A stretch of DNA of 64,000 bases, taken from the NCBI RefSeq assembly GCF_964194155.1, contig NC_135901.1:26102001-26166000 (forward strand), in the 5' to 3' direction. This DNA comes from Cetorhinus maximus. Its lineage: Eukaryota. Below are positions 1 to 64,000 of the stretch, one piece after another; positions within the stretch are counted from its first letter, which is position 1; the number at the start of each line of letters is the position of its first letter. A program made the position numbers and the translations under genes. Under the pieces are notes generated by a model. That model did no database searches. It saw nothing but the letters and a program-made list of their open reading frames with translations, and was not told the origin of the DNA.

Positions 1-175
1 ATTCTCCCTTCTCCTGGTGCAGTGGGACCAACATTTGTGCTTTAACTAACAGCATCAAAAAAACTTGACTAATTGGTTATTCATCTAATCGCTGTTGTTG
101 GAATCTTACCTTGTGCAAACTGATTGTCATGAAACAGTAGTAACTTGTATTTATAGAACATGTTTGTTGTAATAA
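1..175 (+). mobile_element. Degenerate SINE fragment (DeuSINE-like 3' half)
   Basis: Diverged similarity to the 3' half of the SINE at 45885-46325 (ggaatcttaccttgtgcaaactg vs gggatcttgctgtgcacaatttg). Confidence 0.35.
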
Positions 176-346
176 AACTTTGCAATGTGCTTCAGAGGAG
201 TTTCATGAAGCAGAATTAGACACCGAGTCACTCAGGGCGATATTAAGGTCGATGGCCAAAAGCTGGATTCGAGAGGCACATTGCAACAAGCATCTTTAAT
301 CAGGAGAGTGGCCGAGAGGTTTAGGGAGGGAATTTCAGAGCTTCAT

Positions 347-468
347 CCACCTTGTGATCCATGTGTAAAAGTTGAATATGATCGCACTTTTTGTGATGGC
401 GATTTAGAAATGTTTTGTAATGTTCTTTCAGATATTTTATGAATAAAGTATATTTTTCAAAAAAAAAA
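347..468 (+). mobile_element. Very short 5'-truncated copy of the Tx1-like element 3' UTR with poly(A)
   Basis: Closely matches 1084-1203; ends AATAAA...poly(A); flanked by aatttcagagcttcat-like duplications. Confidence 0.75.
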
Positions 469-481
469 TTCAGAGCTTCAT

Positions 482-1203
482 CACGTTACCCTCGAGGTGG
501 CTGTGGTGGGGAAGACACTGTTATTCACCTCCTTCTGGAATGTGCCTTTGGAAAGAAGGTCTGGAGAGAGATACAGTGGCTTTTGTCCAAATTCATCCTG
601 AGCAATGCTGTGACACAGGACTCTGTGCTCTACGGGCTGTTCCCAGGGACACGCAGCGAGACAAACATCAACTGCAGCTGGAGGATCATCAACTCGGTGA
701 AAGAAACTTTGGTCTGCCTGAAACTTGTTGGTCTTCCGGTGCAAGGAGTTGTCCCCAGCCGAGTGTTGCAGACTGACACATTCCAAGGTCTAGGACCACA
801 TGCTGAGGGACGCACTAAAGCTTGGGGCAGCCACTGCAAAGGTGCAATGGGGAAAGGTCACTGTCTAAGACCTTTCTGCCACAGTGCACCGAGATGCTGG
901 GAATTGTATGGACCCCTTGGGCTGTACGGCTCACAATGAATGTATGTAGTGAATACTAAATGTATTATAATTGTACCTCAGAGTGCAACATGATGTATGT
1001 TGATAACTCCAATACTATTGCACTGTCTGACAACCTGTAATGACCATAATGAAATGACTGTAATATTCATTGATTGTATTGAAGCACCTCATGATCCATG
1101 TGTAAAAGTTGAATCTGATTGCACTTTTTGTGATGGCCAACTAGAAATGTTTCGTAATGTTCTTTCAGGTGTTTTATGAATAAAGTATATTTTTCAAAAA
1201 AAG
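482..1203 (+). mobile_element. 5'-truncated Tx1/L1-clade LINE (ORF2 C-terminal zinc-knuckle region plus 3' UTR)
   Basis: PRGGCGGEDTVIHLLLECAFGKKVW resembles the zf-RVT CCHC region; AATAAA plus A-tail at 1179-1202; target-site duplications at 467-481 and 1210-1225. Confidence 0.8.
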
Positions 1204-2604
1204 TAAATAAATTTCAGAGCTTCATGCCTAGGCCCTGCCAGCAATGGTGGGGTAATTAAAATCAGGGATGCTCTAAGAGGATAGAATGAGGGGAGCGCAG
1301 ATATATCAGAGAGTGTGAAACTGGAGATTATGGAGATAGGGAGGGTTGAAGTCATGGTTGGATTTGAAAACAAGAATGTAATTTTTAAAATTGAGGCATT
1401 GCTTGACCAGGAGCCACTGTAGGTCAGTGAGTGATGGGTGAACAAGACTTGGTGTGAGAAAGCACATGGGCAGCAGAGTTTTGGATGATCTCACGTTTCC
1501 ATGTTGGGGTGGGGTGAACATGAGAGGCTGATCAGAAATGCATTGGAATCATCGAGTCTAAAGGTAACATGGGCATGGATGAAGGTTTCAGTAGCAGATG
1601 AGCTGGGGTGGGGTGGAGACAGGCGACGTTATGGAGATTGAAATATCTGGTATTAGTGATGGTTAGAAATGTGGTCAGAATGTCATCTTGGGTTCAAATT
1701 GGGCTTTGGTCTTCCCAATTATTAATTGGGGGAAATTTCTGCTTATCCAGTACTGGATGTTGGATAAGCAGTGTGATAATTTAGTAACAGTGGAGGAATG
1801 GAGAGGGATGGTGGTGAGGTAGAGCTGGGCGTTGTCAGTGTACATGTGAAAACTAACATGGTGCTTTTGGATGATGTCACCTAGTGGCAGCCTGTAAATG
1901 AGGAATAGGAGGGACCAATGATAGATCCTTGGGGGACACCATGTACAAGGACTTTGGAGAGGAAAGGGAGGTTGGAGACGGGGTGGTAGTTTGCAAAAAC
2001 GGTGGGTTAAAGAGGTTTTTTTTAGGATGGATGATGACAATGAATTTAAAGGTGAGATGGACAGTATCAAAAAAGAGAGAACTGTTAACAATATCAACTA
2101 ACATGAGGAGGATGGACGGCTAACAGTTTAGTGAGAATAGGGTCAAGGGAGCAGAAGGCAGGTCTCATGGACAAAATTAGCACTGAAGGAGATAGAAGGA
2201 GAAAGACTGGAGAAAGATGCAAATTCAGGGCTTCAACAAGGGGGAACTTTACGGACAGTTTGTCCCGTTGAGCTAGTGGAAGGGAGGGAAGCAGCAGAGG
2301 CAGCTGATCAGCTTGTCTCAATCTTAGTGACGAAGAAGCTCCACGAGTTCCTCACACTTGTTGTTGGAGGTGAGTGTGGATGATACTAGGGAAAGGGAGA
2401 GCACTTCAAAAGGAACAAACTCATGTTAGTTTATGAAAAAGATTCAACAGACTGCGTGTTGAACACAAAGCTCTTTTATTTGGCTTTTATCCATAGTATT
2501 AGCTACAATAACTGGCCTAGAGTTTAATAACATCAGCAGAAACAGACCCCAATGAACAATGGTTCATCCCAAATATGATTAACAGAAAAATACAATCACT
2601 ATTT

Positions 2605-4227
2605 TTACTTGTGAATTCGCTGGTGTACCAGCAGGTTGGATGACTGTGTGAATCCTTTCCCACACTCAGAACAGGTGAACGGCCTCTCCCCAGTGTGAGT
2701 TCGCTGGTGTATCAGCAGGGTGGATGACTGAATGAATCCCTTTCCACACTCGGAACAGGTGAACGGCCTCTCCCCAGTGTGAATTCGCTGGTGTGTCAGC
2801 AGGGTGGATGTCTGACTGAACCCCTTCCCACATTCAGCACAGGTGAATGGCCTCTCCCCAGTGTGAGTGCGCTTGTGTGTCAGTAGGTGGGATGACCGAG
2901 TGAATCCTTTCCCACAGTTGGAGCAGGTGAACGGCCTCTCCCCAGTGTGAACTCGCTGGTGTTCCAGAAGGGTGGACGACCGAGTGAATCCCTTCCCACA
3001 CTCGGAGCATGTGAATGGTCTCTCACCAGTGTGAACTCGCTGGTGTGTCAGCAGGTTGGATGACCGAGTGAACCCTTTCCCACAATCAGCGCAGGTGAAT
3101 GGCCTCTCTCCAGTGTGAGTGTGTTTGTGTGTCAGCAGGTTGGATGAACAAGTGAATCCCTTCTCACAGTCAGAGCGGGTGAGTGGCCTCTCCCCAGTGT
3201 GAACTCGCTGGTGTTCCTGCAGGGTGGATGACCGAGTGAATCCCTTTCCACACTCAGGACAGGTGAACGGCTTCTCCCCAGTGTGAATTTGCTGGTGTGT
3301 CAGGAGGTGGGATGACTGAGTGAATCCCTTCCCACAGTCGGAGCAGGTGAATGGCCTCGCTCCAGTGTGAATGCGCTTGTGTGTCAGCAAGTTGGATGAA
3401 CAAGTGAATTCCTTCCCACAGTCGGAGCAGGGAAACAGCCTCTCCCCAGTGTGAACTCGCTGGTGTTCCAGCAGAGTGGATGACCGAGTGAATCCCTTCC
3501 CACACTCAGAGCATGTGAATGGTCTCTCACCAGTGTGAATTCGCTGGTGGACAATCAGATCAGTTGATCGCCTGAACCCAGTCCCACAGTGAGAGCACCT
3601 GAACGGTCTCTCGTCAGTGTGAACACGTTGATGAAACATCAGATCCCAGGAACTTTTATAGCACTTCCCACAGTCTGGGCATTTAAAAGGTCTCTCGTCA
3701 GTGTGAACTCGCTGGTGTGCCAGCAGGTGGGATGACTGAGTGAATCTCTTCCCACACTCAGAGCAGGTGAATGGTTTCTCCCCAGTGTGAATTCGCTGGT
3801 GTACAGTGAGGTCAGATAATGTCTTGAACCCAGTCCCACAGTGAGAGCACCTGAACGGTCTCTCGTCAGTGTGAACACGTTGATGGCCAGTCAGTTTCCA
3901 GGAACTTTTAAAGCACTTCCCGCAGTCTGGACATTTGAAAGGTCTCTCGTCAGTGTGAACTTGTCGATGTTGCAGCAGATGGGATGAACAAGTGAATCCC
4001 TTCCCACACTCAGAGCAGGTGAACGGCCTCTCCCCAGTGTGAACTCGCTGATGACTTTCCAGCTCTGATGGGTAATTAAATTCCTTCCCACAGTCCCTGC
4101 ATTTCCACAATTTCTCCCTGTTGTGACTGCATTTATGTTCTGACAGGCCAGATGATTGGCTGAAGCCTCGTACACACAAACACGTATAAGGTTTCTCCTC
4201 ACTGTGAATGGTGCTTTTTCCTTCCAT
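2605..4227 (-). CDS. C2H2 zinc-finger protein (type A, about 19 finger units, 2 degenerate), no effector domain
   Basis: Open ORF of CxxC...HxxxH repeats with TGERPF/TDERPF linkers. ATG at 4227 (the ORF-track start at 4233 is TTG); acceptor ttcacAG|G with exon start 4335; AATAAA on minus strand at 2475-2480. Confidence 0.9.
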
Positions 4228-4739
4228 GTTCAAAATCTGATGGTATTCAGGTTATGATAAATTAGGCGACTCTGTCAGATTTTGATGTGATGTTTGGCCT
4301 CAGCTTCCCGACTGCAAATCCTCCCCTTTAATGCCCTGTGAAATTGATTCAAAACAGAATAAGAGACAGAACCCACAAAAACACAAAGGCAGATTGTGAA
4401 TCTGGTAACTTGTGGGACTGGCACTAGGAAAAAGTGACCATGAAAACTGCTGGATTGTCATAAAAACCCAACTGGTTCATTAATGTCCTTCAGAGAAGGG
4501 AACCTGCCACCCAAACTGGTCAACACAAGATTCCAGCTTCGATGGGAGAAGAGAGCAAGAGAGAGAAGCTGTGGGGTGGGAGAGGCAAGGGTTGAAGAAG
4601 AGGGATTTTACATATCTACAAATCAACCAGAACTTTCACAGAACCTCCCAAACCCTCAACCTCCATCACCTAGAGGGACAAGGATAGCAGGTGTATGTGA
4701 ACACCACCATCTCCAAGTTTCCCCTCCAAGTCACACACC

Positions 4740-5830
4740 GTCTTGACTTCTCTGACATCCAGAACTGGATCAACAGAAATTTCCTCCATTTAAATGTTGG
4801 GAAGACCAAATCCATTGACTTCAGTCCCCGCTACAAATTCCACTTCCTAACCATCAACTCCATCCCTCTCGCCGAAAACTGACTGAGGATGAACCAGACT
4901 ATTCACAACAATGGAGAAAAATTTCACCCCAAACTGAGCTTCCAACCACATATGGAATTGTATAAAACACTGGTGAGGCCACAACTGGAGTATTGTGTCC
5001 AGTTCTGGTCACCACATTACAGGAAGGACGTAATAGCTCTGGAGAGAGTGCAGAGGAGGTTTACAAGAATGTTGCCAGGGTTAGAAAAGTGTAGCTACGA
5101 GGAGAGATTAGATAGGTTGGGGTTATTTTCCTTAGAACAAAGAAGGCAGAGAGGTGAATTGATGGAGGTGTACAAAATTATGAGGGGAATAGATAGAGTG
5201 GACAGGATAAAATTGTTTCCCTTGGTGGAGAATTCTAGAGCTAGGGGACATAGATTCAAGACAAGTGGCAGAAGGTGTAGGGGGGACATGAGGAAGAACT
5301 TTTTTTACGCAGAGGATGGTGGGTGTCTGGAATTCGCTGCCCAAGTTGGTGGTAGAAGCAGAAACTTTAAACTCTTTTAAAAAGTACCTGGATCTGCACC
5401 TAAATTTCTGTAAGCTGCAGGGCTACGGGCCGGGTGCAGGAAGGTGGGATTAGAAAGGGCACCTGGGTGTCCTCGGGCTGGCATAGACAAGATGGGCCGA
5501 ATGGCCTCCTCCTGTGCTGTAACTTTTCTATGGTTCTATATCTGCATCATCACTATTACAGTATGCTTCCACCTCAGTAACATTGCCTAACTCCACCCCA
5601 GTCTCAGCTCATCTGCTGCCTCCCACATTCAACCTCCCTGTGATCGTGAGGTCATCCAAAGCTCTGCAGCTCGTGTACCCACTCAGACCAAGTCTTGTTT
5701 ACCCTTCACCCCTGTGCTCACTGACCTACAAGGCTCCTGATTCATAAAACTCCTGTGCAACACCTTGGAAAGGTCGAATACATGAAAGGTGTTTTACAAA
5801 TACAAATTGCTGTTGTTGATTTTGAACATT
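4740..5830 (+). mobile_element. Decayed L2 fragment in the ZNF intron (hosts a CR1 insertion)
   Basis: DIQNWINRNFLHLNVGKTKSI L2 motif; paralogous to 11915-13530 and 33510-33980. Confidence 0.6.
4951..5538 (+). mobile_element. CR1 LINE 3' fragment
   Basis: LYKTLVRPQLEYCVQFWSPHYRKD...LERVQRRFTRMLPG; 3' tail ttctatggttctat; empty site in the paralogue near 12120-12135. Confidence 0.9.
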
Positions 5831-6224
5831 TCATCATAACTTGGTGAAAATCCTGTAACTCCTTATTTAATATCATTGTGGGACCATCTACACCAGATGG
5901 ACTGCAGCGGTTCACAAAGGTCAAACATCATCTTCTCCACAGGTAACTGGGGATTGGTAATATCTGCTGCTGGAATTGTTAGTGAAAGGGCAGGGGATGG
6001 GATTAGCTGATTGGCTCTAGCAGAGATCCAGCATAGGCAGGATGGGCTGAATGACCTCTGTCTGTATTGTAACTAATCAGTGATTCAATGACTCGATGAA
6101 AAAGAAGCTACACTGAAGGCCAGGGAACTAACTTCTACAACCAATGCCTCCCCTGCAACAAACCAGCTTTAAATTAGTCTGTTGGTGATTCTAGACTCAG
6201 TTCTGTGAGCGACGTCTGCAACAA

Positions 6225-6340
6225 AATAATAGCAAAATACTGCAGCTGCTGGAAATCTGAAACAAAAAGAGCAAATACTGGAAATACTCAGCAGATCAAG
6301 CACTAACTGTGGAGAAACAAACAGAGTTATCATTTCAGTG
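6225..6340 (-). mobile_element. Penelope-like terminal-repeat fragment
   Basis: Reverse complement of the ...tctccacagatgctg...ctgctgag...tttccagca... motif at 49900-49965 and 59520-59575; paralogous copy at 13915-14035. Confidence 0.5.
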
Positions 6341-6776
6341 TGTACAGAATGAATTACAGGGAATAAAAATGGTCCAAAGCTTGATGGAAAATATAAGCTC
6401 AGAAGCAGAAGAGAAATGGACTATAATGCAGGAAAAACAATTCCTGACTCTGAAAGATACTCTGGGAAGATAAAGCTGGTAAACTAACAGCACATGGTCA
6501 GGGGATGGACAGTGGTGGGAACCTCATTTCGACATGGTTGGCAGGAGTAACAGTAAAATGCTAAACACGTCTAAAACACACCATTATTGGAGACAGAGGA
6601 AGTTAGACCATGGCAGAGAGGTGATCAGGGAGATAAGGCAGAGCTGAAATGGAACAATGGAAGGACATGGATTCAAATCCACAGCAAAGGAGCCACACCA
6701 GCCCCAGAGCCATGGAACCTCTCACAGACAACAGAGCAGAGCACTAAAAGATCTAAATTGCAGTCAAAATACTCAC

Positions 6777-6945
6777 CTCTGAAACAATTTTACTCTTTTC
6801 AATATTAAAATCTCCTGCTGGAGCCTGCAGCTGAAAAGATATCGGAAGCACTGGAGTCAGAGAAAAATCTCCCAGTTGAGGAAATACCTGGGGAGTGGGG
6901 GTGATGTCACCGCTCAATTGTCGGTGTGTGATGACATCACAGACA
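6777..6945 (-). promoter_or_regulatory. Putative non-coding first exon and promoter of ZNF 2605-4227
   Basis: Strong donor cagag|GTGAGT (intron starts 6776 on minus); ETS-like CGGAAG near 6843; two TGATGTCA/TGACATCA motifs at 6902-6940. Confidence 0.5.
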
Positions 6946-6974
6946 CGAACACAGAACATCTGGGTCTGTGCAAA

Positions 6975-7800
6975 CCAGTGATCACCACACATTATGAAGG
7001 ATGTGAGGGTCTTTGAGAGGGTGCAGGGGAGATTTACCAGAATGGTTCAGGGATGATGGTTTATAGTCACATTGTTAGGCTGGTAAAACTGAGGTTGGTC
7101 TCCTTGAAGCAAAGCACTGGAGGGGGTGCAGAGGAGATTCACCAGGATGTTGCCTGGGATGAAACATTTAAGTTATGAAGAGAGGTTGGATAGACTTGGG
7201 TCATTTTCGTTGGAGCAGAGAAGACTGAGGGGCGACTTGATCGAGGTGTACAAGATTATGAGGGGCATGGACAGGGTGGATAGGGAGCAGCTGTTCCCCT
7301 TAGTTAAAGGGTCAGTCACAAGGGTCATAAATTCAAGGTGAGGGGCAGGAGGTTTAGGGGGGGGTATGAGGAAAAACTTGTTTACCCAGAGGGTGGTGAC
7401 GGTCTGGAATGCGCTGCTTGGGAGGGTGGTGGAGGTGGTTTGCCTCACATCCTTTAAAAAGTACCTGGATGAGCACTTGGCACGTCATAACATTCAAGGC
7501 TATGGGCCAAGTGCTGGTAAATGGGATTAGGTAGGTAGGTCAGGTGTTTCTCACGTGTCGGTGCAGACTTAATGGGCCGAAGGGCATCTTCTGCACTGTG
7601 ATTCTGTGAAAGTGAGATTTGACAGAGGTGTACAAGTTTATAATAGATTTAGGTAAGGTAGGCAAAGGAAAGCTGTTCCCATTATTTGACTGTAAAAGGT
7701 TTGTGGGACACAAATTTCAAATTTTCCACAAGATCTACAGGGAGGATGTGAGGAAGAAATTTTTTGCAACGAGTGGTAATAACCTGGAACTTAATGCTTA
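6975..7800 (+). mobile_element. Older CR1 3' fragment hosting a younger CR1
   Basis: CR1-like ORF2 C-terminal sequence on both sides of 7115-7608 (EVYKFIIDLGKVGKGKLFPL). Confidence 0.65.
7115..7608 (+). mobile_element. Young CR1 3' fragment (ATTCTGTG-tail family)
   Basis: QRRFTRMLPGMKHLSYEERLDRLG; near-identical to 12810-13267 and 16575-17074; flanked by a short aaag duplication. Confidence 0.9.
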
Positions 7801-7829
7801 CACTTAAATGCTGATCAAATCCAGGTCCT

Positions 7830-9830
7830 ACATATGAACATATGAATTAGGAGCAGGAGTAGGCCACTCAGTCCCTCGAGCCTGCTCCGCCACTCAATAA
7901 GATCATGGCTGATCTGAATGTAACCTCAACCCCACATTCCCACCTACTCCCAGTAACCTTTCACCCCTTTGTTTATCAAGAATCTATCTAGCTCTGCCTT
8001 AAAAATATTCAAAGACTCTGCTTCCACCACCTTTTGAGGAAGGGTTCCAAAGACTCACCACCCTCTGAGAAAAAAATTCTCCCCATCTCTGTCTTAAATG
8101 AGCGACCCCTTTTTAAACAGTGACCCCTCGTTCTAGATTCTCCCACAAGAGGAAATATCCTCTCCACATCCACCCTGTCGAGACCCCTCAGGATCTTAAA
8201 GATTTCAATTAAGTCGCCTCTTACTCTTCTAAATTCCAGTGGATACAAGCCTAACCTGTTCAACCTTTCCTCATTAGACAACCCACCCATTCCCGGGTAT
8301 TTGTCTAGTAAAGCTTCTTTGAACTGCTTCTAATGTATTTACATCTTTCTTTAAATAAGGAGACCAGAACTGTACATGATATTTCAGATGTGGTCTTACT
8401 AATGCTGTGTACAACTGAAGCATAACCACCCTATTTTTATACTTAATTCCCCTCACAATAAATGATAACATTCTATTAGCTTTCCTAATTACCTGCTGTA
8501 CCTGCATATTAGCCTTTTGTGGTTCATGCATTAAGACACCCAGATCCCTCTGAATCTCAGAGCTCTGCAATCTCTCACCATTTAGCTAAGCTTGTTTTAT
8601 TCTTCCTGCCAAAATGAACAATTTCACATCTGCTGACATTATATTCCATTTGCCAGATCTTTGCCCACTCACTTAACCTATGCCATGTAGTCTCCTTACA
8701 ACTTCTTCACAATTTACTTTCCTACCTATATTTGTCGTCAGCAAATTTAGCCACCATTCCTTCATCCAAGTCATTTACATAAATTGTAAAAAGTTGAGGC
8801 CCCAGCACTGATCCCTGTGGCACACCACTCATCACATCCTGCCAAATAGAAAAAAACCCATTTATGCCAACTCTCTACTTCCTGTTGGCTAGCCAATCTT
8901 CTATCCTTGCCAATATGTTACCTCCTACACCATCAGCTTTTATTTTCTGCAATAACCTTTGATGTGGCACTTTATCAAATAGCTTCTGGAAATCTAAATA
9001 CAGTACATCCAGCAGTTCCCCTTTATCGACAGCCAGATGTGGCCCATTCAACAAACTCCAATAAATTGGTTAAACATGATCTCCCTTTTACAAAATCATG
9101 CTGACTCTGCCTGATTGCCTTGAATTTTTCTAAGTGCCCTGCTATAATATCTTTAATAATAGCTTTTCATGTTTTCCCTATGACAGATATTACACCAACT
9201 GGCCTGTAGTTTCCTGCTTTCTGTCTCCCTCCCTTTTTGAATACCATTTGCTATTTTCCAATCCAATGGAACCTCCCTGAATCTAGGGAATTTTGGAAAA
9301 TTAAAACCAATGATCTCACTAGCCACTTCTTTCAAGGGTGAAGTCCATCCAGACCTGGGTATTTCTCAGCCCGCAGCCCCAACAATTTGCTTAATACCAT
9401 TTCCCTGGTGATTGTAATTTTCCTGAGTTCCTCCCTCCCTTCCATTTCCTGATTTACAACTATTTCCGGGATGTTCCTTGTGCCCTCTATACTGAAGATT
9501 GAAGCAAAATACCTGTTTAATTCATCCATCATCTCCCTACTTTCCATTATCAATTCCCCAGATGCACTTTCTAGAGGACTAACAGTCACTCTTTTCCTTT
9601 TTAAATATCTACAGAAACTCTTACTATCCGTCTTTATATTACTAGCTAGTTTTCTCTCATACTCTAATTTTTACCTCCTTATTAATCTTTTTATCGTCCT
9701 TTGCTGTTCTTATATTCTTTCTAATCTTCTGACCTGCCACACATCTTTATGTGATTACATATTTTTTCTTTAAGTTTGATACTGTATTTAACTTTTTTGG
9801 TTAACCACGAATGGTGGGCCCTCCCCTTGG
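7830..9830 (-). mobile_element. 5'-truncated, frameshifted CR1 LINE
   Basis: Fragmented ORF2 peptides (LYTALVRPHLKYHVQFWSP; KYPGLDGLHP; MDELNRYFASIF); 3' tandem tail acatatgaacatatgaa at 7830-7847. Confidence 0.9.
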
Positions 9831-10100
9831 GAGATGGGATGGTAGTTTGCAAAGATGGTGGGGTAAAGGTTTGTTTCTTCTCAGGAGGGTGATGGTGGTG
9901 GATTTTAAGGTGAGTGGGACAGAGAAGAGAAAGAGAACCATTAACAATATCAGCTAACATGGTGAAAATGGATGGTCAGCAGTTTCGTGAGAATAGGGTC
10001 AAGGCAGTAGAAGGCAGGTCTCATTGATAGGATGAGCTCTGAGAGGGCAAGAGGGGAGATAGGAGAGAAAGAGAGCACTTCAAAAGGATCTAACTTGTGT
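9830..10100 (-). mobile_element. L2 fragment downstream of the second ZNF
   Basis: Homologous to 1970-2420, part of the duplicated gene unit. Confidence 0.6.
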
Positions 10101-10273
10101 TAGAGATGTTACAATGACTCGACACACTGTATGTTTAACATAAGGCTGATTTATTTGACTTTATCCAGAATACTAACCCCTATAATTGGCATGGAGTTTA
10201 ACATCAGCAGAAACAGACCAAATGACATAGTTCAGTCCTGGATGTGAATAACAGAAAAATCCAATCACTGTAG

Positions 10274-11395
10274 TTACTTGTGAACTCGCTGGTGTCTCAG
10301 CAGGTTGGATGAGGTAGTGAATCCCTTCCCACACTTGGAGCAGGTGAACGGTCTCTCCCCAGTATGAACTCTTTGGTGTGTCAGCAGGTTGGATGACTGA
10401 GTGAATCCCTTCCCACAGTCGGAGCAGGTAAATGGCCTCGCCCCAGTGTGAACTCGCTGCTGTGTCAACAGGGCAGACGACTGAGCGAATCCCTTCGCAC
10501 ACTCGGAGTGGGTGAACGGCCTCTCCCCAGTGTGAACTCGCTGGTGTGCCAACAGGGTGGATGCCTGACTGAATCCTTTCCCACAGTCGGAGCAGACGAA
10601 CGGTCTCTCCCCAGTGTGAGTGCGCTGGTGTGTCAGCAAGTTGGATTTCTGAGTGAACCCCTTCCCACAGTCGGAGCAGGTGAAAGGTCTCTCCCCAGTG
10701 TGAATGCGCTGGTGTACAGTTAGTTGAGATGAGTGCCTGAACCCAGTTCCACAGTGAGAGCACCTGAACGGTTTCTCATCAGTGTGAACACGTTGATGGA
10801 GCATCAGGTCCACGGAACTTTTAAAGCATTTCCCACAGTCTGGGCATTTAAAAGGTCTCTCCCCAGTGTGAACTCGCTGGTGTGTCAGCAGATGGCATGA
10901 GTGAGCAAATCTCTTCCCACACTCAGAGCAGCTGAATGGCCACTCTACTGTGTGAATTCGCTGGTGTACATTGAGGACAGACAATGTCTTGAACCCAGAC
11001 CCACAGTGAGAGCACCTGAACGGTCTCTCGTCAGTGTGGACACGTTGATGGGCTGTCAGTTCCTGGGAACTTTTAACGCACTTCCCGCAGTCTGGACATT
11101 TGAAAGGTCTCTCGTCAGTGTGAACTCGTCGGTGTTTCAGCAGCGTGGATGAACAAGTGAATCCCTTCCCACACTCAGAGCAGGTGAACGGCCTCTCCCC
11201 AGTGTGAACTCGCTGATGATTTTCAAGCTCGGATGGGTAATTAAATCCCTTCCCACAGTCTCTGCATTTCCATGGTTTCTCCCCATTCTGACTGCATTTA
11301 TGTTTCGACAGGCCAGATGATTGGCTGAAGCCTCGTCCACACACAGAACACGTGTACGGTTTCTCTCCACTATGAACGGTGCTTTTTCCGACCAT
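10274..11395 (-). CDS. C2H2 zinc-finger protein (type A, 13 finger units, 2 degenerate)
   Basis: Open ORF with ATG at 11395; acceptor ttcacAG|G with exon start 11499; AATAAA on minus strand at 10150-10155; first 8 fingers collinear with 2605-4227. Confidence 0.88.
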
Positions 11396-11914
11396 GTTCA
11401 AATTCCAATGATATTCAGGTTACAATAAGCTGGGCAACTCTGTCAGATTCTGAAGTTTGGTTTCAGTTTCCCGATTGCAAATCCTCCCCTCCTAATACCC
11501 TGTGAAATTGACTGAAAACAGAGAAAAGGGAGTGAGAGAGAACCCCCAAAAACACAAGGACAGGTTGTGAAATTGAGCTGAATGAATCTGGTAATTTGTG
11601 GGGCCAGCACCAGGAAAAAGTGACCATGAAAACTGCTGGATTGTCATAAAAACCCAACTGGTTCACTAATGTCCTTCAGGGAAGGGAATCTCCCACCCAG
11701 TCTGGGCCTACACGAGACACTGGTCTAGATTGGAGAACATAACAAGAGAGAGAAGGGTTGGGTGGGAGAGGCAAGGTTGAAAAAGAGGGATTACAACTCC
11801 ATCAGAATTTTGACAGAAGGTCCAAAACCCTGAACCTCCACCACCTAGAAGGGCCAGGATAGCAGGTGTATGTGAACACCATCAACTCCATGTTCTCCTT
11901 CAAGTCACACACCG

Positions 11915-13530
11915 TCCTGACTTGTCTGACATCCAGCACTGGATGACCAGAAATTTTCTCCATTTAAGTATTGGGAAGACCAAAGCCATTGTCTTCAGAC
12001 CCCGTTACAAATTCCACTCCCTGGCCACCGACTCCATCCCTCTCCCTGGTAACTGTCTGAGGCCAAACCAGTCTGTTCACAACCGCTGGGTCATATTTCA
12101 CCCAAAAATTAGCTTCAAACCACATATATGCATCATCGCCAAGGCCGCCCATTCCCACCTCAGTAACATCGCCCGACTCTGCCGAGTCCCTGCTCATCTT
12201 TTGCTGAAACTCTCATTCGTTCTTTTGTCACCTCTCGACTTAACACTCCCAGCCGTCCTCCCACATTCAGCCTCCCTGTAAACATGACACCAAGTCTTGT
12301 ACCCCCATCACCCCAGTGCTCGCTGACCTACAAAGGCTCCTGATTAAGAAGAACCTAAGTTTTAAAATTCTCATCCTTATTTCCTTATTTCTTATCCTTA
12401 TATCCTTATTTCTCCATGGCCCCTCCCTAACTCTGTAATCTCCTCCAGCCTCACAACCCTCTGAGATATCTGCACTCCACTAATTCTGACATCCTGAACA
12501 TTCCCGATTTTAATTTAACCCTGAAAAGTGTGAGGTGATACACTTTGGAAGGAATAATTTGACAAGGAAGTTTTCAGTGAATGGCATGACACTAGGAAGT
12601 TCTGAGGAACAAAGGGACCTTGGTGTGTGTGTCCATAGATCTCTGAAGGTGGAGGGGCATGTCAGTGGGGTGGTGAAAAAGGCATATGGGACACTTGCTT
12701 TTATCAATCAAGGCATAGATTACAAAAGTAGGGAGATCAACTTGGTGAGGCCACAGCTGGAGTACTTGTGCAGTTCTGGTCGCCACATTATAGGAAGGAT
12801 GCGATTACACTGGAGGGGGTGCAGAGGAGATTCACCAGGATGTTGCCTGGGATGAAACATTTAAGTTATGAAGAGAGGTTGGATAGACTTGGATAGTTTT
12901 CGTTGGAGCAGAGAAGACTGAGGGGTGACCTGATCGAGGTGTACAAGATTATGAGGGGCATGGACAGGGTGGATAGGGAGCAGCTGTTCCCCTTGGTTGA
13001 AGGGTCAGTCATGAGGGGACATAAGTTCAAGGTGAGGGGCAGGAGGTTTAGGGGGGATGTGAGGAAAAATTTGTTTACCCAGACAGTCTGGAATGCGCTG
13101 CCTGGGAGGGTGGTGGAGGTGGGTTGCCTCACATCCTTTAAAAAGTACCTTGATGAGCACTTGGCAAGTCATAACATTCAAGGCTATGGGCCAAGTGCTG
13201 GTAAATGGGATTAGGTATGTGTTTCTCACGTGTCGGTGCAGACTCGATGGGCCGTGTGATTCTGTGAATTGTTCCACCTTTGGTGGTCAAGCCTTCAGCT
13301 GCCAAAGCCAAAAGCTGTGGAATTTCCTCCATGAACCTCTCTGTCTCTCTACCTCACTTTCCTCTTTTAAGATACTCCTTAAAAAACTATGTTTGACCAA
13401 ACTATTGGTCACCTGCCCTAACATCTCATTATGTAGGTTTAGTGTGAAATGTTGCTGTATAACACTCCTGTGAACACACATTGGAATGTTCTATTACATG
13501 AAAGGTGCTATATAAATTCACATTGTTGTT
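11915..13530 (+). mobile_element. Decayed L2 3' region in the ZNF intron
   Basis: SDIQHWMTRNFLHLSIGKTKAIVF; L2-type tail aaaggtgctatataaat near 13501-13517. Confidence 0.7.
12512..13267 (+). mobile_element. Young CR1 3' fragment (ATTCTGTG-tail family) nested in L2
   Basis: IHFGRNNLTRKFSVNGMTLGSSEEQRDLGV; near-identical to 16262-17074 apart from small deletions. Confidence 0.9.
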
Positions 13531-14387
13531 GACTTGGACATAAACAGCTGTTCCTTCATCATCACTGGGTGAAGACCCTGTGACTCCTTACCTAACAGCA
13601 TTGTGGGAGCATCTTCACCACACGGACTGCAGCGGTTCAAGAAGGTCAAACATCATCCTCTCCACAGGTAACTGGGGATGAGTTATATCTGCTGCTGGTC
13701 TTGTTAGTAAAAGGGCAGGAGAGTGGGCACTGGCGGGACAGGCTTAAATAACCTCTGTCTGTATTGTAACGATTCCATGATTCTATGACTCAATGAAACA
13801 GGACCTATACTGGAGGCCAAAGACGGACTTCAGCCATCAACGCCCACCCTGCAACAAATCGTCTCTGACCTGGTCCGACTGTGTTCCCAGATTCGGTTTT
13901 GGGAGCAATGCCTGCAATAAAATAATAGCAACAGACTGCGGCTGCTGAAAATCTGAAAGATAAAGAGGAAATGCTGGAAATTCTCAGCAGCTCAGTCACT
14001 ACCTGTAGAGAGAGAAAAAGAGTTAACGTTTCAGGGTGTGCAGAATGAATTATGGGGAATAAAAACGGTGCAGAATTTGATGTTTGAAATAAGCTCAGAA
14101 GTGGAAGAGGAATGGACTATAGCGCAGGAAAAACAATTCCTGATTATGAAAGATACTGTGGGAAGATAAAGCTGGTAAGTCAGCAGCACACGGTCAGGGG
14201 ATGGGTGGCCGTGGAAACCTCATTTAGACACAGTCGACAGAAATAACAGTGCAATACTAAACAAAGCTAATATACACCCATTATTAGAGACAAAGGAAGT
14301 TAAACAATGACAGATAGGTGATTGGGGAGGGCAGAGGTAAAAGTATCACAGACACAGATTTAAGATTATTGGTAAGATCAACAGGGG

Positions 14388-17074
14388 TCTTGTGTTAAGG
14401 AGTCAGTTACTGCAGTAAGGAGAGATGATATCTTGGAGGGGGCATCGAATGAAGCTTTGTGGATAGTGCTTAGGAATAAAAAAGGGGCAGCCACATTGTT
14501 AGGTGTTTATTATAGACCCCCAGATAGTCAGCGGGAAATTGAGGAGCAAATATCCACAATTTGTGGAGGTGTGTAAAAACAATAACAATAGGGTAAACAT
14601 ATTAGGTGATTTCAACTTTCCCAACATTAATTGGGATAGACATAGTGTCAAGGGCTTGGATGGAGTGGATTTCTTGAAATGTGTACAGGAGAACTTTTTA
14701 GGTCAATATGTAGAGGGTCCAACAAGGGACAGCACAGTGCTGGACCTAATTCTGGGGAATGAAGCCAGACAGGTGGCTGAGGTGGTGGTGGGCAAGCATT
14801 TTAGCGATAGCGACCACAACATGGTACAGTTTAAGCTTGTTATGGACAAAGAAATCGACAAATTGCAAAAAATTGTTTGGGATTGGGGGAGAGTGGATTT
14901 TCATAAAATAAGGCAGGATCTGGCCAAGGTAGACTAGGGAACAGTTACTTGTGGGGACATCTACAGAGGAGCAGTAGGGGGTGTTCAAAAAGGAAATGGG
15001 GAGGGTACAGGCTCAACATTTTCCCTCTAGGGTGATAGGAAGGAGTAACAAGCCCAGAGAACAATGGATGACCAGGTTACGATAAGAAGGAAAAGAGAGG
15101 CTTTTAGCAGGTACAAGGGAAGCAAATCAGCAGAGGCATGAGTGGAGTTCAGAAAATGCAGCGTGGAGCTTAAGAAACCAATTAGGAAAGCAAAGAGGGG
15201 ATATGAGAAAGCTCTGGCTGGTAAAAATAGGGAAAATCCCAAGATATTCTATTAGTATATCAATGGGAAGAGGATAACCAGGGAAAAAGTAGGGCCTAAA
15301 AGGGACCAAGGGGGAAATCTATGGGTGGAGCCAGAGAACATCACTAGAGTGTTGAATGAATGTTTCACATCCGTCTTCACCCAGGAGAATGAGGATGAAG
15401 GTATGGAACTCGGAGAGAAAGACTGCGAGGTTATTAAGCAAATTGATATAGGGAGTGACAAGGTATTGGAGTGTTGGCAGGCTTAAAAGTGGACAAATCT
15501 CCAGGTCCAGATGATTTGTGTGCCAGACTGCTGAGGGAGGCAAGGGAGGAGATCGCAGGGGCACTGACCCAAATTTTTAATTCCACTCTGGCCACAGGGG
15601 AGGTTCCAGAGGACTGGAGAACAGCTAATGTGGTTCCGCTATTTAAGAAGGGTTGTAGAGATAAGCCAGGGAACTACAGGTCATTAAGTCTCATGTCAGT
15701 GGTAGGGAAACTATTGGAGAAAGTTCTGAAGGAGAGTATCTATCTCCACTTGGAGAGGCAAGGTTTGCTCAGGGATAGTCAGCATGGCTTTGTCAGAGGG
15801 AGGTCATGCCTAACAAATTTGATTGACTTTTTTGAGGAGGTGACCAGGTGTGTTGATGAGGGTAGTGCAGTTGATGTAGTTTATATGGAATACAGCAAAG
15901 CCTTTGACAAGGTCCCACATGGGAGACTTATAAAGAAGGCAAATGCACATGGGATACAGGGTAATTTGATGAGGTGGATTCAAAATTGGCTTAGTTGTAG
16001 GAGGCAGAGGGTGATGACAGAAGGATGCTTTAGTGACTGGAAGCCAATGTCCAGTGGCGTACCACAGGGATCTGTGCTCGGTCCCCTATTATTTGTCATT
16101 TATATAAAACGACATAGATGACTATGTGGGGAGGGTGTAGGATTAGTAAGTTTGCGGATGACACAAAGATTGGCCAGGTAGTTAACAGTGAGGTTGAGTG
16201 TCTTGGGTTACAGGAAGATATAGACGGGATGGTCAAATGGGCAGATAAGTGGCAGATGGAATTGAACCCTGAAAAGTGTGAAGTAATACACTTTGGAAGG
16301 AGTAATTTGACAAGGAAGCATTCAATGAACGGCATGACACTAGGAAATTCTGAGGAACAAAGGGACCTCGGCGTGTGTGTCCATAGATCTCAGAAGGCAG
16401 AGGGGCATGTTGGTGGGGTGGTGAAAAAGGCATATGGGACACTTGCCTTTATCAATCAAGGCATAGATTACAAAAGTAGGGAGGTCATGTTGGAGTTGTA
16501 TGGAACCTTGGTGAGGCCACAGCTGGAGTACTGTGTGCAGTTCTGGTCGCCACATTATAGGAAGGATGTGATTACACTGGAGGGGGTGCAGAGGAGATTC
16601 ACCAGGATGTTGCCTGGGATGAAACATTTAAGTTATGAAGACAGGTTGGATAGACTTGGGTTGTTGTTGTTGGAGCAGAGAAGACTGAGGGGCGACCTGA
16701 TCGAGGTGTACAAGATTATGAGGGGCATGGACAGGGTGGATAGGGAGCAGCTGTTCCCCTTAGTTGAAGGGTCAGTCACAAGGGGGCATAAGTTCAAGGT
16801 GAGGGGCAGGAGGTTTAGGGGGGAATGTGAGGAAAAACGTTTTTACCCAGAGGGTGGTGACGGTCTGGAATGCGCTGCCTGGGAGGGTGGTGAGGCGGGT
16901 TGCCTCACATCCTTTAAAAAGTACCTGGATGAGCACTTGGCACGTCATAACATTCAAGGCTATGGGTCAAGTGCTGGTAAATGGGATTAGGTAGGTAGGT
17001 AGGTCAGGTGTTTCTCATGTGTCAGTGCAGACTCGATGGGCCGAAGGGCCTCTTCTGCACTGTGAGATTCTGTG
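14388..17074 (+). mobile_element. Young 5'-truncated CR1 LINE, APE endonuclease plus RT, disrupted
   Basis: ILGDFNFPNINW and SDHN (APE); [34 protein letters not shown] (RT); tail gattctgtg. Confidence 0.95.
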
Positions 17075-17139
17075 AGGACGAAATTTCACAACGTGAGTGT
17101 TAATAACCTGGAACTCAATACTTAAACTCAAAGGTTGAT

Positions 17140-17218
17140 GAATGGAGTGACTCGGGTCAGATCTTAATGTGATGTTTGGTTTTAGTTTGCTGTGTGCATA
17201 TCCTCCCTTTCTAACCCC
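17140..17218 (-). other. Orphan copy of the 5' end of the ZNF coding exon (acceptor plus linker)
   Basis: ttttacAG|ggggttagaaagggaggat...aaccaaacatcacattaagatctgac matches the exon starts at 4335, 26662 and 58809 but no fingers follow. Confidence 0.6.
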
Positions 17219-17299
17219 CTGTAAAAGGAGTTTCCAAAATCCATCCCTGTCAGTCCAGGGTAGAAATGCACAATATTCTCTCCTCCTGCTGACAGGGGA

Positions 17300-17730
17300 C
17301 AGGGACGACCGCGCACGCGCATTGCTGCACATTGACCCGGTAAAGATGGCGGTTGTTAACCCGGGCCTATCGCTGGAGACGCGATCCCGCAGCCTCCGTC
17401 CCACAGATACAAACTCGACACCAGTAGCTTCTCATTCTGAGTTCAGAGCCGCATCGTGTACTTACGAACCCGCCCCGTCCACCCACCGGCTCCGTTTCTC
17501 CCTCTACTCCGCAAATTCTCTTACCGCCTGAAGTTGAGACAAACAAGCGTCTTTCCATCGCCATTACCCGCACTGCGCATGCTCCAGATCACAATTTTCG
17601 GGGAATGATTGACGGCGGTTTATAACCAATAGGAATAGGGGGCAGGGCTGGAGGACCGAGCGGCTGGCCCCCCAACCAATCGGAGTGAATGAGGGGCGGG
17701 GCTTATCCCAGATCTTCCTCATTGGCTGAA
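17300..17730 (-). promoter_or_regulatory. CpG-island promoter/first exon (probably for ZNF 10274-11395)
   Basis: CpG-rich; YY1-type AAGATGGCGG 17343-17352; NRF1-like TGCGCATGC near 17574; several CCAAT boxes; GC box near 17692; candidate donors GTAAGT 17465 and GTAAGA 17525. Confidence 0.65.
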
Positions 17731-17899
17731 ACTCTTCTCATTTTGAAAGCTAATTTGCCTCAAACTGCAGGGGAAAATTGGATCTTTCTGTTTGTGGCTT
17801 TAAACAGATGAAACCCTGTGGGTGTGGAGTAAACATTTCAACATTTGTCACTGAAATGTGGGAACATGATGAAACAATGCAAACAATTGACCGACTTTA

Positions 17900-18615
17900 T
17901 CTGTATAAAATAAAGGGAGAGCCTCTAATGGTGGTGCAGAAACACAGGGACCTCGGTGTACATGTCATTGATGGTGAAAGGGCATGTTGAGAGAGCAGTT
18001 AATAAAACATTTAGTATCTTAGGCTTTATTAATGGGGCATTGAGTACAATAGTAAGCAGGTCACGTTGAATTTGTATGAGACACTATTTAAGCCTCATTT
18101 GGAGTATACGTCCAGTTCTGGGCACCATACTTGAGGGCGGATGTGAAGACATTGGAGAGAGTACAGAGGAGATTCACAAGAATGCTTGCCAGGATGAGCA
18201 TGAGGATAGATTGGAGAGTTTGGGACTGTTTTCATAGGAGAAAAGAAGGCTGAGAGGAGACTTGATAGAAGTCAAAATCCTGAGGGTATGGACAGGATAA
18301 ATAATGAAACTGTTCCCACTCAAGAGAACATCAAGAACTAGAGGGCACACTTTCAAAATAATTGGCAAAAGGATTAAAAGTAATGTGAGGAATTTTTTTT
18401 CACCCAGAGAGTGGTTGGAGTCTGGAACAAACTTCCTGAAAGAGGCAGGATGCTTGAGGTATTCAAAAGGGAATTGGATTGCCACCTGAAAAGAGACAAT
18501 GTGCAAAGTTACAGGGATAAGGCAGGGAAGTGGGACGAGGTAGAATGCTCTTTTCAGAGAGCTAGTACAAACTTAATGGGCTGAATGGTCTCCTTTTGCA
18601 CTGTAAAGATACTGT
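17900..18615 (+). mobile_element. Older CR1 3' fragment
   Basis: QKHRDLGVHV, KLFPLKRTSRTRGH; absent from the paralogous region near 60600 (empty site). Confidence 0.8.
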
Positions 18616-20832
18616 GAATAACTGGGCGGAGAGGGAATGTCACCATTAGAACAAGGAGAGTCCTTGGTTTCAATAAATGAACTGGCAGAAGGGTTAGGAC
18701 AGGTTCAAGAAAAGGTTAATACTGTCATCATTCAGAAAAACACATGATAAAGGAACTGATTTCAAAGACAATCTCTAGTTGTTTGTGTGTGATGGGGAGT
18801 GCTGGGCCACGTTCAAAGGAATTAAATGATAAATGTCTGTATTGGACAATCACATGAAAATGTGAATTCAGATGAGGATATGGATTGGTGTTAGGTGGCA
18901 AGATCTGGATCTGTGTATTACTCCAGGAAGCCTTAAAATCAGAGTGACAGTATTTCAGAAGCTAGGTTCAAAATACACAGGGGTGGCGGACAAATTCATC
19001 CCCAAAACGCCTGTGAAAATTCTATCATGGGAGCAGCCACTGGAAGAAAAATTACCCCCCGTATGTGGGAGACAGGACCTGTGAGGATCAGCTCCTCCAA
19101 TGACTGATTCTGCCTCTCATGATTTTGCTGCTTCTCCAGACAGAATCTGTGATTGGAGGAGCAGCTTTGCCATCCATTTTGAGGAAGGAAGCTTGCGAGC
19201 GTGCTGCCTGAGTCAGTGATGTGTGCAGGAGCTGTATCTCCCTGGGACGGAACTAGGTTTCAGAGCAGTGTGAGCCTCGTAAAGAGTGAATCAACCTGCA
19301 GAGAAGCACAGAACTCTCTCCATTCTGCCAAGTGAGCCTTGATTATTTTTATATATCTCAGGAGGTGGGTTGAAACACTCACAAGTGTACAGTACAGGTA
19401 TTTGAGTAACCAGGTATTGTGAACTCACTGGCTAATCACATATGCCAAATTAGAAGTTGAGATATATTTGTCAAGGTTTACATTCTTAAACAGTTATGTG
19501 CTGGTTAACGCTCACAGGCAACATACAGAACCCCCGTTCTGAGCTGATCTCAGCTGGTATAGTGATGTTACTGATGAATTTTGAATGTAATTATGCACAC
19601 AATGAAGATCAGAAAGACAAGAGTTTTTTCCTGCTCCACCATCTGATCCAAAAAACATTCTGCGTTTATTTACCAAATATAAGCGCTTTATGATTTGAAC
19701 AGTATTCAATAAAATGAGTAAAACCTGAAACCAAGGATAAAAAGTATCTGGTTAACTTAATTTCAACAAAATGGAATGTGTTCAATCTACTTTGATCAAT
19801 GCAGCAGGTCCTGTTTTTATCCAGAAAGAGGTTCACTTGACATAGAATGTTAGAAAGTGTCTTTATTTGATGATAGGTGAATATAATTGTCAGGGGGTTT
19901 GATATAAACCCTGCCAAGTGCTACTTTTTCAAATCAGTTTTCCAAAGAGAAAAGGAGCACAGACAGAGTTGACAGCAACTTCAGCTTATCCATAGACAGT
20001 GAAAACAATGTCAGTCAGTCATGCAGTGAGACTGCACATGAGGCAGATCCTTTCTATAATACGTTTGTTTTTAGAAATACAGAACTTATAAACTTCCCAT
20101 GTAAGTGCAGGAAATTCAACATCTGCACTTTCACCTCCTCCTTTCCCACTGTCCAGGGGCTGTTCATTCCCAATAAGTTACCTTGTATCAAATGGTTGGA
20201 ATTTTCATGAAGGAAATGGAGTATGGGAGATTAATTTAAAATAAATTAACAAAAACATCTTACTTATAGATTCCAAGTTAAAAGATTTAATACATACACA
20301 GTGTGCGGTATTTGTGCTGTTATCTATTGAAAGATGGGACACCCAAAAAGATCAACGTAAATACACAAGATAATGTTACTGTGTGACTGTAGCACCTAAT
20401 AGTGAGAATGAAAAAGGAGCCCCTGAAACCCAACTCGTAGTTCTCCGAAATCAAAGAATAGCCCTCAAGAAAATCTCAAGAGCCTTTGAAGAAAAAAATA
20501 TTTTGACAGCTGTATCTTTGAGATACTGAATGGTAGATTTTGCACCAAAGGTCAATTTAAGATTCAAAAAGAAGTTCATAATTTTATTGTAAGTGGGTTC
20601 CTCTTGAGAGTTCTTAAACTAAGGAGAAAGATCACAGATGGTGCTTTTAAAAAGGGACACTGCAGCCTCGAAAGTCAGTGACATCTCCAGAATATTAAAC
20701 TCCACCCAGTTATTGGGCTAACATCAGCATAAAGAAACAAAATATTGTCAGGCTATCAATACTAAACACGACTAACAGCAGGAATAACAGCAGAATCCGA
20801 TCCCTGCAGTCACTTATGAACTTGCTGATGTC

Positions 20833-21651
20833 TCAGGAGGCATCATGACTGAGTGAATCCCTTTCCACACACATAGAGTTGAATGGTCTCTTCTCAGTGT
20901 GAATGCGTTGGTGGGTCAGCAGGTTGAAAGACTTTGCAAATCCCTTCCCACACAGCGAGCAAGTGAATGGTCTCTCCCCAGTGTGAACTCGCTGGTGTGC
21001 AGTGAGATTGGATGACCGATTGAATCCTTTCCCACACACGGAGCAGATGAACGGTCTCTCCCCAGTGTGAACTCGATGATGTAAAACGAGGTTGGAAGAC
21101 TGCCTGAACCTCTTTCCACAGTAAGTGCAGCTGAATGGCTTCTCCTCAGTGTGAGTTCGCAGGTGTCTCAGCAGGGTGGGCAAAACCGTGAATCCCTTCC
21201 CACACGTGGAGCAGGTGAACGGTCTCTCCCCAGTGTGAACTCGCTGGTGTAATGCTAGGTTGGATGACTGAGTGAATCTCTTACCACACTCAGAGCAGGT
21301 GAACAGCCTCTCCCCAGTGTGAGTGCGTTGGTGTGCAGTGAGGGCAGAAGAATGCCTGAATTTCTTCCCACAGGAAGTGCAGTTGAATGGTTTCTCCTCA
21401 GAGTGAATTCGCTGGTGTGACCAAAGGCCAGATGACTGAGTGAATCCCTGCCCACACACAGGGCAGGTGAACGGCCTCTCCCCGCTATGAACTCGCTGGT
21501 GTAATGATAGGTTGGATGACTGAGTGAATCCCTTTCCACACTCGGAGCAGGTGAACGGCCTCTCCCCAGTGTGACTGCGTTGATGGTTTTCCAGCAGGGA
21601 TGGGTAACTGAATCCTTTCCCACAATCATCACATTTCCACAGTTTCTCCAT
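20833..21651 (-). CDS. C2H2 zinc-finger protein (type B, 9 intact fingers; 10th frameshifted)
   Basis: ATG-initiated MEKLWKC...; the ancestral end HQQVHK* lies in another frame at about 20810-20835; acceptor exon start 22007; AATAAA on minus strand at 20583-20588. Confidence 0.75.
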   Translation of the reverse strand: MEKLWKCDDCGKGFSYPSLLENHQRSHTGERPFTCSECGKGFTQSSNLSLHQRVHSGERPFTCPVCGQGFTQSSGLWSHQRIHSEEKPFNCTSCGKKFRHSSALTAHQRTHTGERLFTCSECGKRFTQSSNLALHQRVHTGERPFTCSTCGKGFTVLPTLLRHLRTHTEEKPFSCTYCGKRFRQSSNLVLHHRVHTGERPFICSVCGKGFNRSSNLTAHQRVHTGERPFTCSLCGKGFAKSFNLLTHQRIHTEKRPFNSMCVERDSLSHDAS

Positions 21652-22044
21652 TGTGTGGGTGCGTTTGTGTTCCTATAGGTTGGACAATTGCTTGAAGCCT
21701 CATCCACACAGAACATGTGCACAGCTTCTCCCTCCTGTGAATACTGTGATGTTTTCCTCAGGCTGTGTGACTGGTTAAAACTCTTCCCACAGTCAGTTCA
21801 CTGGAACACTCTCTCTCGGGTCTGTGTCTTGGTGCTGTTCCAGTCACACTGATGTTTGAAATCTTTTCCCTCAGACAGAACAAACATTTCTTCTTCCACA
21901 TTCAAAGGCGGATGATATTGAGGTCCCGATGAATGGAATGACTCAACCAAAACTTGATATGAGGTTTGATCTGAATTTCACTTCTGCAATCCTTCACTTC
22001 GAAGTGGCTGTGAAAGAAGTTCACTAAAGTCATCACCATAGGTA

Positions 22045-22375
22045 TTTTTCTTTTCTCTTCCCGTGCCCAGTGGCATATGATGTAGACAAATCATGTGCTT
22101 ACATCTGTTTCCATAGCTACTTCGTCCTGGAACAGTTTGCTAGCCTATCACCAGAGACAATTGCATGAGGGTGCTATCACACATCAAGCACAGCTGACCA
22201 GGGGACTCTCCCACTCTTACTGCCTGTCATTGGCATTTTGGAAGGATTTACAGGTTCATAAGCAACCTGTTTGGAATACACTGTATGAGCACGTCGTCCA
22301 TGGCCATCAAGTCCTTAAGTGGAACCTGGAGCTTCAGCTCAGAGGCAGGGACACTACTCAATGCGCCACAAGTTC
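22045..22375 (-). mobile_element. tRNA-head SINE in the ZNF intron
   Basis: Minus-strand head gtggcgcattgagtagtg...ggttcc (A/B-box like); T-rich tail at 22045; catcac duplication on both sides; absent in the paralogue near 58835. Confidence 0.55.
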
Positions 22376-22609
22376 TTCCCCATCACTGTAAGAACAGAAC
22401 AGGAATTCAAAACGGACAATTCTAGTTTCTCTCGAACATAAATTTACCTCCCTTGTTCCTCCAGAGCTGTGAATCCCTGTCACACAAGCTCTCACTCCTC
22501 CCTGTGCTGAAATCCAAACCCCCCATCGCGCCATCTCCACCATTCCCTTCCTACACTCACATTTACTTCCTCCCTCTCCTTTGCTCTGACTGGGTTCAAT
22601 TCTCAAGCC

Positions 22610-23500
22610 TTTGTGTGCAAAGTGAGAACAAAATCAATGAATCAATCATTTTCTCTCCTGATCACTGGGACCCTGAAGCCCCGCCCACTCTCTGTTGCTT
22701 CACCGAAATGGCCGCACATAAAGCATAAAGTCCCGGAGCTGCAAAACGCGGGACCTGCAGGTTCTTACTGGGGGTTTGGGGCCTCCAGCGGGTGTTTCTG
22801 AATCCTCCCCGCCCACCTCCCAGGGTTTCCTTCCTTCCCACAGATCAGATTCCTCATTGATTTGAGCCCAAAGTGTAATCGCTTATTTATTGTCCCCCCT
22901 CCCCCATCCTCTGATGTGAACCATCCTCCACTCGCTGACCCAGGATGGCGGCCGTTAACCTGGGCCTGTTCCCGGGAGGGAGAAGCCCCGCAGCTGCAAA
23001 CCAGGAGCTGACAATTATTCCTCAGGGTTTGCGGATCCACAAAGTGTTTCCAAATCCTCCCCGTCCAGCCGCCGGCTCCATCGCTCCCTCCCTCCCGGGC
23101 CTGTCACCGTGGGGTAAACACGGGGCCTGGGGCCTACCCCAGAAGTTGATCCAGTTCCCAGTCCAGCCGCGGTTTCCATTCCTACCCTGTGCTCACAATC
23201 GCCTCCCGAAGCGTCCGCTCCTCCTCACTCTGTCACCATGACTGACACTGAGCATGCTCAGAGCGCACACCCACACTGCACCTGCGCACTGGGAGCTGGG
23301 CTCACCGGCTGCCGCCATCTTGGGAGAGGAAGGTGGGTCTTGTTCAGGGAGCCAGAATGATGAACGGCCATCTTGGTGAAGGCAGGGGAGTAAGGGCGGG
23401 GCTTCCTCCCCGGCGACTGGCCCGGGTTACCCGGGCAACCGGCCGCCGCCATCTTGCGCTGAGGGTTTTCCATCCGGGTCTTTAGTGAAGGAATGGACAA
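22610..23500. promoter_or_regulatory. Bidirectional CpG-island promoter between head-to-head ZNF genes
   Basis: CpG-rich; repeated YY1-type motifs (GATGGCGGC 22944; GCCGCCATCTT 23311 and 23445; GGCCATCTT 23367); lies between minus-strand ZNF 20833-21651 and plus-strand ZNF 26662-28121. Confidence 0.7.
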
Positions 23501-23604
23501 TTAGCTGGAGTTAGTTTGAAAACTGTTCAGAGGAAGGTCTGAAATCAGATTTACATCCAGATACCTGTAAGGACAATAAAGTTTACATCAATTATGTGTT
23601 TAAA

Positions 23605-23770
23605 ATGAAATCAGAATGCTGGAAATACTCAGTTCTGAAGAAGAATCATATTGGATTGGACATGTTAAATCTGTTTCTCTCTCTTCACAGAAGCTGCCAA
23701 ACCTGCTGAGGATTTCCAGAACTTTCTGTTTTTATTTCAGATTTCCAGCATTCACACTATTTTACTAAAA
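23605..23770 (+). mobile_element. Penelope-like terminal-repeat fragment with a decayed hammerhead core and an inverted 5' piece
   Basis: agttCTGAAGAagaatcatattggattggacatgttaa; preceded by the inverted piece atgctggaaatactcag. Confidence 0.55.
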
Positions 23771-24044
23771 TTATGTTTTTCTAAAAATTTGTTGTATGAC
23801 TAGTTAAGAGTAAAATAATTGTTACCATTTAAATGTACAAATCAGTGATATTTATTTGTGTAACTGAGACTCGGCTGTTCAGGAACAATGTCAGAAATCA
23901 CTTCACAGAAAATATAGTGGAAACCTGGAAATCTGTTGAGATTTCGTCAGTTAACAGTTTAAAAACTGAGATTGCTGGACATTTGTGAGGCAAGAGTATT
24001 AAGGGTTATGGAATGTGGGTGGATTTAATGTAGAAATCAGGCAC

Positions 24045-25100
24045 CTACATACTGGAGCTCAATGTCTGAGGTTGAACTGATTCTGGTTTTGCTTTGAAGG
24101 TGGTGTTGGTTTCCCGTCTGTTCTGTTGATTATATCCACGCCCATGGGTAATTTTCTCAAGGTGAGATGCAGAGAGGAAAATGGAGAATGGGGCTGGTGC
24201 AATGACGCAGCCTTGTCTGATCCCATTCTTCACTGAGATAGGGTCTGTGGTGGTTCCGTTGATGAGGATCACGGCTGTCATATCATCATGGAGTAGGCAG
24301 AGGATGGTGGCAAATTTCTGAAGACAGCCACATTTGAGGAGGATATGGATAAAATGTGATGTTTGACAATGTAAAAGGCTTTTGTGAGGACAAAAAGGCT
24401 AAGGACAGCGTTTGGTGCTGTTCCTTGCAATTTTCTTGGGTTTGCCGTGCAGTGAAGATCACGTCTCTGGTGCCTTTCGATGGGGGAAAACCGCACTGTG
24501 AATCTGGAAGGAGCTCTTTGGCCACTAAGAAAAGGTGATTGAGGAGAATCCTTGTTATGATTTTTCCTGTGGCAGGCAGCAGGGAGACTCCTCTGTAATT
24601 ACCGCAATCAGACTTGTCTCCCTTCCTGAAAATCGTCACAATCACAGTGTCCCAGAGATTCCCCAACATGGACTCTTTGGTGAGGAGGGATATGAGGTTG
24701 TGCAACCGGGCCAGGAGTGTAACTCCACCGTGTTTCAGAATTCTGGCAGGGATTCCATCTGCTCGAGAGGTCTTCTTGTTTTTCAGCTGTCAAATGGCTT
24801 TTTCATTTTCATGCTGGACCGTGGTGGCACCAAGACTGAGCCAAATGGGGTATTGAGGAATGGAGTTGAGGACCTCGAAGTCAAAAACAGAGTCTTGGTT
24901 GAGGAGTTCTTCAAAATGTTCTCTCCAGTGACACTGGCTGACTCTCTGTCCTTGATGAGCTCCCTCCGTGCTTGGCTGTCAGTGAGGTTGGCCCTTAAGT
25001 GCTTGAGCCATAGATTGTCTTGACAGCGCTGAGGAAACCACAAATGTTGTTTCTGTCCACGAGTCGTTGGATCTCCTGTGCACTTTCTGCCCACCATCTG
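24045..25100 (-). mobile_element. RTE-clade LINE, inverted 5' segment (RT N-terminal half)
   Basis: KGDKSDCGNYRGVSLL, LLPDSQCGF, IFTARQTQENCKEQ, GIRQGCVIAP; ends at ELQYV (YADD region). Confidence 0.85.
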
Positions 25101-26225
25101 TTATTTGTCTTTTGGTTTTTTACCACCTACCAGTCCCAGTCCAACACCCAGCCCCCAGCGCCCCCTGCTCCATTGATTAAGAATAATGATGAAACCATGG
25201 AAAATGTGGACCATTTTCTGTATCTTGGGAGCTTCAACTCGATGAAGGCAGACATAGACGACAACATTCCTCATCGCCTTCAGTGTTCCAGCTCAGCCTT
25301 CGGCAAAATGAAGAACAGACTATCTGAGGACCAGGATGTCAAACCTGGGACTCAGGTCATGGGTTACTGGGCAGCAGTGATCCCTGTGCTCCTACAGGCT
25401 TCAGAGACTTGGACAACCTACATCACGTACCTCAGAGCACTGGAGATGTACCACCAGCGATGCCTTCACAAGATCCTCCAAATCCAGTGGCAAGAAAGGC
25501 TGTCTAACAGCAATGTCCTTTCCCAAGCCACCTCGCCCGGCATTGAGAGGCTGATCACTTAAGACCAGCTCTGCTGGATGGGACATTTGTTGGTATTCTC
25601 GACACCAGACTCCCAAAGCAACTGTTCTACTTGGAACTCAGTCACAGCAGGAGACTGCCAGGAGGACAGCGGAAAAGCTTTAGAGAATGATGTGATTGCA
25701 CTGGAGAGAGAGTGCAGAGGAGATTCACTGGGACATTGCCTGGGCTGGAGCATTTCAGCTATGAAGAGAGACTAGATAGGCGGGGATTGTTTTCCTTAGA
25801 GCAGAGAAGGCTGAGGGAGGACCTGATTCAGCTGTACAAAGTTATGAGGGGCATGGATAGGAAGAAACTTTTCCCCTTAGTGGAGGGGTCAGTAACCAGG
25901 GGGCATAGATTTAAGGTGATGGGCTGAAGGTTTAGAGGGGATTTGAGGAAAGTATTTTCACCCAGAGGGCGGGGGCATCTGCAACTCACTGCCTGAAAGG
26001 GCGGTAGAGGCAAGAAACCTTACAACATTTAAGAAGTATTGAGATGAACACTTGAAATACCATAGCATACAAGGCTATGGGCCAAGTGCTGGAAAATGGG
26101 ATTAGAGTAGATAGGGACTTGATGACTGGCACGGAAGATCAAGCATTGAACTTATCAGCCATCTCAGAACCCTACAAATCAGAGTGGAAGCAAGTCACCT
26201 TCAAACCCGAGAGACTGCCTAAGGA
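25100..26225 (+). mobile_element. RTE-clade LINE, 3' segment (interrupted by CR1)
   Basis: VDHFLYLGS, AFGKM, LLQASETWT, HQRCLHKILQIQWQ; RTE-like 3' end at 26150-26225. Confidence 0.8.
25690..26132 (+). mobile_element. CR1 3' fragment nested in RTE
   Basis: QRRFTGTLPGLEHFSYEERLDRRGLFSLEQRRLREDLI. Confidence 0.85.
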
Positions 26226-26661
26226 ATAGGCAGTTTGGGCAGATCAGGGAGGTGGGCCTCCCTTCCTGGTGGCAAGCCCTGGTTACTCCAGTTGCTGGTT
26301 CCCATTTGAGTGAGGAAGGCAGGGCTTGTTCAGCCAGCAGGGTGCATGTGCAGCCATCTTGGTGAGGGCCAATCGAATAGGCAGGATTTCAGGGTCCCAG
26401 TGACCAGGAAAGAAAATTATTGACTCATTGATTTTATTCTCAGTCTGCAAACAGGGAGTAGCGAACTGAACCCAGACAGAGTAAAGGGAGTGAGAAAACT
26501 GAGAATGGAGGAAAGAAACTTAACTGGATTTTGTGCAGGCAAGAGAGAGAGTGTGTGAGATGTGGAGCAAAAATGAAAAATATTCCACAGAAACTAGAAC
26601 TGTCAGTTCTGAATTTCTATCCTGGAGTTACAGCGATGACATTTGTAAACTCCTTTCACAG

Positions 26662-28121
26662 GGCATTAGAAAGGGAGGATTTACAGACGGGAAACTCAAA
26701 CCAAACATCACGTCAAGATCTGACAGAACCACTCGATGCATCTGGACCTGAATATCATTGGCCTTTAAACGTGAAGGAGAAATACTTGTCTCTTCTGTCT
26801 GTGGGAAAAGATTTCAAACATCAGTGTGACTGGAAAAATAGAGACACACACACCTGAGTGAGAGTGTTCCAGTGCACAACTGTGGAAAGAGCTTTAACCA
26901 GTTGGCCTGAAAAAGCATCACATTGTTCACAGTGGGAGAAACTGTACATGTGTTGTGTGTGTGGATGAGGCTTCAACTAATCATCCAACCTGGAGAGACA
27001 CATGGACACGGGGACCATGGAGAAACTGGAAATGTGAGGACTGTGGGAAAGGATTCAATTATCCATCCCTTCTGGAAATCCATCGACGTAGCCACATTGG
27101 GGCCGGCACCATGGAGAAACCGTGGAAATGTGAGGACTGTGGTAAAGGATTCTATTATCCACACCAGCTGGAAATGCATCGACGCAGTCGCACTGGGGAG
27201 AAGCTGTTCATCTGTTCCGTGCGTGGGAACGGATTTACTTGAACATCCTGCCTCATGTTACATCAGCAAATTCACACTGAAGAGAGGACGTTCAGCTGCA
27301 CATACTGTGGAAAGAGGTTCAAGCGGTCATCCCATCTCACTGCACATCAGCAACTTCACACTGGGGAGAGGCTATTCACCTGCTCTGTGTGTGGGAAGGG
27401 ATTCACTCATTCATCCGGTCTTCAGTCACACCAACAAATTCACACTGAAGAGAAGGCATTCAACTGTACTTCCTGTAGAAAGAGGTTCAGGCATTCATCT
27501 GCCCTTGTTGAACACCAGCGAGTTCACGCTGGGGAGAGGCCATTCACCTGCTCTGTGTGTGGGAGGGGATTTGCTCGGTCATCCACCCTGCTGTCACACC
27601 AGTGAATTCACACTGGGGAGAGACCGTTTTACTGCACTTGCTGTGGAACGAGGTTCAGGTGTTCAGCCGACCTCGATTCACATAAGCGAGTTCACACCGG
27701 GGAGAGGCCATTCACCTGCTCTGTGTGTGGGAAGGGATTCACTCAGTCATCCACCCTGCTGACACACCAGCGAGTTCACACTGGGGAGAAGCCATTCAGC
27801 TGCACTTCATGTGGGAAGAGTTTCAGGCTGTCATCCACCCTCACTGCTCACCAACGCACACACACTGGGGAGAGACCGTTCACCTGTTCCGTGTGTGGGA
27901 AGGGATTCACTCAGTCTGGGAGCCTGCAATTACACGAACGCACTCACACTGGGGAGAAGCCAATCACCAGCTCCACATGTGGGAAGGGATTCACTCAGTC
28001 TGGCAGCCTGCATTTACATGAACGCACTCATACCGGAGAGAAGCCATTCACCTGCTCCGTGTGTGGGAAGGGATTCACTCAGCCTGGCAGCCTGCTGAGA
28101 CACCAGCGAGTTCACAAGTGA
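26662..28121 (+). pseudogene. C2H2 ZNF pseudogene (type B, about 13 fingers, two in-frame nonsense codons)
   Basis: ORFs 26955, 27255 and 27723 share one frame broken by TGA at 27240 and 27603; acceptor ttcacAG|G at 26661; duplicated first finger; AATAAA 28346-28351. Confidence 0.85.
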
Positions 28122-28459
28122 CTGCAAGGATTGGATTCTGCTATTATTGCTGCTGTTAATCACGTCCAGGACTAATAGTCTGATAATATCTGGCTTGTTT
28201 CTGTTGATGTTAACAACCCTATAACTGGCTGGAGTTTAATACTCTGGAGATGTCACTGATTTTCGGAGCTGTAGTGTCCCTTTTTAAAAACACCATCTGT
28301 GATCTTTCCCTTTAATTCAAGAACCCTCAACAGGAACTCATTTACAATAAAATTATGAACTTTTACTTCAATCTTAAATTGGTCTTTGCAAATTCAGTGT
28401 CTGACAGGTTCCACTGATTAACATCTCCAATTAGGAAGTGCGAATTAATCTTTGCTGAC

Positions 28460-28850
28460 AATCAGGATCAGTTCCACAGGACATATGTGATACAAACATT
28501 TTGGAAAAACAAAGGTGACAGAGGAGATTGCAACAAACTACAGGGACATCTCACTCCTTAGTGTCATTGGGAAGGTCTTTGCTGGGATTATGCTTAATGA
28601 TTTCATCAACTTGCAGACTGAGTGTATCCAGAAGCACAGAGCTGGCAGATCTACAGTGAACGTGATCTTCTCCAGATGCCAGCTATAAAAGAAGTGTAGA
28701 GAACAGGATATACCTCTTTTTACCTTACAGTGTAGATCTCAGGAAAGCATTTGGCACCCTCAGCAGGGCAGGACTCGACAAGAGTTTGGAGAAAATTGAC
28801 TGTCCACCAAAGCTGCTCAGTCTCAGCCACTCCTTTCATGGCAACATGCA
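28460..28850 (+). mobile_element. Decayed RTE fragment
   Basis: aaaggtgacagaggagattgcaac..ctacaggg (KGDRGDCNNYRG) and cagctataaaagaagtgtagagaacag (QL.KKCREQ). Confidence 0.7.
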
Positions 28851-28852
28851 GT

Positions 28853-29313
28853 GTCCTGATTATTGATGCCATACGACTCTGATTATTAACTGAAATAATT
28901 CTGATTATTAATTAGCATCCTGATAAGTGCAATAATTTTCTGGTTATTGAAGCAGTAGGCAGCTGATTATTAATGCGATTGGAACTGTAATTAATGTAAT
29001 TAATGCTGATTATTAATGTATTAGGATGATGATTATTTATACAATAAGATCCTGATTGTTGATGCAATGGCCACCAGAATATTAATGTAATAATATCCTG
29101 ATTATTAATGTGTTGAGATCCTGAATCTTAAAGTAATTGGACTCTGATCATTAATTTAATAGGAACCTGAGCATTGATGTAATAGGATCCTCATTTTGAT
29201 GCAGTAGGATTCTGATTATTAATGTAACAGTGTCCTGATTGTTAAATACATTATGATCCCGATTATTAATACATTATGATCCCGATTATTAATACATTAT
29301 GATCCTGATTATT
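28853..29313. repeat. AT-rich minisatellite, about 23-bp unit
   Basis: Recurring (gat)cctgattattaatg; the last copies tacattatgatcccgattattaa are near-perfect. Confidence 0.85.
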
Positions 29314-29599
29314 GAAGAAATCGACTTTCCAGAAAAAAATGAACGCCAACCTTTTCACAAGTGTTTTTTGCAGCAACAATTGGGCCTCAGAGAGTCGCCC
29401 ATTAGGCCGCACCCACTAACAAAACAAAAACCGAGAGGATTTACAGGGGCCTCGCAGCTGTCAGGAAACAGTTGGAGCTCCACGGCAGCCATTGCTGCCT
29501 CGGAGCTCGCGAGCCCAAAATCTTGACTCACACCCCATTGTGGTCACAACCCTCAGTTTGGGAAGCCCTCAAATACACTGAGACTATAAAATGGGAACT

Positions 29600-29865
29600 G
29601 GCTTTGAAAGCTCTTGTCACAGTCAAAGCATTTAAACCCTCTCCAGTATGAACTCGTTGGTGTGTTTAGAGGCTGGATGACCGAGTGAATCCCTGCCCAC
29701 GCGTGGAGCAGGTGAACAGCCTCTCCCCAGTGTGCAGGCACTGATGACTTTCCAACTCAAATGAGTAATTAATCCCTTTCCACTGTCCCTGCATTAACAC
29801 GGTTTCTCCCCAGTGTGACTGAGCTTGTGTCTTGACGGGCCAGATGATCGGCTGAATCCTTGTCC
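29600..29865 (-). pseudogene. Relic type-A ZNF fragment (about 3-4 broken fingers)
   Basis: SSGPSRHKLSHTGEKPC and [30 protein letters not shown] in different frames; truncated by a CR1 tail at about 29870-29975. Confidence 0.75.
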
Positions 29866-30269
29866 AGGGATATGGGTAAAGAGTGGGGGGAGTGGGATTA
29901 ACTGGATTGCTCTTTGAAAGAGCCAGTGCAGATTCGATGAGCCAAGTGGCCTCCTTCTGTGCTGTACTATAATGAGATGTGATTCTATAACAGGATAATG
30001 ATTCATAATAAACACGATATGATCGAATCATAGAGCTGACAAGGTGGCCATTCCACACAAAGAAGGCAAACATTTCCCGTCTGATTCAGGTCACTGTGTT
30101 TATGTATAAATACTATTTGGAAATTTGTTGCTAAAAATGTCTGCAGAAGGTTTGGGTGGAATGTGGGAATTGAATCCACATTCCCAGGTCCAAAGCCTCG
30201 GCCTCTGGAATACTAGTCCAGTGATGTTATCACTGTGACACCATCTGCCCTACGTTTAGGGTGAGAACA

Positions 30270-31300
30270 CACACAGGCGGCAGAGTTTTGGATGATCTCG
30301 TTTCCAGGTTGTTGGTGGGGTGGCAGGGCAGGGTCAATGCGAGAGACTGGCCAGGAATGTATTAGAATAGTCAAGTCATGGGTATGAGGAGAATTTCAGC
30401 AACAGATGAGCTGGGGTAAGGTGGAGACGGGTGACGTTACGGAGGGGGAAATATCTGGTATTAATGATGGTGTGGATATGTGGCTGGAAAGTCATCTTGG
30501 GTTCAAATATGACACCAAGATTGTGAAGAGTGTGGTTCAGCCTCAGACATTTCCCAGGGAGAGGGATGGACTCAGTAGTTAGGGATCAGAATTTGTAGTG
30601 GTGACCGAAGACAATGGCTGTGGTCTTCCAAATTTTTAATTGGAAGAAATTTCTGCTCATCCAGTGCTGGATGTCGGATGAACAATTTGATAATTCAGTA
30701 ATAGTGGAGGAATGGAGAGGGATGTTGGAGAGGTAGTACTGGGTGTTGTCAGTACATGGGAAAACTAACATGATGTTTTTGGATGATGTCGCTTGGTGGC
30801 AGCATGTAGATGAGAAATAGGAGGGTCCAAGAATAGATCCTTGGGGAAAACCAAGTTCAAGGACGTTGGAGAAGAAAGGGAGTGGTAGCAGATGGTGTGG
30901 TAGTTTGCAAAGAAGGTGGGTGAAGGGTTTTTTTCAGGAAGGGTAAGGGTGAGAGGGGCATAACCAGAAGAGAGAGAGCACTGTTAACAATATCAGCAAC
31001 ACAGGGAAGATGGATGGTCAGCAGTTTGGCAGGAATAGAATCGAGGGACCAGGAGGTGGGTCTCCTGCACAAGAAGAGCTCTGACTGGGCATGATGGGAG
31101 ATAGGAGAGGAACTGTGAGTTCAGGGCTTGGACATGGGGGAACTTTAGAGACAGTTTGGCCCTGTGGCATAGTGGAAGGGAGGGGAGTAGCAGAGGCAGG
31201 TGAAAGGATTGTCTCAATCTTAGTGACAAAGAAGCTCCATGAGCTCCTCACACTTGTGGTTGTTGGTAAGGGTGGAGGAGACAGAGAGCCCTTCAAAAGG
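30270..31300 (-). mobile_element. Decayed L2 fragment downstream of the third type-A ZNF
   Basis: Collinear with 1450-2420 (DIQHWMSRNFFQLKIWKT). Confidence 0.7.
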
Positions 31301-31328
31301 AATTAACTTATATATTAGTGACATTAAA

Positions 31329-31780
31329 GGGGGAGGCAGTGGTGTAGTAGTATCGTCATTGGATGAATAATCCTGAGACCAGCTGGTAATGGTCTGGAGA
31401 CCTAGGTTCAAATCCCACGACGGTATATGGTGAAATTTAAATTCAATAAAAATCTGGAACAAAAAGTTTAATGATGACCATAAATTGATTGTTGTAAAAA
31501 CCCATCTAGTTCACTAATGCTCTTTAGGGAAGGAAATCTGCCGTCCTTACCCAGTCTGGTCTACCAGACCCAAAGCACTGTGGTTTATTTTTAAATGGCC
31601 CAGCAAGACACTCGGTTGTATCAAACCGTTATGAAGTCTATAAGGAAAGAAACTGAACCTACACCACATAGACTGCAGCAGTTCAAGAAGGCAGCTCACC
31701 ACCTTCTCAAGGGCAATTAGGGGTGATCAATAAATGCTGGCCTAGCCAGCGAGGCCCACATCCCATGAATGAACAAAAAA
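31329..31780 (+). mobile_element. Near full-length tRNA-derived SINE
   Basis: Head ggggaggcagtggtgtagt...ggttcaaatccc (A/B boxes); A-rich tail; related copies at 37378-37631 (-), 44082-44350 (+), 46460-46620 (-) and 30150-30250 (-). Confidence 0.8.
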
Positions 31781-31945
31781 AGATTCAACACACTGCATGT
31801 TTAGTACAAAGCTGATTTATTTTTCTCTTGTCAACAATATTTTCCCCTATAACTGGTCTGGGATTTATTAACATGAATAGGAACAGACACCACTGAACAT
31901 GGTTCAGTCCTGGATGTGATTAACAGCAAAATCTAATCATTGCAG

Positions 31946-32983
31946 TTACTTGTGAACTCGCTGATGCTTCAGTAGGTGGGATGTCTGAGCGAATCCCTTC
32001 CCACACTCGGAGCAGGTGAACGGCCTCTCCCTGGTGTGAATTCGCTGGTGTACAGTGAGTTGAGATGATTTCCTGAACCTAGTCCCACAGTGAGAGCACT
32101 TGAACGGCCTCTCGTCAGTGTGAACACGTTGATGCGACATAAATTCCCAGGAAGTTTTATAGCACTTCCCGCAGTCTGGGCATTTAAAAGGTCTCTCATC
32201 AGTGTGAACTCGCTGGTGTTTCAGCAGGGTGGATGATTGAGTGAATCCCTTCCCACATTTAGAGCAGGTGAATGGCCTCTCCCCAGTGTGAAGTCGCTGG
32301 TGTACAATGAGTTGAGATGATCGCTTGAATCCAGTCCCGCAGTGAGAGCACCTGAACGGTCTCTCGTCAGTGTGAACACGTTGATGGGACATCAGTTCCC
32401 AGGAACTTTTATAGGACTTCCCACATTGTGGGCATTTAAAGGGTCTCTCATCAGTGTGAACACGTTGATGGGACATCAGTTCCCCAGAACTTTTAAAGCA
32501 CTTCCCGCAGTCCAGACATTTAAAAGGTCTCTCGTCAGTGTGAACTCGCTGGTGTCTCAACAGGGTGGATAAATGGGTGAATCCCCTCCCACACTCTGAG
32601 CAGGAGAATGGTCTCTCCCCAGTGTGAACTCGCTGATGTTTCAGCAGGTTGGAGGAATCAGTGAACCCTTTCCCACATGCAGAGCAGGTGAACAGCCTCT
32701 CTCCAGTGTGAACTCGTTGGTGTGTTAGCAAGTTCGATGATCGAGTAAATCCTTTCCCACATATGGAGCAGATGAATGGTCTCTCTCCAGTGTGAGTGCG
32801 TCGATGAGTTTCCAGTTCAGACGGGTAACCAAATGCCTCCTCACAGTCCCCACATTTCCACGGTTTCTCCCCTGTGTGAATGCGCTTGTGTCTTGACAAA
32901 CCAGATGATTGGCTGAAGCCTCGTCCACACACAGAACATATGTAAAGTTTCTCCCCACTGTGAATGGCGCTTTTTCCTTCCAT
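31946..32983 (-). CDS. C2H2 zinc-finger protein (type A, 12 intact fingers)
   Basis: Open ORF with ATG at 32983; acceptor exon start 33091; AATAAA on minus strand at 31816-31821. Confidence 0.9.
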
Positions 32984-34029
32984 GTTCAAAATCCAATGTA
33001 TTCAAGTTACGATAAACTGGACGACTCCGTCAGACCCTGATGTGATGTTTGGTCTCAGTTTCCATCATGCAAATCTTCTCCTTCTGACACCCTGTGAAAT
33101 CAATTTAAAACAGGAAAAAAGGAGTGAGAGAGAACCCACAAAAACACTCAGGCAGGTTGTGAAATTGAGCTGAAAGAATCTGGTAATTTGTGCGGCCGGC
33201 ACAAGGAAAAAGTGACCATGAAAACTGCTGGATTGTCGTAAAAACTCAACTGGTTCACTAATGTCCTTCAGGGAAGGGAACCTGCTACCCGGTCTGGGCC
33301 TATAGAAGACTCGAGCCTCCATGTGGAGAGGAGAGTGAGAGAGGATTGGGATCAGGCGCAGAGAAGGAGAGGGATTTTCTATTTCCGCAACTTGACCAGA
33401 ACTTTGACAGACTTTCCAAAACACTCAACCCCCAGCACCTAGAGGAACAGGATAACAGGTGTATGTGAACAGCATCACCTCCAATCTCCCCTCCAAGTTA
33501 CACTCCGTCCTGACTTGTCTGACATCCAGTACCGGATGAACACAAATTTCCTCCATTTAAACATTGGGAAGACTGAAGCTATTCCCTTCAGTCCCCACTA
33601 CCAACCCTAGACACTGACTCCAGCCCTCTCCTTGACAACAGTCTGAGTCTGAAACATTGGTGTCATATTTGACCCCAAGGCAAGCTCCCAACCGCATATT
33701 AGCATCATCGTCAAGACTAGATTCCACCTCAGTGACATCGCCAGACTCCACCCCAGCCTCATCTCATCTGCTGCTGAAACTATCATCCATCCCTTTGTTA
33801 CCTCCAAGATATCTATGCTCCTCTAATTCTGACTTCCCGAGTATTCCTGATTTTATTTGCTCCACGTTTGGTGGCCACATCTGCAACTGCCAAGATCTTA
33901 AGCTGCGGAATTTTCTCCCTAACCCTCTCCACCTTTCTATCTTCCTTTCCTTCTTTCAGATACTCCTGAAAACTGACTTCAGCTTCTGGTACCCTGTCAG
34001 TCTACAGAAGCAATCACTAGTTGTCAGGA

Positions 34030-34493
34030 TAGAAACATAGGGATAGGAGAAGGCCATTCAGCCCATCTAGCCTGCTCCGCCATTCAATACTATCATGGCT
34101 GATCGAACACTTAAATGCCTTTTACCCACACTATCCCCATCACCCTTTACGTTATTGTTAATCAGAAATCTATCAATATCTACCTTAAACATACTCAGTG
34201 ACTAAGCTTCCACTACCCTCTGGGGTAGAGAATTCTAAAAATTCACAACCCTCTGAGTATCACAGAGTCACAGAAAATCACAGAGCAGAAGAGGCCCTTC
34301 AGCCCATCGAGTCTGCACTGACACGTGAGAAACACCTGACCTACTTACCTAATCCCATTTACCAGCACTTGGGCCATAGCCTTGAACGTTATGATGTGCC
34401 AAGTGCTCATCCAGGTACTTATTAAAGGATGTGAGACAACCTGCCTCCACCAGCTTCCCAGGCAGCACATTCCAGACTGTCACCACCCTCTGG
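34030..34493 (-). mobile_element. Two stacked CR1 3' ends (34030-34258; young ATTCTGTG-type family 34259-34493)
   Basis: tagaaacatag tail; the second piece is the reverse complement of the 3' end at 16850-17074. Confidence 0.8.
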
Positions 34494-37377
34494 GACTGGG
34501 GGTCTGAAATGCATTTGTTTCAATGCGAGAAGTATAACAGGCAAGGCAGATGAGCTTAGAGCTTGGATTAGTACTTGGGGCTATGATGTTATTGCTATTA
34601 CAGAGACTTGGTTGAAGGATGGATAGGATTGGCAGATAAACGTTCCAGGATTTAGATGTTTCAGGCAGGATAGAGAGGGATGTAGAAGAGATGGGGGAGT
34701 TGCACTGCTGGTTAAGGGGAATATCACAGCTGTACAACAGGAGGACACCTCATTGGGCTCATGCAGCGAGGCAATATGGGTAGAGCTCCGGAATAGAAAA
34801 GGTGCAGTCTCAATGTTGGGGTTTTACTATAGGGCTCCCAATTGCCGGAGGGAGATTGAGGAACAGTTATGTCGGCAGATTTTGGAAAGATGTAAGAGCA
34901 ATAGGGTTGTTGTGGTGGGTGATTTTAACTTTCCCTATATTGACTGGGAATCACTTAGTGCTAGGGGTTTGGATGGTGCAGAATTTGTAAGGTGCATCCA
35001 GGAGAGCTTCCTGAGACAATATGTAGATAGTCCAACGAGGGAAGGGGCAATACTGGACCTGGTATTAGGGAATGAACCCGGCCAGGTGGTCGAATTTTCA
35101 GTAGGAGAGCATTTTGGGAAAAGTGACCATAATTCAGTAAGTTTCAAGGTACTGGTGGATAAGGAAAACAGGAGTCCTCGGGTTAAGGTGCTTAATTGGG
35201 GGAAGGCTAATTATAACAATATTAGGCAGGAACTGAGGAATCTAGACTGGAGGAGAATGTTTGAGGGCAAATCAACAACTGACATGTGGGGGGCTTTCAA
35301 ATGTCAGTTGATAAGAATTCAGGACCGGCATGTTCCTGCTAGGATGAAGGATAAGCATGGCAAGTTTCAGGAACCTTGGATAACGAAGGATATTGTGAGA
35401 TTAGTCAAAAAGAAAAGGGAAGCATTCGTAAGGGCTAGAAGGCTGGGAACAGATGAAGCCCGTGGAGAATACAAAGAAAGTAGGAAGAACCTTAAGCAAG
35501 GAGTCAGGAGGGCTAAAAGGGGTCATGAAAAGTCACTGGCAACCAGGATTAAGGAAAATCCCAAGGCCTTTTATACATATGTAAAGAGCAAGAGGGTAGC
35601 CAGGGAAAGGGTGGGCCCACTCAGGGACAGAGGTGGGAATCTGTGTGTGGAGCCAGAAGAAATGGGAGAGATACTGAATGAATACTTCTTATCAGTATTC
35701 ACCAAAGAGAAGGACTTAGCGGTCGATTTGTCTAGGGAAGAGTGTGTAGATAGCCTGGATCATGTTGAGATCAAAAAAGAGGTGTTAGGCGTCTTGAAGA
35801 ATATTAAGGTGGATAAGTCCCCAGGGCCAGATGGGATCTACCCCAGAGTACTGAGGGAGGCAAGGGAGGAGATTGCTGGGGTCTTGACAGAAAGCTTTGT
35901 ATCCTCACTGGCTACGGGTGAGGTCCCAGAGGACTGGAGAATGGCCAATGTTGTTCGATTGTTTAAGAAGGGTAGCAGGGATAATCCAGGAAATTACAGG
36001 CCGGTGAGCCTTACGTCAGGGAAATTATTGGAGAAGATTCTTCGTGACAGGATTTAATACCATTTGGAAGCAAATGGGCGTATTAGTGAGAGGCAGCATG
36101 GTTTTGTGAAGGGGAGGTTGTGTCTCACTAACTTGATCGAGTTTTTCGAGGAAGTGACAAAGATGATTGACGATGGAAGGGCAGTGGATGTTATCTACAT
36201 GGATTTCAGTAAGGCCTTTGACAAGGTCCCTCATGGCAGACTGGTACAGAAGGTAAAGTCGCACGGGATCAGAGGTGAGCTGGCAGGATGGATACAGAAT
36301 TGGCTTGGTCATAGAAGACAGAGGGTAGCAGTGGAAGGGTGCTTTTCTGAATGGAGAGCTGTGACTAGTGGAGTTCCGCAGGGATCAGTGCTGGGACCTT
36401 TGCTGTTTGTGGTATACATAAATGATTTGGAGGAAAATGTAACTGGGCTAATTAATAAGTTTGCAGACGACACCAAGGTTGGAGGAGTTGCAGATAGTGA
36501 AGAGGATTGTCAAAGGATACAACGGGATATAGATCGGTTGGAGACTTGGGCGGAGAAATGGCAGATGGAATTTAATCTGGACAAATGCGAGGTAATGCTT
36601 TTTGGAAGGTCTAATACAGGCAGGAATTACACAGTAAATGGCAGAACCCTTAAGTGCATCGACGGGCAGAGGGATCTGGGTGTACAGGTCCACAGGTCAC
36701 TGAAAGTGGCAACGCAGGTGGATAAGGTAGTCAGGAAGGCATATGGCATGCTTCCCTTCATTGGCAGGGGTATTGAGTATAAAAGCTGGGAAGTCATGCT
36801 GCAGCTGTATAGAACCTTGGTTAGGCCACACTTGGAATATTGCGTGCAATTCTGGTCACCACATTAGCAGAAGGATATGGAGGCATTGGAGAGGGTGCTG
36901 AGGAGGTTTACCAGGATGCTGCCTGGTCTGGAGGTTATCAGCTATGAGGAGAGGTTGGAGAAACTCGGATTGTTCTCACTAAAGCGACGGAGATTGAGGG
37001 GCGACTTGATAGAAGTTTACAAAATTATGAATGGCATGGACAGAGTAGATAGTCAGAAGCTTTTTCCCAGGGTGGAAGAGTCAATTACTAGGGGACATAG
37101 ATTTAAGGTGAGAGGAGAAAACTATAAAGGTGATGTGCGGGACAAGTTTTTTACGCAGAGGGGAGTGCGTGTCTGGAATTCGCTGCCAGAGATGGTGGAA
37201 GCAGGTACGATAGTGGTGTTTAAGAGGCAGCTTGACAAATACATGAATAGGATAGGAATAGAGGGATACGGACCCCGAAAGTGCAAAATGTTTTAGTTGA
37301 TGGGCAATATGATCGGCGCAGGCTTGGAGGGCCGAAGGGCCTGTTCCTGTGCTGTACTTTTCTTTGTTCTTTGTTCA
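34494..37377 (+). mobile_element. Young CR1 with essentially complete ORF2 (APE plus RT), inactivated by nonsense codons
   Basis: Starts at CFNARS...IAITETWL; ORFs 34753, 36064 and 36877 are all in one frame; GDFN, SDHN, QGSVLGP, FADD; tail ttctttgttctttgttc. Confidence 0.95.
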
Positions 37378-37631
37378 ATCACATTGTGGGGTCTGGAGTC
37401 ACATGTTGGCCAGATAAGGATGGCAGATTTCCTTCCCTAAAGGGGCATTAGTGAACCAGATGGGTCATTACAACATTCAACAATGGTTTCATCATTTAGG
37501 CTTTTAATTCCAGATTTTAATTGAATTCAAATTCTACCATCTGCCATGGCCGGATTCAAATCCAGGTCCCCAGAGCATACCCTCTCTGGATTACTAGTCC
37601 AATGACAATACCACTATGCCATCGCCTCCCC
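37378..37631 (-). mobile_element. tRNA-derived SINE (5' part)
   Basis: Reverse complement of the 31329-31600 family. Confidence 0.8.
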
Positions 37632-40590
37632 TTGTAGCCACTTCATATCTTCCTCACAACACACATTCCCGCCTAGCTTTGTATCATCCGCGAACTTGGA
37701 AATATTACATTTGGTCCCTACATCCAAATCATTGACGTATTGTGAACAGCTGGGGCCCAAGTACTGATGCTTGAGGTGCCCCACAAGTCACAACTTGCCA
37801 ACACGAGAATAACCTGCTTATTCCTGCTCTCCAATCCTTAATCCATGCCAGTAGATTGCCTCTTATCCCATTTGCTTTTATTTTGCTAATCAACCTCCTG
37901 TGGGGGACTTTATCAAATGCCTTCTGAAAATCCAAGTACACCATGTCCATTGACTCTCCTTTATCAATTTTGTTAGTAACATCCTAAAAAGCTCCAAGTT
38001 CGTCAAACATGATTTCTCATTCGCAAATCCATGCTGACTATGCCCAATCAGATCATTATCCAAGTGTCCATTTATCACATCCTTTATAATGGATTATAGC
38101 ATTTTCCTTACTACTGATGTGAGGTTAACAGGTCTGTAGTTCCCTGTTTTCTTTCTCCCTCCCTTCTTAAATAGTGGGGTGAAATTTGCTACCTTCCAAT
38201 CTTCAGGAACCATTCCAGAATCTATAGAATTTTGGAAAATGATCACCAGTGCATACACTATCTCTATAGCAACCTCTTTTAGCCCTCTGGGGTGCAGAAT
38301 ATCAGGTCCCAGTGACTTATCAACTTTCAGTCCCATTAAATTCTTCAATACAATCTTCTGACTTATACCAATTTCCTTCAACTCCTCATTCTCCCTAGTC
38401 CCTTGGATCTCTAAATCTGGGAGATTCCCTTTACCTTCCTGTGAAAACAGATACAAACCAATCATTTAGCTTCTCTGCCATTTCTCTGTTCCCCATTATG
38501 AATTCTCCTGACTCTGCCTGTAATGGACCCACATTTGTCTTAGCCAAATACTTCCGTTTTACATTCCTATAGAAGCTTTTCCAGTCCACTTTTATATTTT
38601 CTGCTGGATTGCAGTCATATTCTATTCTCCCTTTCTTTACCAGTTTCTTGGTCTTCCTTTGCTGTATTCTCAAAACCTCCCAAACCTCAGGTTTACTACT
38701 CCTTCTGGCAACTTTATAAGCCTTTTCTTTTCGTCTTATGCAATCCTTAACTTCTTTTGTCAGCCATGGTTGACTGACTTTTTGGGTTTTTGCACCTCGA
38801 ATGAATGCACAGGTGCTGTAAGCTATGTAATAGTTCTTTGAAGACTATCCATTGCCAATGTACAGTCATACCTTTTAATATATTTTCCCAATCCATCTCA
38901 GCCAATTTGTCCCTCACTCCATCATAATTTCCTTTATTCAACTTTAACACGCTTGCTTCAGAGTGAACTACCTCACTTTCAAACATAATGTGAAATTCTA
39001 TCATATTGTGGTCACTCATCCCTAAAGGGTCTTTTACAACAAGATTATTAATTAGCCTCTTTTCATTATATAATACCAGATCTAAAATATCCTGTTCTCT
39101 TGTCAGTTCCTCAATATACTGCTCGAGAAAACCATCCCAACACACTCCAGAAACTCGTCTTCCACAGCTTTAGTGCTCAATTGGTTTACCCAGTCTATAT
39201 GCAGATTGAAGTCACCCATGATTACTGCATTGCCCATGCTACAAGCTTCTCTCATCTCCTGATTAATACCATGCCCCACATTATCACCACTGTTTGGTGG
39301 CCAGTAAACAACTCCAGTCAATGTCTACTGCCCTTTGCTGTTTCTTAGCTCCACTCAAACAGATTCCACGCATTGTTCTCCCTATCTGAGATCCTCCCTT
39401 ACTAATGCACTGATCCCATCCCTTATTATCAGCGTAACTCCACCTCCTTTCCCTTCTTGTCTGTCCTTCCTAAACGTCGAATATTCTTGAATATTCAGTT
39501 CCCAGTCTTGGTCACCATGCAGCCATGTTTCTGTAATGGCAATTATATCATACTCATTCACCTCTATTTGTGCCTTTAGATCATCTACCTTATTGCGAAT
39601 GTTGCGCGCATTCAGATGGAGTGCCCTAAACTTTGTCTTTTTGACATCATTTCATATTCGAAGCATACTCAAAGCTCTGCTTTGTTTCTCTTGCCTTATG
39701 GTCTCAATACTACTTCCTGTTACCAACTTAACTTTCTTCCAATTTGGACAAACCCCCTGACAAGCTTGTTTAAACCCACCCCAACAGCATTAGCAAATCT
39801 CCCTGTGAGTACATCAGTCCCAGTCCTGTTAAGATGTAATCTGTCCAGTTTGTACAGGTCCAACCTGCCCCAGAACTGGTCCAATGCCTCAGAAATCTGA
39901 TGCCCTCCCTCCTACAGCAATTCTTCAGCCACGTATTTAATCGATCAATCCTCCTATTCCCATGCTCAGTAGTACGTGGCACTGGGAGTAATCCTGAGAT
40001 TACTGCTCTTGAGCTCCTGCTTTTTAATTTGCTTCCTAACTCCCTGAAATCTACTTTCAGGACCTCGTCCCTCTTCCTACCTATGTTGTTGGTATCAATG
40101 TGGACCACGACTTCCAGCTGATCCCCCTCCCCCCGAAGGATGTCCTGCAGCCACTCCGTGACATCCTTCACCCTGGCACCAGGGAGGCAACACACCATCC
40201 TCGAGTCACCTTTACTGCCACAGAAACACGTGTCTGATCCCCTGATTATGGAATCCCCTATCACAATTGCCCTTCCATTCTTCTTCCTCCCCATCCCCCG
40301 TACAGCTGAATCGCATGTGGTGCCACAGACTTGGCTCTGGCTGCACTCCCCTGAGAAACTATCACCCTCATCAGCATCCAAAATGGAAAACCAATTAGCA
40401 AGCAGGATAGACTCAGGGGACTCCTGCACTACCTGCCTGGTTCTCTTAGACCGCCTGGTGGTCACCCATTCCCTCTTTGGCTGTACGCTTCTGACCTGCG
40501 GTGTGACCACCTCCCTAAATGTGCTATCCACGTAGTCCTCTGCCTCGCAGATACACAACAGTGACTCCAGCCACCACTCAAGTTCTGAAA
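37632..40590 (-). mobile_element. CR1 LINE with ORF1 (SGNH/GDSL esterase) and a degraded ORF2, 3' end missing
   Basis: IVIGDSIIRG, CCLPGARVKDV, VVVHIDTNNIG (esterase blocks); ORF2 fragments GDFN, SDHN, KAFDKVPH. Confidence 0.9.
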
Positions 40591-40779
40591 CCCAGAAATT
40601 CAGACAATATAAATATTTTTCTTGGTTTGAGTTCAGTGTGTGTGAATCCTCCCCTTCTAACCCCCTGTAAAAGGAGTTTCCAAAATCTATCCCTGTCAGT
40701 CCATGATGGAAATTCATAACATTCACTTCTCATGTTTCCTGGCCCAGGATGATTGCATAAGTGCCCTGCTGCACATTGC

Positions 40780-41060
40780 CTTTTGTCGTCATTAGCAGTC
40801 CCTTGATTTGAGGATGACGTCTACTGTGTCATGAGTTTCTGCAATGGGTCTTCATCTCGCTGAACAGAGATGTGGGTCTTTGGACACATAGGGCAGAAAT
40901 TCCCATGAGGCATTAGGATCAGGAGAGCAGGATTTGCTTCCTTTTCTTGCCTTCTGTGCACCGCACTGCCTCATCAATAAGACGCTGGGACTTAAAGGGT
41001 AATGCAGCTTGATGGTCAAGTTGTCACCATTCTGAACTATGGGGAACAAACTTTTCCGTG
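40780..41060 (-). mobile_element. RTE-like 3' end fragment
   Basis: Reverse complement resembles the RTE 3' end at 26150-26225 (gtcatcctcaaatcaagggactgc). Confidence 0.45.
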
Positions 41061-41079
41061 TCATTAAAAACATTGTCCC

Positions 41080-41430
41080 CTACAAAGATGGCGGCCGCAC
41101 ATGCGCCTGCTGCACATTGCCCCCAATAAACATAGCGACCCGGTGTCTGGAAGCTGTGGCCTCGCTCCATGCAAACGGGGGACCGATAAGATCTTTTTCT
41201 GGGTTTGGGCTTGCCCAACATGTTTACGAAGCCTCCCCGCCCAATCGCCGGATCCATTGCTCCCTTTGTCCCGCCATCTTCCTCTTACCGATTGCAGATC
41301 TGACGAAGAAATGCCTCTGCATCGCCATTACCTGCATTGCGTATGCTTCAGTCACAGCCTGGCCCCGCCCCTCATTCACTCCGATTGGTTGGAGGACAAA
41401 CCGCTCCCTCGCGATCCTCCAACCCCACCC
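41080..41430 (-). promoter_or_regulatory. CpG-island promoter/first exon, paralogue of 17300-17730
   Basis: AAGATGGCGGCCG near 41086; candidate donor cg|GTAAGA near 41288; CCAAT and GC-box motifs; orphan acceptor exon starting 40664. Confidence 0.6.
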
Positions 41431-41664
41431 CTTCTTCTCATTGATGTAGGCTTTTCAGAGATCTTGGGATTCTCTTCAAATCGTTCCAGGGTGTTGTCCC
41501 TAAAGGCTAAATACACATTCTATTTTTATATAATTCTCTGCATCCAGATCCTTTTAAGCAAGCCTCGGAAATGAGGAAATAATGAGTTGTTGCCCAGATT
41601 TAAAGTGATTTGTAAAAGAAGCAAACTTAGAAAAAGTTAGAAAAAACTTTTTCACATGAGTGGT

Positions 41665-41835
41665 TTGCTGGAAATCTGAAATAAAAACAGAAAATGCTAA
41701 CACAGTTAACGTTTCAAGTCCGTATGACTTCTTAAGCTTTGAAGAATCATACGGACTCAAACGTTAACTCGGTTTCTTTCTCCACAGATGCTGCCAGACC
41801 TGTTGAGTTTTACCAGCATTTTCTGTTTTCATTAA
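41665..41835. mobile_element. Inverted pair of Penelope-like terminal fragments
   Basis: agttaacgtttcaagtccgtatgacttcttaag / ctttgaagaatcatacggactcaaacgttaact imperfect palindrome at 41704-41769. Confidence 0.7.
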
Positions 41836-41935
41836 CCTAATGTCTGTTCACAGGTTCTAATCGTATCCTAACTATGACTTGCTAGAACCAATTTTGATTG
41901 CAGATCATCAATTTTAAAATGTGTAAGTGCCTTTA

Positions 41936-43265
41936 CATGGCTGATCATCCAACTCAATAGCCTGCTGCCGCTTTCTCCCCATATCCTTTGATCCTTTTCG
42001 CCCCAAGAGCTATAACTAACTCCTTCTTGAAAACATACAATGTTTTGGCCGCAACTACTTTCTGTGGTAGTGAATTCCACAAGCTCACCACTCTCTGGGT
42101 GAAGACATTTCTCCTCATCTCAGTCCTAAATGGTTTAACCCGTATCCTCAGACTGTGATCCCTGCTTCTGGACTCCCCCGCCATCGGGAACATCCTTCCT
42201 GCAACTAACCTGTCTAGTCCTGTTAGAATTTTATAGGTTTCTATGAGATCCTCCCTCATTCTTCTGAACTCCAGCGAATATAATCCTAACCGATTCAATC
42301 TCTCCTCATATGACAGTCCTGCCATCCCAGGAATCAGTCTGGTAAACCTTTGCTTCACTCCCTCAATAACAAGAACATCCTTCCTCAGATAAGGAGACCA
42401 AAACTGCATACAATATTCCAGGTGTGGTCTCACCAAGACCCTGTACAATTGCAGCAAGACATCCCTATTCCTGTACTCGAATCCTCTGGCTAGGAAGGCC
42501 ATTTGCCTTCTTTACCACCTGCTGTACCTGCATGCTTACCTTCAGCGACTGGTGTATGAGGACACCCAAATCTCGTTGCACATTCCCCTCTCTCAATTTA
42601 TAGCCATTCAGATAATCTGCCTTCCTGTTTCTGCTTACCCCTTTAAATTAAATTAAACCTTTTGGAAGATACTTAACATCAATTACCAAAGGGCCGTTCT
42701 TCCCTGCTCCTTGTTGTCACAGAATATAGCCCTTACAAATGATGAACTACAAAATAAGATCTTAAAAACTATAAGCGATAAAAATAGTAAATACTTACCC
42801 GACTGTACTCTCAGTACTTAAAGGATCACCTCGTTCCCTCATCACCAAACTCCCTCAGTCATCTCTGCTCTCCCAGCTTCTCTTCACCTCCGACACCTCT
42901 CGCGCTCCTGTTCAACTCCCAGCTCCTCTCGCGCTTTTCAACTCCCGGCTCCTCTCGCGCTTCTCTTCAACTCCCGGCTCCCCTAGCGTTTCTCTTCAAC
43001 TCCCGGCTCCCCTAGCGTTTCTCTTCAACTCCCGGCTCCTCTCGCGCTTCTCTTTAACTCCCGGCTCATCTCGCGCTTCTCTTCAACTCCCGGCTCATTT
43101 CGCGCTTCTCTTCAACTCCCGGCTCCCCTAGCGTTTCTCTTCAACTCCCGGCTCCTCTCACGCTTCTGTTCAACTCCCGGCTCCTCTCATGCTCTTTTTC
43201 AACTCCTGGCTCCTCTCTCACTCCTTTTCGACTCCCGGCTCCTCTCGCGCTTCTTTTCAACTCCT
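41936..43265 (-). mobile_element. CR1: ORF2 3' end (41936-42640) joined to a probable 5' UTR with a tandem array
   Basis: ORF 41954-42502 LLQLYRVLVRPHLEYCMQFWSP; junction ...aatttaaaggggtaagcagaaacaggaaggc near 42640. Confidence 0.7.
42890..43265. repeat. About 29-bp tandem repeat (cttcaactcccggctcctctcgcgcttct), about 12-13 copies
   Basis: Visible periodicity with CpG-rich variant units. Confidence 0.9.
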
Positions 43266-43875
43266 GATATCTTTCCAGCTGCCGGCTCCAGCAGGAGAGT
43301 TTAAAATTGAAAACTGAAATTGTTTCAGAGCTGAGTATTTTTGACCATTCGTTTACAATTTATAGCTTTTCATGCTCTGCTCTGTTTTCTGTGAGAGGTT
43401 CCATGGCTCTGGGGCTGGTGTTACTCCTTTACTGTGGATCTGAATCCATTGCTCTGTTTCACCTCTGCCCTCCTTGATCACCTCTCTGCCATTGTCTAAC
43501 TTCCTCTGTCTCTAATAATGAATGTATTTTAGTTTTGTTTCGCATTTTACTGTTCCCTCTGCCAACCATATATAAACGAGGTTTCCACTGCTACCCATCC
43601 CCTGACCATGTGCTGCTGGCTTACCAGCTCTTCTGCTTTTGAGCTTATATTGATCATCAAATTTTGCACCATTTTTGTTGCCTGTAATTCATTCTACAGG
43701 TCCTGAATCATTCATTTTGTTTCTCTCTCCACCGATTCCAGCATATATTGTCAGTCCCAGTTGCCTGTGGAGAAGATGATGTTTGACCTTCTTGAACCGC
43801 TGCAGTCCATGTGGTGAAGGTGCTCCCACAATGCTGTTAGGTAAGCAGTTGCAGGATTTTCACCCAGTGATGATG
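43262..43875 (+). other. Inverted orphan duplicate of ZNF exon 1/intron 1 (homologous to 5830-6850)
   Basis: Reverse-complement match to 5830-6850; donor mutated GTGAGT to CTGAGT at 43331. Confidence 0.75.
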
Positions 43876-44081
43876 CAGGCAAACACTTCTGTCTCTGATC
43901 TACAGACACCACATTCTGAGAAGATTGAATTGAACAGTAAAGTTCCCCCAGGGCTCATGAGTGAGATGGAATGGCAATTATTGGAATTCTCCACTTAGAA
44001 TAAAAGAGCAAAATCACACCACCAGATGGTAATTGCAATGACTCAGCCTGGGTAAAGTTAATGGAATTTGTCAATCCATCA

Positions 44082-44350
44082 GGGGGAGATGGTGGTGTAG
44101 TTGCGATATCACTGGACCTGTAATCCAGATGTTCAGGCTAATGCTTGGAGACATGGATTCAAATCGCACCATGACTGCTAGTGCAATTTAAAGTCAATTA
44201 ACTGAATCTTGGATTCATTACTGAATCTGCTGTCCTCACCTGGTCTGGCCTACATGTGACTCCACAGCAATGTGGTTGACTCTTAACTGTGTTCTGAAAT
44301 GGTCTGAGTGCAATTAGGAATGGCCACATTCCATGAAAGAATTTTTTTTA
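44082..44350 (+). mobile_element. tRNA-derived SINE, internally deleted
   Basis: Same family as 31329-31780. Confidence 0.7.
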
Positions 44351-45347
44351 AAAAATTGTCATAGTGAAAGTGTCCATGAAACTAGTAAAATGTCTTGGGA
44401 GATGTTTGTATTTTTTTTAAAGAAAATTGCATTTATAACCTGGCCACTTTCAGAGGGAGCAAAATTAAAGTGGAGAGGGATATAGAATCTGGATTTAGAA
44501 AATATCCACAAGCTGGATGCAGGTGAACAGAAAGCTGGAGAATCTTTAAAGTCCATGCATGAACTTTTGTTTGAACCATATGTATTTACGACTTGCCAAT
44601 AATTTAGAATTCTATGAGATGAACTGCAGGTGGGGAGGATGAATCAAAGTCAATAGTTATCACCATTTACTGGAAAAGTTTTTACATTTATTCTTGGTGC
44701 AGCTCAATGGTTTGTGTTGCTGATTCTGATAATTCTAGTAGCTTTAGTATGTTATTGACAGAACGTAATAAAGAAATTATGAAAACATAGCTTAGAAATA
44801 GCTGGGTTAAGCAGAAATCAGTTTGTGAGAAGTCAATAAGAATATTCCCTTCTCGAGGTGGGGAGATCTGTAATAAATCACTGTCCAATATTCTTATAAA
44901 ATCTTAAGAAATTCATTATTATAGGATTGACACGTTCTCTCTCACTTATGAATAAAGCTTCCTGGAATGACAAGCACAGGACAGTGTAGGCCTATTATCT
45001 TTGACAAGGACATGTATCTACCACAGAAACTGAAACAAGACAAACTTGGTGGGGTGGGAAATCTCATGACCCATATGTAAACCAACTGTCTGAATAAAGA
45101 TTAAACAGGATGTCGTAGCAAGCAATGAGCCACAAAATGACTTAACAGACTTCCAATAGGAATAACAGGGATTTTCTTGAATATCTGGCCCTTGCTAATG
45201 GACAAGTGAATAAGTGATTGACGTAAGACCCTCAGGAATAAGGTACATGAACGGGCTTTCGAGAGGAAAAATCATTTCAGACAGGAAAGAGCTTCTCAAA
45301 ATGATGCATGTTGGCTTCGGCCAAACACTTTGGCTCAAGGAGACTGA

Positions 45348-45675
45348 GAAACTGTGACCTCCAGCCACGGAGATCAGCATCCCCCTGATCCGGGACCAGT
45401 AAACCATTCCGAGGAGACTGTGACCTCCAGCCATGGAGATCAGCACCCCCCTGATCCAGGACCAGTAAACCATTCCGAGGAGACTGTCACCTCCAGCCAT
45501 GGAGATCAGCATCCCCCCTGATCCGGGACCAGTAAACCATTCTGAGGAGACTGCCACCTCCAGCCACGGAGATCAGGATCCCCCTGATCCAGGACCAGTA
45601 AACCATTTTGAGGAGACTGCCACCTCCAGCCACAGAGATCAGCATCCCCCTGATCTGGGACCAGTAAACCATTCT
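45348..45675. repeat. 66-bp tandem repeat, 5 copies
   Basis: gagactgtgacctccagccacggagatcagcatccccctgatccgggaccagtaaaccattccgag units. Confidence 0.92.
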
Positions 45676-45884
45676 CACCTGTTATGGGTCATATGTCTTT
45701 TCTGCCTACTTAACTGACGTATCATATCAAAACTGTTGCTTGTTAATAAAATGCTTTAAAATCACCTACGACTTTGACTCCCTTTTTGGATAATCTGTGA
45801 CTCCTGGACTAAAATCTTACAATTGTCCATGAGAGTAAATGAAGATACGAGAACTGAAATAATCTAGAGTAATGATGAGGTGTT

Positions 45885-46325
45885 AGTTGTGGTTCAGTGG
45901 TTACATTCTTATCTCTGAGTCAGGAGGTTGTGGGTTCAAATCCACATCCAGAAACATGAGCATAAAATCCAGGTTGATATTCTATTGCAGTACTGAGGGA
46001 GCACTGCACTGTCAGAGAACCCGTCTTCCAGTTGAGACCTTCAACTATGGCCTCGTCTGCCCTCTCAGTTGGTGTAAAAGTTCCCAGAATGTTATTCCAA
46101 AGAGCAGGGGAGTTCTCTTTGCTGTACTGCTTCAAATTTATCCCCAAACAAACATCACTGAACAGATTATGTGGTCTCAGTCACATTTCTATTTGTGGGA
46201 TCTTGCTGTGCACAATTTGGTGACTGCATTTCCTACATTACAACAGTGATTACACTTCAAAAAAACTTCATTGGCTGTAAAGCACTTTGGGCCATCCTGA
46301 AGTTGTGAAAGGCGCCATATAAATA
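45885..46325 (+). mobile_element. DeuSINE-like SINE (tRNA head, Deu-like core, L2-like tail)
   Basis: ggttcaaatcc B-box; gcagtactgagggagcactgcactgtc...ggcctcgtctgccctctcag core; tail aaaggcgccatataaat. Confidence 0.7.
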
Positions 46326-46670
46326 CCATTAACAAAGGAGAAAAGGTCCAAAAATGGAACAGTTGATAACAGGACATCAATCAGTCTCCTCCTATCTTAG
46401 AGAAATCAAGGACTCGGACAATGTGTGTTTGACACTAAGCTGATTTATTTAACTTATATATTTTTTTTATTCATTCATGGGATGTGGGCTTCGCTGGCTG
46501 AGCCAGCATTAATTGCCCACCCTTAATTGCCCTTGAGTAGTGATGAGCTGCCTTCTTGAACCGCTGCAGTCCATGTGGTGCAGGTACACCCACAGTGCTG
46601 TAGGTACACCAACAGTGCTATCCAGAATATTAAACTCCAGCCCAGTTACAGGGATTATTTACATCAGCAG

Positions 46671-47353
46671 GTAGTATGCAGGTACAGCAGGTAATAAGGA
46701 AGGCAAATGGAATTTTGGCATTTATTGCTAAAGGAATAGAGTATAAAAATAGGGAAGTGTTGTTGCAACTGTACAAGGCATTGGTGAGACCACACCTGGA
46801 ATACTGTGCACAGTTTTGGTCCCCTTACTTGAGGAAGGATGTAGTTGCATTGGAGACAGTTCAGAGGAGGTTCATTAGATTGGTTCCAGAGATGCGGGGC
46901 TTGTCTTATGAGGAGAGATTGAGCAGTTTAGGCCTAAACAGTCTAGAGTTTGGAAGGATGAGAGGAGATCTAATTGAGGTATATAAGACGCTAAAGGGGA
47001 TAGACAGAGTAGATGTGGAGCAGATGTTTCCCCTTGTGGGGCATTCTAGAATGAGAGGCCATAGTTTTAGGCTAAGGGGTGGTAGATTTAAATCAGAGAT
47101 GAGGAGGAATTACTTTTCTCAAAGGGTTGTGAATCTGTGGAATTCACTACCTCAGAATGCAGTGGATGCCTGGATGCTGAATAAATTTAAGGAGGAGAAA
47201 GACAGATTTTTAATTAGTAACAGGTTGAAAGGTTATGGGGAGAGGGCAGGAAATTAGAGTTGAGGCCGAAACGAGATCAGCCATGATTGTATTGAATGGC
47301 GGGGCAGGCTCGAGGGGCTGAATTGCCTACTCCTGCTCCTAGTTCTTATGTTC
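46671..47353 (+). mobile_element. CR1 3' fragment inserted in the ZNF 3' UTR
   Basis: Open 193-aa ORF LLQLYKALVRPHLEYCAQFWSP...; tail ttcttatgttct; splits the conserved acatcagcagaaac 3' UTR motif. Confidence 0.9.
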
Positions 47354-47391
47354 TAACAGAAATAAACTCCAACTTTCAGATTGAACATGGT

Positions 47392-48285
47392 TCAGTCCTG
47401 GATGTGATTAACAGCAGCAGTAACTGCAGAATCCAAGCCCTGTAACCTGTGAGCTCGCTGGTGTGTCTGCAGGGTGGATGAACGACAGAATCCCTTCCCA
47501 CAGATGGAGCAGGTGAACGACCTCTCCCTGGTGTGAACGCGCTGGTGTTTTAGCCTGAGGGAATGCTGAATGAATCCCTTCCCACATACGGAGCAGGTGA
47601 ACGGCCTCTCTCCAGTGTGAGTGCGCTGGTGAGTCAGCAGATCCATTTTGCCTTTAAAACTCTTCTCGCAGTCGGAACATTTAAAAGGTCTCGTGTCAGA
47701 GTGAACACGTTGGTGTGAAGTGAGGTGGGGAAGCTGAGTGAATCCCTTTCCACACTCAGTGCAGGTGAATGGTCTCACCCCAGTGTGAATGCGCTGGTGT
47801 CTCAGCAAGGTGGATAACTGAGTGAACCCCTTCCCACACACAGAACAGGTGAACGGCCTCTCCCCAGTGTGAACTCGCTGATGATCCAACAGTTTGCATA
47901 ACTGAGTGAATGCCATCCCACACTCAGGGCATGCGAATGGTTTCTCCCCAGTATGAACTCGCTGATGTAACTGAAGGCTGGATAACTGAGTGAATCGCTT
48001 CCCACACTCAGCACAGGTGAACGGCCTCTCCCCAGTGTGAACTCGCTGGTGAGTCAGCAGGTTTTGTTTTCTTTTAAAGCTCTTCTCACAGTTAAAACAT
48101 TTAAAAGGTCTCGTGTCAGAGTGAACAAGTTGGTGTGCAGTGAGGTGGGTTAGTCGAGTGAATCCTTTCCCACACTCAGAACAGATGAACGGCCTTTCCC
48201 CGGTGTGACTGCGTCGATGAATTTCCAACGCAGATGGTGATGTGGATCCCTTCCCACAGTCTCCACATTTCCATGGTTTCTCCGT
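47392..48285 (-). CDS. C2H2 zinc-finger ORF (10 fingers); canonical ATG changed to ACG and C-terminus extended; functional status uncertain
   Basis: Uninterrupted array from (T)EKPWKC; ACG at 48285-48283 where paralogues have ATG; acceptor exon start 48600; AATAAA on minus strand at 46444-46449. Confidence 0.6.
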   Translation of the reverse strand, partial: TEKPWKCGDCGKGSTSPSALEIHRRSHTGERPFICSECGKGFTRLTHLTAHQLVHSDTRPFKCFNCEKSFKRKQNLLTHQRVHTGERPFTCAECGKRFTQLSSLQLHQRVHTGEKPFACPECGMAFTQLCKLLDHQRVHTGERPFTCSVCGKGFTQLSTLLRHQRIHTGVRPFTCTECGKGFTQLPHLTSHQRVHSDTRPFKCSDCEKSFKGKMDLLTHQRTHTGERPFTCSVCGKGFIQHSLRLKHQRVHTRERSFTCSICGKGFCRSSTLQTHQRAHRLQGLDSAVTAAVNHIQD

Positions 48286-49159
48286 GGTGTCAATCTCCTT
48301 GTGTCGCTCCAGGTTGGATGATTAGTTGAAGTCTCGTTCACACAGAACACGTGTGGTTTCTCCCCACTGTGAATGGTGCAATGTAGTTTCAGGACGTGTA
48401 ACTGGTTAAAGCTCTTTCGACAATCAGGGCACTGGAACACTCTCATTCGGGTGTGAGTGTGTTGGTTTTTTTCCAGTCCCAGGCAGAACATACAAAAAAT
48501 TCTCCTTCCACATTCAAATGCCGATGATATTCAGGTCCTGATGAATCGAGTGACTTTGTCAGATCTGCAGAAATTTTTGCAAATTATCTCCTTCTAATCC
48601 CTGGAAAAGGAGTTGACAGAGTCAGTACCACTATCAGCCCAGGATAGAAATTCAGAATAGGCAACTCTAGTTCCGATGGAACATTCTTTCTTCTCTTGTT
48701 TCCCCAAAGATGTGGTTCAATCAAAGTAAAAGAAGAGAAAATCAGCAACAAAGTCCCAACAAGAGTTCAGAGAACCTTTCTATATCAACTAGAATGTTGT
48801 TCTCCGTGTATATGAAACACTCCGAACCCTGATGTCCCCACCAATTATGGAAGATGGACACCACTTGCTCCCTGTGCACGGTTACCTAGGCACAGACGAG
48901 GCTGCGAAAGAGGCTGGCACCTAGTGTAAACCCACCCCCATCCCCACCATATGCCCCTTACATCTTGGATCTGCAAATTGTTGTTTTAACCAAGACCAGG
49001 TCCAGGATAAGATCCTCTAACTTACCTAGTCCCTCCACATTGGGCAGGCAAAGATTATAACCAAGCCCTTCAGGTAACTATACAGGGGTTGCAACCTCTC
49101 ATAGGCCCATGGATTCCTCTGGGCTGCAAACATCACCTGGGTTCAGATGAATCGACCGG

Positions 49160-49520
49160 ACCCGAGAACTCGGTTGGGAACAAAGACCCTAAAGGTCCGC
49201 CTACTCGGTTACGTCACCGACCCGCCAGCGCATGCGCTCTGCGCCCTGCTAAGCCAAGATGGTGGCCGTTCACTTGGGCCTGTTTCTTGGTCTCCTACGC
49301 GAAGCTGCAAACGCGGGAGCTGCAGGTTCGTATTTGCGGCTTGAGGTTTTCACCAGGTGTTTAGAAACCCTCCCCGTTGACCCGCCGGCTCCATCGCTCT
49401 CTCCGCGTTTCCGCATCCTTACCGGTTTGGGGACACGACAGACAAGAGACTCTCCAGAGCCATCACTAAGCATGCTCCAAACAATGGGCGGTACTGCGCA
49501 TGCGTCCTACTCCTGTTGTG
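49160..49520 (-). promoter_or_regulatory. CpG-island promoter/first exon of ZNF 47392-48285
   Basis: NRF1 palindromes GCGCATGCGC 49228-49237 and TGCGCATGCG 49495-49504; YY1-like CAAGATGGTGGC near 49255; candidate donor ccg|GTAAGG near 49420. Confidence 0.7.
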
Positions 49521-49579
49521 GGGATAGGGGTCATTCAAAATCGCGGGGGATGCTGGGTAACGTTCCCGCCATCGGGAAC

Positions 49580-49965
49580 TGATCTATCGTTTTATCTCCA
49601 CCTTTTAGCCCATTTCGATCCCTTCCCCCCACCCCACCCCCATTAGGGCCATCTGTCACTCGCTTGTCCTGCTTTCTACCCTTAATGTCACCATTAGCAC
49701 ATTCCTTAGATAATATCACCACCGTCAACACCTCTTTGTCCTTTTGTCTGTGATATCTTTAGCAATCTCTTCTTTGCCTCTACCTATCACTGGCCCTCTA
49801 TCCAGCTCTACCTGTCCCACCCCCCCTCAACCTGCTTATATTTCACCACATTTCTATATTTCTTTAGTTCTGATGAAGAGTGATATGGACTCAAAACGTT
49901 AACTGTGTTCCTCTCCGCAGATGCTGTCAGACCTGCTGAGTTTTTCCAGCTATTTTTGTTTTTGT
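49580..49965 (+). mobile_element. Penelope-like terminal repeat with a hammerhead motif (G12 mutated)
   Basis: agtt-CTGATGA-a-gagt...actc-AAAA-cg-tt-aact at 49866-49904; upstream part matches 61995-62055 in reverse complement. Confidence 0.7.
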
Positions 49966-49999
49966 CTCCTTCTACCTTCTCTGCTTCAGCCAACAGTTT

Positions 50000-50960
50000 T
50001 TCCATCCATGGGCCTTTTAATGATCCTAGGTCAAGAATCCAGCTAGAACTAGTTTGTGTACAAGGTGATTGCGTGGGGCCTGAGCTCTGGAGGGATTTGA
50101 ACAAAATAATGGTAATTTTAAAGGCTGAGGGCATCAGAATTTTACTCCCTGCTAAAGATGAAGAATGCTCCCTTAACTACTGAAAGAGCAGAAAAGTGAA
50201 ACATTGTCCATCTAAATTTTGGAAATAGATTCAAAATGAGGGAGATATCAAACTCTATATCTTTAACAGACATGGAAAGAAGGAAATGAATGACCTTTAG
50301 AGATCTACTCCACTTGTGAATCAGTCACCACTCACCAACACTATTACACTGTCAGAGTTTAGGGGCTCGGAGAGAAAAAACAATGTGACCGTGAATCTAA
50401 TTTGGGAAATACAGTTGAAGAAATAGGATTCAATTTATAACCTAAAGTATTGAACTTCAAAGAAAAATAATTGTTTGCAATTAATATATTCATGTTTCCC
50501 AACACCGGTGGGGAGTAGGTGTGGAGAATGTTCAGTTTATACTATTCTATTGTTCTATGTTTATGATGCATTACCTTCCCCTCCAATCTGTAACATATAA
50601 GTGGCGAACCATTCTGCCCAGAATGCTTCATGTGGGTGAATTCAGCCTATCTCCATCAGAAGGGCCTGAAACGCACAGGCGCAGGATGGCCCCTCCCTTC
50701 CCAGAGGGAAGGGATCTGCTAGACACAGCCTCTCCCACTTTACAAATATGTGGGGCTTCTTCATATTGCAACATCCCAGCCAATTGGTAGTTGTGAGGTT
50801 GCAGGAGAGTAATGCCTTTATTTATAATTCCATAATCCATCTGCCCTATCACATTGGGAATACTACCTGAACTGGGCTCTTTATTAATAATGTTACTCAG
50901 GTATGTGAAATGTGTGGAATTATTGGATCAAACTCTATGAGGTACTCTGTGTACTTAACT
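50000..50960 (-). mobile_element. Possible highly decayed L1-clade fragment
   Basis: Scattered peptides NKGITLL, LPSGKGG and YKLNILH resemble L1 ORF2 C-terminal motifs; heavily broken. Confidence 0.3.
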
Positions 50961-51034
50961 AACCAGTGAACCCCTAATATCTGTTTCAGCACACAGGTAG
51001 ATCGATTTTTCCACAGGGATGAAGGTGAAGAGAA

Positions 51035-51672
51035 TTATCCACCCTAGGATTCTTAGTGTGGACAGGGTGCGATGTGTTTTGAGACGGGATATCCCAGTTC
51101 TCCACCCTGGGATTCTCAGTATGAACGGGGTGGGATGTGCTTTGAGACAGGATGTCCCAGCTCTCCATCCTGGGATTCTCAGTATGAACAGGGTGTGATG
51201 TGTTTTCAGACAGGATGTCCCAGTTCTCCACCCTGGGATTCTCAGTATGAACGGGGTGGGATGTGCTTTGAGACAGGATGTCCCAGCTCTCCATCCTGGG
51301 ATTCTCAGTATGAACAGGGTGTGATGTGTTTTCAGACAGGATGTCCCAGTTCTCCACCCTGGGATTCACAGTATGGACAGGGTGTGATGTGTTTTCAGAC
51401 AGGATGTCCCAGTTCTCCACCCTGGGATTCTCAGTCTGAACAGGGTGGGATTTGTTTGGAGACAGGATGTCCCAGTTTTCCACACTGGGATTCTCAGTAT
51501 GGACAAGGTGTGATGTGTTTGGAGTCAGGATGTCCCAGTTCTCCACCCTGTGATTCTCAGTATGAACAGGGTGGGATGTGTTTGGAGACAGGATGTCCCA
51601 GTTCTCCACACTGGGATTCTCAGTATTAACAGGGTGGGATGTGTTTGGAGACAGGATGTCCCAGTTCTCCAC
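51035..51672. repeat. 63-bp minisatellite, about 10 copies, with a 126-bp higher-order duplication
   Basis: Unit gggattctcagtatgaacagggtgggatgtgtttggagacaggatgtcccagttctccaccct; stop-free 21-aa repeat frames on both strands. Confidence 0.95.
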
Positions 51673-51774
51673 CTTTAAAGGGACAAAGAGAGAACCAGAT
51701 GGATAGAATGGTGATGCTTTATGACATCAGTGCAGTGCCTGGGATCTAACCTCCCTGAACCCTGCTCGATATTG

Positions 51775-52055
51775 GCTGTGAGAGTTTGATGGGACAGCGC
51801 AGAGAGAGTTTTACTCTGTATCAAAACCGTGCTGTACCTGCTCTGTGGCACTGTTTGATGTGGTACGTTGTGGAAGTTTTACTCTGTATCTACCCTGGGC
51901 TGTACTTGCCCTGGGCATGTTTGATGGGACGATTTAGAGGGAGCTTTGTTCAGTATCTAATTCTGACACATATTGTACCTATCTTGGGAATATTTGATGG
52001 GAAAGTGCAGAGGGATATTTACTCTGTTTTTAATACATGTTGTACCTGCCCTGAA
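51775..52055. repeat. Degenerate tandem repeat of about 65 bp, about 4 copies
   Basis: Recurring tttgatgggac...tttactctgtatctaac...tgtacctgccctg. Confidence 0.8.
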
Positions 52056-52479
52056 TGAATTCCACATTGGAACAGGCACATTAAATTCTCTCACCATGAG
52101 AAATGCTTTAAAAGACTAAAGTAGTTAATTCACAATACTGTGCTAATGGAGAGAGGCTGTTTAAATATCCTGTGTATGGAAAGAAATGAGACACCAGTGA
52201 GTTCATCTGTGACTGCAGGGGTTGGATTCTGCTATTATTCATCTCATTCAGGCCTGGGCCATGTCAGAGTGCCAGTGAACATGAATTTCTGTGAGTCCTT
52301 TAAAATTAATTTTATTGATTTAATTAATTCTTTCATCTCAATGGCATCACAGGAATCAACTTTTATTTACTATTTGTGATTTTCAATGTCGGGGCTTTTT
52401 CCCAACATTCCCCGCAGAAGTAAATGTGCCCTATTCACTCTACAGGAACTCAGTGTGCAGGTGCAGTGCTGGACAGTAT

Positions 52480-53340
52480 CTGAAGCATGCTCAGTGTCGC
52501 TTTGATCAGAACCATGCAAGTGCTAGATGTGCTCTTCAGGCAGGTGAGTTGATGGCACGCAGAGGATCAAGGCTTCAGGAAAAACCTGGTAAAGGCCATA
52601 AGGCCTGAATAAGAACCTGCAGGGCCCACGTTTGCCACTCTGGGGCTTTTTCCCGGGAACAGGCCTGGGTTAATGGCTGCCATCCTGCTTCAGTAAGTAG
52701 CACAGCAAATGCGTGGCCATTTTAGTGAGAGAACAGGGAGTGGATGAGGCTTCAGGATCCCAGTGACCAGGAAAGAAAGTTATTGAGTCATTGATTTCAG
52801 TACCAGTCTGCACACAACTGAGAACTGAACCCAGCCAGAGTAGAAGGAGAAAACTGGGAGTGGAGGAAAGGAATGGTGGAGATGGCACGATGAGTTTGCT
52901 TCTCATCACGAGGAGGAAAGCACCAAGACACAAACCCAAGTGAGAGTTTTCCAGTGCACTAGCTGTGGAAAGAGCTTTAACCAGTTACATTGCATGAAAA
53001 ACATCACACCATTCACAGCAGAGAGAAACCGTAAACGTGTTTTGTGTGCATGGACCAGGCTTCAACTGGTCATCCAACCTAGAGACACATGGACAAGGAC
53101 ACAAGGCAGCATGGAGAAACTATGAAAATCTGAGGAGTGTGGGAAGGAATTCAGTTATCCCAGCTGAATGTCATCAGCGAACTCACAGAGGGGAGAGGTC
53201 ATTCACCTGCCCCATCTGCTGGAAGGGATTCACTCAGTCATCTAGCCTGCTGTTACACCAGCAAGTGCACACAGGTGAGAGGTTATTCACCTGCTGTGTG
53301 CATGGGAAGAGAACCACTCAGTCATTTACCTGCTTCCTGT
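52480..53340 (+). pseudogene. Heavily decayed type-B ZNF with a CpG-depleted promoter relic
   Basis: [16 protein letters not shown] and [41 protein letters not shown] in different frames; acceptor region deleted; a separate ZNF 3'-end relic at 52188-52265. Confidence 0.8.
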
Positions 53341-55002
53341 CTGGAAATAAATTTGCTGATAATGGATCCGCTGCTTTTCAGAGATCCTGGGATTCATTTC
53401 AAATTGTAACAGGACATTGGCCCCTAACAGGCTAAATGTATGTTGCGTTCTCACACAATTATCTGTCTCCAGACCCCTTCAAACAAGCTCAGAAAGTAGG
53501 AAACGATGTGTTGTTGTTTAATGTTTATTTCTATTACACAAGTGACTACATACTGAGACCATGAGATTACTGGATACTCACGGGAGGTCTCATCAGAAAG
53601 AGCTGAGAGTCATTCTAATCTGGTTACTCTAGTCAAAGTTAGACCAGGTCAAGAGTCCCAACCTTTTGTGTATTGAACCATTTTTCTTTTAGTAAGGTGT
53701 TGCAAACTTGATAATAAATATCAACATGTTCTGTTTTTGTTTATTAAAATGGAAAAAGTCAATCCAATTAACTCATCTTGTAAATGATTTAATCCTCTTT
53801 AGTGAGTCTGCAAGATAATGTCATTCCTTTTCTCATAGTTTGTGCCTGAAAATCTCATATCTTTCTGAGAGATTTAATGTGCGTAAGTGTCTTTACTATT
53901 GAGAAACATTTAGTAAGGTTATTAGGATTATTCAGATCTTCCTCACTTGGCCTCCCTCCATCTACATTCCACACCGCGAGGCTCAAGAAGATTCTGCCTT
54001 TTGTAGCTTCAAAGCTTTTCTCTTGGTCAGTGCAAACATTTCCATTATATTCTTTCTCCTTGTAATCTGCCTTCAAATTCTCTTAATCAACCAGACCGTG
54101 GACATTAGGGGAATTAGCATCATCGGTAATACCAGGAGGAAATTAGAGGCAGTGATTATCCAGGAATGTTGTCCTGTATTTCACACTACCTGCCACCAGG
54201 ACTGATCACCCAGGATAACAATGGGCACTCAATGTTAATAGTAGGAGGGTGAATTTAACAATTTAACAAGCCATTCTTGACTTTTAGGTAATCTTACCAA
54301 ATGATCAGGAGGGTGTCTGACGATCTTGGTTTATGTTCCCACTGCAATGCCTCAGGTCATGGCCAGACTATTAATGCAGTTTCCTTGAGAAGTTCAGAGG
54401 CCAGGATACTAACATCTTCAACAAAAGGCTAAAAGTTTGCTAGTCTCATCTACATTTTCATTTCTTTCACACAAATGTACATGGATACCAGATTGATCTA
54501 TTCTATTGAACTATACCCAGGATGACTTATTCCAATGGCCATTTGGTGCTTTGATTTTCTCTGTCTTTTATTTTAAGTGGGTCATCCCATCAATTACCAT
54601 TCTATCTCATTCATGAGCCCTGGAGGACCTTTACTGTCTCACTCAATATTCACAGAATATGGTGTTTTTACATCAGAGATAGAAATACTTGCAATCAGCT
54701 AAGACCTAACTGTCATATGTCCTGCGATCAAGCACTTTGTCTTGAAAGATAGCAAGTGGGATAAATCCAAATCTTTAAAAGGCGAAGTCTTTAGTTCAAA
54801 CTGTCACAGTGGAAAGGATTAACTTCTTCGCTCGTTTGCAGAAAGTTGGAGCAAATGTTCTCAAATGTGCACAATTGTGTCAACTTTACATAACTTTTCT
54901 TTTCAGATCAAAAATGAAGCAAACACCTTTTTTGTTTCCTTATTTGACAGATCCTAATTTCTTTTGAAAAAAACTATAGAAGAAAGTTCATTAACAGGAG
55001 TC

Positions 55003-56193
55003 TGTTGACACAAAAAATAAACTATTTATTAAACATGAAAAAAAATGAACTAAATTACACAATTACAAAAAGGTTGGAATGATCTCAATACCAGCACAAG
55101 AAGACAATTCACATTCACACTATTCCTTTACCGCAGAAATATCTTTACAGACACATAAACCACTGAAGAGTTACCACTAGCTTCACACAAAAGCTTCTCA
55201 CTTGGGACTGGCATAGTTGCAAACAGTTTTCTTCCAGTGAATTCCTGAGCATTCACTCGATGCTTATCACCCAATTTTTATCTCTCCCCGAGACACCCAA
55301 AAAATACACTTGAAATTCATTGTTTCTTCAGCTGCAAAGTGAACAAATGAGTTCCCTAAACTCCATCTTCCAGTAGCATCTCTGCTAAACTGATCAATTT
55401 ACTGAGTTCTATAACTGATTATTCAGTTAACTACTGCCCCCAATAGCCTTATAATTTTTCTTATCAGAGAACTTAAAATTCCTGTCCTCTCTCCCTGACA
55501 CACTCTGGACTCTCAAGGACAGATGCAACCAAAGCAGATTCCATGGATTCCTCAACAACCCACCCAGACGTTTGTCACATTGTGAGCCAACCAATCTCAC
55601 TGAAACTTCGTCTTTCTCATGAGGGTTTCTAGTCGCCACATCTGAAGATCTCACCTTGGAATTTTTTCCAAAAGTCACTCCCACTTGGGCAGTTTCAACA
55701 ATGGCCCACCTCTCTCCTGAGATTCCTTTCCCCTGGATTCTCGAGCACACTCAAGCATCACATTCCAAGCACAATTTCAGATCTTTGGCTGTGTCAAGCA
55801 GAACACCACTGCTCCAAAGAGGTACCCAATGGCCCGCAGCATGGAGTCACCGACCTTCAGCTGCCTTCTCAGATCTTCAGGGCTTCTCTCAAGCTCACTT
55901 CACTACAAATATGCTCACTGCAGCTCCTTATTTAACTCTGAGCCTATCTCTCTGCTCCTTTCCTTTATCTCATTTAAAGGGACCTATTCCTGTCCCTGAT
56001 CTTCATCCTTTACCTGGGACTACTTTTTGGGATTTCTCCCTGGTTTTGGAACTTCTCCCTCTCCCCCTCCCGTGCCCTGCTCCCTGAGACACCTACCAGG
56101 TAATGGTGCTCCATCTCAGGTCATCTGACATGCATTTCCGAACTGCAGTTCCCGACCTCCGAACCAAAGAAGGTGAGTTGAGGTTTCATCACA
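55003..56193 (-). mobile_element. Possible LTR (solo or 3' LTR)
   Basis: Minus strand: purine-rich ggaaaggcg then TGTGATG... ending ...gtcaACA, AATAAA at 55025-55030; no TSD or partner LTR found. Confidence 0.25.
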
Positions 56194-56479
56194 CGCCTTT
56201 CCAAATCACTGTAATATAACTGAAGAAAATCAAAACTAAATAAGTTGGCATTGAAGCTTCAACCTTCTTAAACCAAAAAGAGCCAAAGAGGGTGGAGCTT
56301 CCTACAGCTTGTAAGCTCCGGCTCATAACTTCAAGGCTGAAGCTTATCTTTAGGGAATCGAACTTTTCGGTGCCTTTTACAATTCCACAAGTAAATTGTG
56401 ATCCATGCTAAAAGGTTCAGTAATTATAACATTTCACGTTTCTCGGCACAGAAGCTGGCAGCATTTTAAATCCCAATTG

Positions 56480-57360
56480 TACACTTCTCTTGCAGCTGGT
56501 GTATGGAGAAGGTCATTTCCACTGTAGATCTGCCAGAACAGAAACATCACTGTGCCCCTGGATACACTTGGTCTGCAAAAAGATAAAGTGTTTAATCATT
56601 ACCATAGTGAAGGTCTTCCCTGTGACGCTAAGGACGGAGAGGCCCCTGTAGTCATTGCAATCTCCTCTGTCACCCTTGCTTTTGTATATTGTGATGATTT
56701 TTGCATCATGTCCTGTGGAACAGATGCTACCTCCCAGAGAAAGAGATAATCACAATATCTGGGACTTCCTGTGCCTGAACAGTTTGGTTGGAATTCCATC
56801 CTTGCCGGGTGCCTTTCTGCTTGCTAAGCAATAATTGGCCGGTTCGAGCTGAAATGATGTGGGTTTCTCATCCAACTCAACCATGATGCGAAGCTGCAGG
56901 AGAGTCAAACGGATACTGGGAGTTGTCCGAGTCATGGGGGTACAGCTCACAGTAGTGTTCAACCCAGTGGGACATCTGTTTATTTCTGTTGGTGAATACT
57001 TCACCATCTGTCGATTTCGGGGGGGACGGTGGGGGGCAACTTTGGTGATGGTCGGACCAAGTGCCATCTTGATCCCATCATACATGGCACATAGATTTCC
57101 GTTGTCATAGGCAGTTTGGATTTCTTGGTGTAGGCTGATCCAGTGTTTATTTACACAGTATCTCCCTGTCTTTTGCACAGCCATCTTGCCTACTTTCAAG
57201 TTGTGCAGTGTTCTAGCTGTTGGATTTATTTTGTGCATCAGGTAGGCTTTGCCTTTTGCTTCAATAACAGATGTCATCTCTGCTGAGTAGGTCTCAAACC
57301 AGCTTTTGTAGTGGGTTCCACCTTTACCAAATGTTGCTGCTGCTGTGTCAGAAATGATTG
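56480..57360 (-). mobile_element. Decayed RTE fragment
   Basis: ASRKAPGKDGIPTKLF; KGDRGDCNDYRG-encoding DNA at 56640-56690; QLQEKC near 56490. Confidence 0.75.
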
Positions 57361-57864
57361 AATCAGCGACTTCTAAGCTTCATCAATATCAATGTTGATT
57401 GATGAAGCTTTTATTGATGTGCCAGTAAAATATTTTACTGTTTTGTTTCATGTTCCTTGATAATTTAATTTCATGATGGAGGTTACACTGAAGAATGTGT
57501 AAGTCAGTCAGAATTGTCAGCAAGGATTAATCAGCACTTTATAATTGGAGGTGTAAATCAGTGGAACCTTTCTGAGACTGAATTGTAGATTTTGCATCAA
57601 CGATCAATTTAGGATTGAAGCAAAAGTTCAACATTTTATTGTAAACATGTTCCTGAGGAGAGTTTTTGTATTAAGGGGAAAGATCACAAATGGTGCTTTC
57701 AAAAAGGGACACTGCAGCCCCGAATGTCAGTGACATCTCCAGAATATTAAACTCCAGCTAGTTATAGAGTTGTAAATATCTGCAAAAACAAACCTAATAT
57801 TGTCAGACTATCAGTCCTGGGTGTGATTAACAGCAGCAATAACAGCAGAGTCCAACCCCTGTAA

Positions 57865-58455
57865 TCACTTGTGAACCCGCTCATGTCTCAGCAGGTATTG
57901 TGACTGAGTGAATCCCGACTCACAGAAGGAGCAGGTGAACGGTCTGTCTCCGGTGTGAACTCGCTGACGTGTCAGCAGTTGGGATGACCAAGGGAATCCC
58001 TTCCCACACACGGAGCAGGTGAATGGCTTCTCCCCACTGTGAGTGCATTGGTGTTCATTGAGGTCAGTTGACTACCTGAAACTCTTTCCACAGGAAGTAC
58101 AGCTGAATGGATTCTCCTTCGTGTGCATTTGGTGGTGTGACTGGAGGGCGAATACCTGAGTGAATCCCTTCCCACACACGAAGCAAGTGAATGGTCTCCC
58201 ACCCGTGTGAATTCGCTGGTGTTCAGTGAGGATGGATGAAGATTTGAACTTGTGTCCACAGGTTGTGCAGCTGAATGGCTTCTTCTCAGTGTGAACTCGC
58301 TGGTGTGACCGAAGGCCGGATGACTGAGTGAATCCCTTCCCGCACACGGAACAGCTGAACGGCTTCTCCCCTGTGTGAATGTGTTGATGGATTTCCAGCC
58401 GGGATGAAGAATTGAATCCTTTCCCACAGGCCTCACATTTCCACGGTTTCTCCAT
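57865..58455 (-). pseudogene. Type-B C2H2 ZNF, 7 fingers with a nonsense codon in finger 5 (may encode a 4-finger truncation)
   Basis: MEKPWKC...; TAG at 58074-58072; frame continues to RHERVHK* at 57865; acceptor exon start 58809; AATAAA on minus strand at 57635-57640. Confidence 0.75.
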
Positions 58456-58972
58456 GGTGCCAGTGTCCTTATATCTCTTCAGGTTCAACAATCAGTTGAA
58501 GCCTTGTCCACACACAGAACACGTGTACAGTTTCTCCCCGCTGTGAATGGGGTGGTTTTTTCAGGCTATGTAACTGGTTAAAGCTCTTTCCACAGTCAGT
58601 TCACTGGAACTCAGGTGTGTATGTCTCAGTGATTTTCCAGTCACACTGATGTTTAAAACCTTTTCCCACAGACGGAAGAGAGAAACATTTCTCCTCCCAC
58701 ATTGAAAGGTTGATGACATTCAGGTCCTGGAGAATTGAGTGACTCTGTCAGATCATGCTGTAATGTTTGTTTTGAGCTTCCTGTATGTAAATCCACCCGT
58801 TCTAATACCCTGGAAGAGGAGTTTACAAAATTCATCACTGTAAATAAAGAATAGAAATTCTGAACAGACAAACTCTGGCTTCTATGGAACCTGTTTTCCT
58901 CCCTTGTTCCTGCAAAACAGTAAATCCTCATCCCACATACTCTCCCTTCTCCCCATGCTGGATTCCAAACTC

Positions 58973-59257
58973 CAGAGTGACCAACCATACAGGATTTTAC
59001 AGAAATGTCCCATATTTGAGTCAGCTGTCCTGGGCTTCCTGGTGCCGGAATACTGGTTGTCCCATAAATTGGACCTTTCTGGTCACGCCCCACACAGAAC
59101 CCTTTCCCCTACTGTTTCTGTGCAGCCAATTCACCCCATTCCCCCCTGCCTCACCAGCTCTGGCAGCATCCCACCCAACAGCCCCCACCCCGCCACCTAC
59201 TCGTATGGACTCCCATGGCAGGCTATCACTTAATTTTCTCCATGAGAGGTCATCCTA
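58973..59257. mobile_element. Non-autonomous hAT-like DNA transposon (MITE)
   Basis: Imperfect TIRs cagagtgacc / ggtcatccta; 8-bp TSD ccaaactc / ccaaaccc; empty site near 22514. Confidence 0.7.
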
Positions 59258-59349
59258 CCAAACCCCTCATACCTTCTCCACCATTTCTTTCTTCACTTCC
59301 AGTTTTATCCCTCTGTCTACTCTGGCTGGGTTCTGTTCTCAAGTCTCTG

Positions 59350-60440
59350 TGTGGAGAGTGAGAATATCATCAATGAATCAATCGTTTTCTCTCCTGGTCA
59401 CTGGGACCCTGAAGCCCCGCCCACTCTTTGTTGCATCACACAGAAAGTAAAAAGCCCCGGAGCTGCAAACGCGGGACCTGCAGGTTCTGAAGAAGAGTCA
59501 TACGGACTCGAAACGTTAACTCTGTCTTTCTCTCCACAGATGCTGTTAGACCTGCTGAGTTTTTCTGTTTTTGTTCTTACAGGTTGTTATTGGGGATTTG
59601 GGGCCTCCAGCGGGTGTTTCTGAATCCTCCCCGCCCACCTCCCAGGGTTTCCTTCCTTCCCACAGATCAGATTCCTCATTGATTTGAGCCCAAAGTGTAA
59701 CCTCATATTTATTGTCCCCCCCTCCCCCATCCTCTGATGTGAACCATCCTCCACTCGCTGACCCAGGATGGCGGCCGTTAACCTGGACCTGTTCCCGGGA
59801 GGGAGAAGCCCCACAGCTGCAAACCAGGAGCTGATAATTATTCATAACGGTTACTCCAGCTCACAATGCCCGGGGAGTGATTGACGGGAGGGACGGACCA
59901 ATGGGAAAAGGGGATGCGGCTGGGGACCCTCAAAAGAGCGGCTGGTCCTCCAACCAATCGGACTGAATGAGGGGCGGGGCTGAGCCCATAACTCCGCGTG
60001 CGCCCTGCTGCACACTGTCCCCGATGAAGATGGCGGCTCTTAGCTCGGGTCTGTCTTGGGGAAAAACCTGAGAAGTTTTCGCCCGTTCAAATGCCGTAGC
60101 CGAGCTTCATATTCGGAGCTTGGAACCTACACGAGGTGTTTTTGAAGCCTCCCAACCTACCCGCCGCATTCTTCCATTCATGACCCAACCGGAGATGACT
60201 CGCCGGCTGAGAATTTTGACACAGCCACTTCTGTCATCCGTTTTCATCGGTATTGCGCATGCTCCAGCTCACGGTGCCCGGCTGATTGGCAGCAACTCCG
60301 GACCAATAGGTAAACGGGGTGGGGGGGGCGGGTCTGGAGGACGGATAGGGTGTGGTTGGTCCTCAAGCCAATCAGAGTGAATGAGGGGCGGGGCTGAGCC
60401 CGGATCTCCCTCATTGGCTGAAACTCTGCATCATTTTAAA
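59350..60440 (-). promoter_or_regulatory. Composite CpG-island promoter region of ZNF 57865-58455
   Basis: 59350-59845 near-identical to 22610-23030; 59850-60440 homologous to 17300-17760 with a duplicated CCAAT/GC-box module; YY1 AAGATGGCGG near 60028; TGCGCATGC near 60254. Confidence 0.7.
59483..59521 (+). ncRNA. Minimal type I hammerhead ribozyme motif within a 100-bp Penelope-like insertion
   Basis: Stem I GGTT/AACT; core CTGAAGA; one extra A; stem II GAGTC-ATACG-GACTC; GAAA; palindromic AACGTT stem III region. Confidence 0.75.
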
Positions 60441-61559
60441 AGCTGATTTGTCTCAAACTCCAGGAGAAAACTGGACCTTTCTGTTTGTGGCTTTAAACAG
60501 ATGAAACCCTGTGGGTGTGGAGCAAACATTTCAACATTTGTCACTGAAATGTGGGAACATGGTGAAACAATGTACAAACAATTCAGGGGCTGACTTTAAG
60601 GAATAACTGGGCAGACAGGGAATTTCACCATTAGAACAAGGAGAGTCCCTGGTTTCAATAAATTAACTAGCAGAAGAGTAAGGGCATGTTAGGGAGAAGG
60701 TTAATGCTATCATCATTCAGAAAAGCAAATAATATAAAGGAAGAACTGATTTCAAAGACAATCTCTTGTGTGTATGGTTGAGATATGCTGAATAAGTTTA
60801 AAAGGGGTTTTCTATATTAGACAATCACATTCAAATCTAGAACTCTCATATGGATTGGTGTTCGGTGGGAAGATCTGGATCAGTGTTTTACTCCAAGAAG
60901 CCTTAAAATCAGAGTGACAGTATTTCTGAACTGATTCCTGTGATAGCAGCAATCCCATTGCTAACTGTCAGTATGACCAATGGAAGTATTTAAAGTGGAG
61001 ACCATAGGGGTGCTTAAGGATGTTGTACACAACGAATTTGTCTGAGGTTATCCTCATCTGAGAATAGCAGTGAGGGGACAGGAAGGGATCTGGAAAGGAG
61101 CAGACACTTCGTGTTGTTCCAGGTGAAGTGGGTCCTGGTTGTGTAGATGTCAGGTTTTACACAACACATGGTCAGCCTGTGGTTTCACCCTAGAATCTCT
61201 GAATTGTACCACTCAAATCACTCGATGGGATTCTCAGAGAACCAACATCATCAGCTCAGAGAGGAAGGTATCAGAGAGGAAGGTATTTTGTTACAGCTAA
61301 TGAGAAGCAGCACATACACTCAGAGACCCACACAAAAAAGACCCATATGCTCTCAAACGCACACTCAAGCACACACATCCCCATGCACACAAACTAACAC
61401 ACACAGCCATCCTTCTCCACCACCCACCCACCCACCCCCACACGCTCTCACAGCGGGTGTACAACACCACTCACCCTGACTAAAACTGGGGATGAAGTAT
61501 TGATGTCACTAAGGGCCAAAATATGAGATAAATCCAAGTAAATATTACTCTTGTAGATC

Positions 61560-61880
61560 AAAAATCTGTCTAACTCAGCCTTGAATATACTCAATGACCC
61601 AGCCTCCACTGCTCACTGGGGAAGAGAATTACAAAGACTGACAACCCTCTGAGAGAAGAAATTCCACCTCATCTCCATCTTAAATGAGAGACCCCTTATT
61701 TTTAAACTGTGCCCCCTAGTTCTATATTCCCTTGATGGGAAATTCCTCCTCAGTATCGACACTGTCAGCCCCCTCAGAATCTTCTATGTTTCAGTAAGTT
61801 CACCTCTCATTCTTCTAAATCCCAACAAATATGGGTGCAACTTGCTCAATCTTTCCTCATAAGAAAACCCCTTCATCTTA
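61560..61880 (-). mobile_element. CR1 3' fragment
   Basis: KGFSYEERLSKLHPYLLGFRRMRGELTET. Confidence 0.8.
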
Positions 61881-61881
61881 G

Positions 61882-62055
61882 GATAAAAGCAAAATACTGC
61901 GGGCACTGGAAATCTGAAACAAAAACGGAAAATGCTGGAAAAGCTAAGCAGGTCTGACAGCATCTGTGGAGAGAGAAACGGAGTTAACGTTTCAAGGGGG
62001 CAAAGGAGAGATTGACAAAGATGTTGTGGACAAAAGGACAAAGGGAGTGTTAATG
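61882..62055 (-). mobile_element. Penelope-like terminal-repeat fragment (hammerhead core deleted)
   Basis: Reverse complement of 49725-49965 with an internal deletion at the ribozyme. Confidence 0.65.
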
Positions 62056-62059
62056 GTCT

Positions 62060-63005
62060 GCCATTATCACATTCTGCTTTCTTACCTTTCTTTCCCTTGA
62101 ATGGATAAAAAAGGCATCTTGTAGGATAATGGCTACCCTAATCAGATTGTTCCTCACTCGATATCGCACAAACTCATGAATGGGCCTAAGGCCACCACTT
62201 TCAGTCCTGAAAAGTGCCTGTCTACCCCAGATTACCCTGGAAGGGTAAGGTGTCTCAAAAATTTGATCAATAGGTGAAGTTAGCTGTTTCATGCTGCTAC
62301 TATGCAGTAGCAATGCGAGTGGTATTTTCCACTAATAGGATCTTACCATCAAGGCAAAAAGACGTCCTGTCCATCACACAAATGATTAATGTGGTGTATG
62401 AATTTCAGTGCCAGTGTGATGCCAGGTTTGTAGGCCATATGCCCCAAAAATTAATGGATCATATCAAACAGAACATTCCTTTGGCTGCTGGCAACAGGCT
62501 AAGTAATGATCATACTCAACCAGCCTATGCTTGCAAAACTCAAAACATAGTGTCCAACATTAAATGTAATTCCATAACTCCACAGCACTTGCTAAACAAT
62601 TCTGATTGTGCTAAAAATTGCACTGACAACTAAGTTAAGGTTATCAGTTGGTCGCGCAGTGTGGCTCACTTACTTGCACTATATTCACACACAGGGCCCT
62701 GTTCTTTGCAAATAGAGCATATCCACGTATTGCACCTTTATCGAGTAAACAGAAGTTCACTCCCCATGGCAATCAGAGTCGACCTTCCTGGTTTGAATTT
62801 AAACAAAATTTTGACAATTAACTGTTCCCTGGTGCATTAACCATGGCAATGCCTCTACCAATCAGAGTCCACCTGCCAACCAATGAGCACTCTCTTCTCA
62901 TGCAGTATAAATTGTTGTTTCCTAGACAGCTGGTATTCTTGCAAATCTGTCCTGATGAGTGCAAGATGAAAAGTTTCAACAGCATGTCTCTTTTATCAGT
63001 AATAC
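62060..63005 (+). mobile_element. Penelope-like element 3' part: decayed GIY-YIG endonuclease plus terminal repeat
   Basis: NVVYEFQCQCDARFVGHMPQKLMDHIKQ (GIY-YIG-like VVY...C.C...F/YVG); hammerhead motif at the 3' end. Confidence 0.8.
62947..62982 (+). ncRNA. Minimal hammerhead ribozyme motif, partly decayed (second Penelope family)
   Basis: ctgtc-CTGATGA-gt-gcaag-at-GAAA-agtt-TC-aacag; core intact, stems carry transition mismatches. Confidence 0.6.
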
Positions 63006-64000
63006 TGAAGGTGGTTGTGGTTGCTGCATGTGAAACATCTCAGCCTCAGGGCATGTTCTGGAGTATTGGGCATTGTGGGTATGACCTCACCATGATTATC
63101 CTGAATAAGGTCATGTCCAATTATGTGACTGTGAATGGCAGCCTGGGATTGGCTGCTTGTGGTGATGATTCAACCAATGGCAGTGGAGAGGGATGGGACC
63201 TCCGCCAGTGAGTTCAGCTGATCAGAGCCCAGGGGGACACTGTGTCAAAGTCTGAAGGAGCTACTGAATGATTTTTACGCAACTCAGAAATATTTCAACA
63301 TTCAAACTGTTTGAAAAAATTCAACCTGCTGGAGTGGCAACATGTTTTAACATTTGTGAGTAAATGTGTCAGATTTTTGGGGATTTTATTCTTAATTTCA
63401 GATATTGAAAGAAATGTGGGAATGAGAACAACTCTTAATGGGACTGATATAGTTTCCATCCGTGACAGTTATAGGGGTCATATTTTCCTTATCTTATATG
63501 TAACATCAGATCTGGTCAAAATCCTGTTCCAATGCCAGAATCCCGGGGGTCAACTGGCCTGGAGACTTGGTGCCGGTTGGAAAGTGAGGTGGGGGGGGCG
63601 GGGGTGGGGGGTGGTGGAAACCAGCGAGTGCAAAGCTGAAGCCAGCCAGAGTCAACTTCAGGGGAGGAGAGAGGGGAACCAGTCAGTCATTGTGAATTTA
63701 ATAGGGAATAAAAAGGGTTTGTGCAGAAATAGCTGGACAATTATTAAAAAATGATTAGAGTCCCAAAAAATCCTCAGGAAATGAGTCAGACTCCACATGA
63801 TAGATAAACATAGAAGAAAGTGTTTACAAAGCTGCTCAGAGAGTTAAAAACCATTGGGATAAACAGGATATATCTGAGCAGAAAAGAGGAAGTTGGCTGT
63901 GGGGCTGCAGCTAGTTTAACACAATCTCAGGAAATAGAGTGATACACAGAGCAGCCTCCCATATAATTGATTGATTGAAATGAAACTAAGTCCATAACAT

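What the first reader, a model, noticed from the sequence alone, without database searches (positions are those of the whole stretch)
2400..60440. KRAB-less C2H2 zinc-finger gene cluster in birth-and-death evolution among young retrotransposons
Seen: nine or more ZNF loci in 64 kb at every stage from intact to relic, each with a single coding exon whose ATG sits directly before the finger array. No KRAB, SCAN or BTB sequence is visible, and the loci are interleaved with young CR1, RTE, Tx1 and Penelope copies. Known: KRAB-ZFP clusters repress TEs in tetrapods, and cyprinid fishes have a separate FiNZ-ZNF expansion. Inference: this may be an independent, effector-less chondrichthyan TE-recognition system, acting by steric blocking or through an unknown partner.
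Basis: partly seen in the sequence, partly recalled or inferred. Interest (0 to 1): 0.8.

Follow-up and report, generated by a model that had tools for sequence, protein, structure and literature searches.

The report
Shark chromosome of bare zinc fingers
This window is a small piece of a shark chromosome that carries thousands of rapidly duplicating zinc-finger genes, whose proteins seem to be DNA-binding fingers alone, without the silencing domain that similar genes carry in mammals and carp-like fishes; what they bind is still unknown.

Summary
The cluster is real: nine C2H2 loci (four intact from ATG, one with an ACG start, two broken, two relics). It is a sample of something larger. Relatives lie along all of the 65-Mb contig C24 (roughly 1,600-6,000 arrays), and a three-gene block is segmentally duplicated four times.

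The genes have several exons but one coding exon. In all 40 typed copies with five or more fingers, in-frame stops lie between the conserved splice acceptor and a strong-context ATG. The leader evolves like non-coding DNA, while arrays are under purifying selection (dN/dS about 0.35; base-contacting residues 0.75). An upstream effector exon therefore cannot be in frame in most copies. A minority (19 of 150) have an open leader, also unconstrained. The genome's only KRAB match is on another contig.

The retrotransposon argument fails. LINE cover on C24 is near background, and the RTE piece is old and was copied along with the genes. TE targeting is plausible by analogy but untested.

Shark ZNF expansions are already counted in print. 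I found no description of this architecture or of a shark-restricted acidic first finger. No RNA evidence was obtained.

The parts
2605..4336 (-). Gene A array exon (type 1). Acceptor at 4336, 109-nt leader with two in-frame stops, ATG 4227, 540 aa, 17 canonical fingers
6777..6830 (-). 54-nt upstream exon predicted for gene A (AG acceptor, GT donor); no sign of coding constraint
   Evidence: predicted from sequence, splicing not shown
10274..11499 (-). Gene B array exon (type 1). Leader with in-frame stop, ATG 11395, 373 aa, 11 canonical fingers
14394..17075 (+). CR1-type LINE remnant inside the inferred intron of gene B
17125..17810 (-). CpG island (17151-17750) and short exon that duplicates the start of the leader (acceptor near 17218); inferred promoter region of gene B
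   Evidence: matches the promoter region of paralogue locus L167 at 89-96%
20833..22007 (-). Gene C array exon (type 2). 356-nt leader with three decayed fingers and stops, ATG 21651, 272 aa, 9 fingers
22801..23600 (.). CpG island between head-to-head genes C and D; inferred shared promoter region
   Evidence: the function is inferred
24200..24900 (-). Old RTE-type fragment, co-duplicated with the ZNF unit
   Evidence: 95-96% to four C24 segmental copies, 78-85% to further C24 copies, 76-77% elsewhere; RVT_1 hit; the RTE label is recalled
26662..28121 (+). Locus D (type 2), broken by a frameshift after the ATG at 27017 and by internal stops; close copies L036 and L038 have open arrays of 13 and 11 fingers
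29600..29870 (-). Relic of a type-1 array start (about three decayed fingers)
31946..33091 (-). Gene E array exon (type 1). Leader with stops, ATG 32983, 345 aa, 12 fingers
34627..37296 (+). Young CR1-type LINE (endonuclease and RT; ORF interrupted by two stops) in the inferred intron of gene E
40580..41500 (-). Leader-duplicate exon (acceptor near 40664) and CpG island (40951-41500); inferred promoter region of gene E
43279..43330 (+). Orphan, damaged copy of the 54-nt upstream exon (52 nt, donor lost)
47392..48600 (-). Locus G (type 2): open array of 10 fingers, but ACG at the usual start position (48285) and the usual stop lost; status uncertain
48951..49700 (.). CpG island between head-to-head loci G and H
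52900..53335 (+). Relic locus H (type 2; frameshifted, one recognisable finger)
57868..58809 (-). Locus I (type 2). ATG 58455, premature stop in the fifth finger
59751..60500 (.). CpG island, inferred promoter region of locus I

Best explanation
The window samples a shark tandem C2H2 family that fills most of one 65-Mb chromosome-scale contig and grows by DNA-level segmental duplication while copies decay.

SHOWN: each gene has a terminal exon with a non-coding leader and a finger array that starts at an internal strong-context ATG, so most products are 9-17 fingers with no appended domain. Arrays are under purifying selection, and specificity residues diversify fastest.

INFERRED FROM SEQUENCE: CpG-island promoters and short non-coding upstream exons. 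The leader was probably once a coding spacer (in frame with the fingers; type 2 keeps three dead fingers in it), so the bare state is probably secondary.

INFERRED BY ANALOGY ONLY: the proteins are a large library of sequence-specific DNA binders, most likely for repeats and retroelements as with KRAB-ZFPs and FiNZ-ZNFs. Any cofactor would have to be recruited by the array itself (the conserved acidic first finger is the candidate), or the proteins act by occupancy alone. My odds: anatomy about 0.85, repeat or TE targeting about 0.5-0.6.
For: SCALE. 7 of 20 evenly spaced 10-kb samples of C24 hold arrays (10 arrays in 200 kb; extrapolated 3,258, Poisson range 1,562-5,992), against 0 fingers in 64 kb from 8 other contigs. 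Leader searches gave 3,709 and 4,283 first-look candidates (these are not copy numbers). By my count 118 of the 150 best leader-peptide matches are on C24, 30 on small contigs, and 1 each on C15 and C37.

BARE STATE. 40 of 40 typed copies with at least 5 fingers have an in-frame stop after the acceptor (58 of 58 if untyped and broken ones are included). Leader dN/dS is 0.63-0.69 in the array frame versus 0.66-0.83 in other frames. Indels that shift the frame: leader 7 of 12, 24 of 27 and 8 of 8; arrays 2 of 4; array dN/dS 0.34-0.36. No internal acceptor reaches a pyrimidine fraction of 0.75 (0 of 28; mean 0.33 versus 0.67 for the main acceptor). The genome has one KRAB match, on C34. None of the 150 scored SCAN matches is on C24. 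None of 13 chondrichthyan relatives listed carries KRAB, SCAN or BTB.

BIRTH AND DEATH. The A-D-E block recurs at 21.4, 22.3 and 24.8 Mb.

SPECIFICITY. dN/dS is 0.75 at positions -1, 2, 3 and 6 versus 0.38 at other non-structural positions (134 matched fingers, 14 gene pairs).

CONTEXT. ZNF and retroelement counts correlate across metazoans independent of accessory domain (PMC10547256, sections read).
Against: No transcript evidence was obtained, so exon structure and expression are predicted. No binding or repression data exist here. dN/dS at contact residues is below 1, which fits relaxed constraint as well as positive selection. The contrast with structural positions is inflated because fingers were selected for having Cys and His. 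TEs are not clearly enriched on C24 (15.9% versus 12.3%, small samples). 19 of 150 best matches to an open-leader query have no stop and an open frame of at least 230 aa (my count), so the bare state is not forced in every copy. Samples were biased to relatives of the window's genes. Only 150 of 4,987 SCAN candidates were scored. BTB and ZAD were not searched genome-wide, and FiNZ could not be searched.
Confidence: 0.55

Rival explanations
1. The family is real and bare but has little to do with TEs. It expands by unequal crossing-over in a duplication-prone chromosome, many copies are redundant, and those that matter regulate host genes, their own cluster, satellites or RNA.
For: Contact-residue dN/dS is not above 1. 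There are many broken copies. LINE cover is near background. The TE in the unit is an old passenger. Wells et al. note non-TE targets of KZNFs and propose genome stabilisation rather than silencing (PMC10547256 discussion).
Against: Arrays are under clear purifying selection with almost no frameshifts, while contact positions change twice as fast as other surface positions. The gene architecture and first finger are kept in other sharks.
Confidence: 0.27
2. A short, undescribed N-terminal effector (FiNZ-like or KRAB-like) is encoded upstream and spliced in frame, either in the open-leader minority or through an alternative acceptor, and these copies do the silencing.
For: An open leader runs into 11-15 fingers in 6 of the 13 candidate loci that were read in frame (16 fetched, 3 mis-anchored). 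A horn shark model also has the leader open (P0005). The 54-nt exon keeps its length in 21 of 25 copies and is open in the frame that would join the leader in 20 of 21 full-length copies.
Against: The leader of open copies shows pN/pS 0.84 in the array frame (6 pairs, one locus used twice), and all 12 keep the internal ATG. The 54-nt exon has an ATG in that frame in 1 of 25 copies, and its pN/pS (0.53) is like that of a frame with a universal stop (0.60). The upstream duplicate exons vary in length. N-termini of annotated shark models look unrelated to each other by inspection, and the two scanned hit no Pfam family.
Confidence: 0.13
3. The ZNF unit is itself a mobile element or a set of retrocopies.
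For: Very high copy number and a single coding exon.
Against: Copies keep introns, promoters and shared old insertions, recur as multi-gene blocks, and are almost confined to one contig.
Confidence: 0.03

Closest known systems
KRAB zinc-finger protein clusters of tetrapods
   Same: Clustered tandem C2H2 genes with the array in the terminal exon, birth-and-death turnover and fast-changing contact residues (PMC10547256 passages).
   Different: No KRAB: one match in the whole genome, on another contig. Stops in the leader block any in-frame upstream domain in most copies. TE targeting and TRIM28 recruitment are not shown.
FiNZ-ZNFs of cyprinid fishes (zebrafish chromosome 4q)
   Same: KRAB-free, hundreds to thousands of copies concentrated on one chromosome (PMC10547256 section 4).
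   Different: FiNZ genes have a coding 28-aa exon upstream of the array exon. Here the upstream exons and leader look non-coding and translation starts inside the array exon. The scale is larger (about 3,000 estimated arrays against 684 genes).
Elasmobranch ZNF expansions already counted or mentioned in print
   Same: ZNF ORF counts of 3,586 (small-spotted catshark), 1,851 (white shark), 1,223 (thorny skate) and 475 (elephant shark) in supplement file 2 of PMC10547256. Recently duplicated ZNF clusters on catshark chromosomes 13 and 17 (PMC11979771 passage). ZNF copies around MHC-Ia-like genes (PMC10751288 passage). The window very probably belongs to this expansion.
   Different: The passages seen give counts or a mention only; none describes gene anatomy, the lack of an effector or the first finger. 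C24 is not the MHC class I contig (C22), and none of the 150 scored histone matches is on C24.
KRAB-like ZNFs of ray-finned fishes (proposed TRIM33 partners)
   Same: A non-KRAB vertebrate ZNF group proposed to control TEs (PMC11603059 passages).
   Different: They carry an N-terminal KRAB-like domain; none was found here, though no profile for it was available.

Membership tests
Tandem C2H2 (Kruppel-type) zinc-finger genes | At least five tandem 28-aa C2H2 repeats with the conserved linker | tested here: met
   PF00096 matches 17, 12, 12, 10 and 9 times in A, B, E, G and C; 84-bp period
KRAB-ZFP | KRAB domain N-terminal to the array | tested here: not met
   No PF01352 in 182 upstream frames; single genome-wide match on C34, PRDM9-like by recall
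KRAB-ZFP | Upstream coding exon spliced in frame to the array exon | tested here: not met
   In-frame stops after the acceptor in 40 of 40 typed copies; exceptions exist, 19 of 150
KRAB-ZFP | TRIM28-dependent repression of TEs | not testable with these tools
   Needs binding and repression assays; presence of TRIM28 in the genome was not searched
FiNZ-ZNF | 28-aa acidic FiNZ domain in its own first coding exon | tested here: inconclusive
   No FiNZ profile was available. Indirectly excluded for most copies by the leader stops; not excluded for open-leader copies
FiNZ-ZNF | Cyprinid distribution | tested here: not met
   The leader peptide matches only shark proteins, 6 of 6 hits
SCAN-ZNF (ZSCAN) | SCAN domain N-terminal to the array | tested here: not met
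   None in window frames; 0 of 150 scored genome matches on C24, 4,987 candidates in all
BTB-ZF / ZAD-ZNF | BTB or zf-AD domain N-terminal to the array | tested here: not met
   No such Pfam hit in window frames; not searched genome-wide
TE-targeting ZNF systems (works-like claim) | Rapid or positive selection at base-contacting residues | tested here: inconclusive
   dN/dS 0.75 (0.56-0.98) versus 0.38 elsewhere; not above 1
TE-targeting ZNF systems (works-like claim) | Binding sites enriched in TE sequence; derepression on loss | not testable with these tools

The most novel reading that the evidence does not exclude
Sharks have a third, independent vertebrate zinc-finger system for recognising repeats and TEs, housed on a dedicated chromosome. 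It discarded its N-terminal coding exons and uses a conserved, acidic, shark-restricted first finger (Trp before the first Cys; Tyr-Pro-Ser at the helix start) as the cofactor dock, while the remaining fingers diversify to read DNA.
Probability: 0.2. Interest if true: 0.85.

Novelty: new variant of a known kind. Interest (0 to 1): 0.55.

Why it matters
Whether tandem zinc-finger expansions need a fused silencing domain to control TEs is open. Cartilaginous fishes lack KRAB-ZFPs yet have some of the largest ZNF counts. If thousands of arrays here really are bare, either arrays can work by occupancy or a finger can serve as the effector. The shared leader and start context also make the family testable in bulk, as was done for FiNZ-ZNFs with one translation-blocking oligonucleotide. 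If the TE link fails, it remains an uncharacterised chromosome-scale gene family.

Tried and rejected
RNA. No RNA holder listed (22 runs, none on record as RNA). Contigs of 4 of these runs laid on 4,001-24,000 at 88% likeness were swamped by paralogues and CR1. None of the 15 joints shown (1,246 not shown) was a splice into an array exon, so the call says nothing on splicing or expression.

Stop-codon readthrough at the conserved TGA of type-2 leaders. Rejected, because further stops and mostly frameshifting indels follow it (24 of 27).

The leader as a conserved upstream peptide. No clear frame-specific constraint (0.69 versus 0.79 and 0.83, intervals overlap), though not strictly excluded.

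Histone-ZNF fusion, suggested by a sawshark model with H2A joined to the leader (P0002). No histone match on C24 among 150 scored; treated as read-through or an annotation artefact.

C24 as the MHC chromosome. Rejected: the class I matches are on C22 and two small contigs.

TE interleaving as evidence of an arms race. Rejected.

A protein search with the first 60 residues of A returned mostly generic ZNFs.

Earlier scan findings: none.

One search had a pattern error and was redone. Three of 16 open-leader loci were mis-anchored and left out.
Full report
1. Observation. A six-frame scan found C2H2 arrays at seven places and relics at two more. A (540 aa, 17 canonical fingers), B (373 aa, 11), C (272 aa, 9) and E (345 aa, 12) are open from an ATG to a stop. 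G has 10 open fingers but ACG at the usual start. D and I are broken. The pieces near 29.7 and 53.1 kb are relics. Pfam confirms the fingers. No KRAB, SCAN or BTB was found in 182 of 182 upstream sense-strand frames of at least 36 codons, LINE-covered frames left out. The nine loci and the range from intact to relic are confirmed.

2. Scale. The window is C24:26.10-26.17 Mb of a 3.99-Gb genome, and C24 is 65.2 Mb long. DNA searches with two non-finger leaders gave 3,709 and 4,283 first-look candidates; the 40 scored matches of each were on C24 or small contigs. By my count 118 of the 150 best matches of the leader peptide are on C24 (0.4-64.4 Mb), 30 on small contigs and 2 on other large contigs. 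Of 20 evenly spaced 10-kb samples, 7 held arrays, 10 arrays in all. That extrapolates to about 3,260 arrays (1,560-5,990). Eight 8-kb samples from other contigs held no finger. The best class I MHC matches are on C22, and the scored histone matches are mainly on C32 and C39, so C24 is neither. The leader peptide matches only shark proteins (6 of 6 hits), so the organism is a shark.

3. Gene anatomy. Each array exon begins at a conserved splice acceptor 104-109 nt (type 1: A, B, E) or 315-356 nt (type 2: C, D, G, I) before the start codon. The start codons sit in strong contexts (the consensus is recalled). Five CpG islands lie upstream of the loci, two of them between head-to-head pairs. Paralogue L161 shows the whole plan: a CpG-island exon, short exons that duplicate the start of the leader, a 54-nt exon, then the array exon. 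The window holds the same parts. This structure is predicted from sequence; the RNA attempt was uninformative.

4. Is there a hidden effector? Among 89 unique exon starts, all 40 typed copies with at least five fingers have an in-frame stop between acceptor and array (58 of 58 with untyped and broken copies). In independent pairs the arrays have dN/dS 0.34-0.36 with 2 frameshifts in 4 indels. The leaders have 0.63-0.69, similar to their other frames (0.66-0.83), and mostly frameshifting indels (7 of 12, 24 of 27, 8 of 8). No good internal acceptor lies after the last stop (0 of 28). The genome has one KRAB match, on C34, which looks like PRDM9 by recall and serves as a positive control. The SCAN matches are dispersed, with none of 150 scored on C24. 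Against this, a search with an open leader from a horn shark model found 19 of 150 copies with no stop and a long frame, six of which run into 11-15 fingers. Even these keep the internal ATG (12 of 12) and show no constraint on the leader (pN/pS 0.84, six pairs). The 54-nt exon is length-conserved, has an ATG in the joining frame in 1 of 25 copies, and shows no frame-specific signal. The bare state is thus well supported for most copies and probable for the rest.

5. Origin. The leader is in frame with the fingers in open copies, and type-2 leaders contain three decayed fingers. The stop that ends the type-2 leader frame falls where sawshark and horn shark models end (P0002-P0004). I infer that the ancestor had a coding spacer joined to an upstream exon and that internal starts replaced it early in shark evolution. 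This is inference.

6. Turnover. Close copies of A, D and E occur in the same order and spacing at 21.4, 22.3 and 24.8 Mb. D is broken here, while two close copies have open arrays of 13 and 11 fingers. The RTE-type fragment beside D is 95-96% identical in four C24 copies but only 76-77% off C24, so it is old and was copied with the genes. The CR1 at 34.6-37.3 kb is young (96-97% to dispersed copies). LINE-protein cover is 15.9% in the C24 samples, 12.3% on other contigs, and 20.7% in the window without self matches. The TE neighbourhood is therefore ordinary for a shark genome; two-thirds of the catshark genome is TE (PMC11979771 passage).

7. Function. In 434 fingers from 39 genes, entropy peaks at helix positions -1, 3 and 6. 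In 134 matched fingers, dN/dS is 0.75 (0.56-0.98) at contact positions against 0.38 at other non-structural positions. This fits diversifying DNA binders but does not prove positive selection. One finger type stands out. It lies first or second in 31 of 39 genes, has proline at +1 in 35 of 35 such fingers (picked by Trp or Tyr-Pro), low entropy at -1, 1, 2 and 5, and a net acidic helix (-1.2 versus +0.26). Its motif is in 11 of 15 chondrichthyan database proteins and 0 of 121 others (the hits came partly from a query containing it). It could be a protein-docking finger. Shared ancestry of first fingers could also explain its conservation: positions 3 and 6 still vary, and last fingers are also less variable.

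8. What is known. Wells et al. (PMC10547256; I saw passages, sections 4, 6 and 10, and matching rows of supplement files 1 and 2; files 3, 4, 5 and 7 were not searched and may bear on sharks) count 475-3,586 ZNF ORFs in chondrichthyan genomes. The main text does not mention sharks, and no chondrichthyan is among the seven species tested for TE binding. Passages in PMC11979771 and PMC10751288 mention shark ZNF clusters. [quoted passage not shown] PMC11603059 (passages) finds only PRDM9 in whale shark and proposes TRIM33 as a partner in fish. PMC10208646 and PMC11620358 (passages) added nothing on sharks. Nine literature searches (listings only) showed no paper on the anatomy of this family. The library lacks most subscription papers, so this is not proof of absence.

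9. Verdict. This is a real, chromosome-scale, effector-less tandem ZNF family: a new variant of a known kind. It is not a KRAB, SCAN or FiNZ family member. That it works like KRAB-ZFPs or FiNZ-ZNFs against repeats is the likeliest reading but rests on analogy. Interest 0.55.

Noticed in passing
window 4,337-10,270: Gene A has no CpG island of its own upstream. Paralogue L167 has promoter and duplicate exon about 0.9-1.5 kb before the 54-nt exon, whereas A and two other copies have a CR1 remnant there. A may have lost its promoter or may use that of B.
   Followed up: partly
window 22,758-23,029 and 59,580-59,852: Two promoter-region pieces are 95% identical, far above the 72% of their genes; possible recent conversion or duplication.
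   Followed up: no
window 51,038-51,673: 63-bp minisatellite, 10 copies, 90% matches, with an open 246-aa frame on the minus strand and no Pfam hit.
   Followed up: no
window 45,351-45,675; 42,868-43,264; 28,963-29,313: Further tandem repeats of 66, 29 and 23 bp.
   Followed up: no
L011 (G000:C34:9,123,034-9,123,144): The only KRAB match in the genome; resembles the PRDM9 KRAB exon by recall.
   Followed up: partly
G000 genome-wide (L062-L067 as examples): 4,987 SCAN-like candidates scattered over many contigs, probably Gypsy-type retrotransposon capsid sequence (recalled); not examined.
   Followed up: no
G000:C32:8.7-21.4 Mb and C39:1.0-1.9 Mb: Very large histone gene arrays; the search had 2,465 candidates.
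   Followed up: no
P0002 (database protein): A sawshark model joins histone H2A to the ZNF leader peptide, which suggests histone and ZNF genes are neighbours in that species.
   Followed up: partly
leaders of type-1 and type-2 genes: Synonymous-type divergence in the non-coding leader (0.13-0.18) is lower than at synonymous sites of the array (0.23-0.33), hinting at nucleotide-level constraint or homogenisation.
   Followed up: no
window 52,187-52,300: Isolated copy of the family's 3' untranslated sequence with no array.
   Followed up: no

Follow-up and report, generated by a model that had tools for sequence, protein, structure and literature searches.

Contact residues of a finger-only C2H2 zinc-finger family in Cetorhinus maximus: conserved in young copies, probably changed under episodic diversifying selection in older lineages

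Introduction

KRAB zinc-finger proteins bind transposable elements and silence them via TRIM28. Positive selection on the contact residues of zinc fingers is established in mammals, frogs and bony fish (PMC2604467, PMC10547256). Emerson and Thomas 2009 (PMC2604467) described lineage-specific poly-ZF expansions under positive selection, together with short gene conversions, and Wells et al. 2023 (PMC10547256) described the cyprinid FiNZ-ZNFs of zebrafish Chr 4q, for which repression of transposable elements is demonstrated and the codon tests presented are on zebrafish only. For cartilaginous fish, the supplement of the latter study counts 475-3586 ZNF ORFs across five species rows. The word 'shark' is absent from the main text of PMC2604467, and our literature search for a test of contact-residue selection in a shark found none. 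Here we analyse a window of 64,000 nucleotides from Cetorhinus maximus (positions 26,102,001 to 26,166,000 of contig NC_135901.1) together with the wider zinc-finger family to which its genes belong.

Results

The window contains two neighbouring paralogues, A and B, and one further intact member of their family; in the features below, T, K and R are our own labels for three finger types, which alternate along the arrays.

2605..4227, minus strand: gene A coding exon, an ORF for a 540-aa C2H2 fingers-only protein with 17 canonical fingers and degenerate ones
3520..4023, minus strand: fingers 3-8 of gene A, which form two three-finger modules of the order T-K-R
4228..4335, minus strand: segment of the gene A exon between the predicted splice acceptor and the ATG
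6777..6900 (5' end approximate), minus strand: putative non-coding upstream exon of gene A
10274..11395, minus strand: gene B coding exon, an ORF for a 373-aa C2H2 fingers-only protein with 11 canonical fingers and degenerate ones
10685..11188, minus strand: fingers 3-8 of gene B, collinear with the corresponding fingers of gene A
11396..11499, minus strand: segment of the gene B exon lying 5' of the ATG and interrupted by in-frame stops
31946..33001, minus strand: third intact gene of the family, which supplied one module to the wider-family test

Both ORFs lie where a preliminary description had placed them, and the helices quoted there are present. The two proteins have the form of tandem Kruppel-type arrays (C-X2-C-X12-H-X3-H, 28-residue spacing, TGEKP-like linkers), and their Pfam matches include PF00096 and PF13465. 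The best 25 of 30 families matching gene A are all of zinc-finger type, and KRAB (PF01352), SCAN and BTB have no match among these 25 or among all 24 families matching gene B. The finger frame of gene A carries two stops within 4228..4335, so that no upstream coding exon can read through that acceptor into the fingers; in-frame stops between acceptor and ATG were found in A, in B and in 94 of 101 scored genes. Judged by the frame alone, which is closed 5' of the ATG, an upstream domain exon of the FiNZ type does not fit these genes. The acceptor is predicted from sequence: no spliced read supporting it was seen, and the contigs of four presumed RNA runs, which are short and multi-mapping, include no joint of the predicted intron among those listed. 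A GT donor at 6776-6775 closes the putative upstream exon, part of which matches 43266-43415 at 84%.

The family has multiplied by block duplication, and matches of 79-98% were found from 0.9 to 64.5 Mb along contig C24 (65 Mb). It is a lineage-specific expansion, in that the first 70 residues are at best 74% identical to outside proteins; a whole-protein search returned generic ZNFs at 39-57%.

The preliminary description had counted differences between A and B by hand in fingers 3-8, and this count proved exact: helix positions -1, +2, +3 and +6 account for 14 differences at 24 sites, the remaining positions for 12 at 144 (Fisher p = 9.3e-8). Registering the alignment on the second finger leaves fingers 3-8 gapless, and for fingers 2-8 the counts are 15/28 contact and 13/168 other positions. 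The collinearity of the fingers extends to 20 paralogues on the same chromosome. By itself, however, the pair is weak evidence for selection. With a contact pN of 0.336 close to a contact pS of 0.323 (five synonymous differences over 15.5 sites), and a framework pS of 0.155, the two genes alone cannot separate dN/dS = 1 from dN/dS > 1.

We did not recover the diversifying selection proposed for the contact positions among the closest relatives of this pair. Among the 12 intact paralogues nearest to the pair, dN/dS was 0.76 at contact codons (p = 0.17 against 1) and 0.24 in the framework, and site models of the kind suggested in the preliminary description (M2a/M1a, M8/M7 and M8/M8a) were all null for these local genes. 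All 20 paralogues together gave a contact value of 1.38 (p = 0.16). Contact dN/dS is not above 1 in A, B and their nearest relatives, which for these genes is the outcome that the preliminary description had named as refuting its claim.

For the wider family we took 108 genes, the best BLAST hits from approximately 5,700 first-look candidates, and left out 40 as broken. Removal of 26 duplicates from 93 three-finger modules, and then of 4 mistyped modules from the remaining 67, left 63 for testing. All codon models were fitted with our own code, neither PAML nor HyPhy, and the division into older and young branches was first made post hoc, with the data already seen. The deep part of the module tree is star-like, and modules recombine. 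We used a tree built from all sites, since one built from the framework alone (contact 1.45, p = 8e-4) probably overstates contact homoplasy.

On the older branches of this tree, contact codons changed faster than synonymous sites, with a dN/dS of 1.67 (p = 5e-5), while framework codons stood at 0.29-0.31 on both branch classes. The contact value was 1.58 (p = 5e-4) when the model allowed shared double hits, 1.39 (p = 0.006) and 1.88 (p = 3e-5) at two other cluster cut-offs, 1.77 (p = 3e-5) for positions -1, +3 and +6 alone, and 1.98 with the 24 modules of the A/B subfamily masked. A tree-free estimate gave 2.25 (bootstrap 1.4-4.0), and no value above 1.6 arose in 60 neutral simulations, some of which included conversion and some not. 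Eight of the 12 contact columns reached 1.9-3.1 on older branches, with +1 at 0.2-0.3 and +5 at 0.8-1.2. Pooled over all branches, the contact value was 1.25 (p = 0.051). Site models on the 63 modules gave p = 0.36 for M2a/M1a and p = 0.023 for M8/M8a (0.82 and 0.10, respectively, with double hits), and a fixed-class branch test was significant; of the 12 columns that M8 ranked highest, 9 were contact positions, and helix -1, +3 and +6 were the fastest sites. The claim of diversifying selection thus finds partial support, from the older branches of the wider family, and falls for the closest relatives; in the former, too, the excess loses significance when a separate rate of multi-nucleotide change is allowed at contact codons (1.27, p = 0.12) or when these codons are set against their own synonymous rate (p = 0.051).

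Young intact copies, in contrast, conserve their contact residues. Separate estimates of contact dN/dS for young duplicates were 0.13, 0.37 and 0.53, the last (which excludes singletons and six intact genes with no detected W finger) being significantly below 1 (p = 7e-5). One young clade, L047, represented by 15 unique sequences among 21 copies after six were removed for stops, gave 0.78 (p = 0.41), or 0.53 (p = 0.065) minus a converted helix. Because young duplicates hold their contact residues, selection for change would have been episodic and not continuous. On branches leading to broken copies, contact and framework values are alike (0.48 and 0.45), so the excess on older branches does not stem from the way these codons mutate.

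The loss of significance under a contact-specific multi-nucleotide rate speaks for the rival account that survives best, in which constraint is relaxed after duplication and drift, multi-base jumps and copied helix pieces together mimic dN/dS > 1. Multi-nucleotide changes are about six times as frequent at contact codons (0.050) as in the framework (0.008; p = 6e-6 for their inclusion), and the older branches of the A/B subfamily (contact dN/dS 1.12-1.38, not significant) are compatible with a value of 1. One helix is clearly templated: a finger in four genes departs from its sister copies at 7 bases in a stretch of 12, and all 7 agree with another finger of that gene, located three fingers further downstream. 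Family-wide, however, fingers of the same gene, which were the donors considered, match clustered differences no more often than chance predicts (6 of 74, with 7.3 expected, and at contact codons 3 of 47, with 3.1 expected), the synonymous rate beside contact codons is lower rather than higher (0.68), and neutral conversion of helix patches between lineages yielded at most 1.2 in 12 simulations. Moreover, two rapid selected steps resemble one double change, and it is the young duplicates, the most redundant copies, that are under constraint. We therefore consider this account possible but rather unlikely. We also examined the Thr to His change at +3 of gene A finger 3 as a three-base change with a synonymous passenger, and rejected this reading since the passenger is confined to one comparison gene; what is left is a two-base change compatible with copying at a background match of 0.28-0.32.

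A second account holds that conversion homogenises non-contact DNA while old, differing helices are kept, so that concerted evolution of the framework makes the synonymous yardstick too short. Some distant fingers do have identical framework DNA and yet differ at 4 helix bases, and in some pairs of the A/B subfamily four-fold divergence (0.05-0.11) is below that of the flanking intron (0.13-0.15). Between clades the order is the reverse, with intron at 0.178, framework four-fold sites at 0.244 and contact at 0.353 (70 of 105 pairs, the 35 with fewer than 200 intron columns being excluded); a joint fit places the intron at 0.79 of the synonymous rate, and in 24 simulated runs where conversion left contact codons untouched the value never exceeded 1.6, making this account very improbable. 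Fast mutation of CpG-bearing contact codons is largely refuted and hardly credible as the source of the excess: the fitted CpG multiplier is 5.7, and at finger 4 position +2 the CGG of relatives has become TGG in A and CAG in B, both products of CpG decay, but the older-branch value with this multiplier is still 1.50 (p = 0.0012) and neither young intact nor broken copies show such an excess.

Discussion

The reading that we favour is that this is a finger-only C2H2 family in which young copies keep their contact residues and older lineages probably changed theirs under episodic diversifying selection. After duplication an occasional copy would fix several contact changes, by point mutation, by CpG decay of Arg codons or sometimes by a helix copied from another finger. 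The changed copy would recognise a different motif, and its altered set of contact residues would in turn be conserved while the gene is amplified. To judge from the contact residues, these genes may thus have acquired new DNA targets. The parallel with KRAB- and FiNZ-ZNFs suggests young transposable elements as the likely driver, and proteins lacking an effector domain would act by site occupancy or by finger-mediated recruitment of partners.

More tentatively, and with considerable doubt, we suggest a specific form of this process in which one specificity is kept in at least 10 copies under purifying selection and new ones arise by single jumps, partly through helix copying within the array. 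The copies would be held because copy number is itself the function, namely occupancy of targets by proteins with no repressor domain. If true, this would be combinatorial retargeting among paralogues, whereas young KRAB-ZNFs are described as engaged in a steady arms race by point mutation. The observed timing, with young copies conserved, older ones changed and many multi-base steps, provides gene pairs for tests of retargeting and copy number.

Among described systems, the expansions of PMC2604467 share with the shark family tandem C2H2 arrays with a 28-residue repeat, birth and death of paralogues, gain and loss of fingers, and fastest change at -1, +3 and +6 with less at +2 and +5; they differ in the very strong M7/M8 support described for recent expansions (human p = 3e-82), whereas in the shark the youngest copies are conserved and a modest signal is seen on older branches only. 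The FiNZ-ZNFs likewise comprise hundreds of KRAB-less genes on one TE-rich chromosome, and positive selection was described in only 4 of 7 clades, with contact enrichment in 2 (PMC10547256); FiNZ genes have an N-terminal domain exon, whereas A and B have in-frame stops ahead of their ATG. Tetrapod KRAB-ZNFs resemble the shark genes in their clustered paralogues, single finger-array exon and cases in which one copy is conserved while another alters its contact residues (PMC6116924), and differ from A and B in the effector-domain matches and upstream open frame that these two lack (for A, among the best 25 of 30 families). If selection holds in such effector-less genes of a cartilaginous fish, retargeting of ZNFs would be independent of KRAB or FiNZ. 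Finally, the PRDM9 minisatellite shares variation concentrated at contact residues and undergoes conversion between fingers of one array, of which the shark family shows one clear case with no family-wide enrichment, but its 84-bp repeats are almost perfect (PMC6116924), whereas same-type fingers within one shark gene differ at 18-20 of 84 bases; the shark genes also lack a PR/SET domain, and their diversity lies among paralogues.

Genes A and B and their nearest relatives

The preliminary description reported that differences between two ZNF paralogues are concentrated at DNA-contact residues, a pattern it considered expected under diversifying selection:

2605-4227, minus strand: gene A, C2H2 array of 540 aa
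10274-11395, minus strand: gene B, C2H2 array of 373 aa

The counts are reproduced exactly: across fingers 3-8, genes A and B differ at 14 of 24 helix positions -1/+2/+3/+6 (contact) and at 12 of the 144 others (p = 9.3e-8). The pair by itself does not separate selection from relaxation, because contact pN (0.336) equals contact pS (0.323) to a close approximation yet is twice the pS of the framework, the remaining finger codons (0.155).

Fetching 100 stretches yielded 108 genes, 68 of them intact; we aligned the 20 collinear with A and B (12 intact) and fitted an MG94-type codon model in our own code. Contact dN/dS in the 12 intact genes was 0.76 vs 0.24 for framework (p = 9e-7) and was indistinguishable from 1 (p = 0.17); the proposed M8/M7 comparison was null, as were M2a/M1a and M8/M8a. 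Splitting the branches gave contact values of 0.13 inside young clades of close copies and 1.12 on the older branches between them (difference p = 3e-4), the latter not above 1 (p = 0.60); all 20 collinear genes gave an older-branch value of 1.38 (p = 0.16). For A, B and their nearest relatives, contact dN/dS does not exceed 1, the outcome that the preliminary description had equated with relaxed constraint only.

Contact positions across the wider family

The arrays are made of a repeated three-finger module, and we tested 63 unique modules, with branch classes set by non-helix distance. Contact dN/dS was 1.25 over all branches (p = 0.051), 1.67 on older branches (p = 5e-5) and 0.37 on young ones, with framework steady at 0.29-0.31. 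Limits of this test are that sampling took best BLAST hits, the deep tree resembles a star, modules recombine with one another and the codon models ran in our own code. M8/M8a gave p = 0.023, with contact positions making up 9 of the 12 top columns, and M2a/M1a gave p = 0.36. The older-branch value was 1.58 with shared double hits, 1.39 and 1.88 at other cut-offs, and 1.98 without the A/B subfamily; 8 of 12 contact columns stood at 1.9-3.1. A tree-free pairwise estimate reached 2.25 (1.4-4.0) for comparisons between clades and 0.4 (0.15-0.8) for those inside a clade, and none of 60 neutral simulations (star trees, no CpG) exceeded 1.6. Diversifying selection at contacts is thus partly supported for the family, on its older branches, and unsupported for the A-B pair and its nearest relatives.

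Relaxed constraint combined with multi-base jumps is a possible, though less likely, explanation. Given their own double and triple rates, which come out ~6x framework, contact codons fall to 1.27 on older branches (p = 0.12), and measured against their own synonymous rate their dN/dS gives p = 0.051. This contact-specific model is conservative, because selected steps that follow each other quickly look much like a single double change, and the contact excess and multi-base jumps are not separable on present data. Beside contact codons, synonymous change runs at 0.68 times the rate elsewhere, which indicates no local hot spot. Branches to broken copies have much the same contact (0.48) and framework (0.45) values. 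In whole arrays of 11 young clusters, contact dN/dS was 0.53, which is lower than 1 (p = 7e-5) and higher than the framework value of 0.32 (p = 0.004); within clades, contact first and second positions differ at 0.006 vs 0.026 for intron (132 of 133 pairs, non-independent). Thirteen copies of a 264-aa gene (L084-L096) lie over 22 Mb of the window's contig, C24 (39-62 Mb), 11 with an identical nine-finger fingerprint.

Framework homogenisation is improbable. The synonymous yardstick is not shortened, because flanking intron, which may itself be constrained, does not outpace synonymous change in the framework (0.79 of its rate; between clades, 70 of 105 pairs, intron 0.178, framework synonymous 0.244, contact 0.353). 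A CpG artefact is very unlikely, as the older-branch contact value was still 1.50 with CpG hypermutability modelled (p = 0.0012).

How contact residues change

At finger 4 +2, relatives carry Arg CGG, gene A TGG and gene B CAG, showing that CpG decay plays a part in contact change. Templated change also takes place, in a single event involving three contact residues, by copying of a helix between fingers of one gene:

C24 40-65 Mb: helix-copy loci, L047-L049 and L051 vs L052-L054, L059, L060 and L101-L123

Four genes of the L047 clade read QSSRLLR, vs TSFNLLR in 20 of 23 sister loci and TSFNLLT in three (loci selected by pattern), and are nested among these with weak support. The altered finger differs from its sisters at seven sites within 12 bases and nowhere outside; all seven match the finger three downstream in the same gene, and flanking mismatches bound the tract to <41 bases. 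In L105 and L119 the donor finger is present next to an unconverted finger. Family-wide, clustered differences matched a same-gene donor in 6 of 74 cases vs 7.3 expected; templated copying is therefore not the rule. Thr-to-His in gene A finger 3, a two-base change, is at most compatible with copying.

Genomic setting and gene structure

Close matches to the window's genes of this ZNF family are spread along C24 from 0.9 to 64.5 Mb (the contig measures 65 Mb, the genome 3.99 Gb), with 40 scored from ~5,700-6,100 first-look candidates per search. Near 21.4 and 22.3 Mb, genes A and B and the 31946-33001 gene are found together again (93-98%), and near 24.8 Mb gene A is accompanied by the last of the three; these genes therefore duplicate in blocks.

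Among the Pfam families listed for either protein there was no effector, only fingers. Of 120 proteins listed, one from a shark at 74% and another at 71% come nearest to the first 70 residues of gene B, which points to a cartilaginous fish. Genes A and B have in-frame stops between the inferred acceptor and the ATG, as do 94 of 101 scored genes. Read in the frame of the fingers, the exon leader (4228-4335 and 11396-11499; L021, L072-L074, L080) resembles a decayed peptide; seven of the 101 scored genes keep it open, so an N-terminal extension may have existed in an older version of the gene. Elsewhere in the window, at 43266-43415 and oppositely oriented, lies an 84% match to the putative first exon of gene A (6701-6843); no counterpart was found upstream of gene B. 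In the three closest gene A copies (L001:7831-9393, L004:7539-8681, L006 near 7100-8200) the family start codon is lost and a new ATG lies five codons downstream.

A second ZNF type with a 'MEKPWKC'-like lead occurs as genes or remnants, part intact and part broken (20833-21797, 26898-28121, 47392-48530, 53202-53270, 57871-58491), those near 21.7 and 26.9 kb being head to head. LINE endonuclease and reverse-transcriptase remnants, which we take to be CR1, lie between ZNF genes (4 of 5 ORFs scanned), with broken ORF2 pieces carrying both domains at 15459-16990 and 34627-37296. Two tandem-repeat-like stretches (50955-51726, 42775-43304) give repeating translations in several frames.

Proposed mechanism and comparison with known systems

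We consider the following account the likeliest, with some confidence. ZNF genes duplicate in blocks; purifying selection, as observed, holds the fingerprint of young copies; some lineages would fix contact changes episodically, at the rate measured and by selection that we infer; and, by analogy, new DNA motifs and transposon targets may follow.

We found no published codon test on shark ZNFs in a literature search mostly outside subscription journals; large shark ZNF sets are already counted in the supplement of PMC10547256. Unlike KRAB-ZNF and FiNZ-ZNF genes, the A/B family has no domain exon, nor is it a PRDM9-like minisatellite as described in PMC6116924. The ZNF family of C24 shows the same kind of evolution as already-known poly-ZF expansions: it works similarly to those of Emerson and Thomas (PMC2604467) and to zebrafish FiNZ-ZNFs, in which 4 of 7 clades were significant (PMC10547256).
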